64,000 nt of DNA from Hypomesus transpacificus (taxonomy: Eukaryota). This document shows positions 1 to 64,000 of this stretch, one piece after another (within the stretch, counting starts at the first letter, position 1; the number at the start of each line of letters is the position of its first letter). The DNA is taken from positions 13,032,768 to 13,096,767 of the forward strand of contig NC_061076.1 of assembly GCF_021917145.1 (NCBI RefSeq). Reading direction: 5' to 3'. A program made the position numbers and the translations under genes. Below the pieces are notes generated by a model. The model made no database searches, had not been told where the DNA came from, and saw only the letters and a list, made by a program, of their open reading frames with translations.

Positions 1-174
1 GTGGAGCACCCTCTGAGTGAGTGCCAGTGGTTCCACGGTACACTGTCTCGCCTCAAGGCAGCGCAGCTGGTGCTGGCAGGGGGCACGGCTAGCCACGGTG
101 TGTTCCTGGTGCGACAGAGCGAGACACGGCGCGGTGAATACGTGCTCACCTTCAACTTCCAGGGCAAAGCCAAG
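1..174 (+). CDS. sh2b1: SH2B adaptor protein, SH2-domain exon (5' part; exon begins upstream of window)
   Basis: The frame is open from nt 1 and translates to ...[49 protein letters not shown]. This is a near-identical match to the SH2 domain of SH2B1 and, less closely, of APS and LNK. A GTGAGT donor follows directly at 175. Confidence 0.88.
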
Positions 175-884
175 GTGAGTGCAATAAAGAGTGCATGCAT
201 GGAAGGCATTTTTGTGGCGGAAAAACCTCCTCAGGTGTGTGTCGGCTTGACATCCAGCTTGCTTTTGGAAAACTATGTAGTAGATGATCAATTCTTCATA
301 CGAGTGGCAATTTCAACCCAGTGAAACCAAACATATACTATCACACATATCGCAGACAATTTAAAGAGAGGTGGGAGTACTTCTTTACTGAGTGTAAAGA
401 GAAGCCTGTGAGTCTTTGCCATGAGACCATCTCCGTTTTCAAAGAATAGGAACTAGAGAGAGGCATGAAAATATGTTGATTTGAGCCAAATCTCAAAGTG
501 ATGGAGCTTTTAAGGCAGATGAAAAAGGCCCAAAAACTGTATGCCAAATGTTTGCAACATTGAATGCACTGACAATTGACAAGCATTTGCAAGTATCTTG
601 CTAGAAATACCATGGCCAGTTTTTTAGGGTAGGATGTGGACCAAATTGTATATGAAAAGGTTGTATGGGACATGCGACAAAATAATCATAAATATATATA
701 TATACATACACCGTGTTCCAAATTATTATGCAAATTGGATTTCAGTGTCATAAACATGTCATAAACATTTATTTTGTTTTTCAATTACACTCATGGATGG
801 TATTGTGTCTCGGGGCTCTTTGGAGCACTGAAATCAATCTCAGACACCTGTGCTAATTAGTTTGCCAGGTGAGTCCAATTTAAA

Positions 885-1245
885 GGTCACATGACAGGCT
901 GTTTTTGGATGCTTTTATATAAGCCTTAGTGGTCCCCTAATACTGTATCTGAAGTCTCTTTCCCAAAATTCAACCTGGTGCATAATTACAGCCACTACGA
1001 GCAGTCCCACAATGAGCTTTCCTCAAGACGTTCTGTTTCTGTGTCTGTAGCTTTAAATGCTCATGAGGAGGAGAGAGGCGGCACCATGCGCTAAGGTTTA
1101 CAGTGGATGTATCGCATGGCTCATAGCCCTGTTGCTGTAAGATGCCTAAAATTTGCAGTTTCTCATCTGATCACCCTGGTTTGCAGAGGTGCACACTCAT
1201 AGTAATTTCAATGAGGGGAAAGGCGGATATCGCGCGCGCCATAAC
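885..1245 (+). repeat. Unclassified interspersed repeat of about 360 bp (second copy at 39480-39850)
   Basis: The stretches 885-1245 and 39485-39850 align at about 85% identity in the same orientation (AAGGTCACA(T/C)GACA.GC.GTTTTTGGATGCTT...TGTAGCTTTAAATGCT...). Confidence 0.7.
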
Positions 1246-2649
1246 ACCAACTGCAGAATGGTTATCCAAATAACAAAGAAGTGTACAACACTCGCCGTTA
1301 CAGCATGTGTATTCACACAAATACTTGATGCTAGCTACCTTTACATGAGCGACAGTAACTCAGCTGTTAGCTGCAGAGCTAATGTTGCAGCCACATTCTA
1401 AGAGTAGGAAGCTCGGTAACCATAAAGCAACACAATTATATAGCGTTAGTTAATTTACTTGTCCGAGGTTTGTAGCTGGACCAAGGAAAGTTAGTACTGA
1501 TCCAGAATTTTTTTTCAGCTAGGGCAACTTTGTGTTAGCTCAAGTTGAGGAAACAGTCGTGGCTGAAATGTTTGGCGCAGACATACAAAACTTTGGGAAG
1601 TTGTGTCGGCGCATTTCCAGAGAAAATAAAATTGAGACACTGGGTCTTCAGAGGCTCGGATGAAGGAACTGTAAAATACTTTTGTTTTCCTTTGTACATC
1701 CAAACTGAGCAAATGTAATGCTTTGTTCGTTTGCAAACCATGATGTCTCTCAAGGATAAAAACACTTGCATGGTCGTAGCTCAGTTTCTGTCAAAGCAGA
1801 GAGAGGGGAGGTGACGTCACAATAGGGGATACGTTACAATAGGGGATTTTCAAAACCGAGTTTTTGAGCTTTCATTTTCTCAAAGGCGGAGAAAATACCC
1901 AGGACTTGGTTTACACCTATGCAAATTTCTAGCCACTGGGGGACCAAAGGCAGGCTAGGGGAACTCATTTGAATGTTAAATAACCTGCTAAAGTGAAGTT
2001 TTCATGTTATGTGACCTTAAAAGAAAACTACTAAAGATGGACGTTCCACATTATTAAGCAGGCCACAAGTTTCAAGCAATATGGGAAAGAAAAAAGATCC
2101 CTCTGCTGCCGAAAGTGTCAAATGCATTGGACAAGGTATGAAAACATTCAATTTAATTTAGGGACATGATTTAGTGTACATTTATGAACATTAAATGTAA
2201 ATGCACCCAATTATAGCCAAAAGGCTAGTTTCCGTTGGCAGTCCCCCTGCCAGAGTGAAACAAAGGCTATTCAAACCAAAAAAAGGCGTTAAGTTAAAAT
2301 ATATCAAACATAAAGTCCCGATACACAAGCCCCACTTGGTCCTTAACCATGGGTAGAAGGGAAAGAACAATGGGTATACAAACAAGTGGTAAAAAAGAAT
2401 TCTACTGCAAAAAAATAATTCTACTGTTTACCCACTAATGATCAAATGTTTTGTTAATTATCAACCATGTTTTGAGATTTCTTTTAAAGCAGTTGAATGA
2501 AGTTGATTCTGTAATGTTTTGTGGGAGATGGTTTCATTCCCGGGCTGACCTAACTGAGAAAACTGACTGTCCAAATACACTTAAAAAAAGGGTTGCCTCT
2601 TGAGTAGCACTGGTTTATGCTGTTCTAAACTTGACTAGGCTGCATGGTG

Positions 2650-3700
2650 GTGGGGGGGGGCAGGTTAAACTGGATTTTGAACATTAAACAGCAGTTCTTA
2701 AATGTGATCAGGTTGTCCCAACTTAAAAGTCACAAACAAAAAAGTAACAAAAAATTAAGGGTGATCATCTTACTGTGAAGAGATTTGTGGTTGATTCAGA
2801 GGACAGACAGGTATGTGCAGATAAAGGCATAAAGAGGAATGTTTCTGCTAGACAAATTCATCGGATTAAGAGAGCAGCGGCTAAAATGCCATAACAAAGC
2901 AGCAAACAGGTATTTGAAGTCCCGCGAACTTCAAGGTGTAGGATTCTACAGAGGCTTGCAGTTGTGCATAAACCTACTATTCGGCCACCGCTAACCAATG
3001 TTCACAAGCAGAAACGGTTGCAGTGGGCCCAGAAATACATGAAGACTAACAGTCTTGTTTACTGATGAGTGCCTTGCAACCCTGGATGGTCCAGATGGAT
3101 GGAGTAGTGGATGGTTCATGGATGGCCACCATGTCCCATAAGGCTGCAACGTCAGCAAGGAGGTGGTGGAGTTATGTTTTGGGCCAGAATCATGGGGAGA
3201 GAGCTGATAGGCCCCTTTAGGGTCCCTTAAGGTGTGAAAATGACCTTGGCAAAGTATACATAGTTTCTGACTGACCACTTTCTTCCATGGTACAAAAGGA
3301 AGAACTGTGCCTCTTCATGCATGACAATGCACCATGTCATGCTGCAAAGAATACCTCTGTGTCATTGGCTGCTATGGGCATGAAAGAAGAGAAGGAGAAG
3401 GTGTGGCCACCATCCTCCCCTGACATCAACCCTATTGAGAACCTCAACTGACCTCAACCCTATTGAGAACCTCAACTGACCTCAACCCTATTGAGAACCT
3501 TTGGAGCATCCTCAAGCAAAAGATCTATGAGGGTGGGAGGCAGTTCGCATCAAAACAGGAGCTCTGGGAGGCTATTCTGACATCCCGCAAAGAAATTCAA
3601 CAGAAACTCTCCAAAAACTCACAAGTTCAATGGATGCGTTCAATGGGTCCTATGTTAACGTGTAACTTGCCCTATTAAGATGTTTTTTGATTGAAATAGC
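2650..3700 (+). pseudogene. Tc1/mariner (Tc1-like) transposase remnant
   Basis: The + strand translates in pieces to ...KRLQWAQKYMKTNSLV..., ...HDNAPCHAAKNTSVSLAAMGMK..., and DLNPIENLWSILKQKIYEGGRQFASKQELWEAILTSRKEIQ. These are typical Tc1 transposase C-terminal regions. Frameshifts, stops and a tripled 28-bp segment at 3425-3490 show it is decayed. Confidence 0.8.
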
Positions 3701-4321
3701 TTTTGATTTCCCTAAGTATGACCTCCTAATGCTGCCAATTCAACAAATGACCATTTTCAGTTCCTTACAACCTATGTTCTGAAACTCTGTTGTGCATAAT
3801 AATTTGGAACAGTTCATTTTTAGTTTTTCTATTTTTGAAAAAAATACTGTTATCATTGGGAGTTTTGTTCAATAAAATTTGAATTATACCCGGCCTAATG
3901 GATGATGACTTAATACTCACTGTCTTTTGCATCGACTATTTAGGAAAATCAGAGAAATGTATCATATATCAGTCGCTCTGGATAAGAGTGTCTGCTAAAT
4001 GACTAAATGTAAATTTGCATAATAATTTGGAATGTGGTGTATATAACCCCTTGACATGATTATCATTTCCCAGTGTGGCCTTTGGTGAACTAGAGTTTGA
4101 CATCCCTGCTTTAAGTCCTTTTGCAATGTTAACAAGTAGGGGTGGGGGAAAAAATCTATTCGAATTGAATCGCGATTCACAAATGAGAATCGAAATTCGT
4201 GAATCGAAAAATCGTGAATCTATTTTTAAACAAATAGTGACCCCAAGAATCAAATCGTGAGGTACCAAAAGATTCCCATCCCTATTAACAAGCATTTGAC
4301 CGTTCCTCTGCTTCTTTACAG

Positions 4322-4496
4322 CACCTGCGACTGTCCCTGAATGAGGACGGCCAGTGTCGTGTGCAGCACCTGTGGTTCCAGTCCATTTTTGACATGCTGG
4401 AGCACTTCCGCGTACACCCCATCCCCCTGGAGTCTGGGGGTGCCTCCGACGTCACACTCATCAGCTTTGTGGGTGCCACCGCTGTCAGGCAACCAG
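4322..4496 (+). CDS. sh2b1: SH2B adaptor protein, second SH2-domain exon
   Basis: An acceptor (ttctttacag) sits at 4320-4321. The exon translates to [58 protein letters not shown], continuing the SH2 domain in phase from exon 1. A GTAC donor sits at 4497, and the exon ends in phase 1. Confidence 0.88.
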
Positions 4497-5089
4497 GTAC
4501 CCCCCCCCGCACTAGATTCCATATTCTTCATATTGTTTTATGAAGACAGGATGAAAGCGGAGTCACACGATCGCATGCCTGTATCACCCCCCCCTCCCCA
4601 ACCCCATGAAGAAAATCACATTTAGCCTTCTGTCCAACCCCTGACTGGCCTGTCCCTATACTGAGTCTTTAGTTTTGTCCCACAGACTGTATATATCAGT
4701 GGTGGCTGTTGACTTAAAAAAACTGACCCACTGCGTCATATTATTTTACAGTAGTTGGCTACTTATCTCTACTTTCTTATATTTAAGGCATGTTAAGGTA
4801 TTATGTTCAAATGTTGCACTAATCCAACTAGCAACCTAATGCAAATGTAATATACAACTCAGGTAAGGTAATGCACACAAATTTAATCCCCATCTTCTAT
4901 AAGGAAAAAACATATAATTAGGGCTGCAACACGCGATTATTTTGATAGTCGACTAATCTAACGTTTATTAGAACGATTAATCGAATAATCGTCGAGACAT
5001 TGTCATTCACCATTTAATTAATTGTATAAACAAGTAATTGACTGACTGATGTAGCATTCTGCCTAATATCTCCTTTTGTATGTAATGAA

Positions 5090-5610
5090 AATGGAACATT
5101 GATTCCCACACAGAAGAAGTGTAGTAGTAGCCTGGTCCTAACCAGACTCTCGTACATTGCATTTGTGCATTTGGATCGAGTCTGGGCTCGATCCATTGAC
5201 AAGCGTTAACTTCCTTGAAGGCGGGTACTCTGTTGACGTTTAAAACTATTGGATCTGCCCTGAGCCACTCTGGATCTGGCATTACCGATCGCTAGCGTTC
5301 GCCTTAGCCAACTCCTTCCCCACTAATGGAGCTAGCTGGAAAATCAAACAAACCCCGTGGGGATGAAAGATTGTTCTTGCTCCGGTTTTAACTTCTGGAC
5401 ATTCGGCAGCGTTGCCACATTGGACTGAAAGGGTTCGCTCACATCTTTCTCCGTCGCCATTATGTAACTACAACTCAAACTAGCGCACGACATCAACGTC
5501 GTTCTCAGCCACTCCCTCTGTTCACTGATTGGACAGGTAAAAAGTTTACCGGAGACATCTGACCAATATACCTCATGCCCAGACGCAGTACAGTAGCACA
5601 ATGAAAATTG
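5090..5610 (-). repeat. Interspersed repeat carrying a RecQ-like helicase motif-I fragment (copy A, minus orientation)
   Basis: The minus-strand ORFs read ...ATLPNVQKLKPEQEQSFIPTGF... and ...YKEVNACQWIEPRLDPNAQMQCTRVWLGPG. The same sequence occurs inverted at 60620-61060. Confidence 0.6.
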
Positions 5611-5689
5611 AGCGGAAGTACTTGCAGAACCAGGCTTGTGTAGTAGTTAGCTAGCCCTACGATTTACCGGGGCTAGGTCTGAATGTTGG

Positions 5690-5900
5690 GAAGAGGCCCC
5701 GGGGAAGACCCAGCACACGCTGGAGGGACTATGTCTCTTGGCTGGCCTGGGAACACCTCGGGGTCCCCCAGGAAGAACTGGTGGAAGTGGCCGGGGAGAG
5801 GTAAGTCTGAGCCTCCCTGCTTTGGTTGCTGCCCCTGCGACCCGACCCCCGGATAAGCGATAGATAACGACGAGGTCTGAATGTAGGAGTTAAACGGAAC
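5690..5900 (+). mobile_element. LINE 3'-end fragment (teleost L2/Rex-type C-terminal tail)
   Basis: The fragment translates to GRPRTRWRDYVSWLAWEHLGVPQEELVEVAGER, a characteristic C-terminal motif of teleost non-LTR retrotransposon ORF2. Confidence 0.6.
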
Positions 5901-7675
5901 ACAGCTGCCAGCTGTAGGTATATGCAGGTAGCAACGCTAGTGCTAAACAAGTATTTAGCTGGTCAGCTCGATGTTGCCGGGTGAGTAGGGCTTGTGAAAC
6001 TGCTCACCAAAAGAATGAATGGGAACCAAGTAGCCTCCACTTTCCCAGACTTTTAGTTACGGTACTAATGCTGAGGGCTAGCTGAAATCGCTGTCTTACT
6101 AGAACCCGTATCTATGCATCGTTGCTAACGTGTGATGACATTGTAACGTTAGCACTGAGTTCCCTTTGTGCACACAAGGCACTTTTTGCCAAACTTAATT
6201 CAAGCCTAAACCATCAAATGTAACGTTTGCGCGAATACAAGCAACTCAATCGGTACCACGTTTTTTTAGGGGTGGGAAAATAAATAATTATAATTATATA
6301 TGAGAGAGAACAATAGTTGTACTCACCTTATATGATGCATGTTAAGATAACCAAAAGTCCCGACTCCTATGATTTGTCCTAACTTTTCCCCCCTATACGG
6401 CGCCCCTGCACACAGTACTGTATAATCGCTGTCTTTGGACATATAGGCCTATGCAAGAGGAAAATACGAGAGGACACATACAACTAGCCCGTTTTTATCA
6501 ACTGGTGTCGCTAATGGCTATCCTGGCTAGTTGTATGTGTCCTCTTGTGTCGGGATGTTTCCGCTTTAAATGCTCCAACATGCATGTTGAACTCCCATGA
6601 AAGGCGAGTTCCGCCCTGCATGTAAACACACGACAGCATTTTTTTACATCAATTTTTTATTTATTTTATAAATCCCAAATGATCAAATATCATAGGCCTA
6701 TTACAAAGGATATAAATACGTAATATTTGTGGAGTTGGTCATCCAGTGTTGATCCTTTCCTTTGCTTCCTAATCTTAACTGTGGAATGGCTGTGTCAACA
6801 AGTGATTCCCTCCCACCCCATAGTCTCTTGCTGCTGAAATTGATTAAGCTTGATAAAACTATATTTCGGAGCAGGTTAATGTAATTAGACAGTCTACTGT
6901 CTAATAGCGAATGTAATATGCACATATTTTTGTCCTATTTCCCCTAAATAAGGTAAGCCTACTTTAAGACACCCCTTCCACTCATAAAGTATGTTCTAAA
7001 TGGCATAAATGCTGCACGTGTACACTGTCTGCTTAATTTGATGTTGACATATAGGCTAAGCATTCTGTAACAAATAATAACAATAAACCCACTATTAATT
7101 ACATGATCTTAATGCAGTGTAACTACTTGCATAATAATGCACCTAAAATACAAACGTGAGCAAGGGCGTTCAGTAATCGCTATCGAATCAACAGCCACGT
7201 GCAATTTAGCTAGCAGGTGAAGAATACAAACAACGAAAATCACCAGTTAACTTGTTATTAGTTATACGAATTCTCAAGGACGCACAGTGGCGCGCGTGCC
7301 TGCTCGCGGTGTGAACCACGTGTCCGTGCTATTCTCCATCATGCACTCTAACAATCACCGCTTTTCGGCCTTTTGTACAGCCATATTTCTGATACCGTGG
7401 CAGCAGAAATGTTCCCTCTGCAAAACAAAAAAAATCTACATTGAGGAAACACTGGACACTTACCCCTTAATGCTATGAAATGTTGGCTGCAATACACATT
7501 GAGAAAGTTGTGGTTGCTGTTTTGCTACCTTGCATAGAAGGTTTGCTGTAAGTGGCGCAAGACCGCATCTTCAAGTTCAAGTCTTTTATTTGTCAGGTAC
7601 ACAGAACAACACAAGGTTAGACTGGGCACAAAAATTATTAAGACAAGACAACGCAAGCACCTGGCATAACATAAC

Positions 7676-8440
7676 ATTAGTGCTGTCAGTTAAACGCTTA
7701 TTAACGGCGTTAACGCAAACCTAAATTAACGGCGTCAATTTTTTTATCGCGCGATTAACGCTCTTTTTGACCTAGCAAACTTTGTAGTTTTTTCACATTC
7801 TGTTGCAACAACCACTGACGTTAGAAAAACTACAATACCGCACTGGATCTAGCTAGACCGGAAACAAAACAACAGGCACGCCACACACACTTGTTTGGGC
7901 TTGCGAGCCGGCTAAAGAGTAGTAGCAAAGCCCATTTACGGATATTAGACATTCTCTGGTAGTAGGCTAACGTTACGTTTTGAGTTGATTGCCAGCACCA
8001 GACGCCGAAATGGCTGCCAATAAGATTCTGAATGGAAAGTTTACTTTTAAAAGGTTGCCAAATGGTTCCATTGACGAGACCAAAGTGATCAGTGTGTTCT
8101 GTCGTTGTGAACTGAGCTATTATCGCAGCACGTCGTGGAGTCTAAAATACCATTTTGATGGCCAAGCACACAGCTGATGCAAATTCTCCGCCCGCTTGTC
8201 AAAGCCAGGCGATTGCAATGTTGTTTTCAATTTAAAAAAAACATTTGCACGAAGCAATCCGAACTACTTTTCCATGTTGATAAGAGCATTAACATTTGAA
8301 AAAATAATGGATGAAAAATAAATCAAGGGACATTTAGAATAGATAAAAATGTGTGATTAATTGCGATTAATCGCAAGTTAACTATTACATTAATGCGATT
8401 AATCGCGATTAAATATTTTAATCGTTTGACAGCTCTACAT
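7676..8440 (+). mobile_element. hAT-family non-autonomous element with a BED zinc-finger remnant
   Basis: The termini are AGTGCTGTCAGTTAAACG... and ...CGTTTGACAGCTCT, hAT-like TIRs with ...GATTAATCGCGATTAA... sub-terminal motifs. An internal ORF at 7989-8177 reads NGKFTFKRLPNGSIDETKVISVFCRCELSYYRSTSWSLKYHFDGQAH, a C..C...H..H BED finger. A near-identical copy lies at 57300-58082. Confidence 0.75.
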
Positions 8441-9471
8441 AACATATAAGTACACGGAACATAATTTACATCTATGCTGAGCTTAAATAAGTGAAACTTC
8501 CTAAATATACAGATAGCAATAAATAATCGACTATACTAACCCTAATACTACAACTTCCTAAATTAGAGATAACAATAAATAGTACACTATACTAACCCTA
8601 AATGCACATAAAACCTGTTTCAACCCTATGTCTTCGGGGTGAATGAGCGTTCGTAACATCGGTACAGTTCTGACAACTCTTCGCGCTTAAAAGATATATT
8701 TTCTAACTACCTTACTGTCAGTAAAATCATATCAAAATTACATGTGTCATTTAACACTGGGCAACCATTACCCTGAGGGCATATGAATGTTGAAGGTATC
8801 TTCGCTGACAGTCTTTGCTGACTGTGGCTAGCTAGTTAAAACACACGCGTTGTTGCATTGTGTGACATCCTGACGCCCTGACGTTTCTGACTGTGGCTAG
8901 CTAGTTAGCTACCGTAAGCTTCATTTTTTGCCACAAAAACGTAAATTATGGCTAAACAGTAAGAACGGAACGATTGCGCAAATACAAGCAACGCAATTGT
9001 GACCAAGACTTACATTTTGGCACCGAAATGGAGCAAACATTTAGTGAAGAGTTAGGGTGGGAAAATAAATAATAAATACAAATATATATGACAGAGAATA
9101 TAGGTTAAGCCTTGCCAAAGACAAGCACACCCAATTAAACATAGCGTAACTATCACAACTTGGTTGACAGTCAAATCATCGTTTTACGTTTTTCAGGTGG
9201 TAGGCTACATCATATTCGACGTCGAACTATGAAAAATAAACCGTTATTGGCATAGTTTGCATTCAACGTTTTTCGAGTCACCCGGTACTATCTTTAGCTA
9301 GACTATGCTTTAGCTAGGTTAGCGCCACAGTCTATGGTTAGCACATGCATTCATTATGTTAGCAACTGGTAGCAATGTAACACACAGTCCGCAGACGCAG
9401 GTACCCCCGCGACTACTTCACTCAGAGCAGCTGTCAATCATGAAGTCTCACCCCCTTTTTATATCGTCAAA

Positions 9472-10445
9472 TTAGGGCTGTTCCCACTCAGTCGGCTAGT
9501 CGATTTTCTGGTCGATATGCTCTTGGTCAACTAAGATTTTTTAGTCGAGCTGCCATATGGCAGTGTGAGATCTGATTCCCGCTTGTGTCATCATTGCTGA
9601 ATTAACGAAATGTTCTACAGAAACTGTAGATTATATTATTTAAGACAAATAAAGCAACTGTAAAAATATGTATTTAAAAGAAAAGGTGTTACTGTTTTCC
9701 CTTTCGTTAATCTGCGCTTTGTTTTGGTTTGGTATTTTGCACACGGCACATTGGCTGCCGAACGACAAACTCTGCCATAGCCTACTTTGTCGGTGTTATT
9801 AGTCAAAATGGCAAAGAAATCTGTGGTATGGCAGCATTTCATTACATAAACATAGTACCGGGTGACTCGAAAAACATTAAATGCAAACTCTGCCAACAAC
9901 GGTTTATTTTTCATAGTTTGACGTCGAATATGATGTAGCCTACCACCTGAAAAACTTAAGTTGGCCTAGCCCTACTTTGCTCATGCTAACGCGCTGGGTT
10001 GAAAAATGAAAATGCCTATTTAAAGAATCACATCCAAATCGAATGACATTATCTTGTCCGGCCAAGACAACAAAATCTTTCTCTGTTGCACCGTTCCCCA
10101 CTCAGCTTCTACGTAAGTTTGCATGCTGCAAGTTTTCATCAGGCAGTGATAAGTCCACTCTGATGATTTGCATGTTAAACAAACAATATTTTTTATTTGT
10201 AGTACATTGTAAGAGATACTAAATACCATCGGCATTCAGTTACAACAGGACTGGTGATATGAGTCTTATTATTAGTAGGCTATTAGCGGCTGAATCTGCG
10301 ATGTCCAGCAGCCATTGAGTCAGATCGGGAAAATATTTGTACTTTTTGTAAAAAAATATAAAAATAAATTTGATTAGTCGAGTTTCAGACGTTTTAGTCG
10401 AGTCTTGGTCGAGCAAAGAAAATCTTAGTCGGGGACAGCCCTACA
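9472..10445 (+). mobile_element. Non-autonomous DNA transposon (TIR AGGGCTGTCCCCGACTAAG-type, hAT-like)
   Basis: The left end is AGGGCTGTTCCCACTCAGTCGGCTAG and the right end is CTTAGTCGGGGACAGCCCT. Related copies lie at 17670-18470 (inverted) and 38380-38890. The element is embedded between inverted arms at 9190-9290 and 9845-9950. Confidence 0.65.
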
Positions 10446-11517
10446 TCAAATAACTACCGTATTTTTCGGAAATAAAGCCGCGGCTTGTACCCTAATTTTA
10501 CTGTTTTCTAGCGGTTAAACGGCTTATATTTCGAAGTGGTTTATAGCCTGGCTTTAGAACAACAAAGTGGCTTTGTCCCATGATCTCTACAGACCGTGCA
10601 GCTAAGTTAATGCTCAACACTTGAACAGGGGTTTATTAACTGAAAGAGGAATTATTTCTACTGTGTCGTCTCAGTTACACTATCAGGGCTTGGAAATACA
10701 GTGACTTGCTAAAGTAGGCAAATGGCTAGTAGAACATAACATTTCATAATAATTTCAGTAAATCAAACAGCTGCAAGACCCAGTGAAATATTATGTACAG
10801 CTAGCAAACTAACGTCACATTCTTGTGGGGTGCGGCTTATAGAAAACGCGGCTTATTTTCAGAACAATACAGTAATTTAAAACAAAATTTGCAGAAACAT
10901 TTGCACTTGAACAGACATCAGCGTGATAAGAACAACCTAAAATGAAATCTGTGTAAAAACAATATTTTGACGTGCACTTTTGTTTGGTTCATGTCCCATC
11001 CAGTAACATGGAGGGGGCGGAACTTGTGGCCTATATTGTAGCCAGCCACCATAGGGTGATAGAGATGCTTTGGCTTCACTTTTGGGGAGCTGTCATGCCA
11101 TCCATCTATATATACAGTCTATGGTTTGTCATTAGAAATGCCAGACTGGCCAAATCTGATAAGGCTAAGTGAAATGGAATGTGAGCCAAGCTACCAATTC
11201 TTCCTCACCATCCTTCTAACATGTCCCCCTATTATATTTTCCTTCCTGTCATATATTAATATTCCTTCTTCGATTTCTGTATTCCTGCCACCAGTTCTCT
11301 ACATCATTATGTTCCCATCTCCCTCAATCCCTCCTTCCCTACACACCCTTCACCAATTTATCATAAAGGATATTTATTTTACAAACATCATGCAAACCTG
11401 CACCTGACCTCTCCTTTTGTTTGTTTGCATTGCCCCTCCCAGACCGTGCGCTGTCGAGAACTCTGACTAGCTGTTGTTGTTATTGTGTTGTTGTTTTCCT
11501 CGGGTCATTCTTTGCAG

Positions 11518-11608
11518 GCCGGGACAGGGCAGGCAGCCGGCCCACAGTCTGTGATGTCATCACCACGCGCCACCCTGACTCTCCATCAACCCCCATCTCT
11601 GACTGTGT
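11518..11608 (+). CDS. sh2b1: SH2B1 91-nt exon (frame-shifting, probably alternatively included)
   Basis: The exon has a strong acceptor (tcattctttgcag) and a GTAAGT donor. With incoming phase 1 it reads G RDRAGSRPTVCDVITTRHPDSPSTPISDCV. This pattern matches, as far as I recall it, the post-SH2 segment of mammalian SH2B1 (GREQAGSHAGVCEGDRCYPDASSTLLPFGASDCV). Its length of 91 nt changes the frame of the terminal exon. Confidence 0.7.
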
Positions 11609-12482
11609 GTAAGTGAGACCGGACATTGCGGTGACCAAAAGAGAAAGAGAGAGTGAGAGAGCAGGAGTATGTGTGAGAGATTTGATAGAAACAGGTTGTG
11701 AGATGTTGGCAAAAGGAAGAGGATGAAAAAGGACATGGGAGGGGGGGGGGGGGGGGGCTACAAATTTTGCAAAAGTGCGGAGCATGCTGTGTAGTTAGTC
11801 AAAAGGAAATGCATAGAGAATCCACTTCTGCCAGGTAGGACATAGTAAAGCATGAGAGGCTGGAGGCTGCTAGCTGCAGAGGGCATGTGAATCAGTGTAG
11901 AAAGAGGCAGTAGTAGGATCAGGCGTTAGAAAGCTTAGGAAGATGTCGACTATTCACTGTTGGCACTTCCACAAAAGGTTATACTCAGGACTGCTTATAC
12001 TGTACATCGTAATTTATGATCTGTATATGTATGTCTTTAACGATTAGTCAGAGAGCTATAGACTGAACATGTGGCGTTTTTAATTGATGTCACCCTCCAG
12101 TAAATGTACAACTGGCATGTTTTAATTAATTATTGAATAATTGAATTGTGAATTCATATTGAACAAGACATCCTGACTTCATTGGTCTGTCCTTGGTATT
12201 AAAGCCCAGGGGGTGTGTGTGTTTGAGGGAACAGTGTTTTGAGTTGTGTGTGTGAGTGAGCGTGCATGCTCTGACCGATTCCATGACTCACATGGACCTG
12301 TCACATTGGACGTTTCAGCCGAATGACAGCACTCACACTCCCTCTCTCCCTCTTCACCTCTAACTTATTGGCAACTCCTTCCATCCTTACCTCCTTCCCT
12401 CTTCCCCACCCTTTTATTCACATCTTCTTTTTTATCATTTTCCCTCTTTTCTTTCTCTCTTGCTGAACTCTACTCCCTGCAG

Positions 12483-12754
12483 ACTTGACCAGCAGACCCC
12501 GTAGCCCTCCTCAGCTTCCTCCTCCACCCCTGCCTCCCGGTCGGCCCCCACCCCCCACACCACCTCAGGAGCGAGGGAGTGACACAGAGCTAGGAGCTGG
12601 TGGAGCAGGTGTGACAACAACAGCAGTAGGAGGTGCAGGAGTAGAGGACTGGGAAGAGAGAGAGTCATCCCTCCGCCAACTGGAAGGTGTGGAGAGTGAA
12701 GAGAGGGAAGGTGGGAGGGCAAGAGCCATTGATAACCAGTACTCTTTCTTCTGA
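12483..12754 (+). CDS. sh2b1: SH2B1 terminal coding exon, with two alternative C-termini depending on inclusion of the 91-nt exon
   Basis: The acceptor is ctccctgcag, ending at 12482. If the 91-nt exon is skipped, the frame runs ...PPQLPPPPLPPGRPPPP...EEREGGRARAIDNQYSFF* with the stop at 12752-12754; this matches the SH2B1 and APS C-terminal RAI(N/E)NQYSF(V/Y) motif. If the 91-nt exon is included, the frame gives VLDQQTP* with the stop at 12502-12504. Confidence 0.78.
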
Positions 12755-15412
12755 AAAAGGAGAAAAGGAGAGAAAGCGATGGGGGTGAGATGTGATTTGC
12801 AAAAGGGAGGGTGAAGGAAATGGAGGTCATAGCCATTCATAGGCATAGATCATAGCCATTCATAACCAATATTTGTGTTTTGTTGAGAAGAGGGAAATGA
12901 GGTACTAATACTATTAAAGGCAGGTTAGGCAATGTTGTTGAGAAGCACTTTTTGTCATATTTGCTAAAATAAACTCATCAACTCAACATACCAATAGATC
13001 TAAAGGTTTGACAGTAAAATTAAATCAATCCGATATCTGTGGGCGTCGCAGGACTGTAATAAACATGACCAATCATTAAGGTCTGACCGGCACTAATTAT
13101 TGGACGGCATTGGTACATGTGTTTTGGAGAAGTGGCTTTGAAAGAAGGGATGGGACATTTTAGTTTGAATCCTTCCAAGCTCGAGCTAAAATGACTAGGT
13201 TCGCGAAACCTGCCTATCCTTTCTTTAAAACAAGCATTCTGGGAGATACAGAAAGCTGGAGAGCAGGCGTGAGAAAAAGAGAGGGAGAGCGGAGCGAGGG
13301 GGCACCTTAGAACACTAAAAAAGGTACACTAATCTTAAGCGAGAGACGCTTCTTGTCGGTACATTTCATGGTACGCTCTTTTGTAGACTTTTAAATACAT
13401 TTACGGATGATGGTAGACGGGGCTAGGCCTAAGCCAGCAGTGCATTACCTCATCTCAGTTGTGCAGAGACTGACAGTTTATTGGCCAAGAGCAGATTTCA
13501 AGTAGTGGCCAACCATATACTTTCAGAGTGGCAAAGACTAGACTAGAACAGGCAGGAAATATATACCTCAATCACACTTGTGTCAATCTTTTTCTGTCTC
13601 TTTCTCTCTCTCCACTTTCTGTTTTTCTTATATGGTTGAAAAAAGGTTGGATGGAGAGCCTATGTGTTTGAGAGAGAAAAATAGTTTATTACTGATGATG
13701 ATATTGTTATGAATAAGAATGATTATGGAAATAGTAATGGTGGTCAAAATAATAGTATTTTTTTTTTATATATATACTTTTTATTTTTATGTTTACTCCA
13801 TGTATGCCTAACACTTGATCCCCTCCCATCCATGTTATTCAGTTTAAATTTCTTTGTGCCTTTTTTATAAAGCTAAAGCCTCACTCTCAAATCTATCCTT
13901 GACCTCATGCTGTCTTTTTATCCTGGACATTTCATTTTAAAAGTGCAGAAAAAGAAGAAAAAATTATCTTAAACGTAAAAATACCCTTTTCTATTTGTGC
14001 CTTTCTGTGTCTGTCATTACCTCCTGTCAAATTCCTTCTACCTGTGCCTCGGTTTGTCGCCACAGTTGTCTTTTGTCATGTTTGCCATTCAGTCCAGTGC
14101 CTGTCCTTCTTCTGTGCATCCGCCCTTCTTAATGTCTCCCCACTCCTCCTTGCTCAGAGCCATGCATTTCACTTTTACGCACCTTTCCCTAGAAATACAT
14201 GTTGGTCCATTTCTTATTTTTGAACTATCTTTGTGTGCCTTTCTCTGTCTCTTTCTCTCGTTGCTGGGACCGTGTGTTCAGGGTGGGCAGTGTTGTCCAC
14301 CCTGTGTGGTTAGTTTCAGGTACTACATTGAATTTAATGATGATAATGATATAATATAATATACTGAAACACGTTGGACTCCTGTGCACTTTCTTTCATT
14401 GTGATACTGTTGAAATTGTTTCTGCATGCACCGGGGATGCAAAAAATTATGAAAATTATTAGTCAAAAACGAACATCATGATTAATGCATTTATGCACAT
14501 TTGATTTTGCGATTTGCCTTTTTCTTCAGGAGCTAACCGTTTTTTACACGTTGCCATAATCTTGCAAAGTAGCACATATAATATCATTTTGTATAGCCTA
14601 TCGATCATATTACAATACAAAGGATGAATATTCAAAATGGGCCAGATGAACGAGAGGGAAAGACGCATCTAATTGCTGTAGGCATGGGAATGATGTGAAC
14701 AACACCTCTGTCAAAAAAAAGTAAAAACAAGACACAGATAAGGACTCTTTATTAGGGGTGTAACAATAAATTGTGGTACGATACATTGCGGTGCAGAAAT
14801 GTAGCAATATGTTGTTCACGGATGTATATAGCAAGGGATAGGATGTAGCAATATGTTGTTGCACGGATCCACCTTACGATACAACGCAAGTATTCCTGCT
14901 GAAGACGTCTCCAAGAAGCACTGAACTAAAGAGGCTGCCATAACTAACAAGGGCCAAACCCACTAACACTACCACTCCAGCAATCCCTACTGCACTGAAC
15001 ACAGCTGTGTGCCCTCCACTCGCGGCCACAATCCCAACCTTGGAACACAGTTTCTGTTGTAACAGTGGTTTTGGAAATAGATCCTGGACGAGCCCCCATT
15101 TGTTACGAATCCCTGGAGGGCAGTAGCGGACTGGCCATCGGGAGCACCGGGAGAATTCCCGATGGGCCGGAGGGCCGCTTGCCTTATAATTTTTTTTACT
15201 ACTAATAAAAATTTCAGCAACACGGTTGGCCGGCCCCCCTTTTCCCCAGGACGGTTGGTCTAGACTATTCCAAATGAACGTCTATGCAGCCCTTAGTGCC
15301 GCTTATACAGCGACACTGACAGATCGAAAGCTAGCTAGTAGAGACAATATAAAGATGGAAAACCAGGCTAAGAAACCTAAACGTAATTACCTTATGCGAC
15401 AAACGCTTTAGT

Positions 15413-16260
15413 ATGGCTTCAAAATGTACAGTGCCCTCCACAATTATTGGCACCCCTTTAAGATGTGGTCGTGGATTTCTAAAAATTCTCCTTAAAAAAA
15501 CACACTACATAGAACCCAAATGCAAAAAAAGAGAAAAATCCAACCTTTCATTTAAGTACATTATTGGTGGTAAAAAAATAATCACACATTTAGAAAGAAA
15601 AAAAAACTTGAAATCATGTGTCCCACAATTATTGGCACCCCTGATGTTAATACTTTGTACAACCCCCTTTTGCCAAGAAGACAGCACTTAATCTCCTCCT
15701 AAAACATTTCACAATATTGGAGAACACAGAGAGAGGGCTCTTTGACCATTCTTCTTTGCACAATCTTTCTAGATCATCCAGTGTCCTGGGACCTCTCTTA
15801 TACACTCTCTACTTTAGCTCGCCCAACAGGTTTTCGATTGGGTTGAGGTCTGGGGACTGAGATGGCCATGGGAGGACCTTGAGTTTGTTACTGCTGAACC
15901 ATTTTTGTGTAGATTTTACCACGTTTTGGATCATTATCCTGCTGAAAGACCCAATGACAACCCATCTTCAGCTTTCTGGCAGAGGCCATCAGGTTTTTAT
16001 TTAAAATGTCCTGGTAGTTCAAAGCGTTTAAAAATGCCATGCACAGGTACTTTGATGCAATTCTGTGACAGTGAGCTTAGGACCTTTTTATTCTTCTCTT
16101 ACCATCCTCCTCATTGTGCGTTGTGGCAAGATAAACTTGGGACCTTTTCCAGGCATGTTTGTCACTGTTCCAGTTGTTTTTAACTTCTGAATGATTCCTC
16201 TGACTGTAGTACGGGCAAGTTAAGGCGAGTGGCTATTTTCTTGTAGCCATTGCCTGACTT
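15413..16260 (-). mobile_element. Tc1-like DNA transposon (3' part), truncated by a LINE insertion at 16261
   Basis: The terminal sequence is TACAGTGCCCTCCACAATTATTGGCACCCC, with an internal repeat of the same motif at about 15620. The minus strand encodes ...PWPSQSPDLNPIEN... (the reverse complement of 15830-15870), which is the Tc1 transposase C-terminus. Confidence 0.8.
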
Positions 16261-16990
16261 ATGAAGGTCGACACACATCTGCCTTACTTGAATGGTATGT
16301 TCTGCTGTATACCAACACGCACCAGGTTGAGCTTCAACAACGACAAGCCCTGGTTCTCAGCAGAGCTCAGAAGGTTGAGGTCAGAGAAGGAGGAAGCTTT
16401 AAGGAGTGGGGATAGAAACAGATTCAAGGAGTCGAAGAACAGGTTTAGCAAGGCGGTGAGAGATGCTAAACGACTGTACTCTGAGAAACTGAAGCGTCAG
16501 TTCTCTGCTAACGACTCTGCTTCTGTCTGGAGAGGGCTCAGGCAGATCACCAACTACAAGCCCAGAGCCCCCCACTCCACCAACGACTCCCGTCTGGCCA
16601 ATAACCTGAACAAGTTCTACAGCAGATTTGAAAGACAGTTGGACAGTCCTGAACTACCCCTTCCCATCCATGAGGCCTCACCCCTCCCCCCCTCTACAGT
16701 GACGACTCTCTCCATTCAAGAGGGTGAAGTTAACATACTTTTCGAGAGGCAGAACCCCCGCAAAGCAGCTGGGCCGGACTCTGCCTCTCCTGCCACCATC
16801 AAGCACTGCGCTGACCAGCTGTCTCCTGTGTTTACCAACATCTTTAACACCTCCCTGGAGACATGCCATGTGCCAGCCTGTCTCAAGTCCTTCACCATCA
16901 TCCCTGTGCCCAAAAAGCCAAGGCCAACAGGACTTAATGACTACAGACCCGTCGCCCTGACCTCTGTGGAAGCTAACTTAAGCTAGGTAC
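16261..16990 (+). mobile_element. Non-LTR retrotransposon internal fragment (region between endonuclease and RT; same family as 48900-51790)
   Basis: The ORF reads ...FSANDSASVWRGLRQITNYK...FERQNPRKAAGPDSASPATIKHCADQLSPVFTNIFNTSLETCHVPACLKSFTIIPVPKKPRPTGLNDYRPVALTS. This is the diagnostic teleost LINE ORF2 linker/RT N-terminus. Confidence 0.8.
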
Positions 16991-17545
16991 CGTTTCGGAA
17001 AAATAACTTGTGTTGTGGGGACCGTTGGAAATATTTAGAACTCACGCAGCTAAATGTTGAAGTTCTGTCTTCTAATGTCATGTAAAACATCATTTTTGTT
17101 GTTCAGTGACACACAAATTAACACACAAACATAGGTACTTAACATCCAGAAGTTGAAATAAAATCCTGAAATATTGCACATTCTTAAAGTTGTTAAATAT
17201 CAGAATTTTGGGGGGGTGGGGGGTTCAAAATATCTAGATACTTATCAGGCCGGGGTTTTCAGGCACAGACGCGGACAGCAGGTCAGGTGTAACAAAAATT
17301 GTTTATTCCAATTAACAAAGGGGTACTCCACGGTAGGATGGTTTAGTCCAACAAAAGGTAATCCACAAACAAAAGTACAATCCAAAACGAAATAAGCATC
17401 CCCTTCGGAGTAGAGGCACACAACTAATAAATGCACGGAAAGCGTACTTACAACAAACTTCATGACAGAGTGAAGAGGGAAGGACACCCAGTGCTTAAAT
17501 AGGAAGTGTTGACCGCAGGTGGAGCCCAGTGTAGAAGAAGGTTAG

Positions 17546-17660
17546 TGCTAGGTGCTCTAGGGTGAGTGTCGCCCTCTAGAGGGCTGGCGCCCGTGCGCAG
17601 ATGTGATAGGTGCTCTAGGGTGAGTGTCGCCCTCTAGAGGGCTGGCGCCCGTGCGCGGAC
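17546..17660. repeat. Tandem repeat, about 57 bp unit x2
   Basis: GGTGCTCTAGGGTGAGTGTCGCCCTCTAGAGGGCTGGCGCCCGTGCGC... is repeated twice, head to tail. Confidence 0.8.
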
Positions 17661-17669
17661 ATGACAGTA

Positions 17670-18470
17670 CTAGGGCTGTCCCCGACTAAGAACACTTCTG
17701 AAAATTGAAAAATCTAAATTTGAAACTTTTTTCTTTTATAAAGCCCCTTGCACATTTGTGAAATTTTCGTATGTGTTTTTTGTAATAGTCAGCCTCAAAA
17801 TTCGGTGGATCTGAATTGTCAAAAAACTCTCAAAATGCTGGCTATGGATGTGAAAACGCAGAAAATCGAACCCGATCCAAACTTTTTTTTGACGGACGAA
17901 AGTTTCTGAGGCAGTGTGAAAGCGTGATTGACATAACGTGAGGTCGTATTATTTTTTTTTACGTGTGAACATTTCTGACATGAATTTCGGACTCAGTGTA
18001 CAAAGGCCTGAAATATCACAATGTTTTTCATCAAGCCATTTTGTGTGATGTTTTACCTCACTGTTTTAAGAGATAATCTGAAATAAATACATACGTAAGA
18101 AGGGAGATTGACAATAGACAAACATAAATGTATGTACATTTTCCTGATCTGACTCAATGTAGCTGATGGACATTCCAGATTCGGCCACTCTAAAATTTGC
18201 TATTACTAATATTTGTGTCACCAGTTGTTACCAAATGCCGATATAAAAAAAAAAAAGCCTGATTGGTTATTATTTATTATCTCTTACAATGTAGCCTACT
18301 ACAAATTACAAATATTAACATGCAAATCGTCAGGGCGCGCTGATCACTGCCTGAAAAAGTGCAGCATGCGAAATTAGGTAGAAGAGTGGGGAACGGTGCA
18401 ACAGAGAAAGATTTTGTTGTTTTGGCCGGACAAGATAATGTCATTCGATTTGGATGTGATATCTTTAACC
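17670..18470 (-). mobile_element. hAT-like non-autonomous element copy (inverted relative to 9472-10445)
   Basis: The element starts with CTAGGGCTGTCCCCGACTAAG at 17672. The stretch 18280-18460 is the reverse complement of 10020-10200 and 38470-38640. Confidence 0.6.
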
Positions 18471-21400
18471 TAGATTATTCAAATTGTAAACTTCTATTTA
18501 GGGAATAAACCTGCAATCTTGCTTCATGTCTTTGATTATACACACGTAACCAGGACCGCGTTTGTGCAATGGGCAGGAGGGGCTGCTGACCCGGGCCCCG
18601 GCCACTAGGGGGCCCCGGCATGGGAGAAAGATTTTTTTTTTTTACATATACATTTACCCACCCGTAGTGAAGTCCACGTTCTCTTAGCGTCACGTGTCGT
18701 TGCCGGTATCAAAAGGTGCGTTCGACATGACCCGACTTCATGCGGCGCCGCAGGCGGCTGACTTGAAAAAGTGCATTCTGGTTAGACTTTTTGTCCGACT
18801 TGAGACGGTGCCGAGGACACGTCACTGTGACGTCGCCATCAAAGTACCGTGAGATCGATTCGAGAACTGCCGGCTGTGTAGCCGAGCCATATATAACTAG
18901 AGACAGCTACTTCTGTCTTCCAAGATGGCGTCCCCATTCATTTCTATGAAAAGTGCTCAGTGGCGCAGTGAGGCAAGCGAGAGCTCCTAACGGACTGCGC
19001 CATCTTTCCAGACCGACTCGTCCGGTCTTGCGCAGAAGCTTGTTCCTAGCTCCGAAACTCGTGCATGCTCGCAACTAGCTGTATACGTCATACTTTGCGA
19101 CAACCAGTCGCGAGCTTGTGAGCTGGAGCTAAGGCATTGCAGAAAACTGTCAGAATATGGTACAAGTCCGATCAAGAAGCAGATAGCCTACATGTGAACT
19201 TTATGAAAATCAATACTATTAGTACTGTAGTATTATAAGTGCAGGGCCTATACGTTGTTCTTTTTGCTTCGTGTTTATAGTTTAACTGCTTATGTATTGT
19301 GTCGGATAAATTAACTGTAAACCTGAATATCTGGCTCCGTCGTTGTTCTAGCTTTGCAAAGCAAATTAAGCCTATACTTTTGTTACTATTATATTGATGA
19401 TGAGTTGTTTACTATTACTAGCTTATTGTTAATGCCATTGTTGTGGTGTTAACTGACTTAGAGTTCTAACAATATAACGACCATAACAATATTGACGTTA
19501 TCAAACATGATTTATTCATCTTTGTCTTTGCCTCAGAATAACATGTCAACAATATATAATGACGCCGTAACATGCCACCATATTATAACTAATTATATTA
19601 GGCTATAATTACGTTTGTCATGCCATGAGCATAATAGCGTTCATTACAAAATGGTTAAATCTGCTTTAAAATAACTGAAATTAACTCTACAAACAACCAT
19701 TATGTAGGCCTATGTGCAACCATTTGTGAAACGTGCTACAATAAAGGCAGGCAGCTGTATCAAATCCTTTCTCCTAGTTCTCATTCAGCTCAGGAAAATC
19801 CAATAGGGTCCAATTGCAGTGCTCCCTCCTCAGGCCCCTCTAAACCGGAACTCTCTCCTCAGGCCCCTGAAGCCGGAACTCTCTCCTCAGGCCCCTTTTT
19901 TCATGTGTATCCGAGGTATTAGCGCCACCGCTGGTCGGAGGATACTGTAGGCTATTTATATTAATTGGCTAACTTACATTGAACTTCGGTTTTAGCGCAA
20001 GTCATTAGTGTTTAACATAGCGGAAATTAGCATTGCGGCTAGCGTTACGTATTGCTAACATTACGAACATGATCACTGTTCTGCCACTGGCAGCATAGAA
20101 AATAGGTTTGGAAATTTCGCGCCATCTAGTGGTTATTGTATAATATCACATTTTTTCCGTTGGTCATTTGCAGCAGCTACAGCTGGCTCGTGTTATTGTT
20201 TATTGTTTCCAGGGCAACAAGAGCCGGCTCTGAAATAATTCATTTTTTAACGTTGATAATACAAACAACACTACTCTCTTAATCTGAAATCAATATCTAT
20301 CCTTGTATTTATGTTAAATGTTGCTTCATCAAGTACAACCTCAATCAAGATGTGTAATAATAGTACTACACGTATATTCCATATTCCAATAACGTAGGAT
20401 TTCGGCACAGTGTTCATGGGAAACTTAGGCTACTGCAGGGGGATAAATTATCAATAACCATGCCGAGAAAATAGCCTTATGTATCGTTCATGAAATGCCT
20501 CATGTATCACCGGCCAAACTGGCTAGCGAGTTTTTATTATGAAAATGAAATTTAGCCCGCATTTGGCGGGTCGGCGGGTGTTAATTTAGAACCATGTACG
20601 TAACGCTAGCCGCAATGCTAGCTAATTTCCGCTATGTTAAACACTATTGACTTATGCTAAAAAGGCGCTAATACCTCGAATACACATGAAAAAAGGGGCC
20701 TGAGGAGAGAGTTCCGGCTTCAGGGGCCTGAGGAGAGAGTTCCGGTTAAGAGGGGCCTGAGGAGGGAGCACTGCATTTGGACCCTTCTCGGAAAATCAGC
20801 GATTTGTTGATGCTCCCTTTTGTGCTCGTTCATTGTTCGTATCCGCAAGCACGTTTCCAGGCAACTTTTCTTGACGTAAGCAAATAAATGGGCTGCTAGT
20901 TTACCCATTTCGGATTGGTATCAATCTTAGCCAAAATCAGGAAAAATTATTCTATGAAAAAGCTTGTAGTATGAGCCAGGTTCGAGAATCGAACAAAAAT
21001 TATTGGGGGAGATAGTTTTAGATATGCTGACTGGAGTTAATAGAATAAAAACGACCGGACAAGTCGGGTAGAAAATCGGAAATGCAATACCACCTACATC
21101 CACCGGGGCTGTTGCCTAAAGCCGAGAGTCGAGGGGTGGGGGCTTGAGCCGAGCGCATTTTCTCAAGAGCAACTGCACGGGTTCAAGTGACGACACAGCT
21201 ATTTCATGATTGGCCAGACTCACACACGACAACTTTGACGCGTGTTTTGTAATATTCAGACGCCTTCAGTTTCGCCAAAGCTCAAATCCGGACCAAACAG
21301 TTGAATTGAATAAAAAATTATTGGAAGAAAGGGTTTTACTCCGCCTCTTCACTAACGGAAAGATTACGTTTCATAATAAATAGAGTAAAGTAAGCAAACA

Positions 21401-22269
21401 GCGCTTAATCGGCCATGACTGACGTCAACGCAGCAAAGCACGAAGAGCTGAAATGTTTTCAAGTCCTCCCCGACTGCAAGCGGCCACTCTCACCGGTCGT
21501 TTCATGCAGCCGCAGTCCATGTCGAACGCACCTAATGGCTTCCCATGAAGGTCATGTCGAACGAGTTTGACCTGCTTCGCCAAATTGACTTCAACGATTT
21601 GATTCGTGACTTTGCCTTCAAAAAATGTAGACGAGTGGACTTAAACTAGTCCCACACTGATTATGTAGCCTATGTTCTTTTCAGTATGAGGTCACAGCCT
21701 GATAATTAAATTGTTCAATCCAGTTGTTTGTAAATATGTGTTCGCTGGGCTGTGTGCAGGGTCGGACTGGGACTGAAAAACAGCCCGGGACTTTGAAACA
21801 CAGACCGGCCCGCCCCTAACCCCCCCCCCCCCCCCCCCCCCCCCCCTCCACTTTCTCCCTCACTTTCCTTTTCCATACTTGTTTCTGCATCTGCTATTTG
21901 ATGTTGCAAAAGAACAATAATCAGTTAACTATATTCAATAATGACAATCAATTCAACAAACTAATTTCCATATAATAACCCTGTTAACAGACTGACTCTT
22001 GTGTACAGTTTTAGTTTTGAACCTGTCATAGTCTTACCACTGGACCCTGTCACCACAGCAGCCTCCATCTCTTTCCCTGTGTCAAAATCAAGACAATTGC
22101 ATTTGAGCCACAGCACATGTATTATTTGAAGCAAAAAAACATGTGCATATTTAGATGAGTGCCTATTTCTTTTGGCCATTTCTATTACTTCATTAAAAAT
22201 GTATAGCCTATATATTGGCTAACAGTAATATCAAATGTATAATGATGTACGAAAAATTAAAACAGACCA

Positions 22270-22560
22270 TCACAGATGCCATTTCAAAAAAGGTACAGCA
22301 ACGTCTCTATTTCCTGAGAAAAATGGTAGGTAGTGTAGTGGTATGGTTTGGGAATCTGAATCTGGCTAATAAGAACAGGCTTGATTGGCTTGTCAGAGTG
22401 GCCGGTAAAGTCATTGGGGTAAACCAAGTCCAGCTCTCTGAGCTTTATGTTAGGCAGGTCGCAAGGAAGATGCAGGCCATATTGGCTTGTACTGACCATC
22501 CCCTGAAGGGGACGTTTGAGCTCTTGCCTTCGAGGAAGAAGAAGAAGGTATAGAGCTCCC
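22270..22560 (+). mobile_element. LINE 3'-end fragment (same family as 48900-51790)
   Basis: The fragment reads ...QQRLYFLRKM...VIGVNQVQLSELYVRQVARKMQAILACTDHPLKGTFELLPSRKKKK, the C-terminal region of the teleost LINE ORF2. A second fragment at 23780-23940 reads RRLFFLRRLKKFAMDSVILTNFYRCTIMSILTGCISVWYG. Confidence 0.7.
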
Positions 22561-24959
22561 ACACACAGAACAAAACGATTTGGGGACTCTTTTGTTAGTT
22601 TTGCTATTGGGAAGCTAAATATGCATAAATGAATGGCATTCATGGACGGAACTATGAACTTATTCTGGGTTTTCAACATTAAGTGATTCTTGTACTGTAT
22701 TATACTGTATTGTGTGTTGTCGGGTATGCTGTTTATGTAGTATTTTATGATGGATTGTATGTATTTTGGTTCCTGTCTACAAACAAATGTCCCCTAATGG
22801 AATCAATAAAATTGACTTGATTAACTAGGAAGAGAGATCATATTTCTTCCATTATTAGCTTCTCTCAACTGCCTCCCTGTAAATACAGAATCAAATTCAA
22901 AATCCTTCATCTCACCTACAACCATAATGGTCGAACTCCATCATAACTTGCTTATAAGCTTATAAGGCTGGATGTCCCCCTGTCCCCATCTCTCACTGTA
23001 AAATCTATAGTTGCTGGACGTAGTCTCTGCTTGATGGGTCTCACACCTCATTGTGTAACTTAGTGTCACATTGCTAAGTCATGTGTTGATAAGTAAGGGT
23101 CAAAATGTGGTGTGATTGGTTGTTCTTGTGCATAAAGGGAATTGTGAAGCATTGTTCTGTGTATTCTTCATCTCCTGAGACCTTCTCCTCAGTCTGGCTT
23201 GTCTTACTCCTTCTTCCTCACCTCTTACTCTCTCTGGTTTACAATAATCAAGGTAGAGTAGGTAAGATTTAAAACTGTCGCTTTGTAACATGTTTACCTT
23301 GTAATTGATTTCATTCATTTGCAATGTTCTTAAATGTATAACTAATTTCACCTTGCTTTGACCATTCTTGCACAGATTTAACCCATTGTCAAATAACTAC
23401 AATTTCCATTGGTATTGACATAATTTGGTTAATGTTAACACACTATTCAGTTTCCCCTCTTCCATTAAACCATAGGGGAAGTTTTTGCTGTTTGGCAAAT
23501 ATTAAACACCCTACAAACGCATAGTACTTTATTACCCGACTGGAACGCTGCACTCCCAGAATATTTGATATATTATAAAAATTGTTAAAAATGCAGTTGT
23601 CTGGACAGATAATATTGTTTAAAGTGTGAAAACTGTGTGAAATCTTATTAATAGAGGATGATTATCCTTAAATAACCATACAGATTTTTTTTTATAAACA
23701 ACTGTAGTTCTTATCCTCAATATAGTATGATCAGTTCAGGTGTGTGAATCAAGATTAATATGAATTTAATCTGGATATTATGACTACAAATGTGTGTCCC
23801 GGAGACGCCTATTCTTCCTGAGGAGACTGAAGAAGTTTGCGATGGACTCAGTCATCCTCACTAACTTTTACAGATGCACTATAATGAGCATACTGACTGG
23901 TTGCATCAGTGTGGTATGGCCTATATAGTGTAGTCCATTCTTCTGAGTTGCTCAACCTTCTATCAGACACCTGCACTTTATAGATCTATAATAAATACGT
24001 TGATTTTGTCTTGAACTTGTAATTGGTGATTCACTTCATTGACTTGGTACTTTCACAGCAATTGGGTACTATCTAATATGTCTTCAGTCTTAACCCTGTA
24101 AGTTTGTCTGCATTTGTGAATTTAATGGTATAGAATAATGTGTTAAAGCTTTATATTATGAGCAATATCAATAGGCTAGTGTCCAACTTTTGTATCAGGT
24201 TATAACAGTCTGCTGGTTTTGTTAGTGTTGGTGCACACACAAAAATTTAAACCTTTACTGTCGGTTTGAAGTTGTTTAATTTGCTATCTTGCACTTCTAC
24301 ACCAGTGCTAAACAGAGACGTGTAGTCAGAAGGCAAAATTATAAATAAAAACTCCCATTAGCAATAGGCTACATTCATTAGTAACTCATTAGCACCACCA
24401 AGTTAGCAAACACATATAAACTCAATACAATTACACTACACTGTTGCCACATGTTTGGAAATAACAAAATACAAGCAATATAACAAATGTAATGAATGCT
24501 AACTTTACAAGCATAAAACAAACTGTATTGTGGTCACGTAAACTTTTCTAGGTTGTGGTTCAGTGCAAGCACGGTTTCTTTGGTAGGCTATAATTGTTAA
24601 ATCCTACTTGAGAAAGGACACTGTTCACAGCTGTCAATAGGAAATTACCATTACCTGAATTACTTGTAGTGATTGGGAGGTTATTCCTGTTCTGATGATG
24701 GCATAAACCCTGTTAAGATTGTTGGCTCTATGTGCAATGTCTGGGTTTCCTCTCCCTCGTTTCTGTTTCTGTGTCTTTGTTTCTGTTGCAGGATGGCAGG
24801 CAGGTAGAGGAGCTGTGATTGCTGCTAGAGCACACCTGTGATCTGTGCCTCGGTCTTTAATAAGCTGTGCCCTAACAAGCTGGGTCTCTCCATTACTAGT
24901 AGGAACATCACTGTTTGCTTTTTAGTTTGTAATGATTCTCTACACACTCTACATTTACA

Positions 24960-25270
24960 TTTATTCATGTAGCAGACGCTTTTATCCAAAGCGACTTCCA
25001 AGAGAGAGCTTTACAAAGTGCATAAGTCACTGATAATAACAACAAGATAGCCCCAAAGCATTGTGGGTAGCCAAAACAAGAAGCACACATTGTGAACAAC
25101 CACAAAATAAGTGCCAAAGGGAAGAACCATAAGAGCATGTAGTTAAACAAGTTACAATTAAACAACATGAATCTCTAAGTGCAAGTGTACCTGTAGAAAA
25201 AAAAGCAAGCAACAGTAAAAAAATAAAATAAAAATAAGATGCTCTACACTTGCACTGATCCCACATCCAC
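24960..25270 (-). repeat. SINE-like repeat with the conserved teleost 3' tail (GTCGCTTTGGATAAAAGCGTCTGCTAAATGAATAAATGTAAATG), shared with the L2-like LINE 3' UTR
   Basis: The sequence matches 33630-33960 and 42640-42900 (same orientation) and 32290-32545 (opposite orientation). Here it has no adjacent LINE body. Confidence 0.7.
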
Positions 25271-25804
25271 TCCCTACACTACTGATTTACATGACCCTGA
25301 CATGCAACCGTTTCTTTGTAAGCACTTTTTATTGAATAAATACAGTGTTATCCTTATTTCACTTCCTGAAGTCCCTAAGTATGCATCTAATCTTCCTGTG
25401 AACCCGGTTATTACATCTTTAAAGCAAGTACTGGTTGGCTACACACCTCATGCTGGTCTTATACAGATGTGTGTATTGGCACTTTGAAAGGTTTGAATTA
25501 TTATTATCCACATATCAATGTATAATTGTTAAATCCACTGCAACAATAGGACAAAGGAACACCAACAAAATGTGAATAGCCTACAAACAATGAGAATACT
25601 ACAGGCTAGAAGCAATTCTAGGTTTTAAAACTGGGGGTGCAAACACATGCTCAAAATTAATACTAGATCTTAAAATGTATAATTAATAATTACAGTACAA
25701 CAAACCATGATAGAATGTACAACTCTATCACTTTAACGTGTTCTAAAAACGTTTCTTTTTTTTTAATTACATTTGAAAATTTAATGTTTTCATCCCAACA
25801 TTAG

Positions 25805-27140
25805 GGGTTAAAAATATGGAGGATTATAGGGGCCAAAACTAAATAAATAAATACTTGGATAAATAAATAATTATATAACACAAAGCTTAAATAAATGACA
25901 CAAAATATATAAATGTTACATGTATTTGTGTGTATTTATATATATATGTTTACGTTTTCATGTGTTTCATTCATTTATACTTACATTTACTTATTTATAC
26001 TTACATGTATTTATTTATACTTACATTTATGTATTTATACTTACATTTATCCACGGTGAAACTTCCTGCAGCAAAATAAATCTGTCGTCCCCTCGTCACC
26101 AAGTCAGGGGGCGGGTCAAAGCCTCTGATTGGTGAATGAACAGTATTACACACCAGGCAGGCTCAACCAGTCGATCAAGCTCTCTTCAAGCTACAGGGAT
26201 CCTCTATCGCCTCACTCTACAGCTGCTAGGGGTGTGCGACACTGCACGATGTGGTATAGATCCGATACCAAGGAGTAAATACAGGGCCAGTATTGCTAAT
26301 ACCGATACTTTGGCCTTAGAAAAGCAGTGGAGGGGCAAAGTGAGTTTGAGCGAAGTTAGACGGTGTTTGCACAACCACTATGATGTAAAGGGAGTTGTGT
26401 ACTCAGTGTGGAATGAAACTTAAGTATCGATCTTATCACGCTATCAATCAGGCTATTGATACCAACGTTGGTATCGATAGTTGCCGGGTTTCCCAACCCG
26501 GCCACTGTCGGTCTTAAGATCGATATGCCCACCCCTATGCTGTATCATCTCGCTGAGGATCGTGAACACATTTTCATTGATGTCTGTCTCAGTTAGGGCC
26601 AATATCATTCCTATAATTTCAGCGAAGCTCTCAATATGATGTAAAAAAAAAGTGAACTGGCAGGTGCCTCCATCTCTTCAGCTTCCGCCAACATTTCGAC
26701 CACTGTAGCATTCAATATTTCATTCATTGAATCCGCACAAGGTGCTGCCACCTTGGAATAGTCAAAAGCAGTCGATTCAAGTTGAACCACCAATCAGAGG
26801 CTTTGACCCGCCCCCTGACTTGGTGACGGGGGGACAACAGATTTATTTTGCTGCAGGAAGTTTCACCGTGGATAAATGTAAGTATAAATACATAAATGTA
26901 AGTATAAATAAATAAATGTAAGTATAAATAAATAAATGTAAGTATAAATGAATAAATGTAAGTATAAATGAATAAATGTAAACACATGAAAACGTAAACA
27001 TATATATATATACACACAAATACATGTAACATTTATATATTTTGTGTCATTTATTTAAGCTTTGTGTTATATAATTATTTATTTGTCCAAGTATTTATTT
27101 ATTTAGTTTTGGCCCCTATAATCCTCCATATAAAAAAGCA
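25805..27140. mobile_element. Palindromic (foldback-like) element with about 335-bp terminal inverted repeats
   Basis: The arm at 25805-26135 is the reverse complement of 26790-27140. Each arm contains 5 tandem copies of an approximately 18-bp unit (TAAATGTAAGTATAAATA...). The roughly 650-bp core has no recognisable ORF. Confidence 0.8.
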
Positions 27141-27504
27141 CTCCCTGCACCTGCGGTAAAATCCTTTATGCTACAGGCTGTGTGCACAGTTGGCTACTAG
27201 TTCTCAATAAATACATTTTAACTTATGAAACATGTAGCCTTATGGACGACTTGATTTTACTCAATAACGTATGAAAACTAGATAAAAGTCAGTGACTGCG
27301 GCGACGTAGCTACTTAGTAGGTGTGTTGTTTGGCGACAACGTCTGTCTCACAAGGCTTAGAGGCAACGTATTTATCTCAGACGTACTTAGTAGGCATAAG
27401 GTTTTTTTTATACTTTTGAACATGCGTCGCCGTGACGTCGCCACCGGTAGACGTTCCTTACATGGCGTCGCCGTCAAGTCGCCGCCAGTCTCTCGTTTGC
27501 AGTC

Positions 27505-28550
27505 CCAGGGTCGGACTGGGACTGAAAAACAGCCCAGGACTTTGAAACACAGACCGCCCCCCCCCCCCCCATCCACTTTCTCCCTTACTTTCTTTTTCCA
27601 TACTTTTCTCTGTTTCTGCCTCTGCTATTTGATTTATTGAAGAACAATAATCAGTTAACTATATTCAATAATGACAATCAATTCAACAAACTAATTTCCA
27701 TATAATATCCCTGTTAACAGACTGACTATTGTGTACAGTTTTAGTGCTGCACCTGTTATAGTCTCTCCACTGGACCCTGTCACCACAGCAGCCTCCATCT
27801 CTTTCCCTGTGTCACCTGTGCCTGGACAGAACAAAAAATCATGACATTTGCATTTGAGCCAAATAGCACATTTATTATTTAAAGCCAAAAAACATGTTGT
27901 GCATATTTAGACGAGTGCCTTTTTCTCTTGGCCATTTATTTTACTTCATTTAAAATGTATAGCCTATATATTGGCTAACAGTAATACCAAATGTATAATG
28001 TTTTTAGAAAAATTAAAACAACATGGTTTGGAATTATATTTGAATTTTCTAAATGTCAAAATTACAGCAGCTTACAGCTACTTGCACCTGGCGCCTCTGG
28101 TACGGCATCTTCGGGATGCAAACTCTCCGTCTTTTGACGGCGTAAACATGTATTCTATATTCTACATTGTGCAGCATTTGCTTGATGTGCCCGTTGTTTT
28201 TATCCTTTTCTTTTTTCCTCTCCATTTTTTTGCTAAAGAAACAACGATGTTAGCTAAAATAGCTCCAACGAATTGGCTGTACCCGGAAGACGATTGATTT
28301 TTGACCAATCGTGATCTGTAAAATGGACTGTGCACCGTTGGAGTTTACACGGGGAAAATGCCCACCCCCACCCTTTGGATTTTGGATCGCTGAAGTTAAA
28401 CAGTTGAATGGTATTAAGGCCGTCCTCAAAGTGAGCGTAAACTATTAGGATTTATTTCTTGAATAGTGTCGTGGCCGTAGCGGCCGTTTGTTTGACCGGC
28501 CGTTCGGGAAATCTCCCGAGTCTCCCGATGTCCAGTCCGACCCTAGTCCT
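27505..28550. mobile_element. MITE-like element with TIR CTAGGGTCGGACTGG
   Basis: The left end at 27505 is CAGGGTCGGACTGGGACTG. The right end at 28521-28550 is CCAGTCCGACCCTAG. A partial second copy lies at 21440-22215 and is interrupted by a LINE fragment. Confidence 0.55.
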
Positions 28551-29329
28551 ATTCAAACATCCACATGGTCTGGCGGCGACGTATGGTTAGGCTGCTCCTT
28601 ATCCATCTCCTGGTAAGCCTAGGAATGTCCCTTTCCGCACCCCATACTCAGAGCCGTTTTCAACTCCTCCCCGACTGCAAGCGGCCACTCTCGCCGGTCG
28701 TTTCATGCAGCCATAGTCCATGTCGAACGGACCTATTGTTCTGTAAAGCACGTGATGTACAACCCGTCTTCCGGAAAACTGCCTAGCATTTTACAGGCAG
28801 GCACGCCCCCAAACACACAATTAGTTTGTGATACCTATGTATCGCAGGTAGCAGTGAAATCCAGGAGGCAAGGAATCAAGACATTTAATTCAAGGTAAGA
28901 TTACTTTAGCGTACTTCAAGTGAAAAGGCTCTATGCCTACATTGTTCTGCTCTCATAGCACAATTATCAAATTAAACAAATCAACACTTCATAGTCAAGG
29001 CTCAGTATGTGGTAGGAGTGCATGTGTGTTAAAAAAAGTGTGCAAGAACAGCCCATGACGCACCTTTCAAACTTATTTGCATTTCGAATGAACTCATTCT
29101 GTAGGCCAAGGGATGTGATTACACTTGAGTTATGCTTCTGTGCTCTCTAGCATAAACATTATTTAAAAATTATTGGCTTTGTGAAATATTTAGGCAGATA
29201 TGTAAATAGGTAGGTGAAAGCAACTTTGAAAACCATTGCTGTTCTTCAAGCTACAGTAGGCAGCAAAGTATGGCCTCAGAAGATCATTTACTCATTTATG
29301 GAGCCACACCCAGACTAAATGCTCATACA

Positions 29330-29640
29330 GCCTGGAATTTCACAACACGGATATTTTCCATGCTTTTGTCTCTCACAAGTGCAAACTGCCGATAATGCAG
29401 TCAGTGATGTTGGTGAGACACGTACACAGAGATTCCAGGAACTGTAGATTGATAGTGCGCAGTGCCTGTGATGAAGTAGGTGGAACACACACACAGATTC
29501 CTGGAATAAAAAATAAGGCACAGTGCCCATAATGCAGTTAATGAGTAAGATGTCAGAGACACGCACAGATTTCTTGAATGATTGATAGATAGTGCAGTGC
29601 CTGTGATGCAGTGGAAGATGACAGTTGTTCTCAGTGGCTT
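29330..29640. repeat. Minisatellite, about 95-bp unit x3
   Basis: Three divergent units share ...GCAGTGCCTGTGATGAAGT...ACACAGATTCC...GAAT.... The minus-strand ORF at 29315-29668 that overlaps it is an artefact. Confidence 0.7.
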
Positions 29641-29714
29641 TGGTACTAATCACAATTGAAATTCTCAAAAGTACCTTTTTAACCTCAGCATCATCTAGTC
29701 ACTTATGCACATCA

Positions 29715-32175
29715 TAAAAGTAGGGCTGTCAAACGATTAAATCGCGATTAATCGCATTAATGTCATAGTTAACTCGCGATTAATCACACATTTTCATCTA
29801 TTCTAAATGTCCCTTGATTTCTTTTCGTCCAATTCTTTTTCCTCATTTTAATGCTCTTATCAACATGGATAGGGGATTGGATTGCTTGGTGCAAATGTTT
29901 ATTTTATTTTATTGAAAACAACATTGCAATCTCCTGGCTTTGACGAGGGTCAAAGAATTCGCATCAGCTGTGTGCTTGGCCATCAAGTTGTATTTCAGAC
30001 TGGACATGCTGTGATGATAGCTCAGTTCACAATTACAAAACACACGGATCACTTTGGTCTTGTCAATGGATTTGGGAACTTTTTAAAATTAAACTTTCCA
30101 TTCAGAATCTTATTGGCATCCATTTCGGCGTCTTGTGCTCGCCATCCACTCAAAACGTAACGTTAGCCTACTACTCTTAAGCCGGCTTGCAAGCCCAAAC
30201 AAGTGTGTGCGTAGGGCTGCACAATTAATCAAATTTTAATCATGATCACGATTGCGGCTTCCCACGATCAAATTCACGTGATCGAGCGATATTTAAAATG
30301 TGTCATTCCGTTAATAGAACGCTCCGTATCAGTTATTTTTTGCAAAGCCAATCTAGCTGTCCGTAAACCAATAGGTGCGTTCGTCATCGGTTGCGGCTTC
30401 ATGAAATGACCAGCGAGAGTTGCCGCTTGCAATCGGGGAGGAGTTATAAACGGCTCTGTAAAGTCGGAAAATTTGTCATTTAATGTATTGGGCTATGATA
30501 AACTCTCTCCAATCTGTAGGCTGCAGCTGGCTGCGGCGCTGCATGGAGTTGAATACACCTATTATCTGATCACGAGATGTTCCCTGCACCACACAGCTTA
30601 GGCCCTGTCCTCACTAAAGCCCAAGTAAATTTAAAAACGCATACATATGTCTGCGTTTGCACCTCCAGTCCACACTAATACGGCGTATTCGGACACTGAA
30701 AACTGAACTTTTCGAATACTCTCCCCTAGCATAGAGTTACTATAACTAGAGTAAGCTACTTTTGTCTTCCAAGATGGCGTCCCCATTCATTTCTATGAAA
30801 AGTGCTCAGTGGCACAGTGAGGCAAGCGAGAGCGCGAGACTGGACGCAGCCATCTTTCCACTTCCGTGTCTTCCTGTCTAGCTTTAAACAGTGGCTCTTT
30901 TTTCCCTAGCTCCGAGAGCTCATGTAAATCGGCTATCGGCCAATGTGAACTTTTGTGCTCGTGCCCTGTTAGTATCCGCCAGCACATTTGTAGGCAACTT
31001 TCATTGACTAAGCAAATAAATGGGTTGCTAGTTTACCCATTTCGGATTGGTTTCAAACTAAGTAAAAATCTGGAAAAATTATTGTATAAAAAACCTAGTA
31101 GTATGAGCCAAGTTTGAGAATCAAACAAAAATTATTGGGGGAGATAGTTTTGTAAATGTTGAATGGAGTTAATAGAAAAAAACGACCGGAAGAGTCGGAA
31201 ACCTAACCGTACATGCAATACCACCTACATCCACCGGGGCCGTTGCTTCAAGCCGAGGGGCGAGGGGTGGGGGCTTGTCCCCTAGCCGGAGACATTTGAA
31301 AACGCCGGGTTCGCGTAGTAGTGTGGACGGGGTCCACGGAGCTTTTCAGATACGATGACGTTCAGTTGCTATGGCATTGGGTGTAGCTTTCGCTCTATAG
31401 CTATAATGTCAAGATGAACATAGAAGGTGAAAGAAATATGCTGCTCCATCTCTATAATTTATTTACCAGTTTAGTTAGTGTACTAAGTATCACATAATAG
31501 ATACGCGTTACTCCTACGCAGAAGGCGAGTGTTGTACCCGGTGTGCCTGAACAAGGCAGAGTTTAAACCTAACATAGTGTCGATTCTGGGTGAGACCTGG
31601 CTGAGCTGGTGGGAAAAAACACCAAATAGTATTGCCAGAGGAGTATGTAAACAGGGCACCGTGGCGTGAGGGAGGGGCAGGAGTGGCGTAATCATGACAA
31701 CGATTGTCATGTACCCGTGTTAGTGTGGACGGCAAACATTTGGAAAACGATATGAAAACGCTTGTGTGGATGGAGATTGTTTTTTATTGATTGTAGATTT
31801 TGAGTTTTATTCACATCCACTCTGCAGGTACAATGCATTGTGACAATCAAATTTGATTAAGTTAAAATCAACAAATAATTGTGATAATTAAACGTGATCT
31901 CAATATCGATCAAAATAATTGTGATTATCATTTTGGCCATAATCGTGCAGCCTTAGTGTGCGGCGTGCCTGTTGTTTTGTTTCCGGTCTAGCTAGATCCG
32001 CTGTGGTGTTGTAGTTTTTCTAACGTCGGTAGTTGTTGCAACAGCATGTGAAAAAAAATACAATGTTTGCTAGGCCAAAAAGAACGTTAATCGCGCGATA
32101 AAAAAAATGTATGCAGTTAAAATGGGTTAGCGTTAACGCCGTTAATAACGCGTTAAACTGACAGCACTGCATAAA
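29715..32175 (-). mobile_element. hAT-type non-autonomous element (inverted copy of the 7676-8440 family) split by a nested hAT-like insertion at 30213-31963
   Basis: The stretch 29715-30212 is the reverse complement of 7930-8440, and 31964-32175 is the reverse complement of 7676-7900. The inserted element has TIRs TAGGGCTGCACAATTAATC at 30213 and GATTATGGCC...GCTGCACGATTATGG at 31963. Confidence 0.7.
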
Positions 32176-33629
32176 AGCAATTTCTCATTCATTTAAACAT
32201 ATTGCCCATTCTCTGGTATACTCATGCAGATGATTACGTAGCCAACAATTGTCTGCTGTTTCCTACATTTTTAGTTAATCCTATTTTTATTGCTTCCTAC
32301 AGGTACACCTGCACTTAGAGATTAATGTTGTGTAATTTTAACTTGTTTAACTACATGCTCTTATGGTTTCTTCCCTTTAGCACTATTTTTTGGTTGATCA
32401 CAATATGTACTTCTTGTTTTTGACTACCCGCAATGCTGTGGGGCTATCTTGTTGTTATTATCAGTGACCTATGCACTTTGTGAAGCTCTCTCTTGGAAGT
32501 CGCTTTGGATAAAAGCGTCTGCTAAATGAATAAATGTAAATGTACATTATTAATAGCTAATGTCATGTTGATCAAAATGTATAATATATGTTCTCTGTAA
32601 AATGTTCTTACCCCCACAAACATCTAGTTCATGTACAACGGTTGAGCCAGCTGTCATAATTGTAGGCCTAATTTACTAAACAGTTCTGCGTAAGGGGTGT
32701 TTGCTTAACATTAGAATTTTTTATTTTGTGCTATGCATTGCTGTAAAATAGTCTTGCATTTTCTGTATCACATTGACTTAAGACACCGACAACTGACGAG
32801 GAGGCAGTTTAATCAGTGTATCTGTTTTTCAATGTGTTTTTTTGGATTCTCAGTAAAAAAAACTGATAGTTTTTGGATTCTCCCAAAAAATGACAATAAT
32901 AATCAGACCCTCCAGGAATTTGCAATGTTGCGATCGCACCGATTCACACAATTCCCAGCGAATTCAGCGCGCCTCGGAGAGGGCGTTCCACGTAGACGAG
33001 GGCGTTCCCATGTGTCCGTTTTTTGGAAAACGGAGAACCCTTAATCAGCCTGACAATAAGCCTGCCCCGGACCACGCTAGTTTTGAAGCATAAATTACTA
33101 TAGTAATTAGGGCTGCAACAACGAATCGCTTAAATCGCTTAAAATCCATTATTAAAAGCGTTGGCAACAAATTTTATTATCGAGAAACCGTCTTTGTGTG
33201 GAACTTCTGTAGTAAAGAACATGAAAGGACCATCAAAAGAGTACAACGGAGGGGAATCAGGATTTTCTCACTGGGGGTAGATGCAGTGTACCACCTCTAC
33301 CAACCCTGAAGGATAGACGGGAGACGGCTACAGTGAAACTGCTGAAAAGCATGCTTGAGGAAAGCCACCCTCTGCATGACCTCATTCCACCAACAAGGAC
33401 TAGGGCCACAGGGTGGATTCTAAGAATTAACTCGGCATCCCGATTTGCGAATTTCATGAAAAAAAATTTGGCCATTAGGGCCGGCCCAAGCCTTTATGGG
33501 GCCTTAAGCAGAATTGATTTCGGGGCCCCTCGGTGACGCCAATACAATTGATTACTACATACAATTTATTTTTAATGCTTGATTATTTGCACACTATTAA
33601 TCTAATGCACTAATTTCATGTGCTCTTAC

Positions 33630-36200
33630 ATTTACATTCATTCATTTAGCAGACGCTTTTATCCAAAGCGACTTCCAAGAGAGAGCTTTACAAAGTGCAT
33701 AGGTCACTGATAATAACAACAAGATAGCCCCAAAGCATTGCAGGTAGCCAAAAACAAAAGTACACATTGTGAACAACCAAAAATAAGTGCTAAAGGGGAG
33801 AAACCATAAGAGCATGTAGTTAAGTAAATTACAATTACACGACATGAATCTCTAAGTGCAAGTGTACCTGTAGGAAAGCAATAAAAATAGGATTAAATAT
33901 AATACAACAGTTTAAATCAGCTACCACTAACCAACAAGAGCAACAGTCTAAGCAAGAGTCATTGTGATCCTTGAGGAAACTAGCGTTGGGTTCAACAAAC
34001 CATTCCTAAGTACCGTTGTACTCCCGGAACAAGTGCGTCTTGAGCCTTCTCTTGAAGGTGGAGAGACAGTCTGTGTCTCTGATGGAGGTGGGGAGGTGAT
34101 TCCACCACTGGGGGGCCAGGCAGGAGAAGAGCTTGTGTTGGGACCGGGCGGTCTTGAGCGGTGGGACCACCAGGCGGTTGTCTGAAGAAGACCGTAGGTG
34201 GCGGGTGGGGGTGTAAGGCTGCAGGAGAGACTTGATGTAGTCGGGTGCAGTCCCGTTCACTGCTCGGAAGGTCAGTACCAGGGTCTTGAATCTGATGCGG
34301 GCCGTTATGGGTAGCCAGTGGAGGGAGATGAGGAGCGGGGTAACGTGGGAGCGTCTGGGTAGATTGTAGACCAGGCGGGCCGCTGCGTTCTGAATCCTCC
34401 GAAGAGGGCGGGTTGCGCATGCTGGTAGACCGGCGAGCAGCGAGTTGCAGTAGTCCAACTTGGAGAGGACTATTGCTTGGACAAGCAGCTGGGTGGAGTG
34501 CTCAGACAGGTATCTCCTGATCTTCCCGATGTTGTAGAGGGTGAATCTACACGACCGGGAGACCGCAGCAATGTGGGCCGTGAGGGAGAGCTCGTCATCC
34601 ATGGTAACCCCAAGGTTCCTGGCAGAGGATAAGGGGGTCACCGTCGCAGATCCCAGGGTGATTGAGAGGTCGTGGGAGATGGAGGGTTTGGCCGGGATGA
34701 TGAGAAGTTCCGTTTTGGCAAGGTTCAGCTGGAGGTGGCGCTCGGTCATCCAGGCGGAGATGTCTGCGAGGCAGGCCTCAATCCTAGCTGAGATCCCCGG
34801 ATCGGTCGGGGGGAACGACAGGTACAGCTGCGTGTCATCAGCGTAGCAGTGGTAGGAGAAGCCATGGGAGGTGATGATTGGTCCAAGTGAGGTGGTGTAC
34901 AGAGAGAAGAGGAGGGGTCCAAGGACGGAGCCCTGTGGGACACCAGTGGAGAGCTGGCGAGGGTCTGACACTTTGCCTCCCCAGGAGACCTGGTATGATC
35001 TTCCCGACAGGTAGGATGAGATCCACTGGAGTGCAGTGCCAGTGATCCCCATCTCAGAAAGTCTGGAGAGCAGGATCTGGTGGTTAACCGTATCAAACGC
35101 CGCAGAAAGGTCCAGCAGAATGATGACGGATGACCTCGAAGCCGCTCTGGCAGACTGGAGGGCAGTGGTGACTGAAAGGAGGGCAGTCTCTGTGGAGTGT
35201 CCGGTCTTGAAGCCCGATTGGTTGGGGTCAAGCAGGTTGTTCTGAGAAAGAAAGTTAGACAGTTGGTTAGATACAGCACGTTCAATTGTTTTAGAGAAGA
35301 AGGGTAACAGTGATACCGGTCTGTAGTTCTGGAGGACGGCAGGGTTAAGGGAGGGTTTTTTGAGTAGAGGGGTAACTCTGGCCTGTTTGAAGGCAGAGGG
35401 GAAGGTGCCAGAGGTAAGAGAGGAGTTTAGAACATGGAGCAGAAAAGTTATGATCAAGGGGGAGATGGTTTGAAAGAGAGGGGAGGGGACAGGATCAAGG
35501 GGACAGGAGGTGGGGCGATGAGAGAGAATGAGGTCAGAGAGCTCTGCCTCGGACAGGGGAGAGAAAGAGTTTAGACATTTAGTTGGGTCAGTCATGGAGG
35601 GTGAGGGGGTAGGAAAGGTGGGTTTAGGGAACCGACTGCTAATGTCGGCGACTTTTTTCTCAAAGAAGGAGGAGAAGTCGTCTGCTGTCAGGATGGAGGG
35701 AGGGGGTGGGGGAGGTGGGTTAAGAAGGTTGGAGAAGGTAGAGAAAGGTTTGTGGGGGTTTGAAGCAGAGTTAATTATGTTAAGAAAGTAGAGGGTTTTA
35801 GCACCAGTTATGTGAGAAGAGAAGGATTTAAGGAGGGAGTGATACTTATCAAGGTCCAGATCGTCTTTGGACTTGCGCCATCTCTTCTCAGCTGCTCGAA
35901 GGGTGGACCGTTCTTCACGAATAACATCCGTAAGCCACGGGCAGGAGGGAAAAGATCGTGCAGGCTTTGTTGACAGGGGACAGAGAGAGTCAAGTGATGT
36001 AGTTAAAGTGGTTAACAAGGTGTCGGTGGCAGTGTTAGTGGGGTGGGACGAGAACTCGTCAATGGCCTCTTGTGGGCCCTCTGATGGCCAAAGGGGCCCT
36101 AAGCAGCCGCTTAGTTCGCTTATGTCTTGGACCAGCTCTGTCGGCCATACTGCAGTGTTTCCGCTATGTTGGCCCACCACGGCAACATTTCTGCAGTATC
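33630..36200 (-). mobile_element. L2-like non-LTR retrotransposon, 5'-truncated, with an intact 724-aa reverse-transcriptase ORF (34006-36180) and a SINE-like 3' UTR/tail
   Basis: The ORF contains the RT motifs ...LLDLSAAFDTVNHQILLSRL..., [16 protein letters not shown] and YADDTQLY. It ends with the C-terminal LHWLPI.ARIRFKTLVLTFRAVNGTAPDYIKSLL...RLKTHLF domain. No stop codon interrupts its 2.17 kb. Confidence 0.85.
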
Positions 36201-37424
36201 AGAAATAGGGCTGTACAAAATTTTAGGCCGTCTATCAGCAGTGATTGTTAGAAAGCATATCAGATGATAGCACGGACACGCGCTTCACAGCGCAGTTGAG
36301 ATTGCATGTGTGCATCCTTGAGAACTGTAGAACTAAGATGAGAACTAAGTCGTATAACTTATGTTGTCAGTTAATTTAAGCCTGTTTTCGTATTAGTCTA
36401 TAGTTCTTGCTAATTTAAATTAAGTTAACTGGTGATTTTCATTGTTTGTAGGCTATTCTTCCCCTGCTAGCGAAATTGCACATGTCGATTCAATAGTGAT
36501 TGCTGCCCTTGTTCACGTTTGTATTTTAGGTGCATTATTATGCTGAAGTAGTTTTAATTAATAAATAGTGGGTATATCGTTATTATTAGCTACTAGAATG
36601 CTTAGCCTATCAAGATCAAATGAAGCAGACAGTGTACAAGCTTCCGAGTGGCCCCTTAATTGATAGTCTAGGCTACTGACCATTTACAATAAGTTATTAA
36701 GTCAATTATTCATTGGCAGCATTTATGCCATTTAGAACATACTATATGACTGTAGGGTGTCATTAAGTTGCCTAACTTTATTTCTTTCGGGGAAATAAGA
36801 CAAAAATATGTGCAATTTTACATGAGCTATTAGACTGTTACATTAACCTGCTCCAAAATATAGGGTTAGGGTTCACACTTTGTTTCGGCCGGGGAGGGGG
36901 GGGGGGGGGGTCGGACAGACCTGCCCCCACTGCAAAAAAAAAAATCCTAGAGGAAACACTGTACTGTATGTATATGTATGTGCGAACTTGAACAATTATT
37001 TACGAGCACGGTGCGCGAGTGACGGGCTGTTATCAATACACAAAACAACATTGCGATGAAGTGAAGCACCATTGATTTCACATGGAAAGCAAGCGACGGA
37101 GTCGCGACTAACATCTCATAATGACGCGTGAGCGACGATTCGCTACCAATGGGCCAGAGCCACATAAAAAGAGAGTTATGACACTCTTGATCTCGCCAAC
37201 ACATGATCACTTGGTTTAAGTAGCTCGCAAAAAAAAACCCACTGCTGTCAACCTGTTTGGTTTTCAATAGAACAGACAGTAGCAGCATCTTCCAAATGAT
37301 GATGTGTCTTTGGGCAAGGCACTTCACCCTCCTTGCCTCGGGGGGAATGTCCCTGTACTTACTGTAAGTCGCTCTGGATAAGAGCGTCTGCTAAATGACT
37401 AAATGTAAATGTAAATGTAATGTA

Positions 37425-39345
37425 AATAAATAGAGAAATACATACATAAATAAATATGGCTATGAAATAAACTCTGAAATAAAATAAAGATGGCAATAAA
37501 TAGATAAATATAGCTTTATATAATTATATAGCTGAATCCATTTACCAACATCAATAAATAAATAAATGTATTTATTTCAAAATGACGTTTTTGTAAAGAT
37601 AACATTTATTTATTTCATTGGACTTTTATTTCCTAATGCCACGTGTATTTATTTTTGAGACATTTACACACCACATTTATTTCCACATATATTTCCACAC
37701 CACATTTATCTCCACACCACATTTATTTCTGTGCTGTATTTGTTTCCGATCTCACATGCAAACGAGAGGAGCGTGGTTATCTTCAGACCAACGCAGCTGC
37801 ACACAATATCGAAGGCAGATAGGGACACCTAGATTCGGTAGATAATGGAAGACATTAGCCATGTCAGAGATCGCATACTGGCCTTATAGATCAAATTGAT
37901 CAGCATGGCTTGTCAGGATATATTATTTTGGCACACATAGTAGATTTTGTAGAGGTACTTGGGCGGATAAGTGCTCTACAGAACATAGATATTGAAGTCT
38001 TAAATAGTTTGAGACTCATCGAGCACTGTTCGTGTGCAAGATGTACAGGTAGTGGGGGGGTGATTAGTGCCAGGTAATGTTAGCTAACACAGCAAGCAAC
38101 CGTCGCTACGCCTAAAGGCTGAAATATGCTTCTGCGTCTCCATTTACGGATGGGCGGGCGCACGGATACGCACGGATACGGACGGATAGACTGCGTTTAT
38201 GGTTCTCCGTAGGCTGTGGGTGCTGAAAACAATTCACCGCCAGAAGAGTAGGTGGAGCAACGGTTTTTTGTGAGACGTAGTCGAGTGTTTATTTACCTAG
38301 GTTACCGAGAAGTCTGAGAAAATTTACAAATTAGCCGTTTCATCAATAAAATATGCACATTTTCAGCAACTGCACTGCCCATTTCTCGTCACAGTTTGCC
38401 TAGTCCTACTTCGCTCATGCTTACGTGCTGGGTTGAAAAATGAATATTTATTAACTATAAGAATCACAACCAAATCGAATGACATTATTTTCTCCGGCCA
38501 AGACAACAAAATATAATATTTCTCTGTTGCACCGTTCCCCACTCAGCTTCTATGTAAGTTCGCACGCTGCAAGTTTTCAGGCAGTGATAAGCGCGCTCTG
38601 ATGATTTGCATGTTAAACAAACAATATTTTTTATTTGTAGTACATTGTAAGAGATACTAAATACCATCGGCATTTGGTTACAACAGGACTGGTGATACGA
38701 GTCTTATTATTAGTAGGCTATTAGCGGCTGAATCTGCCATGTCCAGCAGCCATTGAGTCGGATCGCAAAAATGTCTGGGGTTTTTTTTGTGTGAAAAAAA
38801 AAAGCTTTTCAAATTTCGATTAGTCGATTTTCAGACGTTTTAGTCGAGTCTTGGTCGACCAAAGAAAATCTTAGTCGGGGACAGCCCAGTGTTTCCCACA
38901 CATAGACTAATTACTGGCAGTGCGCCACAGAATCAACACCGGCCGCCACATATTGCGTTTCGTCTAATTTTTTTATCTGAAGATAACCATGCCCCTCTCG
39001 TTTGCATGTGAGATCGGAAATAAATACAGCACACAAATAAAATTCCACAAATAAAATGTGGAAATAAATGTGGTGTGGAAATAAATGTGGTGCGTAAAAG
39101 TCTCTAAAAATAAATAAATGTGGCATTAGGAAATAAAAGTCCCATGAAATAAATAAATGTCTGTACAAAAACGTAATTTTGAAATCAATAAATGTATTTA
39201 TTTATTGATGTCGGTAAATGGATTTAGCTATATAATTATATAAAGCTATATTTATCTATTTTTGCCATATTTTTTTTTCCAGAGTTTATTTCATAGCCAT
39301 ATTTATTTATGTATGTATTTATCTATTTATTTACCTGTTTATTTA
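37425..39345. repeat. Large inverted-repeat structure: arms of about 390 bp (37425-37810 and 38950-39345) flanking a nested hAT-like MITE copy (38380-38890)
   Basis: The stretch 37560-37800 is the reverse complement of 38960-39200. The AT-rich arms carry (AAATAAATA)-type motifs. Confidence 0.7.
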
Positions 39346-40329
39346 TTTAATTTTGACTAACTCAGCGTTCCATAATATCTCGATTTACTGACATTTCCGG
39401 TATATTAACACATAATATCAATTGGTTACTGGTGTGTTGTATTATGTATATGCCTGATAATCTATTAACATTTATGTGTTACATTAAAGGTCACACGACA
39501 TGCCGTTTTTGGATGCTTATATATAGGAATTAGTGGTCCCCTAATACTTTATCTGAAGTCTCTTTCCAGAAATTCAGCCTTGGTGCAGAATTATAGCCAC
39601 TATGAGTAGTCCCACAATGAGCTTTCCTCAGAACGCGCTGTTTCTGTGTCTGTAGCTTTAAATGCTAGATGAAGAAGAGAGGCGGCACCATAAGCTTATG
39701 TTTACAGTGGATGTATTGCAATGACTCGTAGACCCGTTGCTGTAAGATACCTCGAATTTGCCCATTCTCATCTGATAACCCTGGTTTGCAGAGCTGCACA
39801 CTCAAGTCATTTCAATGTGGGGAAAGACGGATATTGCATATATATATCGCTTATTCATATCCCTTCTCCCAAGTTTGTTGGATAAAAATCTTTTAGGAGC
39901 ACATGTACTCCTTGGTGAAAACATTAGCGTATAGCCCTGACTAGGCTACAGCTGCATCCCATGTAGCAAATTTAATAGCAAATGGATGTGAGATGATCGC
40001 ATCTGAAGACATATTAGATAATACCCAATTGCTCTGAAAGTGCCAAGTCAATGAAAGGAATAGTTAGGATGAGTTCAAGACAAATCAATGTATTTATTAC
40101 ACATATGTGACGTGTATGTTACACTCAAGGTGAGTATCACAGAAGACTGGACAATGAATGCAGGAAATCAAGAGAATATATGGTTTCTCAATATGGGAGG
40201 ATACAAAACGATTAACATAGCCTTTGGCAGGCACTGAAAAAGGACACTGTATGCTAGATAGATTTTGTTTAGGTCTTTCGATAGGGCTTCTAGAAATTAC
40301 TTTGTCGCTTTGTCAGAAATATAAATATC

Positions 40330-40572
40330 AAGCATTGCACAGCCAGTCGGTAAACAAGTTAAGAACGCTTTATTGCATGCGCCCGCAAGGAGACAAAACA
40401 ACACATGCCATTGTGCTTACAAAAGGATGTTGGAACCCGGCTCTCGAAGGACCATTGTGTCAGAAATATTAATCTATCAAGCATTGCCCAGCCAGTCGGT
40501 GAACAAGTTAAGAAAGCTTTATTGCTTGCGGCCGCAAGGAGACAAAACATTACACGCCATTGTGCTTACAAG
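40330..40572. repeat. Tandem duplication, about 148 bp unit x2
   Basis: The unit CAAGCATTGC(A/C)CAGCCAGTCGGT(A/G)AACAAGTTAAGAA.GCTTTATTGC.TGCG.CCGCAAGGAGACAAAACA..ACA.GCCATTGTGCTTACAA occurs at 40330-40425 and 40478-40572. Confidence 0.75.
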
Positions 40573-40870
40573 TTTGTCTGCTAGCATGTTGTGTTGCTAG
40601 CTATTTAAACAGCCCTGCTCTTTTCAGTCATTGGCTAAGACAAAGGCATGCAAATGAACCATGGCTCTTCTTCATTGGCTCCCTTGCATAGACCTGGTGC
40701 GCGTGTGTGCGTGCGTGTTTACAACATCAACCCTGATTGAAACACAACAACAGGATCTCCTTATATCGTTAAAGCTCCTTCACAAAGGTGTCAAGCAGAT
40801 GGTCTCCAGACCTTGCACCACATCTTAGTCCTTGTCACACAGTATCTCCTTAAAATAACCAAAACCCCCC

Positions 40871-41460
40871 TCTTCTTAAGGCCGATTTATACTTCTGCGT
40901 CTCCGTTAACGGACAGACGCACGCACGGAGTCGGACGGAGTCGGACGGACTGGTTGAATTTATACTACTCCGACGGCTCTGCGTGCTGAAAGGAATTCAC
41001 TGCCAGAACAGTAGATAGCGCTGCACTGCAATGCTAGCTAGGTTATCGAAAAGTCGGAGCAAATTTACAAATGAGCCGTTTCATCAATAAAACAAGCACA
41101 TTTTCAGCAACTACACTGCCCATTTCTCGTCACATTTTAATTCAGATGCTGATTTACATGTACTGTTTAGCTGAAATAAGAGTTGTAAAAACTTACAACA
41201 ATGGCGGTCAAAGGATTCTGTTTTCTTGTTGGTCACGGCAACCCCGCCCCCACCCCTGACGCAATCGGTTCTTAATACGGACCAATCACAGCCAAGGGGT
41301 ATCCGTAAAATGACGCACGGACAGATGGATAGTCAGGAAAATCAGGAGGTGCACGCAGAGCTCTGCGAAGGGCTCGGAGAGGACACGCAGAGGGCGTTTC
41401 TTGACGGAGAGGGCGGCCCCCGTGTGCGTGTGCATAAAAACGCAGAAGTATAAATCGGCC
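40871..41460. mobile_element. MITE with 21-bp TIRs (GGCCGATTTATACTTCTGCGT)
   Basis: The left TIR at 40871-40891 and the right TIR at 41440-41460 are perfect inverse complements. A second, partial copy lies at 38115-38400. Confidence 0.65.
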
Positions 41461-42639
41461 TTTAGTCCTCAGTCCCAAGATAAGGGTCTTGTATGTTTAC
41501 CGAGAATTCAGAGTTGGGGGTAGGCCTCTCTTTGCACCAGGGAATACTGAACACAGAATCATTCTTATACAGTATAACAGTTACATCTTCAATTTTTCCA
41601 ACAGCTTCTTCTATTTTGCTCATTCAAAGTTGCATGGCATTATTCACTTTGGCAAAATTGTGATTTCTGACGTACATCAGCGACACAGGCCTTTTTCTAG
41701 TCACACCTTAGAAAAACCCAATTTATGGCTATGGAGGCATATTAAAAGAATAATAACAGTTTATCAATGATACAAGAATCATAATAAATAGATAGGCATA
41801 TTTCTCTCCCGGACATAATCAAGGGTTATGTGCTCATGAGCTTAATATTGCAAGGTATGAATCAAACATTGTTTATTATATTCAGAACATTTCAAACAGT
41901 ATAGAAATAATTAAGTAATCGCTATCTTTAATTGTTGTTAACTGATCAATGGTTTAAGGACAGACCTCTTCACATCAAAGTTGAAATGCTCCAAACAGTA
42001 ATTATAATTTGACAGTATGTTTAACAACAAAACTATCCAGCTATGCTATAGCTATACGAATAAATTAATCGGCCATGTGTAGCCTACAGAGTACAGTAGC
42101 GGCTACTGTTCTGTTGGCCGCAGCCTGTCTAAAGATCTAGAAATTGCCTCTAGAGGTGAATAGCGAATGCGAAGTGAGATGAGCGGTTACATGAGTAAAT
42201 TCAGACAAGTAACATTTTTCAAATAGGTTAAAAGAAATATTAAAGTCATTCATTGTTGTAATTACATGTTAACGTGTTAAAGTATCTTAAAATTACAAAT
42301 GGAGGCTTTGACTGCATCCCTGTTGTTATGGTTACTTATTTCAGACACTTCATACAGGCTTCTACTATGTAGCCAGCACAATAATTTAGAACAATGAACA
42401 GACAGTTTTGCTGGAACTACTTAGTAGGTGTCCATTATCACCTGATAATGGACACCCCTGCTGCCAATCAGAATCGAGTATTCACCCAGACCATGGTATA
42501 CAAGGAGTTGTGAGGCAGAGTGCTGCATCGGTCAGTCAATAACTTGTTAATACAGTTAATTAAATAGTGAATGACATGGGCGAATGTCTCTTGACAATTA
42601 GTCGATTAATCGTTCTATTAATTGTGAGATTTATCAATT

Positions 42640-44402
42640 ATTTACATTTATTCATTTAGCAGAGGCTTTTTTTCCAAAGCGACTTCCAAGAGAGAGCTTT
42701 ACAAAGTGCATAGGTCACTGATAACAACAACAAGATAGCCCCAAAAACATTGCAGGTAGCCAAAACATGAAGCAAATATTGTGAACAACCAAAATAAGGG
42801 CAAATGGAAGAACCATAAGAGCACTCTGCAAGTGTACCTGTAGAAAAGCAAGCAACAGTAAAAATAAAAATAAAAATCACAGCAAGTACAACAATCAGTT
42901 ACCACTAACCAACAAGAGCAACACGTCTCTCAATAAGAGACATTGTGATCCTGGAGGAAACATCAGGTCCAGCCAATCATTCCTAAGTACCGTTGGACTC
43001 CCGGAACAAGTGTGTCTTGAGCCTTTTCTTGAAGGCGGGGAGACAGTCAGTGTCTCTGATGGAGGTGGGGAATTGATTCCACCGTTGGGGGGCCAGACAG
43101 GAGAAGAGCTTGTGTTGGGACCAGGCGGTCTTGAGCGGTGGGACCACTAGGTGGTTGTCTGAAGAAGACCGTACATTTACATTTAGTCATTTAGCAGACG
43201 CTCTTATCCAGAGCGACTTACAGTATGTACAGGGACATTCCCCCCGAGGCAAGGAGGGTGAAGTGCCTTGCCCAAGGACACAACGTCATTTGGCACGGTG
43301 GGAAATCGATCCGGCAACCTTCTGATTACTATCCCAACTCCCTCACCGCTCAGCCATCTGACTCCGATAGGTGTCGGTTGGTGGTGTAAGGCTGCAGGAG
43401 AGACTTGATGTAGTCGGGTGCAGTCCCATTCACTGCTCGGAAGGTCAGTACCAGGGTCTTGAATCTGATGCGAGCCCTGATGGGTAGCCAGTGGAGGGAG
43501 ATGGGTAGATTGTAGACCAGGCGGGCCGCTGCGTTCTGAATCCTCTGAAGAGGGCGGGTTGCGCATGCTGGGAGACCGGCAAGCAGCGAGTTGCAGTAAT
43601 CCAACTCGGAGAGGACGAGTGCTTGGACTAGCAGCTGGGTGGAATGCTCAGACAGGTATCTCCTGATCTTCCGGATGTTGTAGAGGGTGAATCTACACGA
43701 CCGGGAGACTGCAGCAATATGGGCAGTGAGGGATAGCTCGTCATCCATGGTAACCCCAAAGTTCCTGGCAGAGGATGAAAGGGTCACCGTCGCAGATCCC
43801 ATGGTGATTGAGAGATCGTGGGAGATGGAGGGTTTGGCCGGTATGATGAGAAGTTCTGTTTTGGCGAGGTTCAGCTGGAGGTGGTGCTTGGTCATCCAGG
43901 TGGAGATATCTGTGATGCAGGCCTCAATATTAGCTGAGATCCCCGGATCGGTCGGGGGGGAACGACAGGTACAGCTGCCTGTCATCAGCGTAGCAGTGGT
44001 AGGAGAAGCCATGGGAGGTAATGATTGGTCCAAGTGAGGTGGTGTACAGAGAGAAGAGGAGGGGTCCAAGGACGGAGCCCTGTGGGACACCAGTGGAGAG
44101 CTGGCGAGGGCCTGACACTTTGCCTCCCCAGAAGACCTGGTAGGATCTTCACGACAGGTAGGATGAGATCCACTGGAGTGCAGTGCCAGTGATTCCCATC
44201 TCAGAAAGTTTGGATAGCAGGATATGATGGATAACCGTATCAAACTCTGCAGAAAGGTCCAGCAGAATGATGACGGATGACCTTGAAGCCGCTCTGGCAG
44301 ACTGGAAGGCAGTGGTGACTGACAGGAGGGCAGTCTCTGTGAAGTGGCCAGTCTTGAAGCCCGATTGGTTGGGGTCAAGCAGGTTGTTCTGAGAGAGAAC
44401 AA
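42640..44402 (-). mobile_element. L2-like LINE copy (same family as 33630-36200), 5'-truncated, carrying a SINE insertion
   Basis: The minus-strand ORF at 43350-44402 reads ...[13 protein letters not shown]...LHWLPIRARIRFKTLVLTFRAVNGTAPDYIKSLL. The element is interrupted at 43176-43375 by a tRNA-derived SINE. Confidence 0.8.
43176..43375 (-). mobile_element. tRNA-derived SINE (full length), inserted into the LINE
   Basis: Its reverse complement reads GGAGTCAGATGGCTGAGCGGTGAGGGAGTTGGGATAGTAATCAGAAGGTTGCCGGATCGATTTCCCACCG...TTGGGCAAGGCACTTCACCC...GTCGCTCTGGATAAGAGCGTCTGCTAAATGACTAAATGTAAATG. A 5'-truncated copy lies at 37300-37420 (+). Confidence 0.8.
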
Positions 44403-44483
44403 ATAATCGTTTGTTGCAGCCCTACTGTATAATCATTATAAATTCACTGGTCATGGTTAATCCTCTCTTCTTCGGCCCCCCAG

Positions 44484-44650
44484 ATGGCATCCAAGACGTT
44501 TGGAAGCAGAGGGGTAGAAGTTCAGAGTTTGGTGGATGTGTCAATCATCCGTATCCCACCCCACCACTACATCCATGTGTTGGATCAGAACACAAATATT
44601 GCTCGAGTGGAGACTGGACCGCTCACCTACATCCGCCAGGACAATGAGAG
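44484..44650 (+). CDS. mvp: Major vault protein, first coding exon (ATG at 44484)
   Basis: The exon translates to [55 protein letters not shown](R), versus the human MVP N-terminus [42 protein letters not shown]. The donor is AG|GTTAGT at 44651. A polypyrimidine tract plus CAG sits immediately 5' of the ATG, so a 5' non-coding exon probably lies upstream. Confidence 0.9.
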
Positions 44651-44994
44651 GTTAGTGGTTGAAGGCATGGTAATATCTTGGTTACTTTCAACTTTATTAT
44701 GGTGTAGATACTTATCTTTTCAAAGTGATTATCGTAACATTCAATTAATAAAGAATTGTATCTGTGTGTAATTTATTAATGAGGTTTGTGCAAAACTATC
44801 ACTCAGTATAAGGTCCTGACATTTATTTTGGAATTGAATACATACAGTATATATCCACATTCCCTTCATGACAGGGTTACTGAACATACTCCTCTTTAAC
44901 CCTGTCTGAATGAAAAAAAGAAAGAAAAGAACACAAACACATTTCTGTTTATGTCGATGGCTCTGACTGCATCATGATCTACATGACTCTGCAG

Positions 44995-45190
44995 GGTACT
45001 GTTTTCTCCTGTGCGCATGACAATGGTCCCTCCACGGCACTACTGCGTGATCATCAACCCTGTTGCCCGCGACGACAATGGTCAGGTGCTCTTTGACCAA
45101 TCTGGACAGGCCAAACTTCGCCATGCCGATCTGGAGATCCGCCTTACCCAGGACCCTTTCCCTCTCTATCCAGGGGAAGAGATTCAACAG
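44995..45190 (+). CDS. mvp: Major vault protein exon
   Basis: The acceptor is ctctgcag, ending at 44994. The exon reads (R)[65 protein letters not shown], which matches human VLFAPMRMVTVPPRHYC...[22 protein letters not shown]. The donor is GTGCCA at 45191. Confidence 0.9.
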
Positions 45191-45880
45191 GTGCCACAGT
45201 ACACTCACAGTCAAGGGGTTTCCAGCCTATGGTGTTCAAGTATAAATGTTCAATACATCACTATGCAGTGGATAGGTGTTGTGGATAGGGTATGCTAGTT
45301 TCAATGAAGGAAATAAATAGATGAGGAATATTAAACATTTCACTGTTCAAATTTTTGAAGATTCAAATTTGAATTAAAATACACTAACAGCTGTTAACAT
45401 CTTGCTTATTGAGCTCAACAGTTTGCAATCTACTGAATTACATTTATGGCTTGTTGTGTTATTTGACTTAAACTAAGTTACCTTGAAACTCTTGGCACTC
45501 AGTTGGCCCTTTTTAGCTGTGGTAGCAAATAGGCTCATTTGGGCCAGTTATTCAATTTGAATGTTCCACTATAGTTTAGATTTGACAGTTTTCATTCAAA
45601 TTAGGCTAATCTAAAAGCATCTTTAAATGATAGTCCACATTTCCTCATACTGTATCTCATAGACAATGAAAATCCGGTTTGAATATTGAATTTTCCCTCC
45701 CTAATACATACAATACAGTACATACAGAACACTACATTGCTTTTTTCCTCTCGCTCTCGTTCACACTCCCTCTACCTACACCTCCTCTACCTCCCATCTC
45801 TCCTTTTACCTCCACCTCTACCACTGCCTCTACCTCAACCTCTCCTTCTTCCTTTCTATCTCTGCCTCTGTCTTTCATAG

Positions 45881-46004
45881 GACGTGACAGCACTGCAGAT
45901 TGTGTATCCAGACACCGCGCTGCGTCTACAGGCACTGCTGGACTTTGAGGAAGAAGAAGGAGAGAAGAGGGTAGCTGGAGATGAATGGCTTTTTGAAGGG
46001 CCTG
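45881..46004 (+). CDS. mvp: Major vault protein exon
   Basis: The acceptor is tctttcatag. The exon reads [41 protein letters not shown](G), which matches human [38 protein letters not shown]. The donor is GTAAGC at 46005. Confidence 0.9.
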
Positions 46005-46175
46005 GTAAGCCACCCCTTTTCACACTCTGTCAAAAGCTAACTTGATAAGGACATAAAACATCTTAATTATTACTCTTGTCACAGTTTATATTCTAAAAAA
46101 GGACAACATGTTAAATGTTCATTGGAAACATCTGCCAAATTGAAGCTTGTCTGAACCCCCCACCCCTTCTATCAG

Positions 46176-46307
46176 GGACCTACATTCCCAGGAAGGAGGT
46201 GGCAGTGTTAGAGACCATCAAGGCCACAGTCATTCGGGAGAACCAAGCCATCCGCCTGCGCGCCCGCAAGGAAGGCGTGGACAGAGGAGGAGTGCGCAGG
46301 GTTACTG
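46176..46307 (+). CDS. mvp: Major vault protein exon
   Basis: The acceptor is ttctatcag. The exon reads (G)[43 protein letters not shown](G), which matches human [32 protein letters not shown]. The donor is GTGAGA at 46308. Confidence 0.9.
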
Positions 46308-48899
46308 GTGAGAGACATTTACTGCAAACCAGGGGCATAAACTGTAAACCTTCCATGCACAAGCTGGCATTCGTGGAAACCAGATTTCGGCACGTGACCA
46401 GGCGGTATCCATCATCACCTATATATGTAATATAGGAAGTCTCTTTTGTACCCAATTGCTGTGAAAGTACCAAGTCAATGAAGTTAGTTGCCAAGTACAA
46501 GTTTAAGACAAAATCAAAGTATTTACAGGGTTCGTACAAGGTTTTTGAAGTGCTTGAAGTGCTTGAATTTTACTTGTTGACATTTCAGTCCTGGAAAACC
46601 CTTGGAAACAGTCATATTAATGACGAGGTACATGAAAAGTGCTTATTTAAAGACGATATATATGAATTTACGAAGTAATTTTTACGTGTAAATTTTTTTC
46701 TATAAAACATAAATACAGTCTTTTTGCTCAAAATTAATGCCTCAGCCTATCCCCCCTCCTGCTAATTTAATTAAAGCACCATCCATTTTTTTCTGGCATT
46801 CTTTGGTTTGCGTTATAGCATATGATCATACTCTCAATTCCTTTAAGTACTTTCCAAGCACGATAAAAGCCAAAGTAGAAATCAATTAGATTCTGAAGAA
46901 GCGCTCTCTGAAGCTGCATTCTTTACGCACACACCCGACTCACACACACATCGAGAGAATAGCCGCTTCTTCTCAGGCAGTGCGTGCTAGTACCATATTG
47001 ATTAGGCCTACTTGAGGACGAAACTGAACATTTTCTAAATGACAATTTTTGGCAAGTATCCTCGTAAACACAGTCTTAAATGAGTTTCAAAGTCTTAAAT
47101 GAAGGTGAAGCGTTGGAAGATAAACGGATTTGTGTCAGATCCACGACGTGCGTCAGGTCTTAAAGAGACAGCCGTCTAATAAACCCACTGCTGTCCGTCT
47201 CATTAATGTTAATCAAAGAACAAAAGAAAAGAAAATCTGTCGCTGCTTTTGATTGAATAACATTTGTAGCTTAAATAAGGATTAGTTTAAAGTAAATCAA
47301 GTATATGTTTGATAAATTACATCTCAGATTGTAGTCCTTGAAAACACCCAAAATAGTGCTTGAAAAGGCCTTGAAACTCTTTATTATACAGTATCTGTAC
47401 TAACCCTGTATTTATTACAGATCTGTAAGGTGAAGTTATCTGATACGTTCAAGTTGAGGATCTCAGAGGACTGGACAATGAATACAGGAATGAAGGGCAG
47501 TAATATAGTAATAGACCAATTATTTGTTTGTAAACAATCGGGATGCGCGCGCAATGTGGCTGCAGACAACCGGGAAAGGATGGCATTTTAAATGGCAAAA
47601 GGACCACACGGATAGTACAAATAGTTAGATTTAAAAAGACCAAAAGCGTTGAGGAGGACATACCTTTAGGAGAGAAAGCGATTACCCAATGATCTGTCGC
47701 ATCAGAATTTTGATTTGGGTCACGAAAGTCTTGAAATTTGAGTGAGAATGTCGCCCGGTACAGACCGCATAGTCGAGCGGCAACCATGTCTTCACGTCAT
47801 GTCACAAAGTTCATAATTTTACACTTTTACAGTAAATTCTACATTTAAAAAGTCGAGCAGGGCAGCTTTCAAGAGATATGGGAATTCTGCTTTTAGTCAG
47901 CTGGTCCGATTATTTTTCTGATTTGTTTAAACTGGCAATCTGAGTGAGACTACATCCCAGTTACACTGTTTTGACGTTAGCCTCAGTCAGACTCGCTCAC
48001 TGGCAGTGTGCACAATGTTGTATTTCACTCCATTCTACACCAGAAACGTCAGGGAGGACTGCCTAATGTAGATACGAGTCTGGTGAAGATAGCCAGAATC
48101 TCGGATTTCTTTAACCTGTCTGTTTCATTCGTCATTTGCCTGAGAAAGCGACCTCCGTTAGCCAGGCTAGTTTTGCCCGATCACTTGGACAGGCTATTTA
48201 AGGGTATCGGGGTCAAGTGACTTTTGTGCATAGACAAGTGAATGTAAATGTATTTGTCCAAAGGCCAAGAGCCTCAAAAAGTTAATATCAAGCCCTGCAA
48301 TCCAGTGGCCAGAGATATATGATGACCCACTCCAAGAGTAATAGAACGGGGAGAAGATCGTCTTTTGCAACCCACATGCGCAGTTGAGCCTGCTTGACAG
48401 TTGTGTGACGTAGGGTGATAATTGGTCTATAGTATCACAATGTGGGAGGTTTTACTCTCAAGAAACATTACGGGGTGACATCAACATAGCCTTTGCAAGC
48501 ACAGACAGAAGGCGCCGTATTCATGGTGCTAGATAGCGTTTATTTAGTCTTTAGATGGTTCATAGAAATGGTAACATTGTGACCTAGTGTCTCAGACATT
48601 CCCTAGTCGCATCTTACAAATAACTAACTTATGGCTATGCAGGCATTAGCAACCTTTAGCAAACAGCGTAATGACAGTTTATCAAGGATACTAGCAATCC
48701 GAATTCATAGATCCCACATTCTCTCCTGGAGATGACCAAAGGTCATGTTCTCATTAGCTAATATAGCAAGGTATAGATCAAACATTATTTCTCCTATACT
48801 GTTTTGAATATAATAAACAAAGTCTTCACTTCCTGGCGCTGTTTCAGTGGCTGCCTGTTGCAGCAGCTCAGTGTGCGTTTTAGTTTTTAAGATGTTATC

Positions 48900-51790
48900 A
48901 CTTTTCTTTCTTCTGAAGTTGTTTTTGTTTCGTTTGTTGTTGTTTTCTTTTATATTTTGTTAAGAGATGGCCAAGCAATGGACCGTTACCTTTTGTTTTT
49001 TTTTTTGGTGTCTTTTCTGTTGTCTTTTCTGTTACTTTTTTCCCCTTCTTGTAACGGAGAGCAAAGCACAGTGGATTGGTGCCTTTGTTATTTGCACGAT
49101 CAGCTGATTGCGCTGAGTAAACCTTTACTACTGCCCGGAGCAAAGCCTAAAATCCCCAAAGAACTTCAGAGAAGGTGTTGGGGTTGCAGAACTGGAGCTA
49201 AGCTGAAGGCGAAGAGGAGGAAACACAAGCCATCGGTACCGGCGATTTTAATGGGGAATGTGAGGTCTTTGGTTCGGTCGGACAGGGACGTCATACAGAG
49301 CGGTAAGAAGGAAGGTGGAGGGATTGCTGTCTATGTGAACGAGAGGTGGTGCAATTCCGACCATGTGTGTGTGAAGGAATGTTTCTGTTGCTCGGACTAC
49401 ATATTTTAGCTAATATAACTTATAATATAGAAGTTCAATACTTCTAGCCGTGGGGATGCATCCGTATTACTTGCCAAGGGAATTCTCATCCGCCATTGTC
49501 ATCGCTGTGTACGTTCCTCCATCAGCTGACGCTGAGGCAGCAGTGGACATCATCCACTCCACTGTGTCCAAACCGCAGACTCAGTATCCCGATGCATTTT
49601 TGGCAGTTACTGGAGACCTTAACCACACCACTCTGGATAAAGTACTGCCAACTCTACACCAGTATGTGAACTGCCCCACATGGAACAATAAAACCCTGGA
49701 TCTCCTGTATGCTAATGTCACAGATGCATACAGTGCTACTGCCTTTCCCCCCCTTGGTAGGTCGAATCACAACCTGGTCCTGCTGACTCCCAAGTATGTT
49801 CCTCTGGTGCAGAGGCAGCCTGTGACCACCAGGACGGTGAGGAGGTGGACACAGGAGGCTAATGATGCACTGCAGGACTGCTTTGAGTCCACAGTATGGT
49901 ATGCGCTGTGTGGACCACATGGGGAGGACAACAACAGCATGACGGACTGTATCACAGAATATATACGAAATTCTGTAAACACCACTGTACCATCCCGGAC
50001 TGTTCACTACTTCCCCAATAACAAGCCCCAGTAACAATCACCAGTGACCTGAAAGTGCTTCTTAATAAGACGAAAGCAGCTTTCAGGTCTAGGGACAGGG
50101 AGGAGCTAAGGAGAGTTCAGCGCAACCTGAAGGTGAAGCTCAGGGAGTGTAAAGACTCCTATAGGAGGAAGCTGGAGGCAAAACTCCAGAAGAACAATTT
50201 GAGGGAGGTGTGGGCCGGCATGAAGGAGATCACAGGCTTCAAGGGGAGAGCGAGACAACCAGGTGGCTCCCTGGATAGGGCCAATGAGCTGAACTGTTTC
50301 TCCAACAGGTTTAGCTCACAGCCCTCATCTGTTTCCTCCACACACCACACCTCCCAAACACCTCCGCTGCCTTCCCCCCTGGTGAGCTGCATGGACAGAG
50401 AGCCCTCTACATCAAAGGGCTCTTCCACCACTGACGCCATGACCCCCCTCCCCCCCACTCTGTGACGACTGGCCAGGTTCGGAGACAGCTGGAGAGACTC
50501 CACCAGCGCAAGGCTGCAGGATCTGACGGCACCAGCCCCAGGGTACTGAAGACCTGCGCCGCCCAGCTGGCTGAGGTCCTGCAACACCTCTTTAACCTGA
50601 CCCTGAAGCAGGAGGAGGTCCCAGTGCTGTGGAAGACGTTGTGCCTGGTACCAGTTCCTCCATCTGGCCTCAAGGACTACCGACTGGTTGCCCTTACGTC
50701 GCATGTGATGAAGGTGCTGGAGAGGCTGGTCTTGGCCCACCTCAGGCCGCTGGTGAGATCTTCCCTGGACCCGCTGCAATTTGTATACCAGCCTCATGTG
50801 GGAGTGGACAATGCCCTCATCTACCTGCTGCAACTAGCTCAGTTGCACCTTGATGGAACCAGTGGCTCTGTGAGAATCACTTTCTTTGATTTTTCGAGTC
50901 CATTTAATACCATCCAACAACTGCTGCTGAGTGAGAAGCTGCGGGTGGAGGGGGTGGATACGTCCACTCTCTCCTGGATCACTGACTACCTCACAGGCAG
51001 ACCACAGTTTGTCCGACTAGGCAGTGTGCTGTCTGATACGGTGGTCAGTGGTACTGGAGCTCCACAGGGAACTGTTCTGTCTCTCTTTCTGTTCACCTTA
51101 TACACCACTGACTTCCAGTATAACTCAAGAGTCCTGCCATCTGCAGAAGTTTTCGTATGACTGTGCAGTGGTTGGGTGTTTAAGGGATTGACGGGAGGAG
51201 GAGTACAGGAAAGTAGTGGAGGACCTTGTGGAGTGGGCGGGTAGAAACCACCTGCTCCTGAACGTGGTCAAGACCAGAGAGATGGTGGTTGACTTCAGGA
51301 GGAAGACGACGGCTCCACAACCATTGAGAGTTCTGGGAGAGGATGTGGAGTTGGTTAAGGAGTACAAGTACCTGGGTGTGTCCATCGACAACAGACTGAA
51401 CTGGAAAACCAACATCAATGCTGTCTACAAGAAGGGGATGAGTCGACTCTTTTTCTTGAGGAAACTTCGATCATTTAACGTGTGCAGCAAGATGTTGGAG
51501 ATGTTCTACCAGGCTGTTGTGGCCAGTGCACTGTACATCGCTGTGGTCTGCTGGGGGAGCAGTATTGGAGCTGGAGACACCAGCCGACTTAACAAACTTA
51601 TTAGGAAGGCTGGCTCCATCATTGGCTGCAAACTGGACAGTCTGGAAAAGGTGGTGGAGAGAAGGACACTGAAGAAACTATTATCCATTTTGGATAATCC
51701 AGACCACCCTCTCCACCACCTACTGCAGGGACAGCGGAGCACGTTCTCCAATAGACTCCTTCAGCTACGCTGTAGGCGTTACAACTAACC
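48900..51790 (+). mobile_element. Near-full-length teleost non-LTR retrotransposon (endonuclease plus RT), with a frameshifted ORF2, inside mvp intron 4
   Basis: Successive + ORFs read ...KHKPSVPAILMGNVRSLVRSDRDVIQSGKKEGGGIAVYVNERWC (endonuclease N-terminus), MGMHPYYLPREFSSAIVIAVYVPPSADAEAAV...AVTGDLNHTTL...GRSNHNLVLL (endonuclease), ...QRKAAGSDGTSPRVLKTCAAQLAEVLQHLFNLTL...DYRLVALTS...FFDFSSPFNTI...GAPQGTVLSLFLFTLYTTD (RT), and ...LLNVVKTREMVVDFRRK...RLFFLRKLRSFNV... (C-terminus). Confidence 0.88.
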
Positions 51791-52320
51791 AACAAGAGCA
51801 ACAAATCTCTCAATAAGAGTTGTTGTGATCCTGGAGGAAACATCAGGTCCAGCCAATCATTCCTAAGTACCGTTGGACTCCCGGAACATGTGTGTCTTGA
51901 GCCTTTACTTGAAGGTGGGGAGACAGTCAGTGTCTCTGATGGAGGTGGGGAATTGATTCCACCATTGGGGGGCCAGACAGGAGAAGAGCTTGTGTTGGGA
52001 CCGGGCACTCTTGAGCGGTGGGACCACCAAACGGTTGTCAGAAGAAGACCGTAGGTGGCGGGTGGGGGTGTAAGGCTGGAGCATGGACTTGATGTAGACG
52101 GGTGCAGTCCCGTTCACCGCTCGGAAGGTCAGTACCAGGGTCTTGAATCTGATACGGGCCGTGATGGGAAGCCAGTGGAGGGAGATGAGGATGAGGATGA
52201 GGGTTGATTGAAGACCAGGCGGGCTGCCGCGTTCTGAATCCTCTGGAGAAGGCTGCATGCTGGGAGACTGGAGAGCAGAAAGTTGCAGTAGTCCAACTTT
52301 GACTTTGAGGAGCTTACAAC
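51790..52320 (-). mobile_element. L2-like LINE 3' fragment (third copy of the 33630-36200 family)
   Basis: The fragment is 90% or more identical to 33965-34450 and 42905-43560. The minus-strand ORF reads LISLHWLPITARIRFKTLVLTFRAVNGTAPVYIKSMLQPYTPTRHLRSS... Confidence 0.8.
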
Positions 52321-52419
52321 ATTTTTGTTGTAATATCATATCAGACGTTAGCAAGGGCACATAAATACGATGTTATAGTAAGACAGACAATGATATCAGC
52401 GAGCCCTCAGCATTACTAC

Positions 52420-52790
52420 CGTTGCTGAAAGTCTGGGAAAGTTTAGGCTACTTTTTGCTAGGTACCTACTTCATATTTTTATCTGCTAGACAAGTGGGTT
52501 TCCCCTTAGTTCTTTTGGTGAGCAGTCTCACAAACCTTACCAATGATGGTGCACTTTTTACACAGCCAAAGTCCATCCTCACCTTCTCCATCACCATCTG
52601 GTACGCTGCTGCCACTGCCAAGGACAAGAGCAGACTGCAGCGTATAATCCGCGCTGCTGAGAAGGTGATTGGCTGCAATCTGCCTACCCTCGAGGACCTG
52701 CACACCTCAAGGACCCTGAGACGAGTGCAGGCCGCAAACTTCAGGAGTTTGATGGACGGATGACTGGAGGTGCAGCTGTTTGGCATAAAC
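52420..52790 (+). mobile_element. LINE 3' fragment (separate copy of the 48900-51790 family)
   Basis: The fragment reads ...FSITIWYAAATAKDKSRLQRIIRAAEKVIGCNLPTLEDLHTSRTLRRVQA. This matches the ITAWYGNCTA...LQRVVR.AQ.ITG..LP.L.D.Y..RC region of the family. Confidence 0.7.
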
Positions 52791-54146
52791 TATTGTTGCA
52801 CAATGCTTTAGCGCTTTTGGAGAACATCGCCAATGGGACATTTAAGAGAGCGGGAGTTAAGGAATCGTGCAGATTTCTTGGCCCGCAATGATGACTGGTA
52901 AATTGTTATAGATACAAGAGGCATTGTTTTGGATCTCTGTATTGAGTGAGCTGGGCCCTGTGTTGGAATGCCCATCAAAAGTCAAGCAAAATGACTTTAA
53001 AAAGTTATCTTCAACTGGGACTTTTCAACAGGAGCTGGCAGACAGGTTGGGGATAAACCAATCCACCCTCAGTTGTGTGATGCCAGAGGTGTGGGATGAC
53101 ATGATCCGCCTGTCCCCATGTACATTAAATTCCTGTACACTGCGGTTGACCAGGCCAACATTAAAGTCGTAATTTGCTGCTGAATTTGCTGTTTCCCAAA
53201 TGTAATGAGTTCTATCGACTGCATATATGTTACGATAAGGGCACATTCTTTGTCAATCTAAAACATGTTTACTCCATCTATGTTCAGTAACTGATAGCCT
53301 GAGGCCTTAAAACAAGATGCTCCTCCGACTCTATTTAGCTGTTTAAGATCTCCATTTCATATTCAGTAAAGTTGATATTTTTCTCTTTTTTTTGTTGCTT
53401 TAGCCATTTCTCATTAAGAATCATTCATTCTTCACAATGGGTTAATTGAGATGTTTATTGATAAACCTGATCAAATATGGGCGTTTCAACAACCTTGTAA
53501 GGTAAAATATATCAGTTGAGAGGTTGTGGACAACAAGCTTGTTCACGTGCGCAAGTTATTTGGAATCTATGAAGACGAATGTGGGGTATCGGTCGCATAC
53601 GCAGTGTGCGTACAGTTTTCCAGTTTTTTCCATAGACATTTTTTTACGGATTAATTAACAATGACTTTGATACATTTGATCCCTGGTCTCAGGCATTATC
53701 GATCACATAGACAGCTTGTGACCAACAGAAACCCCCAAATGAACTCTTCACTGAAAAGATAACTCTCCTAATCTAAACACCTTTTCCACAATCTCCAAGT
53801 TAAAGGTCACATCTGTTCTAAACATTCTCTTGTCTTAACAGAGTCCTTTGTGTTCTCACTTACAACCCCCTCATTAGCTAACACCCTTTTCACAGAATTT
53901 GACATTTGACAAAGTTTAACATTAAAACTACAGGCATATATTAAATTGTTCCATCACACTTTGTATTAATAATCCCAAACATGCAGCAGACATTTATTTT
54001 GTATTTTGTTTGTCCTAAAGGAGTTATTATACTGATTTGATCTTCCAAATGTTTGCTACAGGGTATGCTCCACACACACAGTACAAACACACGCCTTACA
54101 CAAACATGAGGGATGAATGGGTGTGTTTGTGTGTGGTTTTCCCCAG

Positions 54147-54241
54147 GTGAGGAGTGGCAGGTGAGCAAGGTGGGAGCTTATCTACCTGGGGTTCATGAGG
54201 AGGTCCTGGACATTGTCAATGCTTTCATCCTCACTGACAAG
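54147..54241 (+). CDS. mvp: Major vault protein exon
   Basis: The acceptor is ttttccccag. The exon reads (G)[31 protein letters not shown], which matches human [32 protein letters not shown]. The donor is GTAATC at 54242. Confidence 0.9.
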
Positions 54242-54709
54242 GTAATCCATCTTTCTGCCCCTGTTGTGGCAGAATTACAACACGTGATATGGGCTCAAAT
54301 GATTTTAGGATTAAGATTATGTGTTATTCTTACCATAGATAAAATTAGCATTTAAAAGTTTTAATTTTGTGTAGGCCAGCTAGTCTGCCAAAACCAAATA
54401 TATTCATACTTATGATTCATTTGTGGCACAAAAATGCTTGGACTGGACGAGTGTTTAAATGAGCTGTTAATGGCTTGTCATCGTAAAATTATCACTGTTG
54501 TTCATTAAAACTTTTATGTATTTACCCTTTTTTCAACTTGATTAAAAATGTAGTTTAATAATTTAGACATTATTTAGTAAATTATTTTAAATGGTTCCTT
54601 ATTTATTACTGTAACGTTGGCCATTTCTAGTGCACTGGATATGGGATATTATTCAATATGATACTGAAAGTTAATAACCATCACACGCTCTCTTTTCCAT
54701 GCCTCTCAG

Positions 54710-54946
54710 AAAGCGCTGCATGTGCGTGCACTTCGCGCCTTCAGGGATGCGGTTGGTCGAGACCGACGCACAGGGGAGGAGTGGTTGGTGACCATGGCAG
54801 ACCGGGAGGCACACATTCCCTCTGTGGCTGAGGAGGTAGTAGGTGTGGTTGGCGTGACCACTCTGAGCAGTAGACAGTACTGTGTAATCCTTGACCCAGT
54901 CGGACCAGATGGCAAGCCCCAACTGGGGCAGAAGAGGGTTGTCAAG
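54710..54946 (+). CDS. mvp: Major vault protein exon
   Basis: The acceptor is gcctctcag. The exon reads [79 protein letters not shown], which matches human [79 protein letters not shown]. The donor is GTGAGA at 54947. Confidence 0.92.
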
Positions 54947-55066
54947 GTGAGACCTTGTGCCCCTCTTCTCAAGACAAGAAGGAACCAAACCGACTATAAA
55001 GACAGACATTTATTGTGCGACACCCATCTTCTCATCTTTTTTGCATTCTCTCTTCCTTTGTCTCAG

Positions 55067-55195
55067 GGTGAACGCTCCTTCTTCCTGCAGCCAGGGGAGC
55101 ATCTGGAGACAGGCATCCAGGACATCTATGTGCTCTCAGAGGAGGAGGGGCTGGTGTTAAGGGCTGTGGAGGCCTTCAATGACACTGAGAAGGTG
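55067..55195 (+). CDS. mvp: Major vault protein exon (3' boundary uncertain: donor after 55192 or about 55198)
   Basis: The acceptor is cctttgtctcag. The exon reads [44 protein letters not shown], which matches human [46 protein letters not shown]. The only GT near the expected boundary is GTGAAG at 55193. I did not find the downstream mvp exons in 55.3-64 kb. Confidence 0.75.
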
Positions 55196-57299
55196 AAGAG
55201 CGGAGGGGTCTTTTTTTGGTGTGTTGTTGGGTGGTGGTTCTCAACTGGTCTAACCTCAGGACCCACATTTGTCCTTGTTCATTAACCTGTTCTGGAGACT
55301 GTTAAATGTGCCTAAAAACGCCTAAACAGCATGCCCAAAGTAAATTGAAAGCTGTTCTTGAACCATTTGGAGTACATGCATGTAAATGGACTCTTTTGAA
55401 AGCTGACACTCTGAAGTTATGTTCCTTGTTGTCAGGACCCCTGTCAGTCCTACTGGTGTTGAGTAATAGAAGCTTGAACACAAGGAAAGTGAAAGTTTCT
55501 ATTTCCGCCTGGATTTTGTTTTGAAAACAGAGGCCTGAAGAGGCCTAGAGGTGGTAGGTATTAGCTGGAAGACAGAATTGGACCACAGGTTGAAGCCTTA
55601 CCCAATTCAGATCAAAAGTCAAACATAATACCACAATATATTCATATTTGACACATGTTTTTATTAGAGTACATCCAGGCGTTTTCTAAAAGGGCCATTT
55701 GGAGACTCCAGAATGACCATTCTAACCAAGGTCAAATTCTTAGGATAAAAAGGTATAATTGTTATCTCTAATGAAAGGTGGTCCTTAGAACTATCATATA
55801 TAACAGCTAAATCCCTCATTAGTATTACTGAAACACAAAAACTGAAGCATGAACACATTGGAGTGATTTATCTGATTCCCAGGATTGGCACACAAAGAAC
55901 ACTGACATATTGCGCAATCGACTTTTATTTTGAAGGCTCCACAAAACCTGGCATATGGGGTATCGCCATTTACAGCTAGCGCTAAGCTACAAGGATAATT
56001 AGCTCTTTTCAGAGGCAATCCAAGCCAGTTAGAAAAAATCGTGTAGAGGGGGCGGGGGGGGGGTGGGCGGGGGGCGGGCTGGACGCACAGACCTAGTTGG
56101 CTTTAGAGGACTGTCACCGGGGCATGGAAGCTCCTATTGGCTAAACCAAGGTGTCTATCAACAGGTCAGAGTGTAGCGGCCATTTTAAGATTATCCCCGT
56201 GTTTCTACTTGACCCAGATCTCATGCTATGAGCTAAAGTGCGTTGAGAGACAGAATTCTTTTTTTTTACAAAGTAACAATGAAGCAACAAGATCGTGGCT
56301 ATGTGTGGATATAATTCTTTGTTTGGACAACTACTCGACATGGTTTGATACTTAGGACCCTTGGGAATGTAAGCAGATGAGGTTTTGATGAGTTGTGTGC
56401 ATACCTGGACATTCCTAAGTAATCGAAGGTAAGTACAACTTTTTTCTCTGGCATTGTTGAATGAACGGTCACCGGACAAAGACGTTGACGCTACTTTCTG
56501 TTGCAAGTTGAGCTTGAATTGGTTTATTTTAATGGAAGCACAAGAATCGTAGCTTTCCAACGATGTATAACATGTGTACTAGTCGAAAAAAATTATTTAT
56601 GATTTTTAATGCGTAATAACTGGGGGAGGAGGGGGCAGTGTTTCGGGCCCACGGGCCCGAAACACTGCCCCTAAACAAACAGCGCTGCAGTTTTGATTGA
56701 TACTTTGACATTTGTGTTCTAGAATGCGAGCAGCATGGTGTGAGCCTACACACTTTTCAAAATAAAAGCACACCATTGGAATTTCGGTAATTTATAAAAA
56801 CAAAAGTTAGACTTTTTGACGGAGCCTCTCCACACCACCTTGCATGGTCGTAGGGAATGTACCATAGAGTCCAGTAGAGATAAGACTTAGAATGAAAGAG
56901 TATAAAAAATGCAAAAATGCTCTTCAACGTAGGTTGCAGCCCGTGGACATAGAGACAAAACACACACACAAGCATAGACACATTGAACTGACATGAGTCT
57001 GCATCGATGACAGACATAATGTGGATGGCTCACTCTCATGCAGTTCCCCAACTGAAGTGTGCCCTCCTTTTATAGACTCCACCCCTGATAAACCACACCT
57101 ACTGACTGAACTACAGTACTACACATAATTTAATATTTATGCGCAACTCTTGCTGCCATAAAAAAAACAGTAGGTACACAATAAATACTATTCACAAGTA
57201 ATAAATACTATTTACACTCGATTACAGTTTTGTAAACACCTCATGCCATAACAAAGCATACACAGATTAAAAAAAATTGTATCTGAAATTGTCAGTGAA

Positions 57300-58082
57300 C
57301 TTGGCCACCCTTAATAATAATACTAGTGCTGTCAGTTAAATGCGTTATTAACGGCGTTAATGTAAACCCAAATTAACGCCGTCAATTTTTTTTATCGCGC
57401 GATTAACGCTCTTTTTGACCTAGCAAACTTTTCAGTTTTTTTCACATTCTTTTGCAACAACCACTGACGTTAGAAAAACTAAAATACCACACCGGATCTA
57501 GCTAGACCGGAAACAAAACAACAGGCACGCCACACACTTGTTTGGGCTTGCGAGCCGGCTAAAGAGTTGTAGCAGAGCCCGTTTACGGATATTAGACATT
57601 CTCTGGTAGTAGGCTAACGTTACGTTTTAAGTTGATTGCCAGCGCCAGACGCCGAAATGATGCCAATAAGATTCTGAATGGAAAGTTTACTTTTAAAAGG
57701 TTGCCAAATGGTTCTATTGACAAGACCAAAGTGATCAGTGTGTTCTGTCGTTGTGAACTGAGCTATCATCGCAGCACGTCGTGGAGTCTAAAATACCATG
57801 TTGATGGCCAAGCACACAGCTGATGCGAATTCTCCGCCCGCTCGTCAAAGCCAGGCGATTGCAATGTTGTTTTCAACATTTCAATTTAAAAAAAAACATT
57901 TGCACAAAGCAATCCGAACCACTTTTCCATGTTGATAAGAGCATTAAAATTTTAAAAAAGAATGGATGAAAAAGAAATCAAGGGACATTTAGAATAGATA
58001 AAAATGTGCGATTAATCGCGAGTTAACTATGACATTAATGCGATTAATCGCGATAAAATATTTTAATCGTTTGACAGCTCTA
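57300..58082 (+). mobile_element. hAT-family non-autonomous element with a BED zinc-finger remnant (second copy)
   Basis: The element is collinear with 7676-8440. Its ORF at 57632-57823 reads NGKFTFKRLPNGSIDKTKVISVFCRCELSYHRSTSWSLKYHVDGQAHS. Its TIRs are AGTGCTGTCAGTTAAATGCG and CGTTTGACAGCTCT. Confidence 0.75.
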
Positions 58083-58099
58083 AATAATAAATTTTATTT

Positions 58100-59850
58100 T
58101 CCAAGGCGCCTTTCTCGGCACTCATGGACACCGTACAGAGGTACAAAAAAACATTAAAAGCAGCAGAAAAATTAGGAATCCAACAACATTAAAAACAACA
58201 TAAGGAAGCAGTGCAAATGACATTAAGTGGAATAAACAGTAGTAAAAAGATGTGTTTTGAGTTGTGATTTGAAATGGGGGAATGAATCGATATTTCTGAG
58301 TTGGGGTGGTAATGAGTTCCAGAGATGGGAAGCAGAGCGGCTGAATGCTCTACTCCCCATGGTGGGGAGACAGGTAGAGGGGACAGACAGGTGTATGGAG
58401 GAAGAGGATCTGAGGGAGCGGGAGGTAGTGGGACCCTGGAGGAGATCAGACAAATATGGGGGGGTGAGGTTGTGGATGGCCTTAAACAGGAGGATCTTGA
58501 ATTGTATGCGAAACGGGACCGGGAGCCAGTGGAGCTGTTGAAGGACAGGAGTCATGTGGTGGCTAAAGGGGTTGCGAGTTATAATGCGGGCAGCTGAATT
58601 CTGGACCAGTTGAAGTTTATGGAGAGATTTGTGAGCGAGGCCAAAAAGGAGGGAGTTGCAATAATCTAGACGGGCAGTGACACGACTGTGTACAAGAATG
58701 GCGGCAGTGTGGGGGGTAAGGGAGGGGTGGAGATGGTTGATATTTCTCAGATGAAAGTAGGCAGACCGGGTAATGTTATTGATGTGGGGTTGAAAGGATA
58801 GTGTGCTGTCAAGGATGACACCCAGACTCTTAACCTTGGGGGATGGTGAAACGGAGGAGTTCTCAATATAAGAGAAAAACTGTCGGTTTTGGATAAAGTG
58901 GATTTTGTGCCAATGAGGAGAACCTCGGTTTTATTACTGTTTAATTTGAGGAAGTTTTGGGTTAACCAGATTCTTATTTCAGTGATGCAATCAGTAAGGG
59001 AGGTGGGCGGGAAAGTGGATGAGGGTTTAGTAGAAAGGTAGAGCTGGGTGTCATCAGCATAACAGTAAAAGTGAATGTTGAATTTGCGAAAGATATTGCC
59101 AAGGAGAAGGAGGTAAATGATGAAGAGTTGGGGCCCCAGGAGAGAAGTGACAGAGGAGGTAGTGGATTTAAAACACTTTAGTTGAATGAACTGAGTGCGG
59201 TCAGAGAGGTAAGATGTAATCCAGTCTAATGGAGTGTGGGTGATGCCGATCGAAGATAGTCAAGTCAAGTTGGCAAGTGGATGGCTTTGATTTCCGGATG
59301 AGTCCTGTGATATCTGAAAGAGCGTCACATCACCAGCATTTACGTTGCGTCTCGTTTTCGTCACTTGATAGAGGTTCGTTGACGACGATATTTAGTCATA
59401 ATTTTCGTTGACGAAAGCAACACTAGCTGGAAGGAGGAGAATGAGTCTGTAGATGGGTGGAAGTCTGTTGAGAAGCTGAGCTTAGGGGTTGATCCAAGGT
59501 ACTGGTGGATGTTATAGATTTTTTCATTGAAGAAGGACATGATGCAGAGTTGCAGAAGGAGGTTGTATACAGCTGAGGGGGAAGAATGTCCTGGGGTTGG
59601 GTGATATTGTTAAGTAAGGAGAACAGTGTCTTGGAGTTTCCATTATTGGCAGTGATTATACTTGAGTAGTAGTGGGTATTGGTGCTAGCAATGGAGTCCT
59701 TGTAACGTAAGATGTGGTTATTGTACATTTCTTTGTGAATAGTGGGACCAGTTTTCCTGTGAAGACGCTCAAGTTGTCGACCTTTGGTTTTCATGAGACA
59801 AAGATCGGGGGTAAACCAAGGGGGGGAGACGGAAAAGGAAACAGGGCAAG
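58100..59850 (-). mobile_element. Degraded L2-like LINE (a different family from the 724-aa copy)
   Basis: The minus-strand ORFs read [32 protein letters not shown]...[37 protein letters not shown] and ...KTLFSLLNNIT.... Multiple stops and frameshifts interrupt the RT region. Confidence 0.7.
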
Positions 59851-60619
59851 GGAATTAAAAATATTCTGTCCTGTGTTGTAGTGAGAGACCAGTTCATCGA
59901 GGGTGAGGGATAGATTGTCAGTGTCAGGGAGACAGGAGGAGTGGATACTTGAAGTAAGAGTGGCGGAGATGATGTTTTAGTGATGGATATAGTCTAGGTA
60001 ACCCGGAAATGCACGATCGCTCTTTACCTGACAATATTTGTTGGTAAGTTCAACTTCACAGAAACACTGCAGTACTTAAAATCGCTAACTTCACACTCAG
60101 AGGCGTCCTCCTACGCTTAATAAATCAACTGATGATAGATGTGTTGTGAGTTTGGTGGTGTGTTTAAAATTGAGACAATGCAAAGTTAACAGCCATTTCC
60201 CTGTTAACAGCCATTTCCCTGTGACGAAGCAGGTGGAAACTGCTCCTTCCACTCAACTTCGTCACATGGTGGTGGTGTACATTTTTTCACTCAGTGTGAG
60301 GGAAGGGGTGAGGATAGAGAGGTAGAGGAGGAGGAGGGGATACGGGGCAGAATGAATGCATAGTAAGGAAGGAAAGAAACTCAAATGTTACAACTTACAC
60401 TTTTGTTTGGTATGGCCGGTTTTACTGGAACTATTAGAGAATGACATGTATACTCTCTATCAGTGATTCTCAAATGGGGGTACGCGTGCCCCTTAGGGCA
60501 GGGGTGTCAAACTTTTTTCACAGAGGACCACATCAGCATTATGGTTGCCCTCAAAGGGCCAGTTGTAACTCTGATGTAACAATGTTTTTGATGTAAAAAC
60601 ATCATTTTTTGCTGTAGCT

Positions 60620-61060
60620 TTTGTTAACATATTCTGCTGCGATTGCAGTCCGCCTTTTAATTCTTAGACAGAGATCTGCTGTTTTTCTTGGGACCATTCG
60701 GTCCGTTGTGGCAACACTGCCGAATATCTATAAACTAAAGCCGGAGCAAGAACAAGTTTTGCTGAGTTTTGTTGGTGGCCATGATGTTGTGGCCCTCCTC
60801 CCCACGGGGTTCGGGAACAGTTTGATTTTCCAGCTACGGCAGGTAGCTCTGTTACAGCAGTGGTGAAGGAATTGGTTAAGGTGAACGCTAGCGATTGGTT
60901 ATGGCAGATCAGAGTGGCTCTGGGCAAATCCAATAGTTTTAAACTAGTACCACCCGCCTACAAGGAAGTTAACGCTTGTCAATGGAGCAAGGCCAGACTC
61001 TCTGTACAAATGAAATGTACGAGAGTCTGGTTAGGACCAGGCTAATCCAGGGCCAGGCCC
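60620..61060 (+). repeat. Interspersed repeat carrying a RecQ-like helicase motif-I fragment (copy B, plus orientation)
   Basis: The ORF reads ...ATLPNIYKLKPEQEQVLLSFVGGHDVVALLPTGFGNSLIFQL, then ...YKEVNACQWSKARLSVQMKCTRVWLGPG. It is the inverse complement of 5090-5610. Confidence 0.6.
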
Positions 61061-61989
61061 GCCCATAGAAATTGCTGGTCCCCTGAAAAGTCCAGTGAAT
61101 GGGCCCACCCCAAATAGGGCTTTACTTATATTAACGCATGTGCGTGTGTGCTCTCTCTCTCCTACATAAAACATTATGTTAACCGAGAGAGAGTTACTCA
61201 GTGAAAAAAAAAAAAAAAAAATCTGTAGATTTTTTTTCACATAATCTGCGGAATTCCGCTAGCCTTCCTGTTCTTATGTCGGAGCGACCTAAAATGTACC
61301 ACAACAGTTTGACGCCGAATATTGTCGATTGAGTGTTGACTGACTTTGCAAAAAAAGTATTGATCTATCCTCACAAAGATCGCCTGAAAACTCCCTGGCC
61401 TTGTCAATTGCCGTAATTTTGGAAGTGGTGTATAAAGTACCCAAAATCCATACTTGAGTAAAAGTAAAGATACCTTACTGGAAAATGAATCAAGTTAAAG
61501 TAAAAGTAACCTTTTAGAATTCTACTTGAGTAAAAGTCTTAAAGTATCTGATCTTTACTGTACTTAAGTATCAAAAGTAATTTTCTGATATAAAATGTAC
61601 TTAAGTATTGAAAGTAAAAGTACAAGTAAATGCTGTTAAATAAAAAAGCAAAGGGTCAGAATTTTGAGAATTATGACGTTTATTCCAACTAGAATGAGCA
61701 TACCTATAAACTGGGCCTTATTTGAACACAATTTTAACACAATAGGCAATACTAAAGCCGTGAAAGTAAGAACCCAGTCATTACTTAAAACTGTTTTGTT
61801 TTTTTTCTTCAAAAGAAGGTATGCATAAGGCACAACCTGAAAGCAATAACCTGGCGATCTGATACTAACTACTTACTAACCGAGAGTGAGGTCATGCCGG
61901 TAAATATCAAACTGAGGCTGGAACGTATCGACCGACCGAGCGATAGCCGTTAACGCAGGTTTTTCTTTTTACCCTGGGAGAATCGCCTG

Positions 61990-62708
61990 TCGTCCGTCAC
62001 ATGACTTCGACTGCCGACGGTAGCTGAATGATGGAGAGAGGGCTTTTAGATGGGAAGTTCCATTTCAAGAAGTTGCGAGACGGCTCGGTTGACAAAACTA
62101 ATGCTGTGTGTACTGATTGTCAGGCTGAGTTTCGTTATCACCAGAGTACTTCCAGCCTAAACTATCGCATGCAAGGAAAGCACACAGCTAGCAGCAGCAG
62201 CGTTAGCACTGTAGCAGTAGCATAGCAGCCTTCGCTCCTGTAACAAATGGCTGATAACACTCGCATAAGAAGCGAGCAGCTGACTGAGTTCAACAAAATA
62301 GAAACTGTCTTGTTCAATATTAAGGTCAATCTGTGGTTGCTTAAGTATCGGAAGTATGTTTGAGTGAAATTTGAAAATTATAGAGCAGGATATCGTAGTA
62401 GGCTATGAGACAACATGTCTTAAATGTATTGTATTTCAAATTTTGCAGATGTTTATTATAGCTACAGCAGTATAGTTTGTGAGTGAGTAAAACTCACAAT
62501 TTAAGTTCATCTGAACTTCTTATATGGACATTATCATCCAGTTAGGCCTATTTTAAGTTTTTAAATACACCCTTTTAATGTTTTGTTTTTTTAATCAGTT
62601 ATTGGGGTAACATTTTAGCAGATTCAATAGTTTGCGATTAATGGCGATTAATCATGTGAAATCAAGCGATTAATCGCAATTAAATATTTTAATCGCTTGA
62701 CAGCCCTA
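61990..62708 (+). mobile_element. hAT-type element remnant with a BED finger (third, divergent copy)
   Basis: The ORF at 62028-62225 reads GKFHFKKLRDGSVDKTNAVCTDCQAEFRYHQSTSSLNYRMQGKH. The 3' terminus at 62620-62708 is GCGATTAATCGCAATTAAATATTTTAATCGCTTGACAGCCCT. Confidence 0.6.
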
Positions 62709-62849
62709 TAAAAAATACATACTAAGTCATCCATTATTACTAAAGTTATACTACAATAAGTTTAATAAAATGTTTATGTAAACTACATTTTATATTAAAT
62801 GTTTCTATTTTAAATGTGATGGTAAACTACCTAAATCAGAGAAGAAGAA

Positions 62850-63345
62850 GAATTTGATTTATGATGAATCACGCCGAGCGGGAAGCCAGTTTCTTTACTG
62901 GAAACAAACAGACATTCAAATGAAATCCTGGTTTAAACGTAACAATACTACAGCGGAGAACAGGGAGGATGAAGAATAAAAGAAAGCCAAAATGGAGCCA
63001 ATAAAATACTGTTATTATCAGGAGGGGTATATTTCGATGGGATTCACAGTAACAAACAGCAATCCTCCCCAGGCATTGTGTTTTTTTTCTGTGGGGAGAA
63101 ACTAGCTAACAGCTTGATGAAACCAGCACACATCCAGAGACATCTCAGCACCAAACATCAGTGTTATGTTGGTAAGCCACCAGAATCTTTCAGGAGAAAA
63201 CTTGCTCAGTTTAGATCATCGCAGGAAACAATGCAAAAAGTATCCACAACATCAGCCAAAGCACTGCAGGCATCATATGCAGTGTTACTGCTCGTGGCTA
63301 AAGCAAAAAAGCATTGCTATATATATAATTTATTAGGGATGCACC
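62850..63345 (+). pseudogene. hAT-Charlie-type transposase N-terminal fragment
   Basis: The ORF at 63078-63377 reads FFCGEKLANSLMKPAHIQRHLSTKHQCYVGKPPESFRRKLAQFRSS...ALQASYAVLLLVAKAKK, typical of the Charlie/ZBED5-like transposase N-terminus. It is truncated at 63345, where a new TAGGGATGCACCGAAT terminus begins. A further BED-finger ORF (KSVVWQYFQSKEGDSSRATCSI...) follows at 63552+. Confidence 0.6.
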
Positions 63346-64000
63346 GAATCCAGGATTCAGTTTTGGATTTGGCATAATATTGAGCTTTTTGACGGGGTTC
63401 GGTTTCGGCCGAACCTTTATTTTCTTTTTCACCAAACCCAAACCCTATGCTTGCACTACGCGCGCTACGCTGGTCGACATATTGACGCCGCCATTGATTA
63501 TGGGAAGGTGTTTACGTAGGTGGACAGTTCAATGTAGTAGGCTGAGAGAAAGTGAAAATGGAACTTGTGAGCAGAAAAAGTGTTGTTTGGCAGTACTTTC
63601 AGTCAAAAGAAGGCGATTCAAGTCGAGCTACATGTTCAATATCCTGTTTCCGGTCCAATCCCGCCCACGGGACAGAACTGAGCCCCCATCCTGCCCAAGT
63701 TACTGCGCATTCACTTCTAAAAATATATTTTTTGACTGCTACACATTCCATACATCATTGGAAAGCTACGATACTCGTGCTTGTATTGCTGTAATCCATT
63801 TCAAGATCAAGTTGCAACAGCAAGCACAGTCAATGTCTTTGTCCAGTCACAAATATGTAAACAAAGCAAAAGCAAACGACTCTACTCACCCTAAAAGGTA
63901 TGCAACAGATCCCAACAAACATGGACTGGTTACATTCCCAAATGTCCAAACTATCTAACCATGTCGAATAGTTCGATATTATATCCAACTTTATATCCAA

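Follow-up and report, generated by a model that had tools for sequence, protein, structure and literature searches.

Tandem arrangement of sh2b1 and mvp across a repeat-rich spacer in the smelt Hypomesus transpacificus, most likely a lineage-derived adjacency

Results

The 3' end of sh2b1

The window analysed here, a 64,000-nucleotide stretch of the Hypomesus transpacificus genome, opens inside sh2b1, whose last four coding exons lie on the + strand within positions 1-12754. The features assigned to this gene are as follows.

1..174, + strand: coding exon, first half of the SH2 domain; 5' end cut by the window start, donor GTGAGT at 175
4322..4496, + strand: coding exon, second half of the SH2 domain, bounded by AG and GT splice sites
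11518..11608, + strand: alternatively spliced 91-nt exon encoding RDRAGSRPTVCDVITTRHPDSPSTPISDC, placed by matches to annotated SH2B1
12483..12754, + strand: last coding exon, read into the alpha-type tail RARAIDNQYSFF and TGA (12752-12754) when the 91-nt exon is skipped
12755..14556, + strand: putative 3'UTR block, 90-99% identical to Osmerus mordax

The first of these exons corresponds to residues 732-789 of O. mordax SH2B1 (100% identity; Pfam SH2 domain; best PDB match SH2B1), and identity to the O. mordax protein is likewise 100% over the last 153 amino acids. The collinear O. mordax product (884 aa) carries both Phe_ZIP and SH2 domains, the window starting downstream of the Phe-ZIP and PH exons. 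A better match to sh2b2 or sh2b3 had been named beforehand as the outcome that would overturn the assignment. When compared with solved structures, the SH2 exons scored 211 bits against SH2B1, 184 against APS/SH2B2 and 146 against SH2B3; more than 100 teleost proteins named SH2B1 matched the smelt sequence at 97-100%, versus 71-76% for those named SH2B2. By sequence similarity, then, the gene is a true SH2B1 orthologue, nearer to SH2B1 than to either paralogue.

The TGA at 12752-12754, where the initial annotation had set the last stop codon of the gene, closes a tail (...RARAIDNQYSFF) that matches Denticeps SH2B1 isoform X1 and other teleost isoforms. With the 91-nt exon included, the last exon is read in another frame and ends in ...VLDQQTP at a TAG stop (12502-12504). 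This exon matches the annotated SH2B1 of O. mordax (100%), Esox and Nematolebias, and is conserved at the DNA level in four loci of other fish, these three genera among them. The gene thus displays the alternative C-terminus typical of SH2B1, with one tail ending in the conserved NQYSF motif and both tails matching annotated teleost isoforms.

Beyond the stop codon, an element at 14294-14371 is kept as far as pike (Esox) and Xiphophorus, and a Xiphophorus gene model reads through the equivalent of the block. A canonical poly(A) signal 3' of the element was found neither in the window nor in O. mordax; in pike, an AATAAA lies 64 nt past it. The conserved 3'UTR of sh2b1 would measure 1.6 kb or more.

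The 5' half of mvp

The second gene, also on the + strand, is mvp. Its ATG lies at 44484, as initially annotated, and seven canonical coding exons extend from there to 55192. The second to sixth were placed by spliced reconstruction and tblastn, the first and seventh by spliced reconstruction.

44484..44650, + strand: first coding exon, the ATG standing immediately 3' of ...cttcggccccccag
44995..45190, + strand: coding exon, reconstructed with AG and GT sites
45881..46004, + strand: coding exon
46176..46307, + strand: coding exon
48900..52300, + strand: LINE insertion in the 7.8-kb intron, with reverse transcriptase ORFs at 49426-51785
54147..54241, + strand: coding exon
54710..54946, + strand: coding exon
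55067..55192, + strand: seventh coding exon, the last in the window

Together the seven exons form 359 uninterrupted codons, ending in phase 0, with every splice site canonical. The spliced N-terminus (359 aa) aligned with residues 6-342 of the major vault protein in PDB at E = 2.4e-170, and Pfam recognised Vault (5.6e-56, four stretches) and Vault_2 (1e-37), indicating that the vault repeat array is present. Compared with the O. mordax contig, identity is 98% in protein and roughly 91-93% in DNA. No further MVP match was found from 55192 up to 64000, placing the next mvp exon beyond the end of the window. The intronic LINE gave a Pfam RVT_1 match (2.4e-13) and a LINE-tail (ALKBH8_N) match.

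The acceptor just 5' of the ATG is also found in O. mordax, Champsocephalus esox, Poecilia latipinna and herring. Because the ATG directly follows a 3' splice site, an upstream non-coding exon is implied; the exon at 44484..44650 is therefore probably mvp exon 2, with exon 1 further upstream. Comparison of the window with the DNA upstream of mvp in C. esox, P. latipinna and herring revealed no conservation attributable to an mvp promoter or exon 1.

The spacer is a mosaic of interspersed repeats

The two genes are arranged head-to-tail, in agreement with the shared strand reported initially, and 31,729 nt separate the sh2b1 stop from the mvp ATG. The 31.7-kb figure of the initial annotation is accordingly correct as a stop-to-ATG distance; as an intergenic length it is overstated, and the real intergenic distance should be shorter, since the stop-to-ATG span takes in the 3'UTR of sh2b1 and, probably, the first intron of mvp. 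The main features of the interval are listed here.

12755..44483, strand not assigned: spacer, an interspersed-repeat mosaic with no recognisable gene in repeat, Pfam, Rfam and tRNA scans
14557..16992, strand not assigned: transposable-element insertion absent from O. mordax at the same position
33626..36198, - strand: L2-type LINE copy whose open frame of 730 codons includes a reverse transcriptase domain (Pfam RVT_1, 1.2e-37, 34009-36198)
37351..37404, + strand: UnaL2 LINE 3' element, the tail of an L2-family LINE or SINE (Rfam RF00436, 64.9 bits; gathering score 55)
42640..44400, - strand: block of SINE-like and 5'-truncated L2 LINE sequence abutting the first coding exon of mvp, with a UnaL2 3' element at 43181-43234

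Repetition within the window accounts for 37% of the spacer, and interspersed repeats make up at least 50% once non-collinear O. mordax matches are added, bearing out its earlier description as rich in transposable elements. L2/UnaL2 LINEs, SINE-like tails, and Tc1 and hAT fragments were recognised. The LINE at 33626..36198 has relatives at 43368-44399 and in O. mordax loci, and both RF00436 matches (37351-37404 and 43181-43234) exceed the gathering score. The two hallmarks of an L2-clade (UnaL2-like) LINE, a reverse transcriptase ORF and a UnaL2 3' stem-loop, are therefore both found here.

The initial annotation had also reported no other conserved coding exon between the genes, and the searches made here led to the same result. 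Among spacer ORFs of at least 60 aa, Pfam returned RVT_1 and a LINE-tail match alone; Rfam returned the two UnaL2 3' elements and no RNA gene; a tRNA scan of the spacer was negative. In tblastx comparisons of the window with gene flanks of six other fish, matches were confined to sh2b1 and mvp exons and transposable elements, and the O. mordax annotation holds no gene in the 10 kb 3' of sh2b1. As judged from ORFs, domains and a limited cross-species comparison, which short exons or non-coding genes could escape, the gap appears to contain no gene.

A gene of such a kind (with short exons, lineage-specific, or a lncRNA), or else the non-coding exon 1 of mvp with its promoter, might nevertheless have gone unrecognised between 12.8 and 44.4 kb. 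The 3' splice site before the mvp ATG requires at least one mvp exon to fall in this interval, the exon search was one of ORFs of 60 aa or more and Pfam domains, and the spacer contains several CpG-rich patches, for example at 18.5-19.1, 27.3-27.6 and 41.2-41.5 kb. As promoters these patches were rejected, since they belong to repeat families of the window or of O. mordax; this origin, the lack of tblastx conservation with the six fish flanks, the empty O. mordax annotation and the negative Rfam and tRNA scans make an overlooked gene unlikely.

Collinearity with Osmerus mordax

Positions 1-18548 of the window are collinear with O. mordax chromosome CM076158.1 at 88-95% identity and can be traced no further. 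This collinearity and the identity of the mvp exons mark the source fish as an osmerid and a close relative of O. mordax. Within this segment, collinearity stops at 14556 and restarts at 16993, defining the insertion listed above. The inserted DNA holds two fragments, one of a Tc1-like transposase (about 15686-16076, minus strand), which matches Esox DNA, and one of a LINE ORF (16258-16983, plus strand); copies of the LINE occur elsewhere in the O. mordax locus. A second difference lies next to mvp: at this position the O. mordax mvp contig lacks the block 42640..44400, and the equivalents of 42641 and 44401 are joined directly. The sole copy of mvp retrieved from O. mordax is incomplete and lies on a 30.5-kb unplaced contig.

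The adjacency of sh2b1 and mvp is seen in one assembly, and a misjoin of repeat-rich contigs between 18.5 and 42.5 kb could in principle have created it. The loss of chromosomal collinearity at 18548, the predominance of repeats in the interval, and the placement of the partial O. mordax mvp on a small contig, suggesting a region hard to assemble, would all fit such an artefact. However, the window contains no run of N, its repeat mosaic is continuous and the sequence bears no mark of a join, while turnover of transposable elements between the two species fully accounts for the lost collinearity. We consider a misjoin very unlikely.

Gene order around sh2b1 and mvp in other fish

Gene order was compared over 10 kb on either side of each gene in five other lineages, and tandem sh2b1-mvp adjacency was found in none of the other teleosts compared; in pike and percomorphs, the distance between the two genes falls outside these 10-kb flanks. 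In pike, atxn2l lies 2.1 kb downstream of sh2b1, and in zebrafish, as a 2025 paper describes, sh2b1 flanks atxn2l on chromosome 3 (PMC12730607). In P. latipinna and C. esox, a caskin gene ends about 5 kb upstream of mvp, recognised by its Caskin1-CID and SAM domains and, in Poecilia, also by Caskin-tail. Neither atxn2l nor caskin sequence was found in the window. In Nematolebias and Mugilogobius, mvp was not found within 6-10 kb downstream of sh2b1. Herring carries both genes on one chromosome (LR535879.1), mvp on the + and sh2b1 on the - strand, convergent and about 115 kb apart.

Discussion

In human, SH2B1 and MVP both map to 16p11.2, where many genes fill the roughly 1 Mb that separates them. 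None of ATXN2L, TUFM and ATP2A1, the neighbours of human SH2B1, was found in the window. The placement of the human genes in the distal and proximal intervals, as given in the initial annotation, agrees with Loviglio et al. 2016 (PMC5508252): SH2B1 belongs to the distal BP2-BP3 interval (220 kb), and MVP lies near the telomeric edge of the proximal BP4-BP5 interval (600 kb). Low-copy repeat blocks flank the two human intervals, between which lie 650 kb; 3D contact between the intervals is seen in human and mouse (PMC5508252). The zebrafish counterparts of 16p11.2 genes form clusters on chromosomes 3 and 12, with order not conserved (PMC3484866).

The smelt locus had been described as conserving 16p11.2 synteny. 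This holds for loose linkage, both genes sharing a chromosome in herring as in human, but not for immediate adjacency, from which the arrangements in pike, zebrafish, herring and percomorphs all differ. Since sh2b1 is next to atxn2l in pike and zebrafish and mvp is next to caskin in percomorphs, and the window has neither neighbour, direct adjacency is most likely derived in the smelt lineage rather than kept from the common ancestor with human, the polarity being drawn from few taxa.

The opposite polarity would make the adjacency an ancestral microsynteny into which about 1 Mb was later inserted in the human lineage. Both smelt genes are orthologous to human 16p11.2 genes, the herring pair is separated by just 115 kb or so, and the mammalian intervals touch in 3D (PMC5508252), all of which could be so explained. 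Yet the position of atxn2l beside sh2b1 in pike and zebrafish matches the human order ATXN2L-TUFM-SH2B1, caskin lies directly 5' of mvp in two percomorphs, the herring genes are convergent rather than tandem, and mvp is missing from the 6-10 kb downstream of sh2b1 in Nematolebias and Mugilogobius. An ancestral pairing therefore seems quite improbable.

The reading that we favour, and regard as probable as a whole, is that the window holds two ordinary, independent genes in tandem, the 3' end of sh2b1, which encodes an SH2-domain adaptor, being followed about 30 kb downstream by the 5' half of mvp, which encodes the protein of the vault shell. Both would stem from an old linkage group represented by human 16p and by zebrafish chromosomes 3 and 12. 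A rearrangement in the smelt lineage would have parted sh2b1 from atxn2l and set mvp there without caskin, after which L2/UnaL2 LINEs, SINE-like elements and DNA-transposon fragments would have filled the spacer and remodelled it.

Beyond annotation the significance is small, both genes being well known and the gene order ordinary; that teleosts keep 16p11.2 orthologues linked was reported before, for zebrafish at the scale of chromosomes. What the analysis provides is exact coordinates for the 3' exons of sh2b1, among them the 91-nt exon that switches isoforms, and for coding exons 1-7 of mvp, together with evidence for the close pairing as specific to the smelt lineage and not a conserved block. 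It also carries a caution: "synteny with human" denotes here a shared linkage group, not a shared neighbourhood. If the 3D contact between the mammalian intervals goes back to an old regulatory domain common to both, the smelt rearrangement might have fused the distal orthologue (sh2b1) with the proximal one (mvp) into a natural "collapsed" form of that domain. This is a long shot; were it true, the smelt arrangement could serve to ask about shared enhancers or co-regulation of the two genes.

Set beside known arrangements, the smelt locus resembles each in part. The zebrafish clusters described by Blaker-Lee et al. 2012 likewise keep the linkage of 16p11.2 orthologues and not their order; that study deals with the proximal interval only and does not report an sh2b1-mvp adjacency (PMC3484866). 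Human 16p11.2 has the same two orthologues on one chromosome arm, whereas in smelt they stand in tandem about 30 kb apart with no gene detected between them. With respect to the percomorph caskin-mvp arrangement, the window lacks the caskin gene found about 5 kb upstream there but shares the mvp exon boundaries and the 3' splice site before the ATG. As for the sh2b1-atxn2l arrangement of pike and zebrafish, mvp follows sh2b1 in the window, and atxn2l is found neither there nor within 10 kb in O. mordax, but pike shares with the smelt gene both its 3' exon structure and the conserved 3'UTR element.

sh2b1 and its alternative C-termini

The window, with a GC content of about 42%, reads as vertebrate genomic DNA in which short exons lie between repeat-rich introns. 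Two genes were reconstructed on the + strand, the end of sh2b1 (stop at 12754) and then the beginning of mvp (ATG at 44484), the order and orientation initially annotated. Every mvp exon has AG and GT boundaries, and the seven exons join into 359 codons with no interruption.

Coding exons of sh2b1 and mvp
1-174, + strand, sh2b1 coding exon, truncated at window start; canonical splice sites
4322-4496, + strand, sh2b1 coding exon; canonical splice sites
11518-11608, + strand, sh2b1 cassette exon, 91 nt; canonical splice sites
12483-12754, + strand, sh2b1 last coding exon; canonical splice sites
44484-44650, + strand, mvp coding exon 1; spliced reconstruction
44995-45190, + strand, mvp coding exon 2; spliced reconstruction
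45881-46004, + strand, mvp coding exon 3; spliced reconstruction
46176-46307, + strand, mvp coding exon 4; spliced reconstruction
54147-54241, + strand, mvp coding exon 5; spliced reconstruction
54710-54946, + strand, mvp coding exon 6; spliced reconstruction
55067-55192, + strand, mvp coding exon 7; spliced reconstruction

The sh2b1 exons at 1-174 and 4322-4496 encode an SH2 domain (Pfam SH2) scoring 211 bits against the solved structure of SH2B1, versus 184 for APS/SH2B2 and 146 for SH2B3. The domain's top matches in a large protein collection are teleost proteins named SH2B1 (97-100% identity), those named SH2B2 in the same match list reaching 71-76%. SH2B1 is the best match among structures and teleost proteins alike; a top hit to sh2b2 or sh2b3, which would have refuted the initial annotation, did not arise. 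The translation is 100% identical to the final 153 residues of Osmerus mordax SH2B1, and window positions 1-18548 are collinear with O. mordax chromosome CM076158.1 at 88-95% identity, a stretch that takes in the 3' portion of the sh2b1 gene annotated there. These values, with those for mvp below, mark the source as a near osmerid relative of O. mordax, probably of another species.

Inclusion of the 91-nt exon makes the last exon read ...SDCVLDQQTP, with a stop at 12502-12504, as in the sh2b1 isoform annotated in O. mordax, pike (Esox) and Nematolebias. When the exon is skipped, the same sequence reads DLTSRPRSPP...RARAIDNQYSFF, with a stop at 12752-12754; this form is the one that the annotation of Denticeps and others shows. 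The proposed last stop codon at 12754 is therefore real and ends the alpha-type isoform.

Downstream of the stop, identity to O. mordax holds at 90-99% as far as 14556. A 78-nt element at 14294-14371 is kept in O. mordax and in pike (81% at the translated level), lying in the latter about 1.3 kb past the stop codon; the block that holds it is also found in a Xiphophorus gene model that runs through its 3'UTR, so that the element is probably conserved there too. From the conserved element in pike and the read-through Xiphophorus model, the sh2b1 3'UTR is predicted to extend to at least 14371, and the element may be a regulatory one. An AATAAA lies 64 nt after it in pike; in the window and in O. 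mordax the sequence beyond it has no canonical poly(A) signal.

mvp and its upstream splice site

The mvp product matches the PDB major vault protein over residues 6-342 (E=2.4e-170) and carries Pfam Vault and Vault_2 repeats. Compared with an O. mordax gene model named "major vault protein-like", which sits on an unplaced contig, the mvp exons are 98% identical as protein and roughly 91-93% as DNA. This 30.5-kb contig (JBBWVG010000237.1) bears the sole O. mordax mvp copy retrieved, a partial gene whose 387-aa model runs into an intron. Because mvp is partial and unplaced there while sh2b1 is on the chromosome, the O. mordax assembly suggests that the region is incompletely assembled in that species.

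The mvp ATG is immediately preceded by ...ctcttcttcggccccccag, a good 3' splice site, and an acceptor 0-16 nt before the ATG is also present in O. mordax, Champsocephalus esox, Poecilia latipinna and herring. From this site we infer a non-coding mvp exon upstream of 44484, an organization that human MVP shares; part of the interval between the two genes (12755-44483) would then be mvp intron 1. A search for this exon by DNA conservation with other fish found no conservation and did not locate it.

No further mvp exons were found between 55192 and 64000. The intron after the seventh coding exon exceeds 8.8 kb, versus 2.1 kb in Champsocephalus, and the intron at 46308-54146 measures 7.8 kb, versus about 0.6 kb, an excess largely due to an inserted LINE whose reverse transcriptase ORFs lie at 49426-51785. 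In Syngnathus acus (LR594593.1), positions 2720-16693 of the locus compared hold two partial mvp-like models in tandem, of 277 and 437 aa, with an ankyrin-repeat gene after them; the two models may represent a local mvp duplication or fragmented annotation.

The interval between the two genes

Repeat copies elsewhere in the window account for 37% of the interval, and once non-collinear hits in some 130 kb of O. mordax sequence are counted too, the repetitive share rises to at least 50%, a lower bound given the very small, self-made library. Among the frames, Tc1-like transposase sequence and SINE-like tails were recognized by eye. O. mordax lacks blocks 14557-16992 and 42640-44400 at the corresponding positions, which shows recent turnover of transposable elements (TEs).

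Every open frame of 60 aa or more, 153 in all over the two strands, was surveyed. When most of them, minus those overlapping LINE copies, were concatenated and scanned against Pfam, the matches were limited to RVT_1 (34009-36198, minus strand) and a LINE tail. Rfam at gathering threshold returned only two UnaL2 LINE 3' elements (37351-37404 and 43181-43234), and no tRNA genes were found in the interval. A tblastx comparison with the sh2b1 or mvp flanks of Nematolebias, Mugilogobius, Champsocephalus, Poecilia, herring, Syngnathus and pike detected only TEs inside the interval, and the O. mordax annotation has no gene within 10 kb downstream of sh2b1. So far as such sequence-based searches reach, ORFs, Pfam, Rfam, tblastx and repeat content support the initial view that the gap is TE-rich and has no conserved coding exon besides those of the two genes, though it may conceal an unrecognized gene or lncRNA.

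CpG-rich patches, considered as possible promoters, proved to be members of repeat families. Two 122-bp repeats in inverted orientation (19805-19926 and 20664-20785), 97.5% identical and about 740 bp apart, each contain 28-bp tandem sub-repeats. They are nested in a larger repeat unit and are missing from its second copy at 30741-31277; they resemble a young insertion of a MITE or DNA transposon. A further pair of long inverted repeats, each about 330 bp and 90% identical to the other (25814-26134 and 26788-27131), carries 20-bp AT-rich minisatellites. The roughly 650 bp between them is unique sequence, and the whole may be a DNA transposon bounded by long terminal inverted repeats. A BED-type zinc-finger-like frame (KFTFKRLPNGSIDETKVISVFCRCELSYYRSTSWSLKYH) occurs in three repeat copies (7959-8438, 29720-30174 and 57606-58082), the second within the interval and hAT-like frames of this type in the flanking introns. 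A hAT/Buster-like frame (62028-62222 plus 62973-63374) lies in the intron after the seventh mvp coding exon; Pfam gave no significant match on 62973-63374. These sequences are probably hAT transposon remnants.

Gene order in human and other fish

Human SH2B1 and MVP lie about 1 Mb apart. This distance and the placement of the two genes in 16p11.2's distal and proximal intervals, as initially stated, agree with the published layout: SH2B1 in the 220-kb BP2-BP3, MVP in the 600-kb BP4-BP5 close to its telomeric edge, the intervals being 650 kb apart and in 3D contact in human and mouse (Loviglio et al. 2016, PMC5508252).

The gene that begins 2.1 kb past pike sh2b1, on the same strand, carries SM-ATX and LsmAD domains (ataxin-2-like), and zebrafish sh2b1 is reported to adjoin atxn2l on chromosome 3, read as synteny conserved with human SH2B1-ATXN2L (2025, PMC12730607). 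In Poecilia latipinna and Champsocephalus esox, mvp is preceded on its own strand by a caskin gene (Caskin1-CID and SAM domains, with Caskin-tail in Poecilia) that ends about 5 kb upstream. The smelt window has no atxn2l or caskin sequence anywhere. In herring (LR535879.1), mvp (24,665,489-24,676,238, +) and sh2b1 (24,790,843-24,804,852, -) are linked but convergent, about 115 kb apart, and at least one CD225-family gene adjoins mvp.

The tandem arrangement is confirmed, and its interpretation as conserved 16p11.2 synteny is partly supported: linkage is shared with herring and human, but adjacency is not, given atxn2l in pike, caskin in two percomorphs and the convergent herring genes. With these differing neighbors, zebrafish included, the most economical account puts sh2b1 and mvp in one old linkage group and has their tandem adjacency arise in the smelt lineage, a direction drawn from few taxa for an adjacency seen in one assembly. 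Nothing here is out of the ordinary: two known genes stand either side of a spacer filled with TEs, their neighbors having changed, probably in this lineage, within a conserved linkage group, and no new mechanism or kind of element is involved. Zebrafish homologues of 16p11.2 genes form clusters on chromosomes 3 and 12 but do not keep the gene order (Blaker-Lee et al. 2012, PMC3484866), and such clustering without fixed order fits the linkage-only reading favored here.

Follow-up and report, generated by a model that had tools for sequence, protein, structure and literature searches.

A frame-shifting cassette exon predicted to give SH2B1 two alternative C-terminal tails in Hypomesus transpacificus

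SH2B1 is an adaptor protein in signalling by JAK2 and by the insulin, leptin and neurotrophin receptors. In mammals, its alpha isoform is enriched in brain and its beta isoform is ubiquitous. At the 3' end of a gene of this type in Hypomesus transpacificus lies a short exon whose length is not a multiple of three, which raises the question of whether one last exon is read in two frames, depending on whether this exon is included or skipped. We analysed the locus in a window of 64,000 nt, the whole stretch of DNA presented here. The alpha/beta frame switch of SH2B1 is already known, being well documented in mammals and reported to be conserved in jawed vertebrates. The fish locus brings no new principle, as the mechanism is textbook for SH2B1; the practical value of the analysis is a correct annotation of both SH2B1 isoforms in the H. 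transpacificus genome.

Gene identity and exon structure

The gene is the SH2B1 orthologue of a ray-finned fish, and its last four exons are in the window (Table 1). In a PDB sequence search, the closest solved structures were the SH2B1 SH2 domains 8atk (1.4e-26), 5w3r and 2hdv, whereas APS/SH2B2 (1rpy, 1e-21) and then SH2B3 (1e-13) ranked below them. The full 77-position Pfam SH2 model was also matched (1.8e-15), and the domain is complete in both predicted isoforms. The window opens within the first SH2 exon, and the remainder of SH2B1, where the N-terminal Phe-zipper dimerisation domain and the PH domain would be encoded, is located upstream, outside the window. This first exon ends with the donor AAG/GTGAGT at 175. 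The second SH2 exon (4322-4496) has the acceptor TTTACAG/ and the donor CAG/GTACCC and codes for 58 residues plus one base (G) of a split codon. The sequence through the SH2 domain is common to both predicted proteins.

Table 1. Features of the SH2B1 3' end, in window coordinates
Feature	Position	Strand	Basis
Partial exon, N-terminal half of SH2 (...NFQGKAK)	1..174	+	tblastn, sequence read, Pfam SH2 on joined exons
Constitutive exon, 175 nt, C-terminal half of SH2	4322..4496	+	splice sites, translation, tblastn, PDB matches
Intron, 7,021 nt, 5' of the cassette exon	4497..11517	+	
Alternative (cassette) exon, 91 nt, orthologous to the 100-nt exon specific to beta in mammalian SH2B1	11518..11608	+	
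36-nt block, made up of the final 29 nt of the cassette exon and the donor GTAAGTG	11580..11615	+	
Intron, 874 nt, cassette to last exon	11609..12482	+	
Last-exon start, two frames: with cassette (V)LDQQTP and TAG; without cassette (D)LTSRPRS	12483..12504	+	
Last-exon coding part, skip (alpha-type) frame, TGA 12752-12754	12483..12754	+	
3' UTR start, probable	12755..13063	+	pattern only

The cassette exon (11518-11608; 91 mod 3 = 1) is bounded by the acceptor CTTTGCAG/ and the donor /GTAAGT and codes for GRDRAGSRPTVCDVITTRHPDSPSTPISDC plus two bases of a Val codon. The last exon begins at 12483, after the acceptor CCCTGCAG/. In the inclusion frame, the protein ends ...SDCVLDQQTP with a TAG at 12502-12504, 7 codons into the last exon. 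The skip-frame tail has 90 residues, DLTSRPRSPPQLPPPP...RAIDNQYSFF, and is proline-rich at first and acidic after. An earlier sequence-only reading had proposed a 91-nt exon with consensus splice sites and a length not divisible by three, an inclusion end VLDQQTP and a skip frame of 90 codons ending RAIDNQYSFF. All coordinates of the exon were reproduced, the inclusion end and its stop were recovered by translating the joined exons, and the skip frame was followed to its TGA at 12752-12754.

The intron 5' of the cassette exon is about 15-20 times longer than its counterpart in the other species examined and contains a MITE-like inverted-repeat pair (9184-9296 and 9847-9959). A search for a coding gene within this 7-kb intron detected none, only short ORFs of no obvious identity. 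At the last exon, the acceptor AG (12481-12482) is preceded by at least 60 nt that contain no AG and are pyrimidine-rich. The first poly(A)-signal-like hexamers past the stop start at 12913, 12968, 13019 and 13058, identified by pattern only.

Conservation of the cassette exon and the two reading frames

In genomic DNA, an orthologous exon was found at the same location in Xenoophorus (a goodeid fish, 91 nt), sturgeon (91 nt), pigeon (46 nt) and bat (100 nt). All of these lengths are 1 mod 3 and each exon is flanked by AG...GT(A/G)AGT, the frame-shifting length class having been retained despite the changes in exon size. Identity among the fish is 84-91% in the cassette exon and about 60% in the flanking introns. 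The window and Xenoophorus exons differ at 11 positions, 9 of which are third codon positions of the beta frame, giving 8 synonymous versus 2 non-synonymous codons. By this comparison, the predicted beta-frame peptide of the cassette exon is shown to be under purifying selection. Since position, splice sites and frame class are kept in four other vertebrates and the substitutions are of the coding type, the exon is not a chance ORF. A second frame of the exon, as in mammalian gamma, is also open in fish but was rejected as a selected frame, because the differences between the window and Xenoophorus hit its second codon positions and cause about 9 amino-acid changes, compared with 2 in the beta frame.

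In each of the six sequences compared, the beta frame terminates 6-12 codons into the last exon, and in all three fish the stop is a TAG at the identical seventh codon. Annotated proteins with a beta-type tail include sturgeon SH2B1 isoform X2 (...SDCVLDQPMS) and Xenoophorus SH2B1; the fish matches in the large protein collection are genome annotations or prokaryote-style ORFs on genomic contigs, which read into the intron. The skip frame is open to ...NQYSF(F/V) and a stop in the window, Xenoophorus and mammal. The sturgeon contig has an interrupted simple skip frame in its last exon (L001, 11268-11560), reflecting either an arrangement that is not fully uniform across fish, such as a change of acceptor, or an assembly indel. 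The pigeon skip frame has no NQYSF end within 600 nt, on a contig that is very GC-rich and repetitive.

The 36-nt block at the end of the cassette exon (11580-11615) is identical in the window fish, Xenoophorus and sturgeon, and the 8-15 pairwise differences among the fish all precede it, within the exon's first 62 nt. Tentatively, this block might regulate splicing as an element of ancient origin and determine which tail, alpha or beta, is made in a given fish tissue, a role that we regard as doubtful. A hairpin of the conserved exon end that hides the donor was considered and rejected: the fold was weaker than that of shuffled sequences (z = +1.68), with 196 of 200 shuffles folding at least as well, and no RNA structure is predicted.

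Predicted splice switch and alternative explanations

The cassette exon very probably toggles SH2B1 between alpha-type and beta-type tails by shifting the frame of the last exon. Upon skipping, 4322-4496 would be spliced to 12483 and read on for 90 codons into an alpha-type tail. Upon inclusion, the 91 nt would extend the protein by 30 residues and put the last exon into the frame that reads (V)LDQQTP and TAG, producing a short beta-type tail. Nonsense-mediated decay is not expected for a stop in the terminal exon, and the inclusion mRNA should therefore escape it; both mRNAs would yield protein. From conservation, we infer that both junction sets would be used in H. transpacificus and that both splice forms would be made. 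The predicted inclusion tail also contains beta-specific peptide sequence, for example HPDSPSTPISDCVLDQQTP.

The skip-frame end RAIDNQYSFF fits the C-terminal tyrosine motif of the SH2B family, RA(V/I)xNQY(S/T). The corresponding endings are RAIDNQYSFF in Xenoophorus and RAVRNQYSFV in the mammal compared, and the related tails GRAVENPYSFV, GRAIENQYSFV and RTRAVENQYSFY terminate many SH2B-family proteins of invertebrates and vertebrates. Hu and Hubbard reportedly found in 2005 that the Tyr618 motif of APS/SH2B2, RA(V/I)xNQpY(S/T), binds the c-Cbl TKB. It is for APS that Cbl binding was shown. The inclusion form is without the C-terminal tyrosine motif.

The same exons could be read in other ways. 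Only one form might be made in this species, either because the exon is constitutive and the alpha frame a relic, or because the exon is never used and alpha is produced alone. We consider this improbable, given that the alpha frame is open over 90 codons, encodes a tail 65% identical to that of Xenoophorus and has the identical RAIDNQYSFF end, while the splice sites of the cassette exon are perfect and its substitutions follow a coding-type pattern. If one of the two were unused, it would be difficult to account for the upkeep of both over the divergence of teleosts, sturgeon and mammals. A different outcome of inclusion would follow from splicing to a downstream acceptor of the last exon (12493, 12496 or 12505). 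The AGs 10, 13 and 22 nt into this exon are offset by 1 mod 3 and restore the alpha frame, giving open frames of 83-87 codons that end IDNQYSFF, so that the cassette would become an in-frame insertion in an alpha-type protein. This is very unlikely, since the AG at 12481-12482 is the normal choice, being the first to follow at least 60 nt of pyrimidine-rich, AG-free sequence. Moreover, the homologous first AG is taken by the mammalian transcript L003, the annotation of sturgeon isoform X2 also takes the first AG, and the TAG is kept at the same seventh codon in all three fish.

It is also conceivable that the cassette is a 'poison' exon, its sole role being to truncate or down-regulate SH2B1 through a tail that has no function of its own. 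Inclusion does bring an early stop and the loss of the C-terminal tyrosine motif. However, nonsense-mediated decay is not expected for a stop located, as here, in the terminal exon. The peptide moreover shows purifying selection (8 synonymous versus 2 non-synonymous codons) and can be aligned to the tail of mammalian beta, an isoform that is functional and widely studied. This explanation is therefore extremely improbable.

Comparison with mammalian SH2B1 and other shared terminal exons

Sequence comparison shows that the 91-nt fish exon is orthologous to the mammalian 100-nt cassette exon that produces SH2B1-beta. In both cases, the cassette immediately follows the second SH2 exon and has a length of 1 mod 3, and the bat 100-nt exon at this location has the same end, ...GACTGTGT/GTAAGTG, as the fish exon. 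The beta tails of fish and mammal align as GR..AGS..VC...PD..ST...SDCV...P with 46% identity. In fish and mammal alike, inclusion leads to a stop within a few codons of the start of the last exon, and the skip tail ends ...NQYSF(F/V). In the spliced transcript L003, from a mammal, the 100-nt exon lies between e1 and e3, and the mammalian skip tail has 125 aa, equal to the published length of the alpha tail (PMC4138566). Previously, the four mammalian SH2B1 isoforms have been shown to have residues 1-631 in common, with tail lengths ranging from 40 aa in beta to 125 aa in alpha, and to differ in behaviour; the alpha tail, for example, prevents entry into the nucleus and the neurite outgrowth induced by NGF (PMC4138566). 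For human exon 9, cassette splicing has been validated by experiment, and its inclusion needs alphaCP1/2 and a C-rich tract (PMC4797308). Two SH2B1 frames have been reported in a 2026 preprint to be conserved across jawed vertebrates (bioRxiv 10.64898/2026.05.28.727796).

The fish and mammalian loci also differ in several respects. The cassette exon has 91 nt in fish and 100 nt in mammal, and the alpha tail 90 aa versus 125 aa, the two tails being poorly alignable except for the last ~10 residues. The intron 5' of the cassette is 7 kb long in fish but about 0.46 kb in bat. The acceptor tract of the cassette is T-rich in the window fish, in contrast to the C-rich tract of bat and human. Because of this T-rich tract, the regulators of the possible element in the 36-nt block may differ from the human C-rich-tract/alphaCP mechanism.

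The mammalian gamma and delta isoforms reuse the same last exon of the same locus in other frames (bat read-through, GEQSRSAGEEVPVHPRSE). They arise from a 53-nt extension of the upstream exon and involve a third frame of the last exon (bioRxiv 10.64898/2026.05.28.727796). In the window, read-through of the 4496 donor, sought as an extension of this type, offers no good donor and runs into a TGA after 15 codons. In the last exon, the third frame is open for a single codon only (ACT TGA). The gamma/delta combination of a 2 mod 3 extension with an open third frame is accordingly absent from the window. The closed third frame agrees with the restriction of the third SH2B1 frame to euarchontoglires described in the preprint (bioRxiv 10.64898/2026.05.28.727796). 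The proposal of the sequence-only reading that the fish exon works by the same mechanism as the mammalian isoforms thus holds for alpha and beta, where the tails align and the exon is orthologous, but not for gamma and delta, of which the fish sequence bears no sign.

CCSER2 and ATP2B1, which have ancient dual- or triple-coding 3' exons, follow the same principle, in that the upstream splice choice sets the frame of a shared terminal exon. Unlike in cases of this type, the overlap translated in both frames comprises only 7 codons in fish SH2B1, which therefore is under almost no true dual-coding constraint. With an alpha/beta switch of the same construction as in mammals, the fish locus provides a clean illustration of ancient, selected frame-switching splicing.

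Reading frames at the 3' end of SH2B1

The start of the window cuts the first SH2 exon (bases 1-174, coding for ...NFQGKAK; donor AAG/GTGAGT), and SH2B1 is therefore represented by its 3' end only. Once the exons are joined, the Pfam SH2 domain is complete in both isoforms, and a solved-structure search ranked SH2B1 SH2 domains (8atk, 5w3r, 2hdv) at the top, with APS/SH2B2 and SH2B3 below. The sequence-only reading had described a 91-nt exon, not a multiple of 3, with consensus splice sites, whose inclusion or skipping changes the frame of the last exon, and every number in it was reproduced exactly on re-derivation from sequence. With the cassette exon included, the protein ends ...RQPGRDRAGSRPTVCDVITTRHPDSPSTPISDCVLDQQTP at a TAG (12502-12504), and when it is skipped the tail runs ...RQPDLTSRPRSPPQLPPPP...GGRARAIDNQYSFF for 90 residues, up to RAIDNQYSFF and a TGA (12752-12754).

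Coordinates and boundaries of exons and LINE-related elements (window positions unless another sequence is named)
Feature	Position	Strand	Size	Boundaries or content
Upstream exon	4322-4496	+	175 nt	TTTACAG before, GTACCC after; final base is the first of a split codon
Cassette exon, window	11518-11608	+	91 nt, 1 mod 3	AG...GTAAGT; CTTTGCAG immediately before
Last exon	starts 12483	+		long pyrimidine tract, then CCCTGCAG immediately 5'
Cassette exon, Xenoophorus			91 nt, 1 mod 3	AG...GTAAGT
Cassette exon, sturgeon			91 nt, 1 mod 3	AG...GTAAGT
Cassette exon, pigeon	L004 (pigeon contig) 3153-3198		46 nt, 1 mod 3	AG...GTGAGT
Cassette exon, bat			100 nt, 1 mod 3	AG...GTAAGT
LINE remnant	34006-36180	-	724-aa ORF	reverse-transcriptase domain
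LINE remnant	50462-51160	+	232-aa ORF	reverse-transcriptase domain
UnaL2 LINE 3' element	37351-37404	+		full-length, above Rfam gathering score
UnaL2 LINE 3' element	43181-43234	-		full-length, above Rfam gathering score

In the proposed mechanism, adding the 91 nt of the cassette exon would switch the shared terminal exon from one reading frame to another. On skipping, the protein would retain its proline-rich/acidic tail and the tyrosine motif at the C-terminus; on inclusion, it would carry a 37-residue tail in place of this alpha-type tail. The motif RA(V/I)xNQY(S/T) mediates binding of APS to the TKB domain of c-Cbl.

Conservation of the cassette exon and the last exon

A large protein collection was searched, and genomic DNA was compared as well. 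Annotated proteins with the same tail were returned: sturgeon "SH2B adapter protein 1 isoform X2" (...GRDRSGSRSAVCDVITLRHPESPSTPISDCVLDQPMS), Xenoophorus captivus SH2B1 (...GRDRAGSRPAVCDAITTRHPDSPSTPISDCV), and pigeon (GRDRSGSRSATDPDDLAEQLP) and mammalian (GREQAGSHAGVCEGDRCYPDASSTLMP[SF]GASDCVTEHLP) tails. A spliced mammalian transcript contig (L003) maps to the bat genomic contig as e1, the 100-nt exon and e3, separated by introns of ~460 and 178 nt, and the exon end ...GACTGTGT/GTAAGTG is common to fish and bat. The pigeon exon is without the VC...SDCV part of the peptide and keeps the frame shift by 1; its inclusion form ends ...AEQLP, six codons inside the last exon.

Between the window and Xenoophorus, nine of the 11 differences in the cassette exon lie at third positions of the predicted frame (8 codons synonymous, 2 non-synonymous), and over this exon the three fish are 84-91% identical to one another, compared to a background of ~60% in introns 20-120 nt away. 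These comparisons show that the cassette exon is a conserved coding exon and not a chance ORF. From conservation we infer that both junction sets are used in this fish.

The inclusion frame of each of the six sequences covers 6-12 codons of the last exon before its stop (VLDQQTP, VLEQQTP, VLDQPMS, VAEQLP, VTEHLP and VTEHLPRLTPAP). The skip frame is open to the end in the window and Xenoophorus (both ...RAIDNQYSFF) and in the mammal (...RAVRNQYSFV). The mammalian skip and inclusion tails (125 and about 40 aa) equal the published SH2B1 alpha and beta tails in length (PMC4138566). In sturgeon (Acipenser oxyrinchus, contig L001 11268-11560), skipping with the conserved acceptor gives a frame of 57 codons before a stop, and a ...RAVDNQYSFF end is encoded in a different frame, to which an AG 10 nt downstream of that acceptor would give access; either the low-complexity, proline-rich part contains an indel (real or due to misassembly), or the alpha form has another acceptor. 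Because in many invertebrate and vertebrate family members in the protein collection the SH2 domain is followed immediately by a terminal ...GRA[VI]EN[QP]YSFV, the alpha-type end appears to be the older state, with the cassette exon added within vertebrates.

Alternative readings and sequence context

A poison exon, serving merely to truncate SH2B1, is argued against by selection on the encoded peptide and by the position of the stop. Messages whose stop lies downstream of the last exon junction are spared nonsense-mediated decay; by this rule, applied to the window coordinates, the inclusion mRNA should escape decay because its stop is 3' of that junction. Inclusion could also be joined to AGs 10, 13 or 22 nt into the last exon (12493, 12496 and 12505), each shifted by 1 mod 3 relative to the main site, which would restore the alpha frame. 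Use of the first AG is favored on three grounds: at least 60 nt of pyrimidine-rich sequence free of AG precede it, the homologous AG is used by the mammalian transcript, and the TAG is kept at the same codon in all three fish. The downstream sites are potential minor acceptors.

A 36-nt block (11580-11615), made up of the final 29 nt of the cassette exon and its donor GTAAGTG, is invariant in the window, Xenoophorus and sturgeon, synonymous sites included, and all pairwise differences (8-15) fall within the first 62 nt of the exon. No RNA structure was predicted in this block (z = +1.68), which may act to enhance or silence splicing. The upstream intron (4497-11517) spans 7,021 nt in the window, compared to ~330 nt in Xenoophorus, ~440 nt in sturgeon and ~460 nt in bat. 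Two 113-nt inverted repeats in the window's intron form a MITE-like pair (9184-9296 and 9847-9959, 94% complementary), and a tandem repeat of 56 nt lies at 8495-8601.

Between the two SH2 exons, a 28-nt tandem repeat of CTGACCTCAACCCTATTGAGAACCTCAA (3420-3500; 2.9 copies, 98% identical) reads as PDLNPIEN, a motif we take to be typical of Tc1-like transposases, and is probably a transposon remnant. An ORF at 51216-51788 (+) matching the Pfam ALKBH8_N domain (1e-09) adjoins the reverse-transcriptase ORFs. An ORF segment at 54722-55285 (+) encodes repeat domains of Major Vault Protein (Pfam Vault 2.2e-14, Vault_2), probably marking an MVP gene that shares the strand of SH2B1 and lies ~40 kb downstream; as both genes lie in human 16p11.2, this suggests conserved linkage.

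Comparison with mammalian SH2B1 isoforms

The four mammalian SH2B1 isoforms have residues 1-631 in common (PMC4138566). A preprint reports conservation of two of the three SH2B1 frames across jawed vertebrates, and of the third in euarchontoglires only (bioRxiv 10.64898/2026.05.28.727796); frame-switching in SH2B1, deep conservation included, is already known. The bat contig has a 53-nt read-through of the upstream exon (GEQSRSAGEEVPVHPRSE), which in our reconstruction would alone place the last exon in the third, basic frame, as in delta, and together with the 100-nt exon would create a T/AA stop across the junction, as in gamma. In the window, 15 codons of read-through past the fish donor lead to a stop, and the last exon is closed immediately in its third frame (ACT TGA). 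The mechanism that the sequence-only reading had equated with that of the mammalian isoforms thus holds for alpha and beta and does not extend to gamma and delta, the likeness ending there because the fish has neither feature.

In human, RT-PCR has validated exon 9 as a cassette exon, and its C-rich acceptor tract makes inclusion dependent on alphaCP1/2 (PMC4797308). The bat acceptor tract is C-rich (CCCCTCCCCTCCCCAG), whereas that of the window is T-rich. This tract, the frame class, the 36-nt block and the 7 kb upstream intron are mildly new points, and descriptive only. The frame class (1 mod 3) is kept through three different cassette exon sizes. The initial interpretation of the window is supported, and the window, bat and other data are consistent with the published mammalian picture.

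Follow-up and report, generated by a model that had tools for sequence, protein, structure and literature searches.

Teleost L2 LINEs are known to share their 3' ends with SINEs. HAmoL2 of silver and bighead carp and SalL2 of salmonids have conserved tails of ~42-60 nt in common with the HAmo SINE and with the SmaI and FokI SINEs, respectively, and many genomic copies of these two LINEs are 5'-truncated (PMC2653535). UnaL2 of the eel and its zebrafish homologue ZfL2-2 are stringent-type L2 LINEs, and in ZfL2 the linker between the endonuclease and the reverse transcriptase (RT) binds the tail RNA (PMC4176376). Here, we examined a 64,000-nucleotide stretch of Hypomesus transpacificus DNA (contig NC_061076.1, positions 13,032,768 to 13,096,767; referred to as the window), in which a sequence-only reading had proposed a possibly recently active L2-like LINE that shares its 3' tail with SINE-like repeats. 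What lies at the locus is very probably a teleost L2-clade LINE of the UnaL2/ZfL2-2/HAmoL2 group that inserted in 5'-truncated form and was dead on arrival, and all of its features are textbook L2 biology that is already known.

The LINE copy in question (copy 1) lies at 33626-36150 on the minus strand, is ~2.5 kb long, and has its 3' end at 33626. It carries an uninterrupted ORF of 724 codons at 34006-36180 (minus strand) with an intact RT, which matches exactly what had been described from the sequence. The RT domain (Pfam RVT_1) was located at 34675-35361 on the minus strand (aa 274-502, E 1.2e-37), and the YADD, LHWLPI, and KTHLF motifs were found at aa 446, aa 620, and aa 714, respectively. 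All the columns that are invariant in 10 full-length relatives are retained in this ORF, which spans the linker/tail-binding region (the endonuclease-RT linker being retained), the RT domain, and the C-terminal domain of ORF2. The figure of 724 aa is reached only if GTG is accepted as a start codon, as in the bacterial code (table 11). No ATG occurs in the frame before codon 196 (at 35595), from which the product is 529 aa long, and codons 1 to ~10-38 are read-through into an unrelated flanking repeat.

A Pfam domain search of the copy 1 ORF gave no match to Exo_endo_phos. When two full-length relatives (P0004 and P0007) were used as tblastn queries, the alignment began at their residue 284-286, corresponding to window position 36066. 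Because relatives of ~968 aa align only from residue ~285, the endonuclease domain and the 5' end of copy 1 are missing, that is, residues 1 to ~265-285 of ORF2 together with the 5' UTR. The APE domain upstream of the RT, which the sequence-only reading suggested looking for in full-length copies, was not found at this locus; the region upstream of the frame contains no endonuclease-coding remnant and is occupied instead by an unrelated repeat. The comparison with the family relatives, in which the domain is present, indicates that the absence of the endonuclease reflects 5' truncation of copy 1. The 5' junction could be placed between 36066 and 36152 (~90-bp resolution). Homology of the 5'-flanking repeat extends to 36181, possibly to 36153, and a second copy of this repeat occurs at 6859-7416, a span of 6859-7454 being used for the empty-site comparison. 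Since the sequence 3' of the LINE is not part of this repeat, the second copy yielded neither a pre-insertion site nor a target-site duplication (TSD), and a search for TSDs of at least 7 bp found none for copy 1. Having lost the endonuclease domain, the 5' UTR, and the promoter, copy 1 is incapable of independent movement; it is an immobile, 5'-truncated copy of an ordinary teleost L2-type LINE that comprises the 3' two-thirds of the element.

The 3' UTR of copy 1 measures 380 bp (33626-34005, minus strand), and near its end is an UnaL2-type 3' element at 33636-33689 on the same strand (Rfam RF00436, 54.2 bits, E 6.8e-8), bearing out the assignment to L2-like LINEs and, more precisely, to the L2 clade. 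The match covers all 54 model positions, and the upper stem (GCUUU/AAAGC) and the GGAUA loop are identical to the consensus. The minimum-free-energy fold of the tail gives the same hairpin (z -2.35). The score is 0.8 bits under the RF00436 gathering score of 55, since the lower stem has one pair broken (UGGA for UGUA). As read from the sequence, a terminal AAATGAATGAATGTAAATGTAA repeat of the TGTAA type occupies 33626-33647 (minus strand), so that the element ends in ...AAATGAATGAATGTAAATGTAA at 33626; by analogy with the work on UnaL2 (PMC1636434), this repeat is presumed to be the start site of reverse transcription. The tail string was matched at 33629-33672 (minus strand, 1 mismatch), 32499-32542 (plus strand, exact), and 24952-24995 (minus strand, 1 mismatch), where none would be expected by chance. 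A scan of viral contigs for the tail gave 0 matches, and a full-text literature search with the tail sequence strings retrieved 0 papers.

The same arrangement was observed in full-length relatives. Three of them (L002, L003, and L004) consist of a single ORF followed by a 3' UTR and an UnaL2 element scoring 63-73 bits; the 3' UTR is ~200 bp in L002 and L003. In full-length relatives, the element lies ~150-200 bp past the stop codon, and relatives end in (TGTAAA)n. The last 53-59 nt of copy 1 are 92-96% identical to the relatives' tails (63-67 bits), whereas the ORF DNA is only 68% identical, which indicates constraint on the tail. Relatives with 56-65% amino acid identity over 94% of the ORF are ~930-970 aa long and contain both Exo_endo_phos and RVT_1, and the best named protein matches are 59-65% identical. 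A protein-based scan of metagenome contigs yielded 80 loci, all with at most 68% amino acid identity. Among 20 scanned loci, the UnaL2 element was present only in L004 and L050, which belong to the relatives with at least 63% identity, and in 0 of those with 35-48% identity.

A second LINE copy is located at 42640-44514 (minus strand). It is 5'-truncated within the RT region, interrupted by a SINE insertion, and decayed: a stop codon and a frameshift occur within it, its alignment has 27 gap columns, and its UTR has lost 39 bp by deletion; compared with copy 1, its ORF is 91.8% identical and its 3' UTR ~80% identical with indels. No TSD of at least 7 bp was found at its junctions, the only candidate being an 8-mer far from them. 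The third copy (51780-52302, minus strand) is a C-terminal ORF fragment with the first ~85 bp of the 3' UTR and shows 84-86% identity to copy 1. Thus, the two further copies reported from the sequence do exist, and the identity of more than 90% ascribed to both applies only to the ORF of copy 2. Likewise, the segment that had been noticed after the LINE body in two copies does follow the same ORF junction in copies 1 and 2, its length being that of the 380-bp UTR rather than ~320 bp.

Copies 1 and 2 inserted independently and are truncated at different points on the 5' side; since they nevertheless have the same ORF-UTR junction, the tail can be identified as the LINE's own 3' UTR. A different reading would make the tail an independent SINE that adjoins the LINE body by chance at both loci, and the existence of tail-only copies, together with the tailless copy 3, is in line with it. 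However, copies 1 and 2 differ in truncation and in flanks, yet they run collinearly from the stop codon through the following ~100 bp of UTR to the tail; moreover, full-length relatives of other species carry the UnaL2 element ~150-200 bp past the stop codon. As for copy 3, the loss of its tail coincides with a fusion at ~51780 to an unrelated, 3'-truncated LINE on the plus strand, the frame of which reads into copy 3. The shared junction in copies 1 and 2 effectively refutes a coincidental SINE beside the LINE, which we regard as next to impossible. A related idea, namely that the tail loss of copy 3 reveals a separable tail module, was rejected on the grounds that the break is the fusion with the other LINE.

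The tail segment had also been reported to occur alone at two loci, and both occurrences were found, with their bounds corrected to 24946-25237 (solo25, minus strand, 47.3 bits with RF00436) and 32269-32544 (solo32, plus strand, 52.2 bits with RF00436), which cover the last ~292 bp and 276 bp of the 3' UTR, respectively. Both pieces align to the LINE 3' UTR collinearly over their full length, with different start points. Solo25 is flanked by a 12-bp TSD, GTGTAGAG[C/A]ATC, which is flush against the UTR-homologous sequence; for solo32, a weak 6-bp candidate was the only one detected. The TSD check suggested in the sequence-only reading was therefore positive for solo25, weak for solo32, and negative at the 7-bp threshold for copies 1 and 2. 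ARAGORN found no tRNA in the tail-only pieces, and Rfam models revealed no tRNA, 5S, or 7SL at E up to 5. A scan for A and B boxes at and upstream of these pieces found none, the same scan recovering the SINE within copy 2 at 43356/43312. Furthermore, the upstream flanks of the two pieces have no common sequence. A 25-mer from the LINE-specific part of the 3' UTR gave 0 matches in metagenome contigs, which supplied no same-family copies for a comparison of 5' ends.

According to the UnaSINE1-UnaL2 model, these tail-only units would belong to a SINE, or to a non-autonomous family resembling one, that has its tail in common with the LINE. They do end in the same UnaL2-type element (47-52 bits), their 5' ends are no more than ~30 bp apart on the UTR, and fish are well known to harbour SINE-sized parasites of L2 tails (PMC1636434, PMC2653535). 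Against this, their whole length is LINE 3' UTR, with no tRNA, 5S, or 7SL head and no A or B boxes; their upstream flanks are unrelated, and a head would not fit inside the TSD of solo25. In addition, the two pieces are 88% identical to each other, compared with 88-91% to LINE copy 1, and 9 shared sites link solo32 to copy 1 and solo25 to copy 2, compared with only 2 that link the solos, each piece thus grouping with a different LINE subtype. The SINE reading is accordingly improbable, and the partnership proposed for these pieces did not survive: they contain only LINE 3' UTR sequence, with neither a head nor common upstream sequence. Judged by their sequence, the tail-only pieces are severely 5'-truncated LINE insertions and not SINEs. 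A variant in which the ~280-290-bp UTR units form a discrete, headless, LINE-derived family of non-autonomous retroposons lacking a pol III promoter is similarly given little chance; transcripts of such units would stem from read-through or a cryptic promoter, and the UnaL2-type hairpin would allow their mobilisation in trans. The break in copy 3 lies ~20 bp away from the 5' ends of the two solos. Clustering of these ends might point to a discrete tail module, although it is not significant with n=2.

A genuine case of tail sharing in kind was observed elsewhere in the window. Inserted in the ORF of copy 2 is a SINE of ~195 bp (43174-43367, minus strand) with an A/B-box head and a TTGGGCAAGGCACTTCACCC core. 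Its A box, TGGCTGAGCGG (1 mismatch), and B box, GGATCGATTTC (2 mismatches), are spaced by 33 nt. Neither ARAGORN nor the Rfam tRNA model matched the head, so its classification as tRNA-derived rests on the box motifs. The tail is of the UnaL2 type and scores 64.5 bits with RF00436, above the gathering score. Its stem is GCUCU/AGAGC, compared with GCUUU/AAAGC in the LINE, which represents a compensatory pair change within one genome. Upstream of the last ~55 nt, this SINE and the LINE have nothing in common; since they are alike only in this terminal part, the LINE subfamily is not established as the partner of the SINE. Presumably, the SINE relies on L2 elements of the UnaL2/ZfL2-2/HAmoL2 group for its mobilisation in trans. 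The claim of LINE/SINE tail sharing in the window therefore fails at the tail-only pieces and holds, in kind, at 43174-43367.

The question of activity has to be considered separately for the family and for copy 1. A public contig, L001 (ERZ2627053 NODE_80), is 92.4% identical to copy 1 over 1680 nt without gaps, and its protein (P0001) shows 95% identity in the RT and C-terminal region. The gene called on L001 begins with the ATG that corresponds to codon 196, its product also being 529 aa, and the contig ends ~30 bp past the stop codon. The differences between L001 and copy 1 are distributed over the three codon positions as 17/11/99, giving a dN/dS of 0.10, which indicates that the ORF of the family evolved under purifying selection. 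The synonymous divergence of ~0.26 implies that L001 represents a different subfamily or comes from a different host species. For LINE copies that descend from different masters, a low dN/dS is what is normally seen, and it is no measure of selection at this locus. In a decay simulation with an assumed indel rate, an intact frame of 2058 nt was unlikely beyond ~2% neutral divergence. The intact frame of copy 1 thus points to a young insertion and, based on this one frame and the assumed indel rate, the LINE family has probably been active recently. The earlier suggestion of recent activity accordingly stands, with that probability, for the family and falls for copy 1 itself, which has neither the endonuclease nor the 5' UTR.

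Could copy 1 itself be functional, either as an autonomous element whose N-terminus is unusual or as a domesticated, RT-encoding host gene? The 2.17-kb frame is unbroken, all invariant RT residues are kept, and dN/dS relative to L001 is 0.10. On the other hand, there is no endonuclease domain, the frame enters an unrelated repeat and reaches its first ATG only at codon 196, the dN/dS was obtained between copies of different masters and hence does not gauge selection at this locus, and the setting is repeat-rich, among other decayed LINE copies. We therefore consider a functional copy 1 highly improbable; RT domestication in particular was rejected in view of the missing endonuclease, the frame start in a foreign repeat, and the repeat-rich surroundings. 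The unbroken frame of copy 1 is a sign of youth, not of function.

A mechanism can be proposed by reference to published experiments on UnaL2 and ZfL2 (PMC1636434, PMC4176376). A full-length master elsewhere in the genome would encode a single ORF2-type protein in which a tail-binding linker joins the endonuclease to the RT. This protein would bind its own RNA at the GGAUA hairpin of the 3' UTR, nick the target DNA, and prime reverse transcription on the terminal TGTAA-type repeat. Reverse transcription would often halt short of the RNA 5' end, and such incomplete synthesis would account for copy 1 (2.5 kb, with the whole RT part of the ORF kept), copy 2 (1.7 kb of LINE sequence), and the two ~280-bp pieces that consist only of 3' UTR.

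For annotation, these results mean that 33626-36150 and the related pieces should be masked as L2 LINE fragments, and that neither the 724-aa frame should be annotated as a gene nor the tail-only pieces as a new SINE. Exons of the major vault protein (MVP) were also confirmed, with no named protein nearly identical to them. The locus provides two minor examples: an UnaL2-type hairpin that is far better conserved than the coding sequence between fish L2 lineages, and a compensatory stem change that separates LINE and SINE tails in one genome. Should the host genome contain intact full-length copies, this family would qualify as a candidate active L2, of use as a source of phylogenetic markers or in transposition assays, which would be unsurprising.

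Compared with the described systems, copy 1 resembles UnaL2 and ZfL2-2 in its ~60-nt tail, its GGAUA-loop hairpin matching RF00436 over 54 positions, and the TGTAA-type repeat that follows the hairpin, this likeness being judged from the tail model and from the single endonuclease-RT ORF of the closest full-length relatives. It differs from them in being 5'-truncated and devoid of the endonuclease, in having one lower-stem pair broken, and in its terminal repeat, which is AATGAATGAATGTAAATGTAA and not a clean (TGTAA)3; its 3' UTR is also longer than that of the nearest full-length relatives (380 bp versus ~200 bp). The window is alike in kind to the HAmoL2 and SalL2 pairs in that it contains L2 copies and a tRNA-derived SINE with an UnaL2-type tail, but those pairs come from other fish species, and the SINE and LINE of the window differ in their stems and have nothing in common upstream of the last ~55 nt.

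We examined the 724-codon minus-strand open reading frame (34006-36180) proposed by the sequence-only reading, and it was present exactly as described if the bacterial code is applied and GTG accepted as start; its first ATG is codon 196, which would give an ATG-initiated product of 529 aa. RVT_1 is the sole Pfam domain (aa 274-502, E 1.2e-37), accompanied by the motifs YADD (aa 446), LHWLPI (aa 620) and KTHLF (aa 714), and the stretch is GC-rich (0.55), its strong GC skew setting it apart from the adjoining sequence. A protein search with this ORF matched thousands of fish ORF2-like proteins; the full-length relatives are ~930-970 aa long, carry Exo_endo_phos and RVT_1, and show 56-65% identity (examples being Garra rufa, Leuciscus, Alosa, Danio and Salvelinus). 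The RVT_1 domain, these relatives and a UnaL2-type tail show that the element had been correctly recognised as an L2 LINE (hereafter copy 1).

However, both tblastn and multiple alignment matched copy 1 to the full-length relatives only from residue ~285 of the latter (position 36066 of the window), with weaker similarity in the multiple alignment possibly reaching ~36125. No endonuclease-coding remnant was found upstream of the ORF, where an unrelated repeat lies instead (36181-36863), its homology possibly continuing to 36153. Because the homology starts so late and the upstream DNA is unrelated, copy 1 is a 5'-truncated LINE of ~2.5 kb, without endonuclease domain, 5' UTR or any promoter, and the first ~10-38 codons of the 724-aa frame are read-through into the flanking repeat. 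The endonuclease domain is the only feature of L2 membership that copy 1 lacks, which is due to this truncation. The flanking repeat itself (minus strand, ~680 bp, non-coding) has a second copy at 6859-7416 (+) with 70-79% identity, and a poly-C/poly-G tract lies just past it at ~36890-36925.

For the tail string noted earlier, three sites have one mismatch or none (33629-33672 (-), 32499-32542 (+) and 24952-24995 (-)) and two more have three mismatches, while none is expected by chance. The end of copy 1 (33636-33689) matched all 54 positions of the Rfam model RF00436 ("UnaL2 LINE 3' element") with 54.2 bits (E 6.8e-8), 0.8 bits below the gathering score owing to a single broken pair in the lower stem; two tail-only pieces scored 52.2 and 47.3 bits, and the mutated tail of a second LINE copy (copy 2) 33 bits. 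The copy 1 tail folds into the expected hairpin, with a six-pair upper stem GCUUU(G)/…AAAGC, a GGAUA loop and z about -2, and its 3' terminus at 33626 is AAATGAATGAATGTAAATGTAA. In eel UnaL2, the tail consists of a GGAUA stem-loop and a (UGUAA)n repeat; retrotransposition requires the loop, especially its second G, the repeat is where reverse transcription begins, accompanied by template slippage, and mobilisation in trans extends to SINEs bearing this tail (PMC1636434).

Is this tail the LINE's own 3' end or an adjacent SINE? The stop codon, proximal UTR and tail are collinear in copies 1 and 2, which are independent insertions since their 5' truncation points and flanks differ; the tail is thus the LINE's own, as had been proposed. 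The nearest full-length relatives with flanks, namely L002 and L003 from Garra rufa and L004 (a LINE-coding match with a tail), share one layout: the ORF, a 3' UTR (~200 bp in L002 and L003), and a UnaL2 element of 63-73 bits ending in (TGTAAA)n. Their ORF DNA is 68% identical to that of copy 1, while the last 53-59 nt are 92-96% identical. Of 20 scanned metagenome loci, only L004 and L050, both relatives with at least 63% aa identity, carried the element; the relatives with 35-48% lacked it. An isolated degenerate tail of this type also occurs at 3953-4014 (+) (RF00436 44.7 bits, stem GCUCU/AGAG(U)); it is not preceded by any SINE or LINE body that could be recognised, and is probably an extreme 5' truncation.

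The other LINE copies were mapped by self-BLAST of the window and tblastn with the relatives. They had been described as more than 90% identical over their shared parts, which holds for the ORF of copy 2 (42640-44514, -; 91.8% over 1059 bp) but not for its 3' UTR (~80%, with indels and a 39-bp deletion) or for copy 3 (51780-52302, -; 84-86%). Copy 2 carries an internal stop, a frameshift and 27 gap columns, and is split by a ~195-bp insertion at 43174-43367. Copy 3 ends ~85 bp into the 3' UTR and is joined tail-to-tail at ~51780 with a different LINE. The latter (48957-51788, +) is 3'-truncated; an ALKBH8_N-like motif accompanies RVT_1 in its several consecutive ORFs, and its identity to the L2 RT is only 28%. 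Since its frame runs into copy 3, where its last codons are read, a single rearrangement cost both fused LINEs their 3' ends, so that the missing tail of copy 3 is secondary.

Further elements were observed in the window. A second, distant L2-like fragment at 58244-59268 (-), with a tail to ~58080, shows 40-45% aa identity to full-length relatives and explains why GC skew is strong at 58-60 kb; the sequence at its 3' terminus, ...GAGAAAGGCGCCTTGGAAAATAAAATTTATTATT, is not a UnaL2-type element. A 241-aa ORF (16261-16986, +) gave no Pfam match; it weakly resembles L2 ORF2 proteins (24%, E 2e-5) over their linker and the N-terminal part of the RT, and probably represents a piece of a further non-LTR element. 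The major vault protein gene has exons at 54722-55285 (+) (Pfam Vault, Vault_2; matches to MVP proteins), so the LINE cluster adjoins or sits within a host gene region.

The two tail-only pieces, 32269-32544 (+) and ~24946-25237 (-), had been taken for SINEs. By BLAST, both are 92% identical to the LINE 3' UTR and align with it end to end, from different start points. The 25-kb piece has a 12-bp TSD (GTGTAGAG[C/A]ATC) abutting the UTR-homologous sequence, leaving no room for a head; for the 32-kb piece, the sole TSD candidate is a weak one of 6 bp. No tRNA was found in the window by ARAGORN, no tRNA, 5S or 7SL by Rfam at E up to 5, and no A/B boxes near these pieces by a scan that recovered a real SINE as positive control. 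The sequences upstream of the two pieces are unrelated. Identity between the pieces is 88.3%, and their identities to copy 1 are 91.4% (32-kb piece) and 88.2% (25-kb piece); nine informative sites pair the 32-kb piece with copy 1 and the 25-kb piece with copy 2, against two that pair the pieces with one another. These data contradict the SINE assignment and show the pieces to be severe 5' truncations from different LINE subtypes, with a residual doubt in that only ~30 bp or less separates their starts (n=2, not significant). A ~213-bp MITE-like repeat containing CAGTGCTGTCAGTTTAACGCGTTA-type sequence occurs in three copies with 88-89% identity, at 31956-32168 (+), ~100 bp upstream of the 32-kb piece, 7679-7888 (-) and 57325-57538 (-).

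LINE/SINE tail sharing is nevertheless real in this genome, not at the loci originally named but in a true tRNA-derived SINE with a UnaL2-type tail, which is the insertion within copy 2 (43174-43367, -). Its head contains an A box (TGGCTGAGCGG) and a B box (GGATCGATTTC) by box scan, its core, TTGGGCAAGGCACTTCACCC, is putatively MIR/CORE-like, and its UnaL2 element scores 64.5 bits, above RF00436 gathering. A 5'-truncated copy at ~37290-37416 (+) also exceeds this threshold (64.9 bits); the 96.7% identity of the two copies over 122 nt suggests that the SINE family is young. Both SINE copies have the stem GCUCU/AGAGC versus GCUUU/AAAGC in the LINE, a compensatory change, and the GGAUA loop is common to both.

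As for recent activity, copy 1 is 95% identical in aa to the protein P0001 of a public contig (ENA ERZ2627053), and 92.4% in nt over 1680 nt without gaps; scans of metagenome and viral contigs yielded no other sequence of the same family. The differences by codon position (17/11/99) and a dN/dS of 0.10 indicate that the family lineages diverged under purifying selection, as functional elements. Copies 2 and 3 versus copy 1 gave dN/dS ~0.3, with stops and indels, reflecting a mix of master-lineage and neutral decay, and the other copies show that the family was active over a long period. In simulation, the 2058-nt LINE part stayed stop-free with P = 0.36 at 2% and 0.08 at 5% neutral divergence; when indels were added at an assumed 0.1 per substitution, the intact frame had P = 0.015 at 2% and 0.002 at 3%. 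Because an intact frame is unlikely beyond ~2% neutral divergence, copy 1 is, under this assumed indel-to-substitution ratio, probably a young insertion and its family was probably active recently. The suggestion of recent activity therefore applies to the family, but was over-read for copy 1 itself, which is truncated.

Overall, the locus belongs to an already known L2 LINE type. In zebrafish ZfL2, the hairpin is bound by the ORF2 region between endonuclease and RT (PMC4176376), and this linker is kept in the copy 1 ORF. The anatomy fits that of the stringent L2 LINEs UnaL2, ZfL2-2 and HAmoL2 (from silver/bighead carp) throughout, with no departure, and their known behaviour is matched here in frequent 5' truncation, tail-dependent recognition and SINE parasitism.
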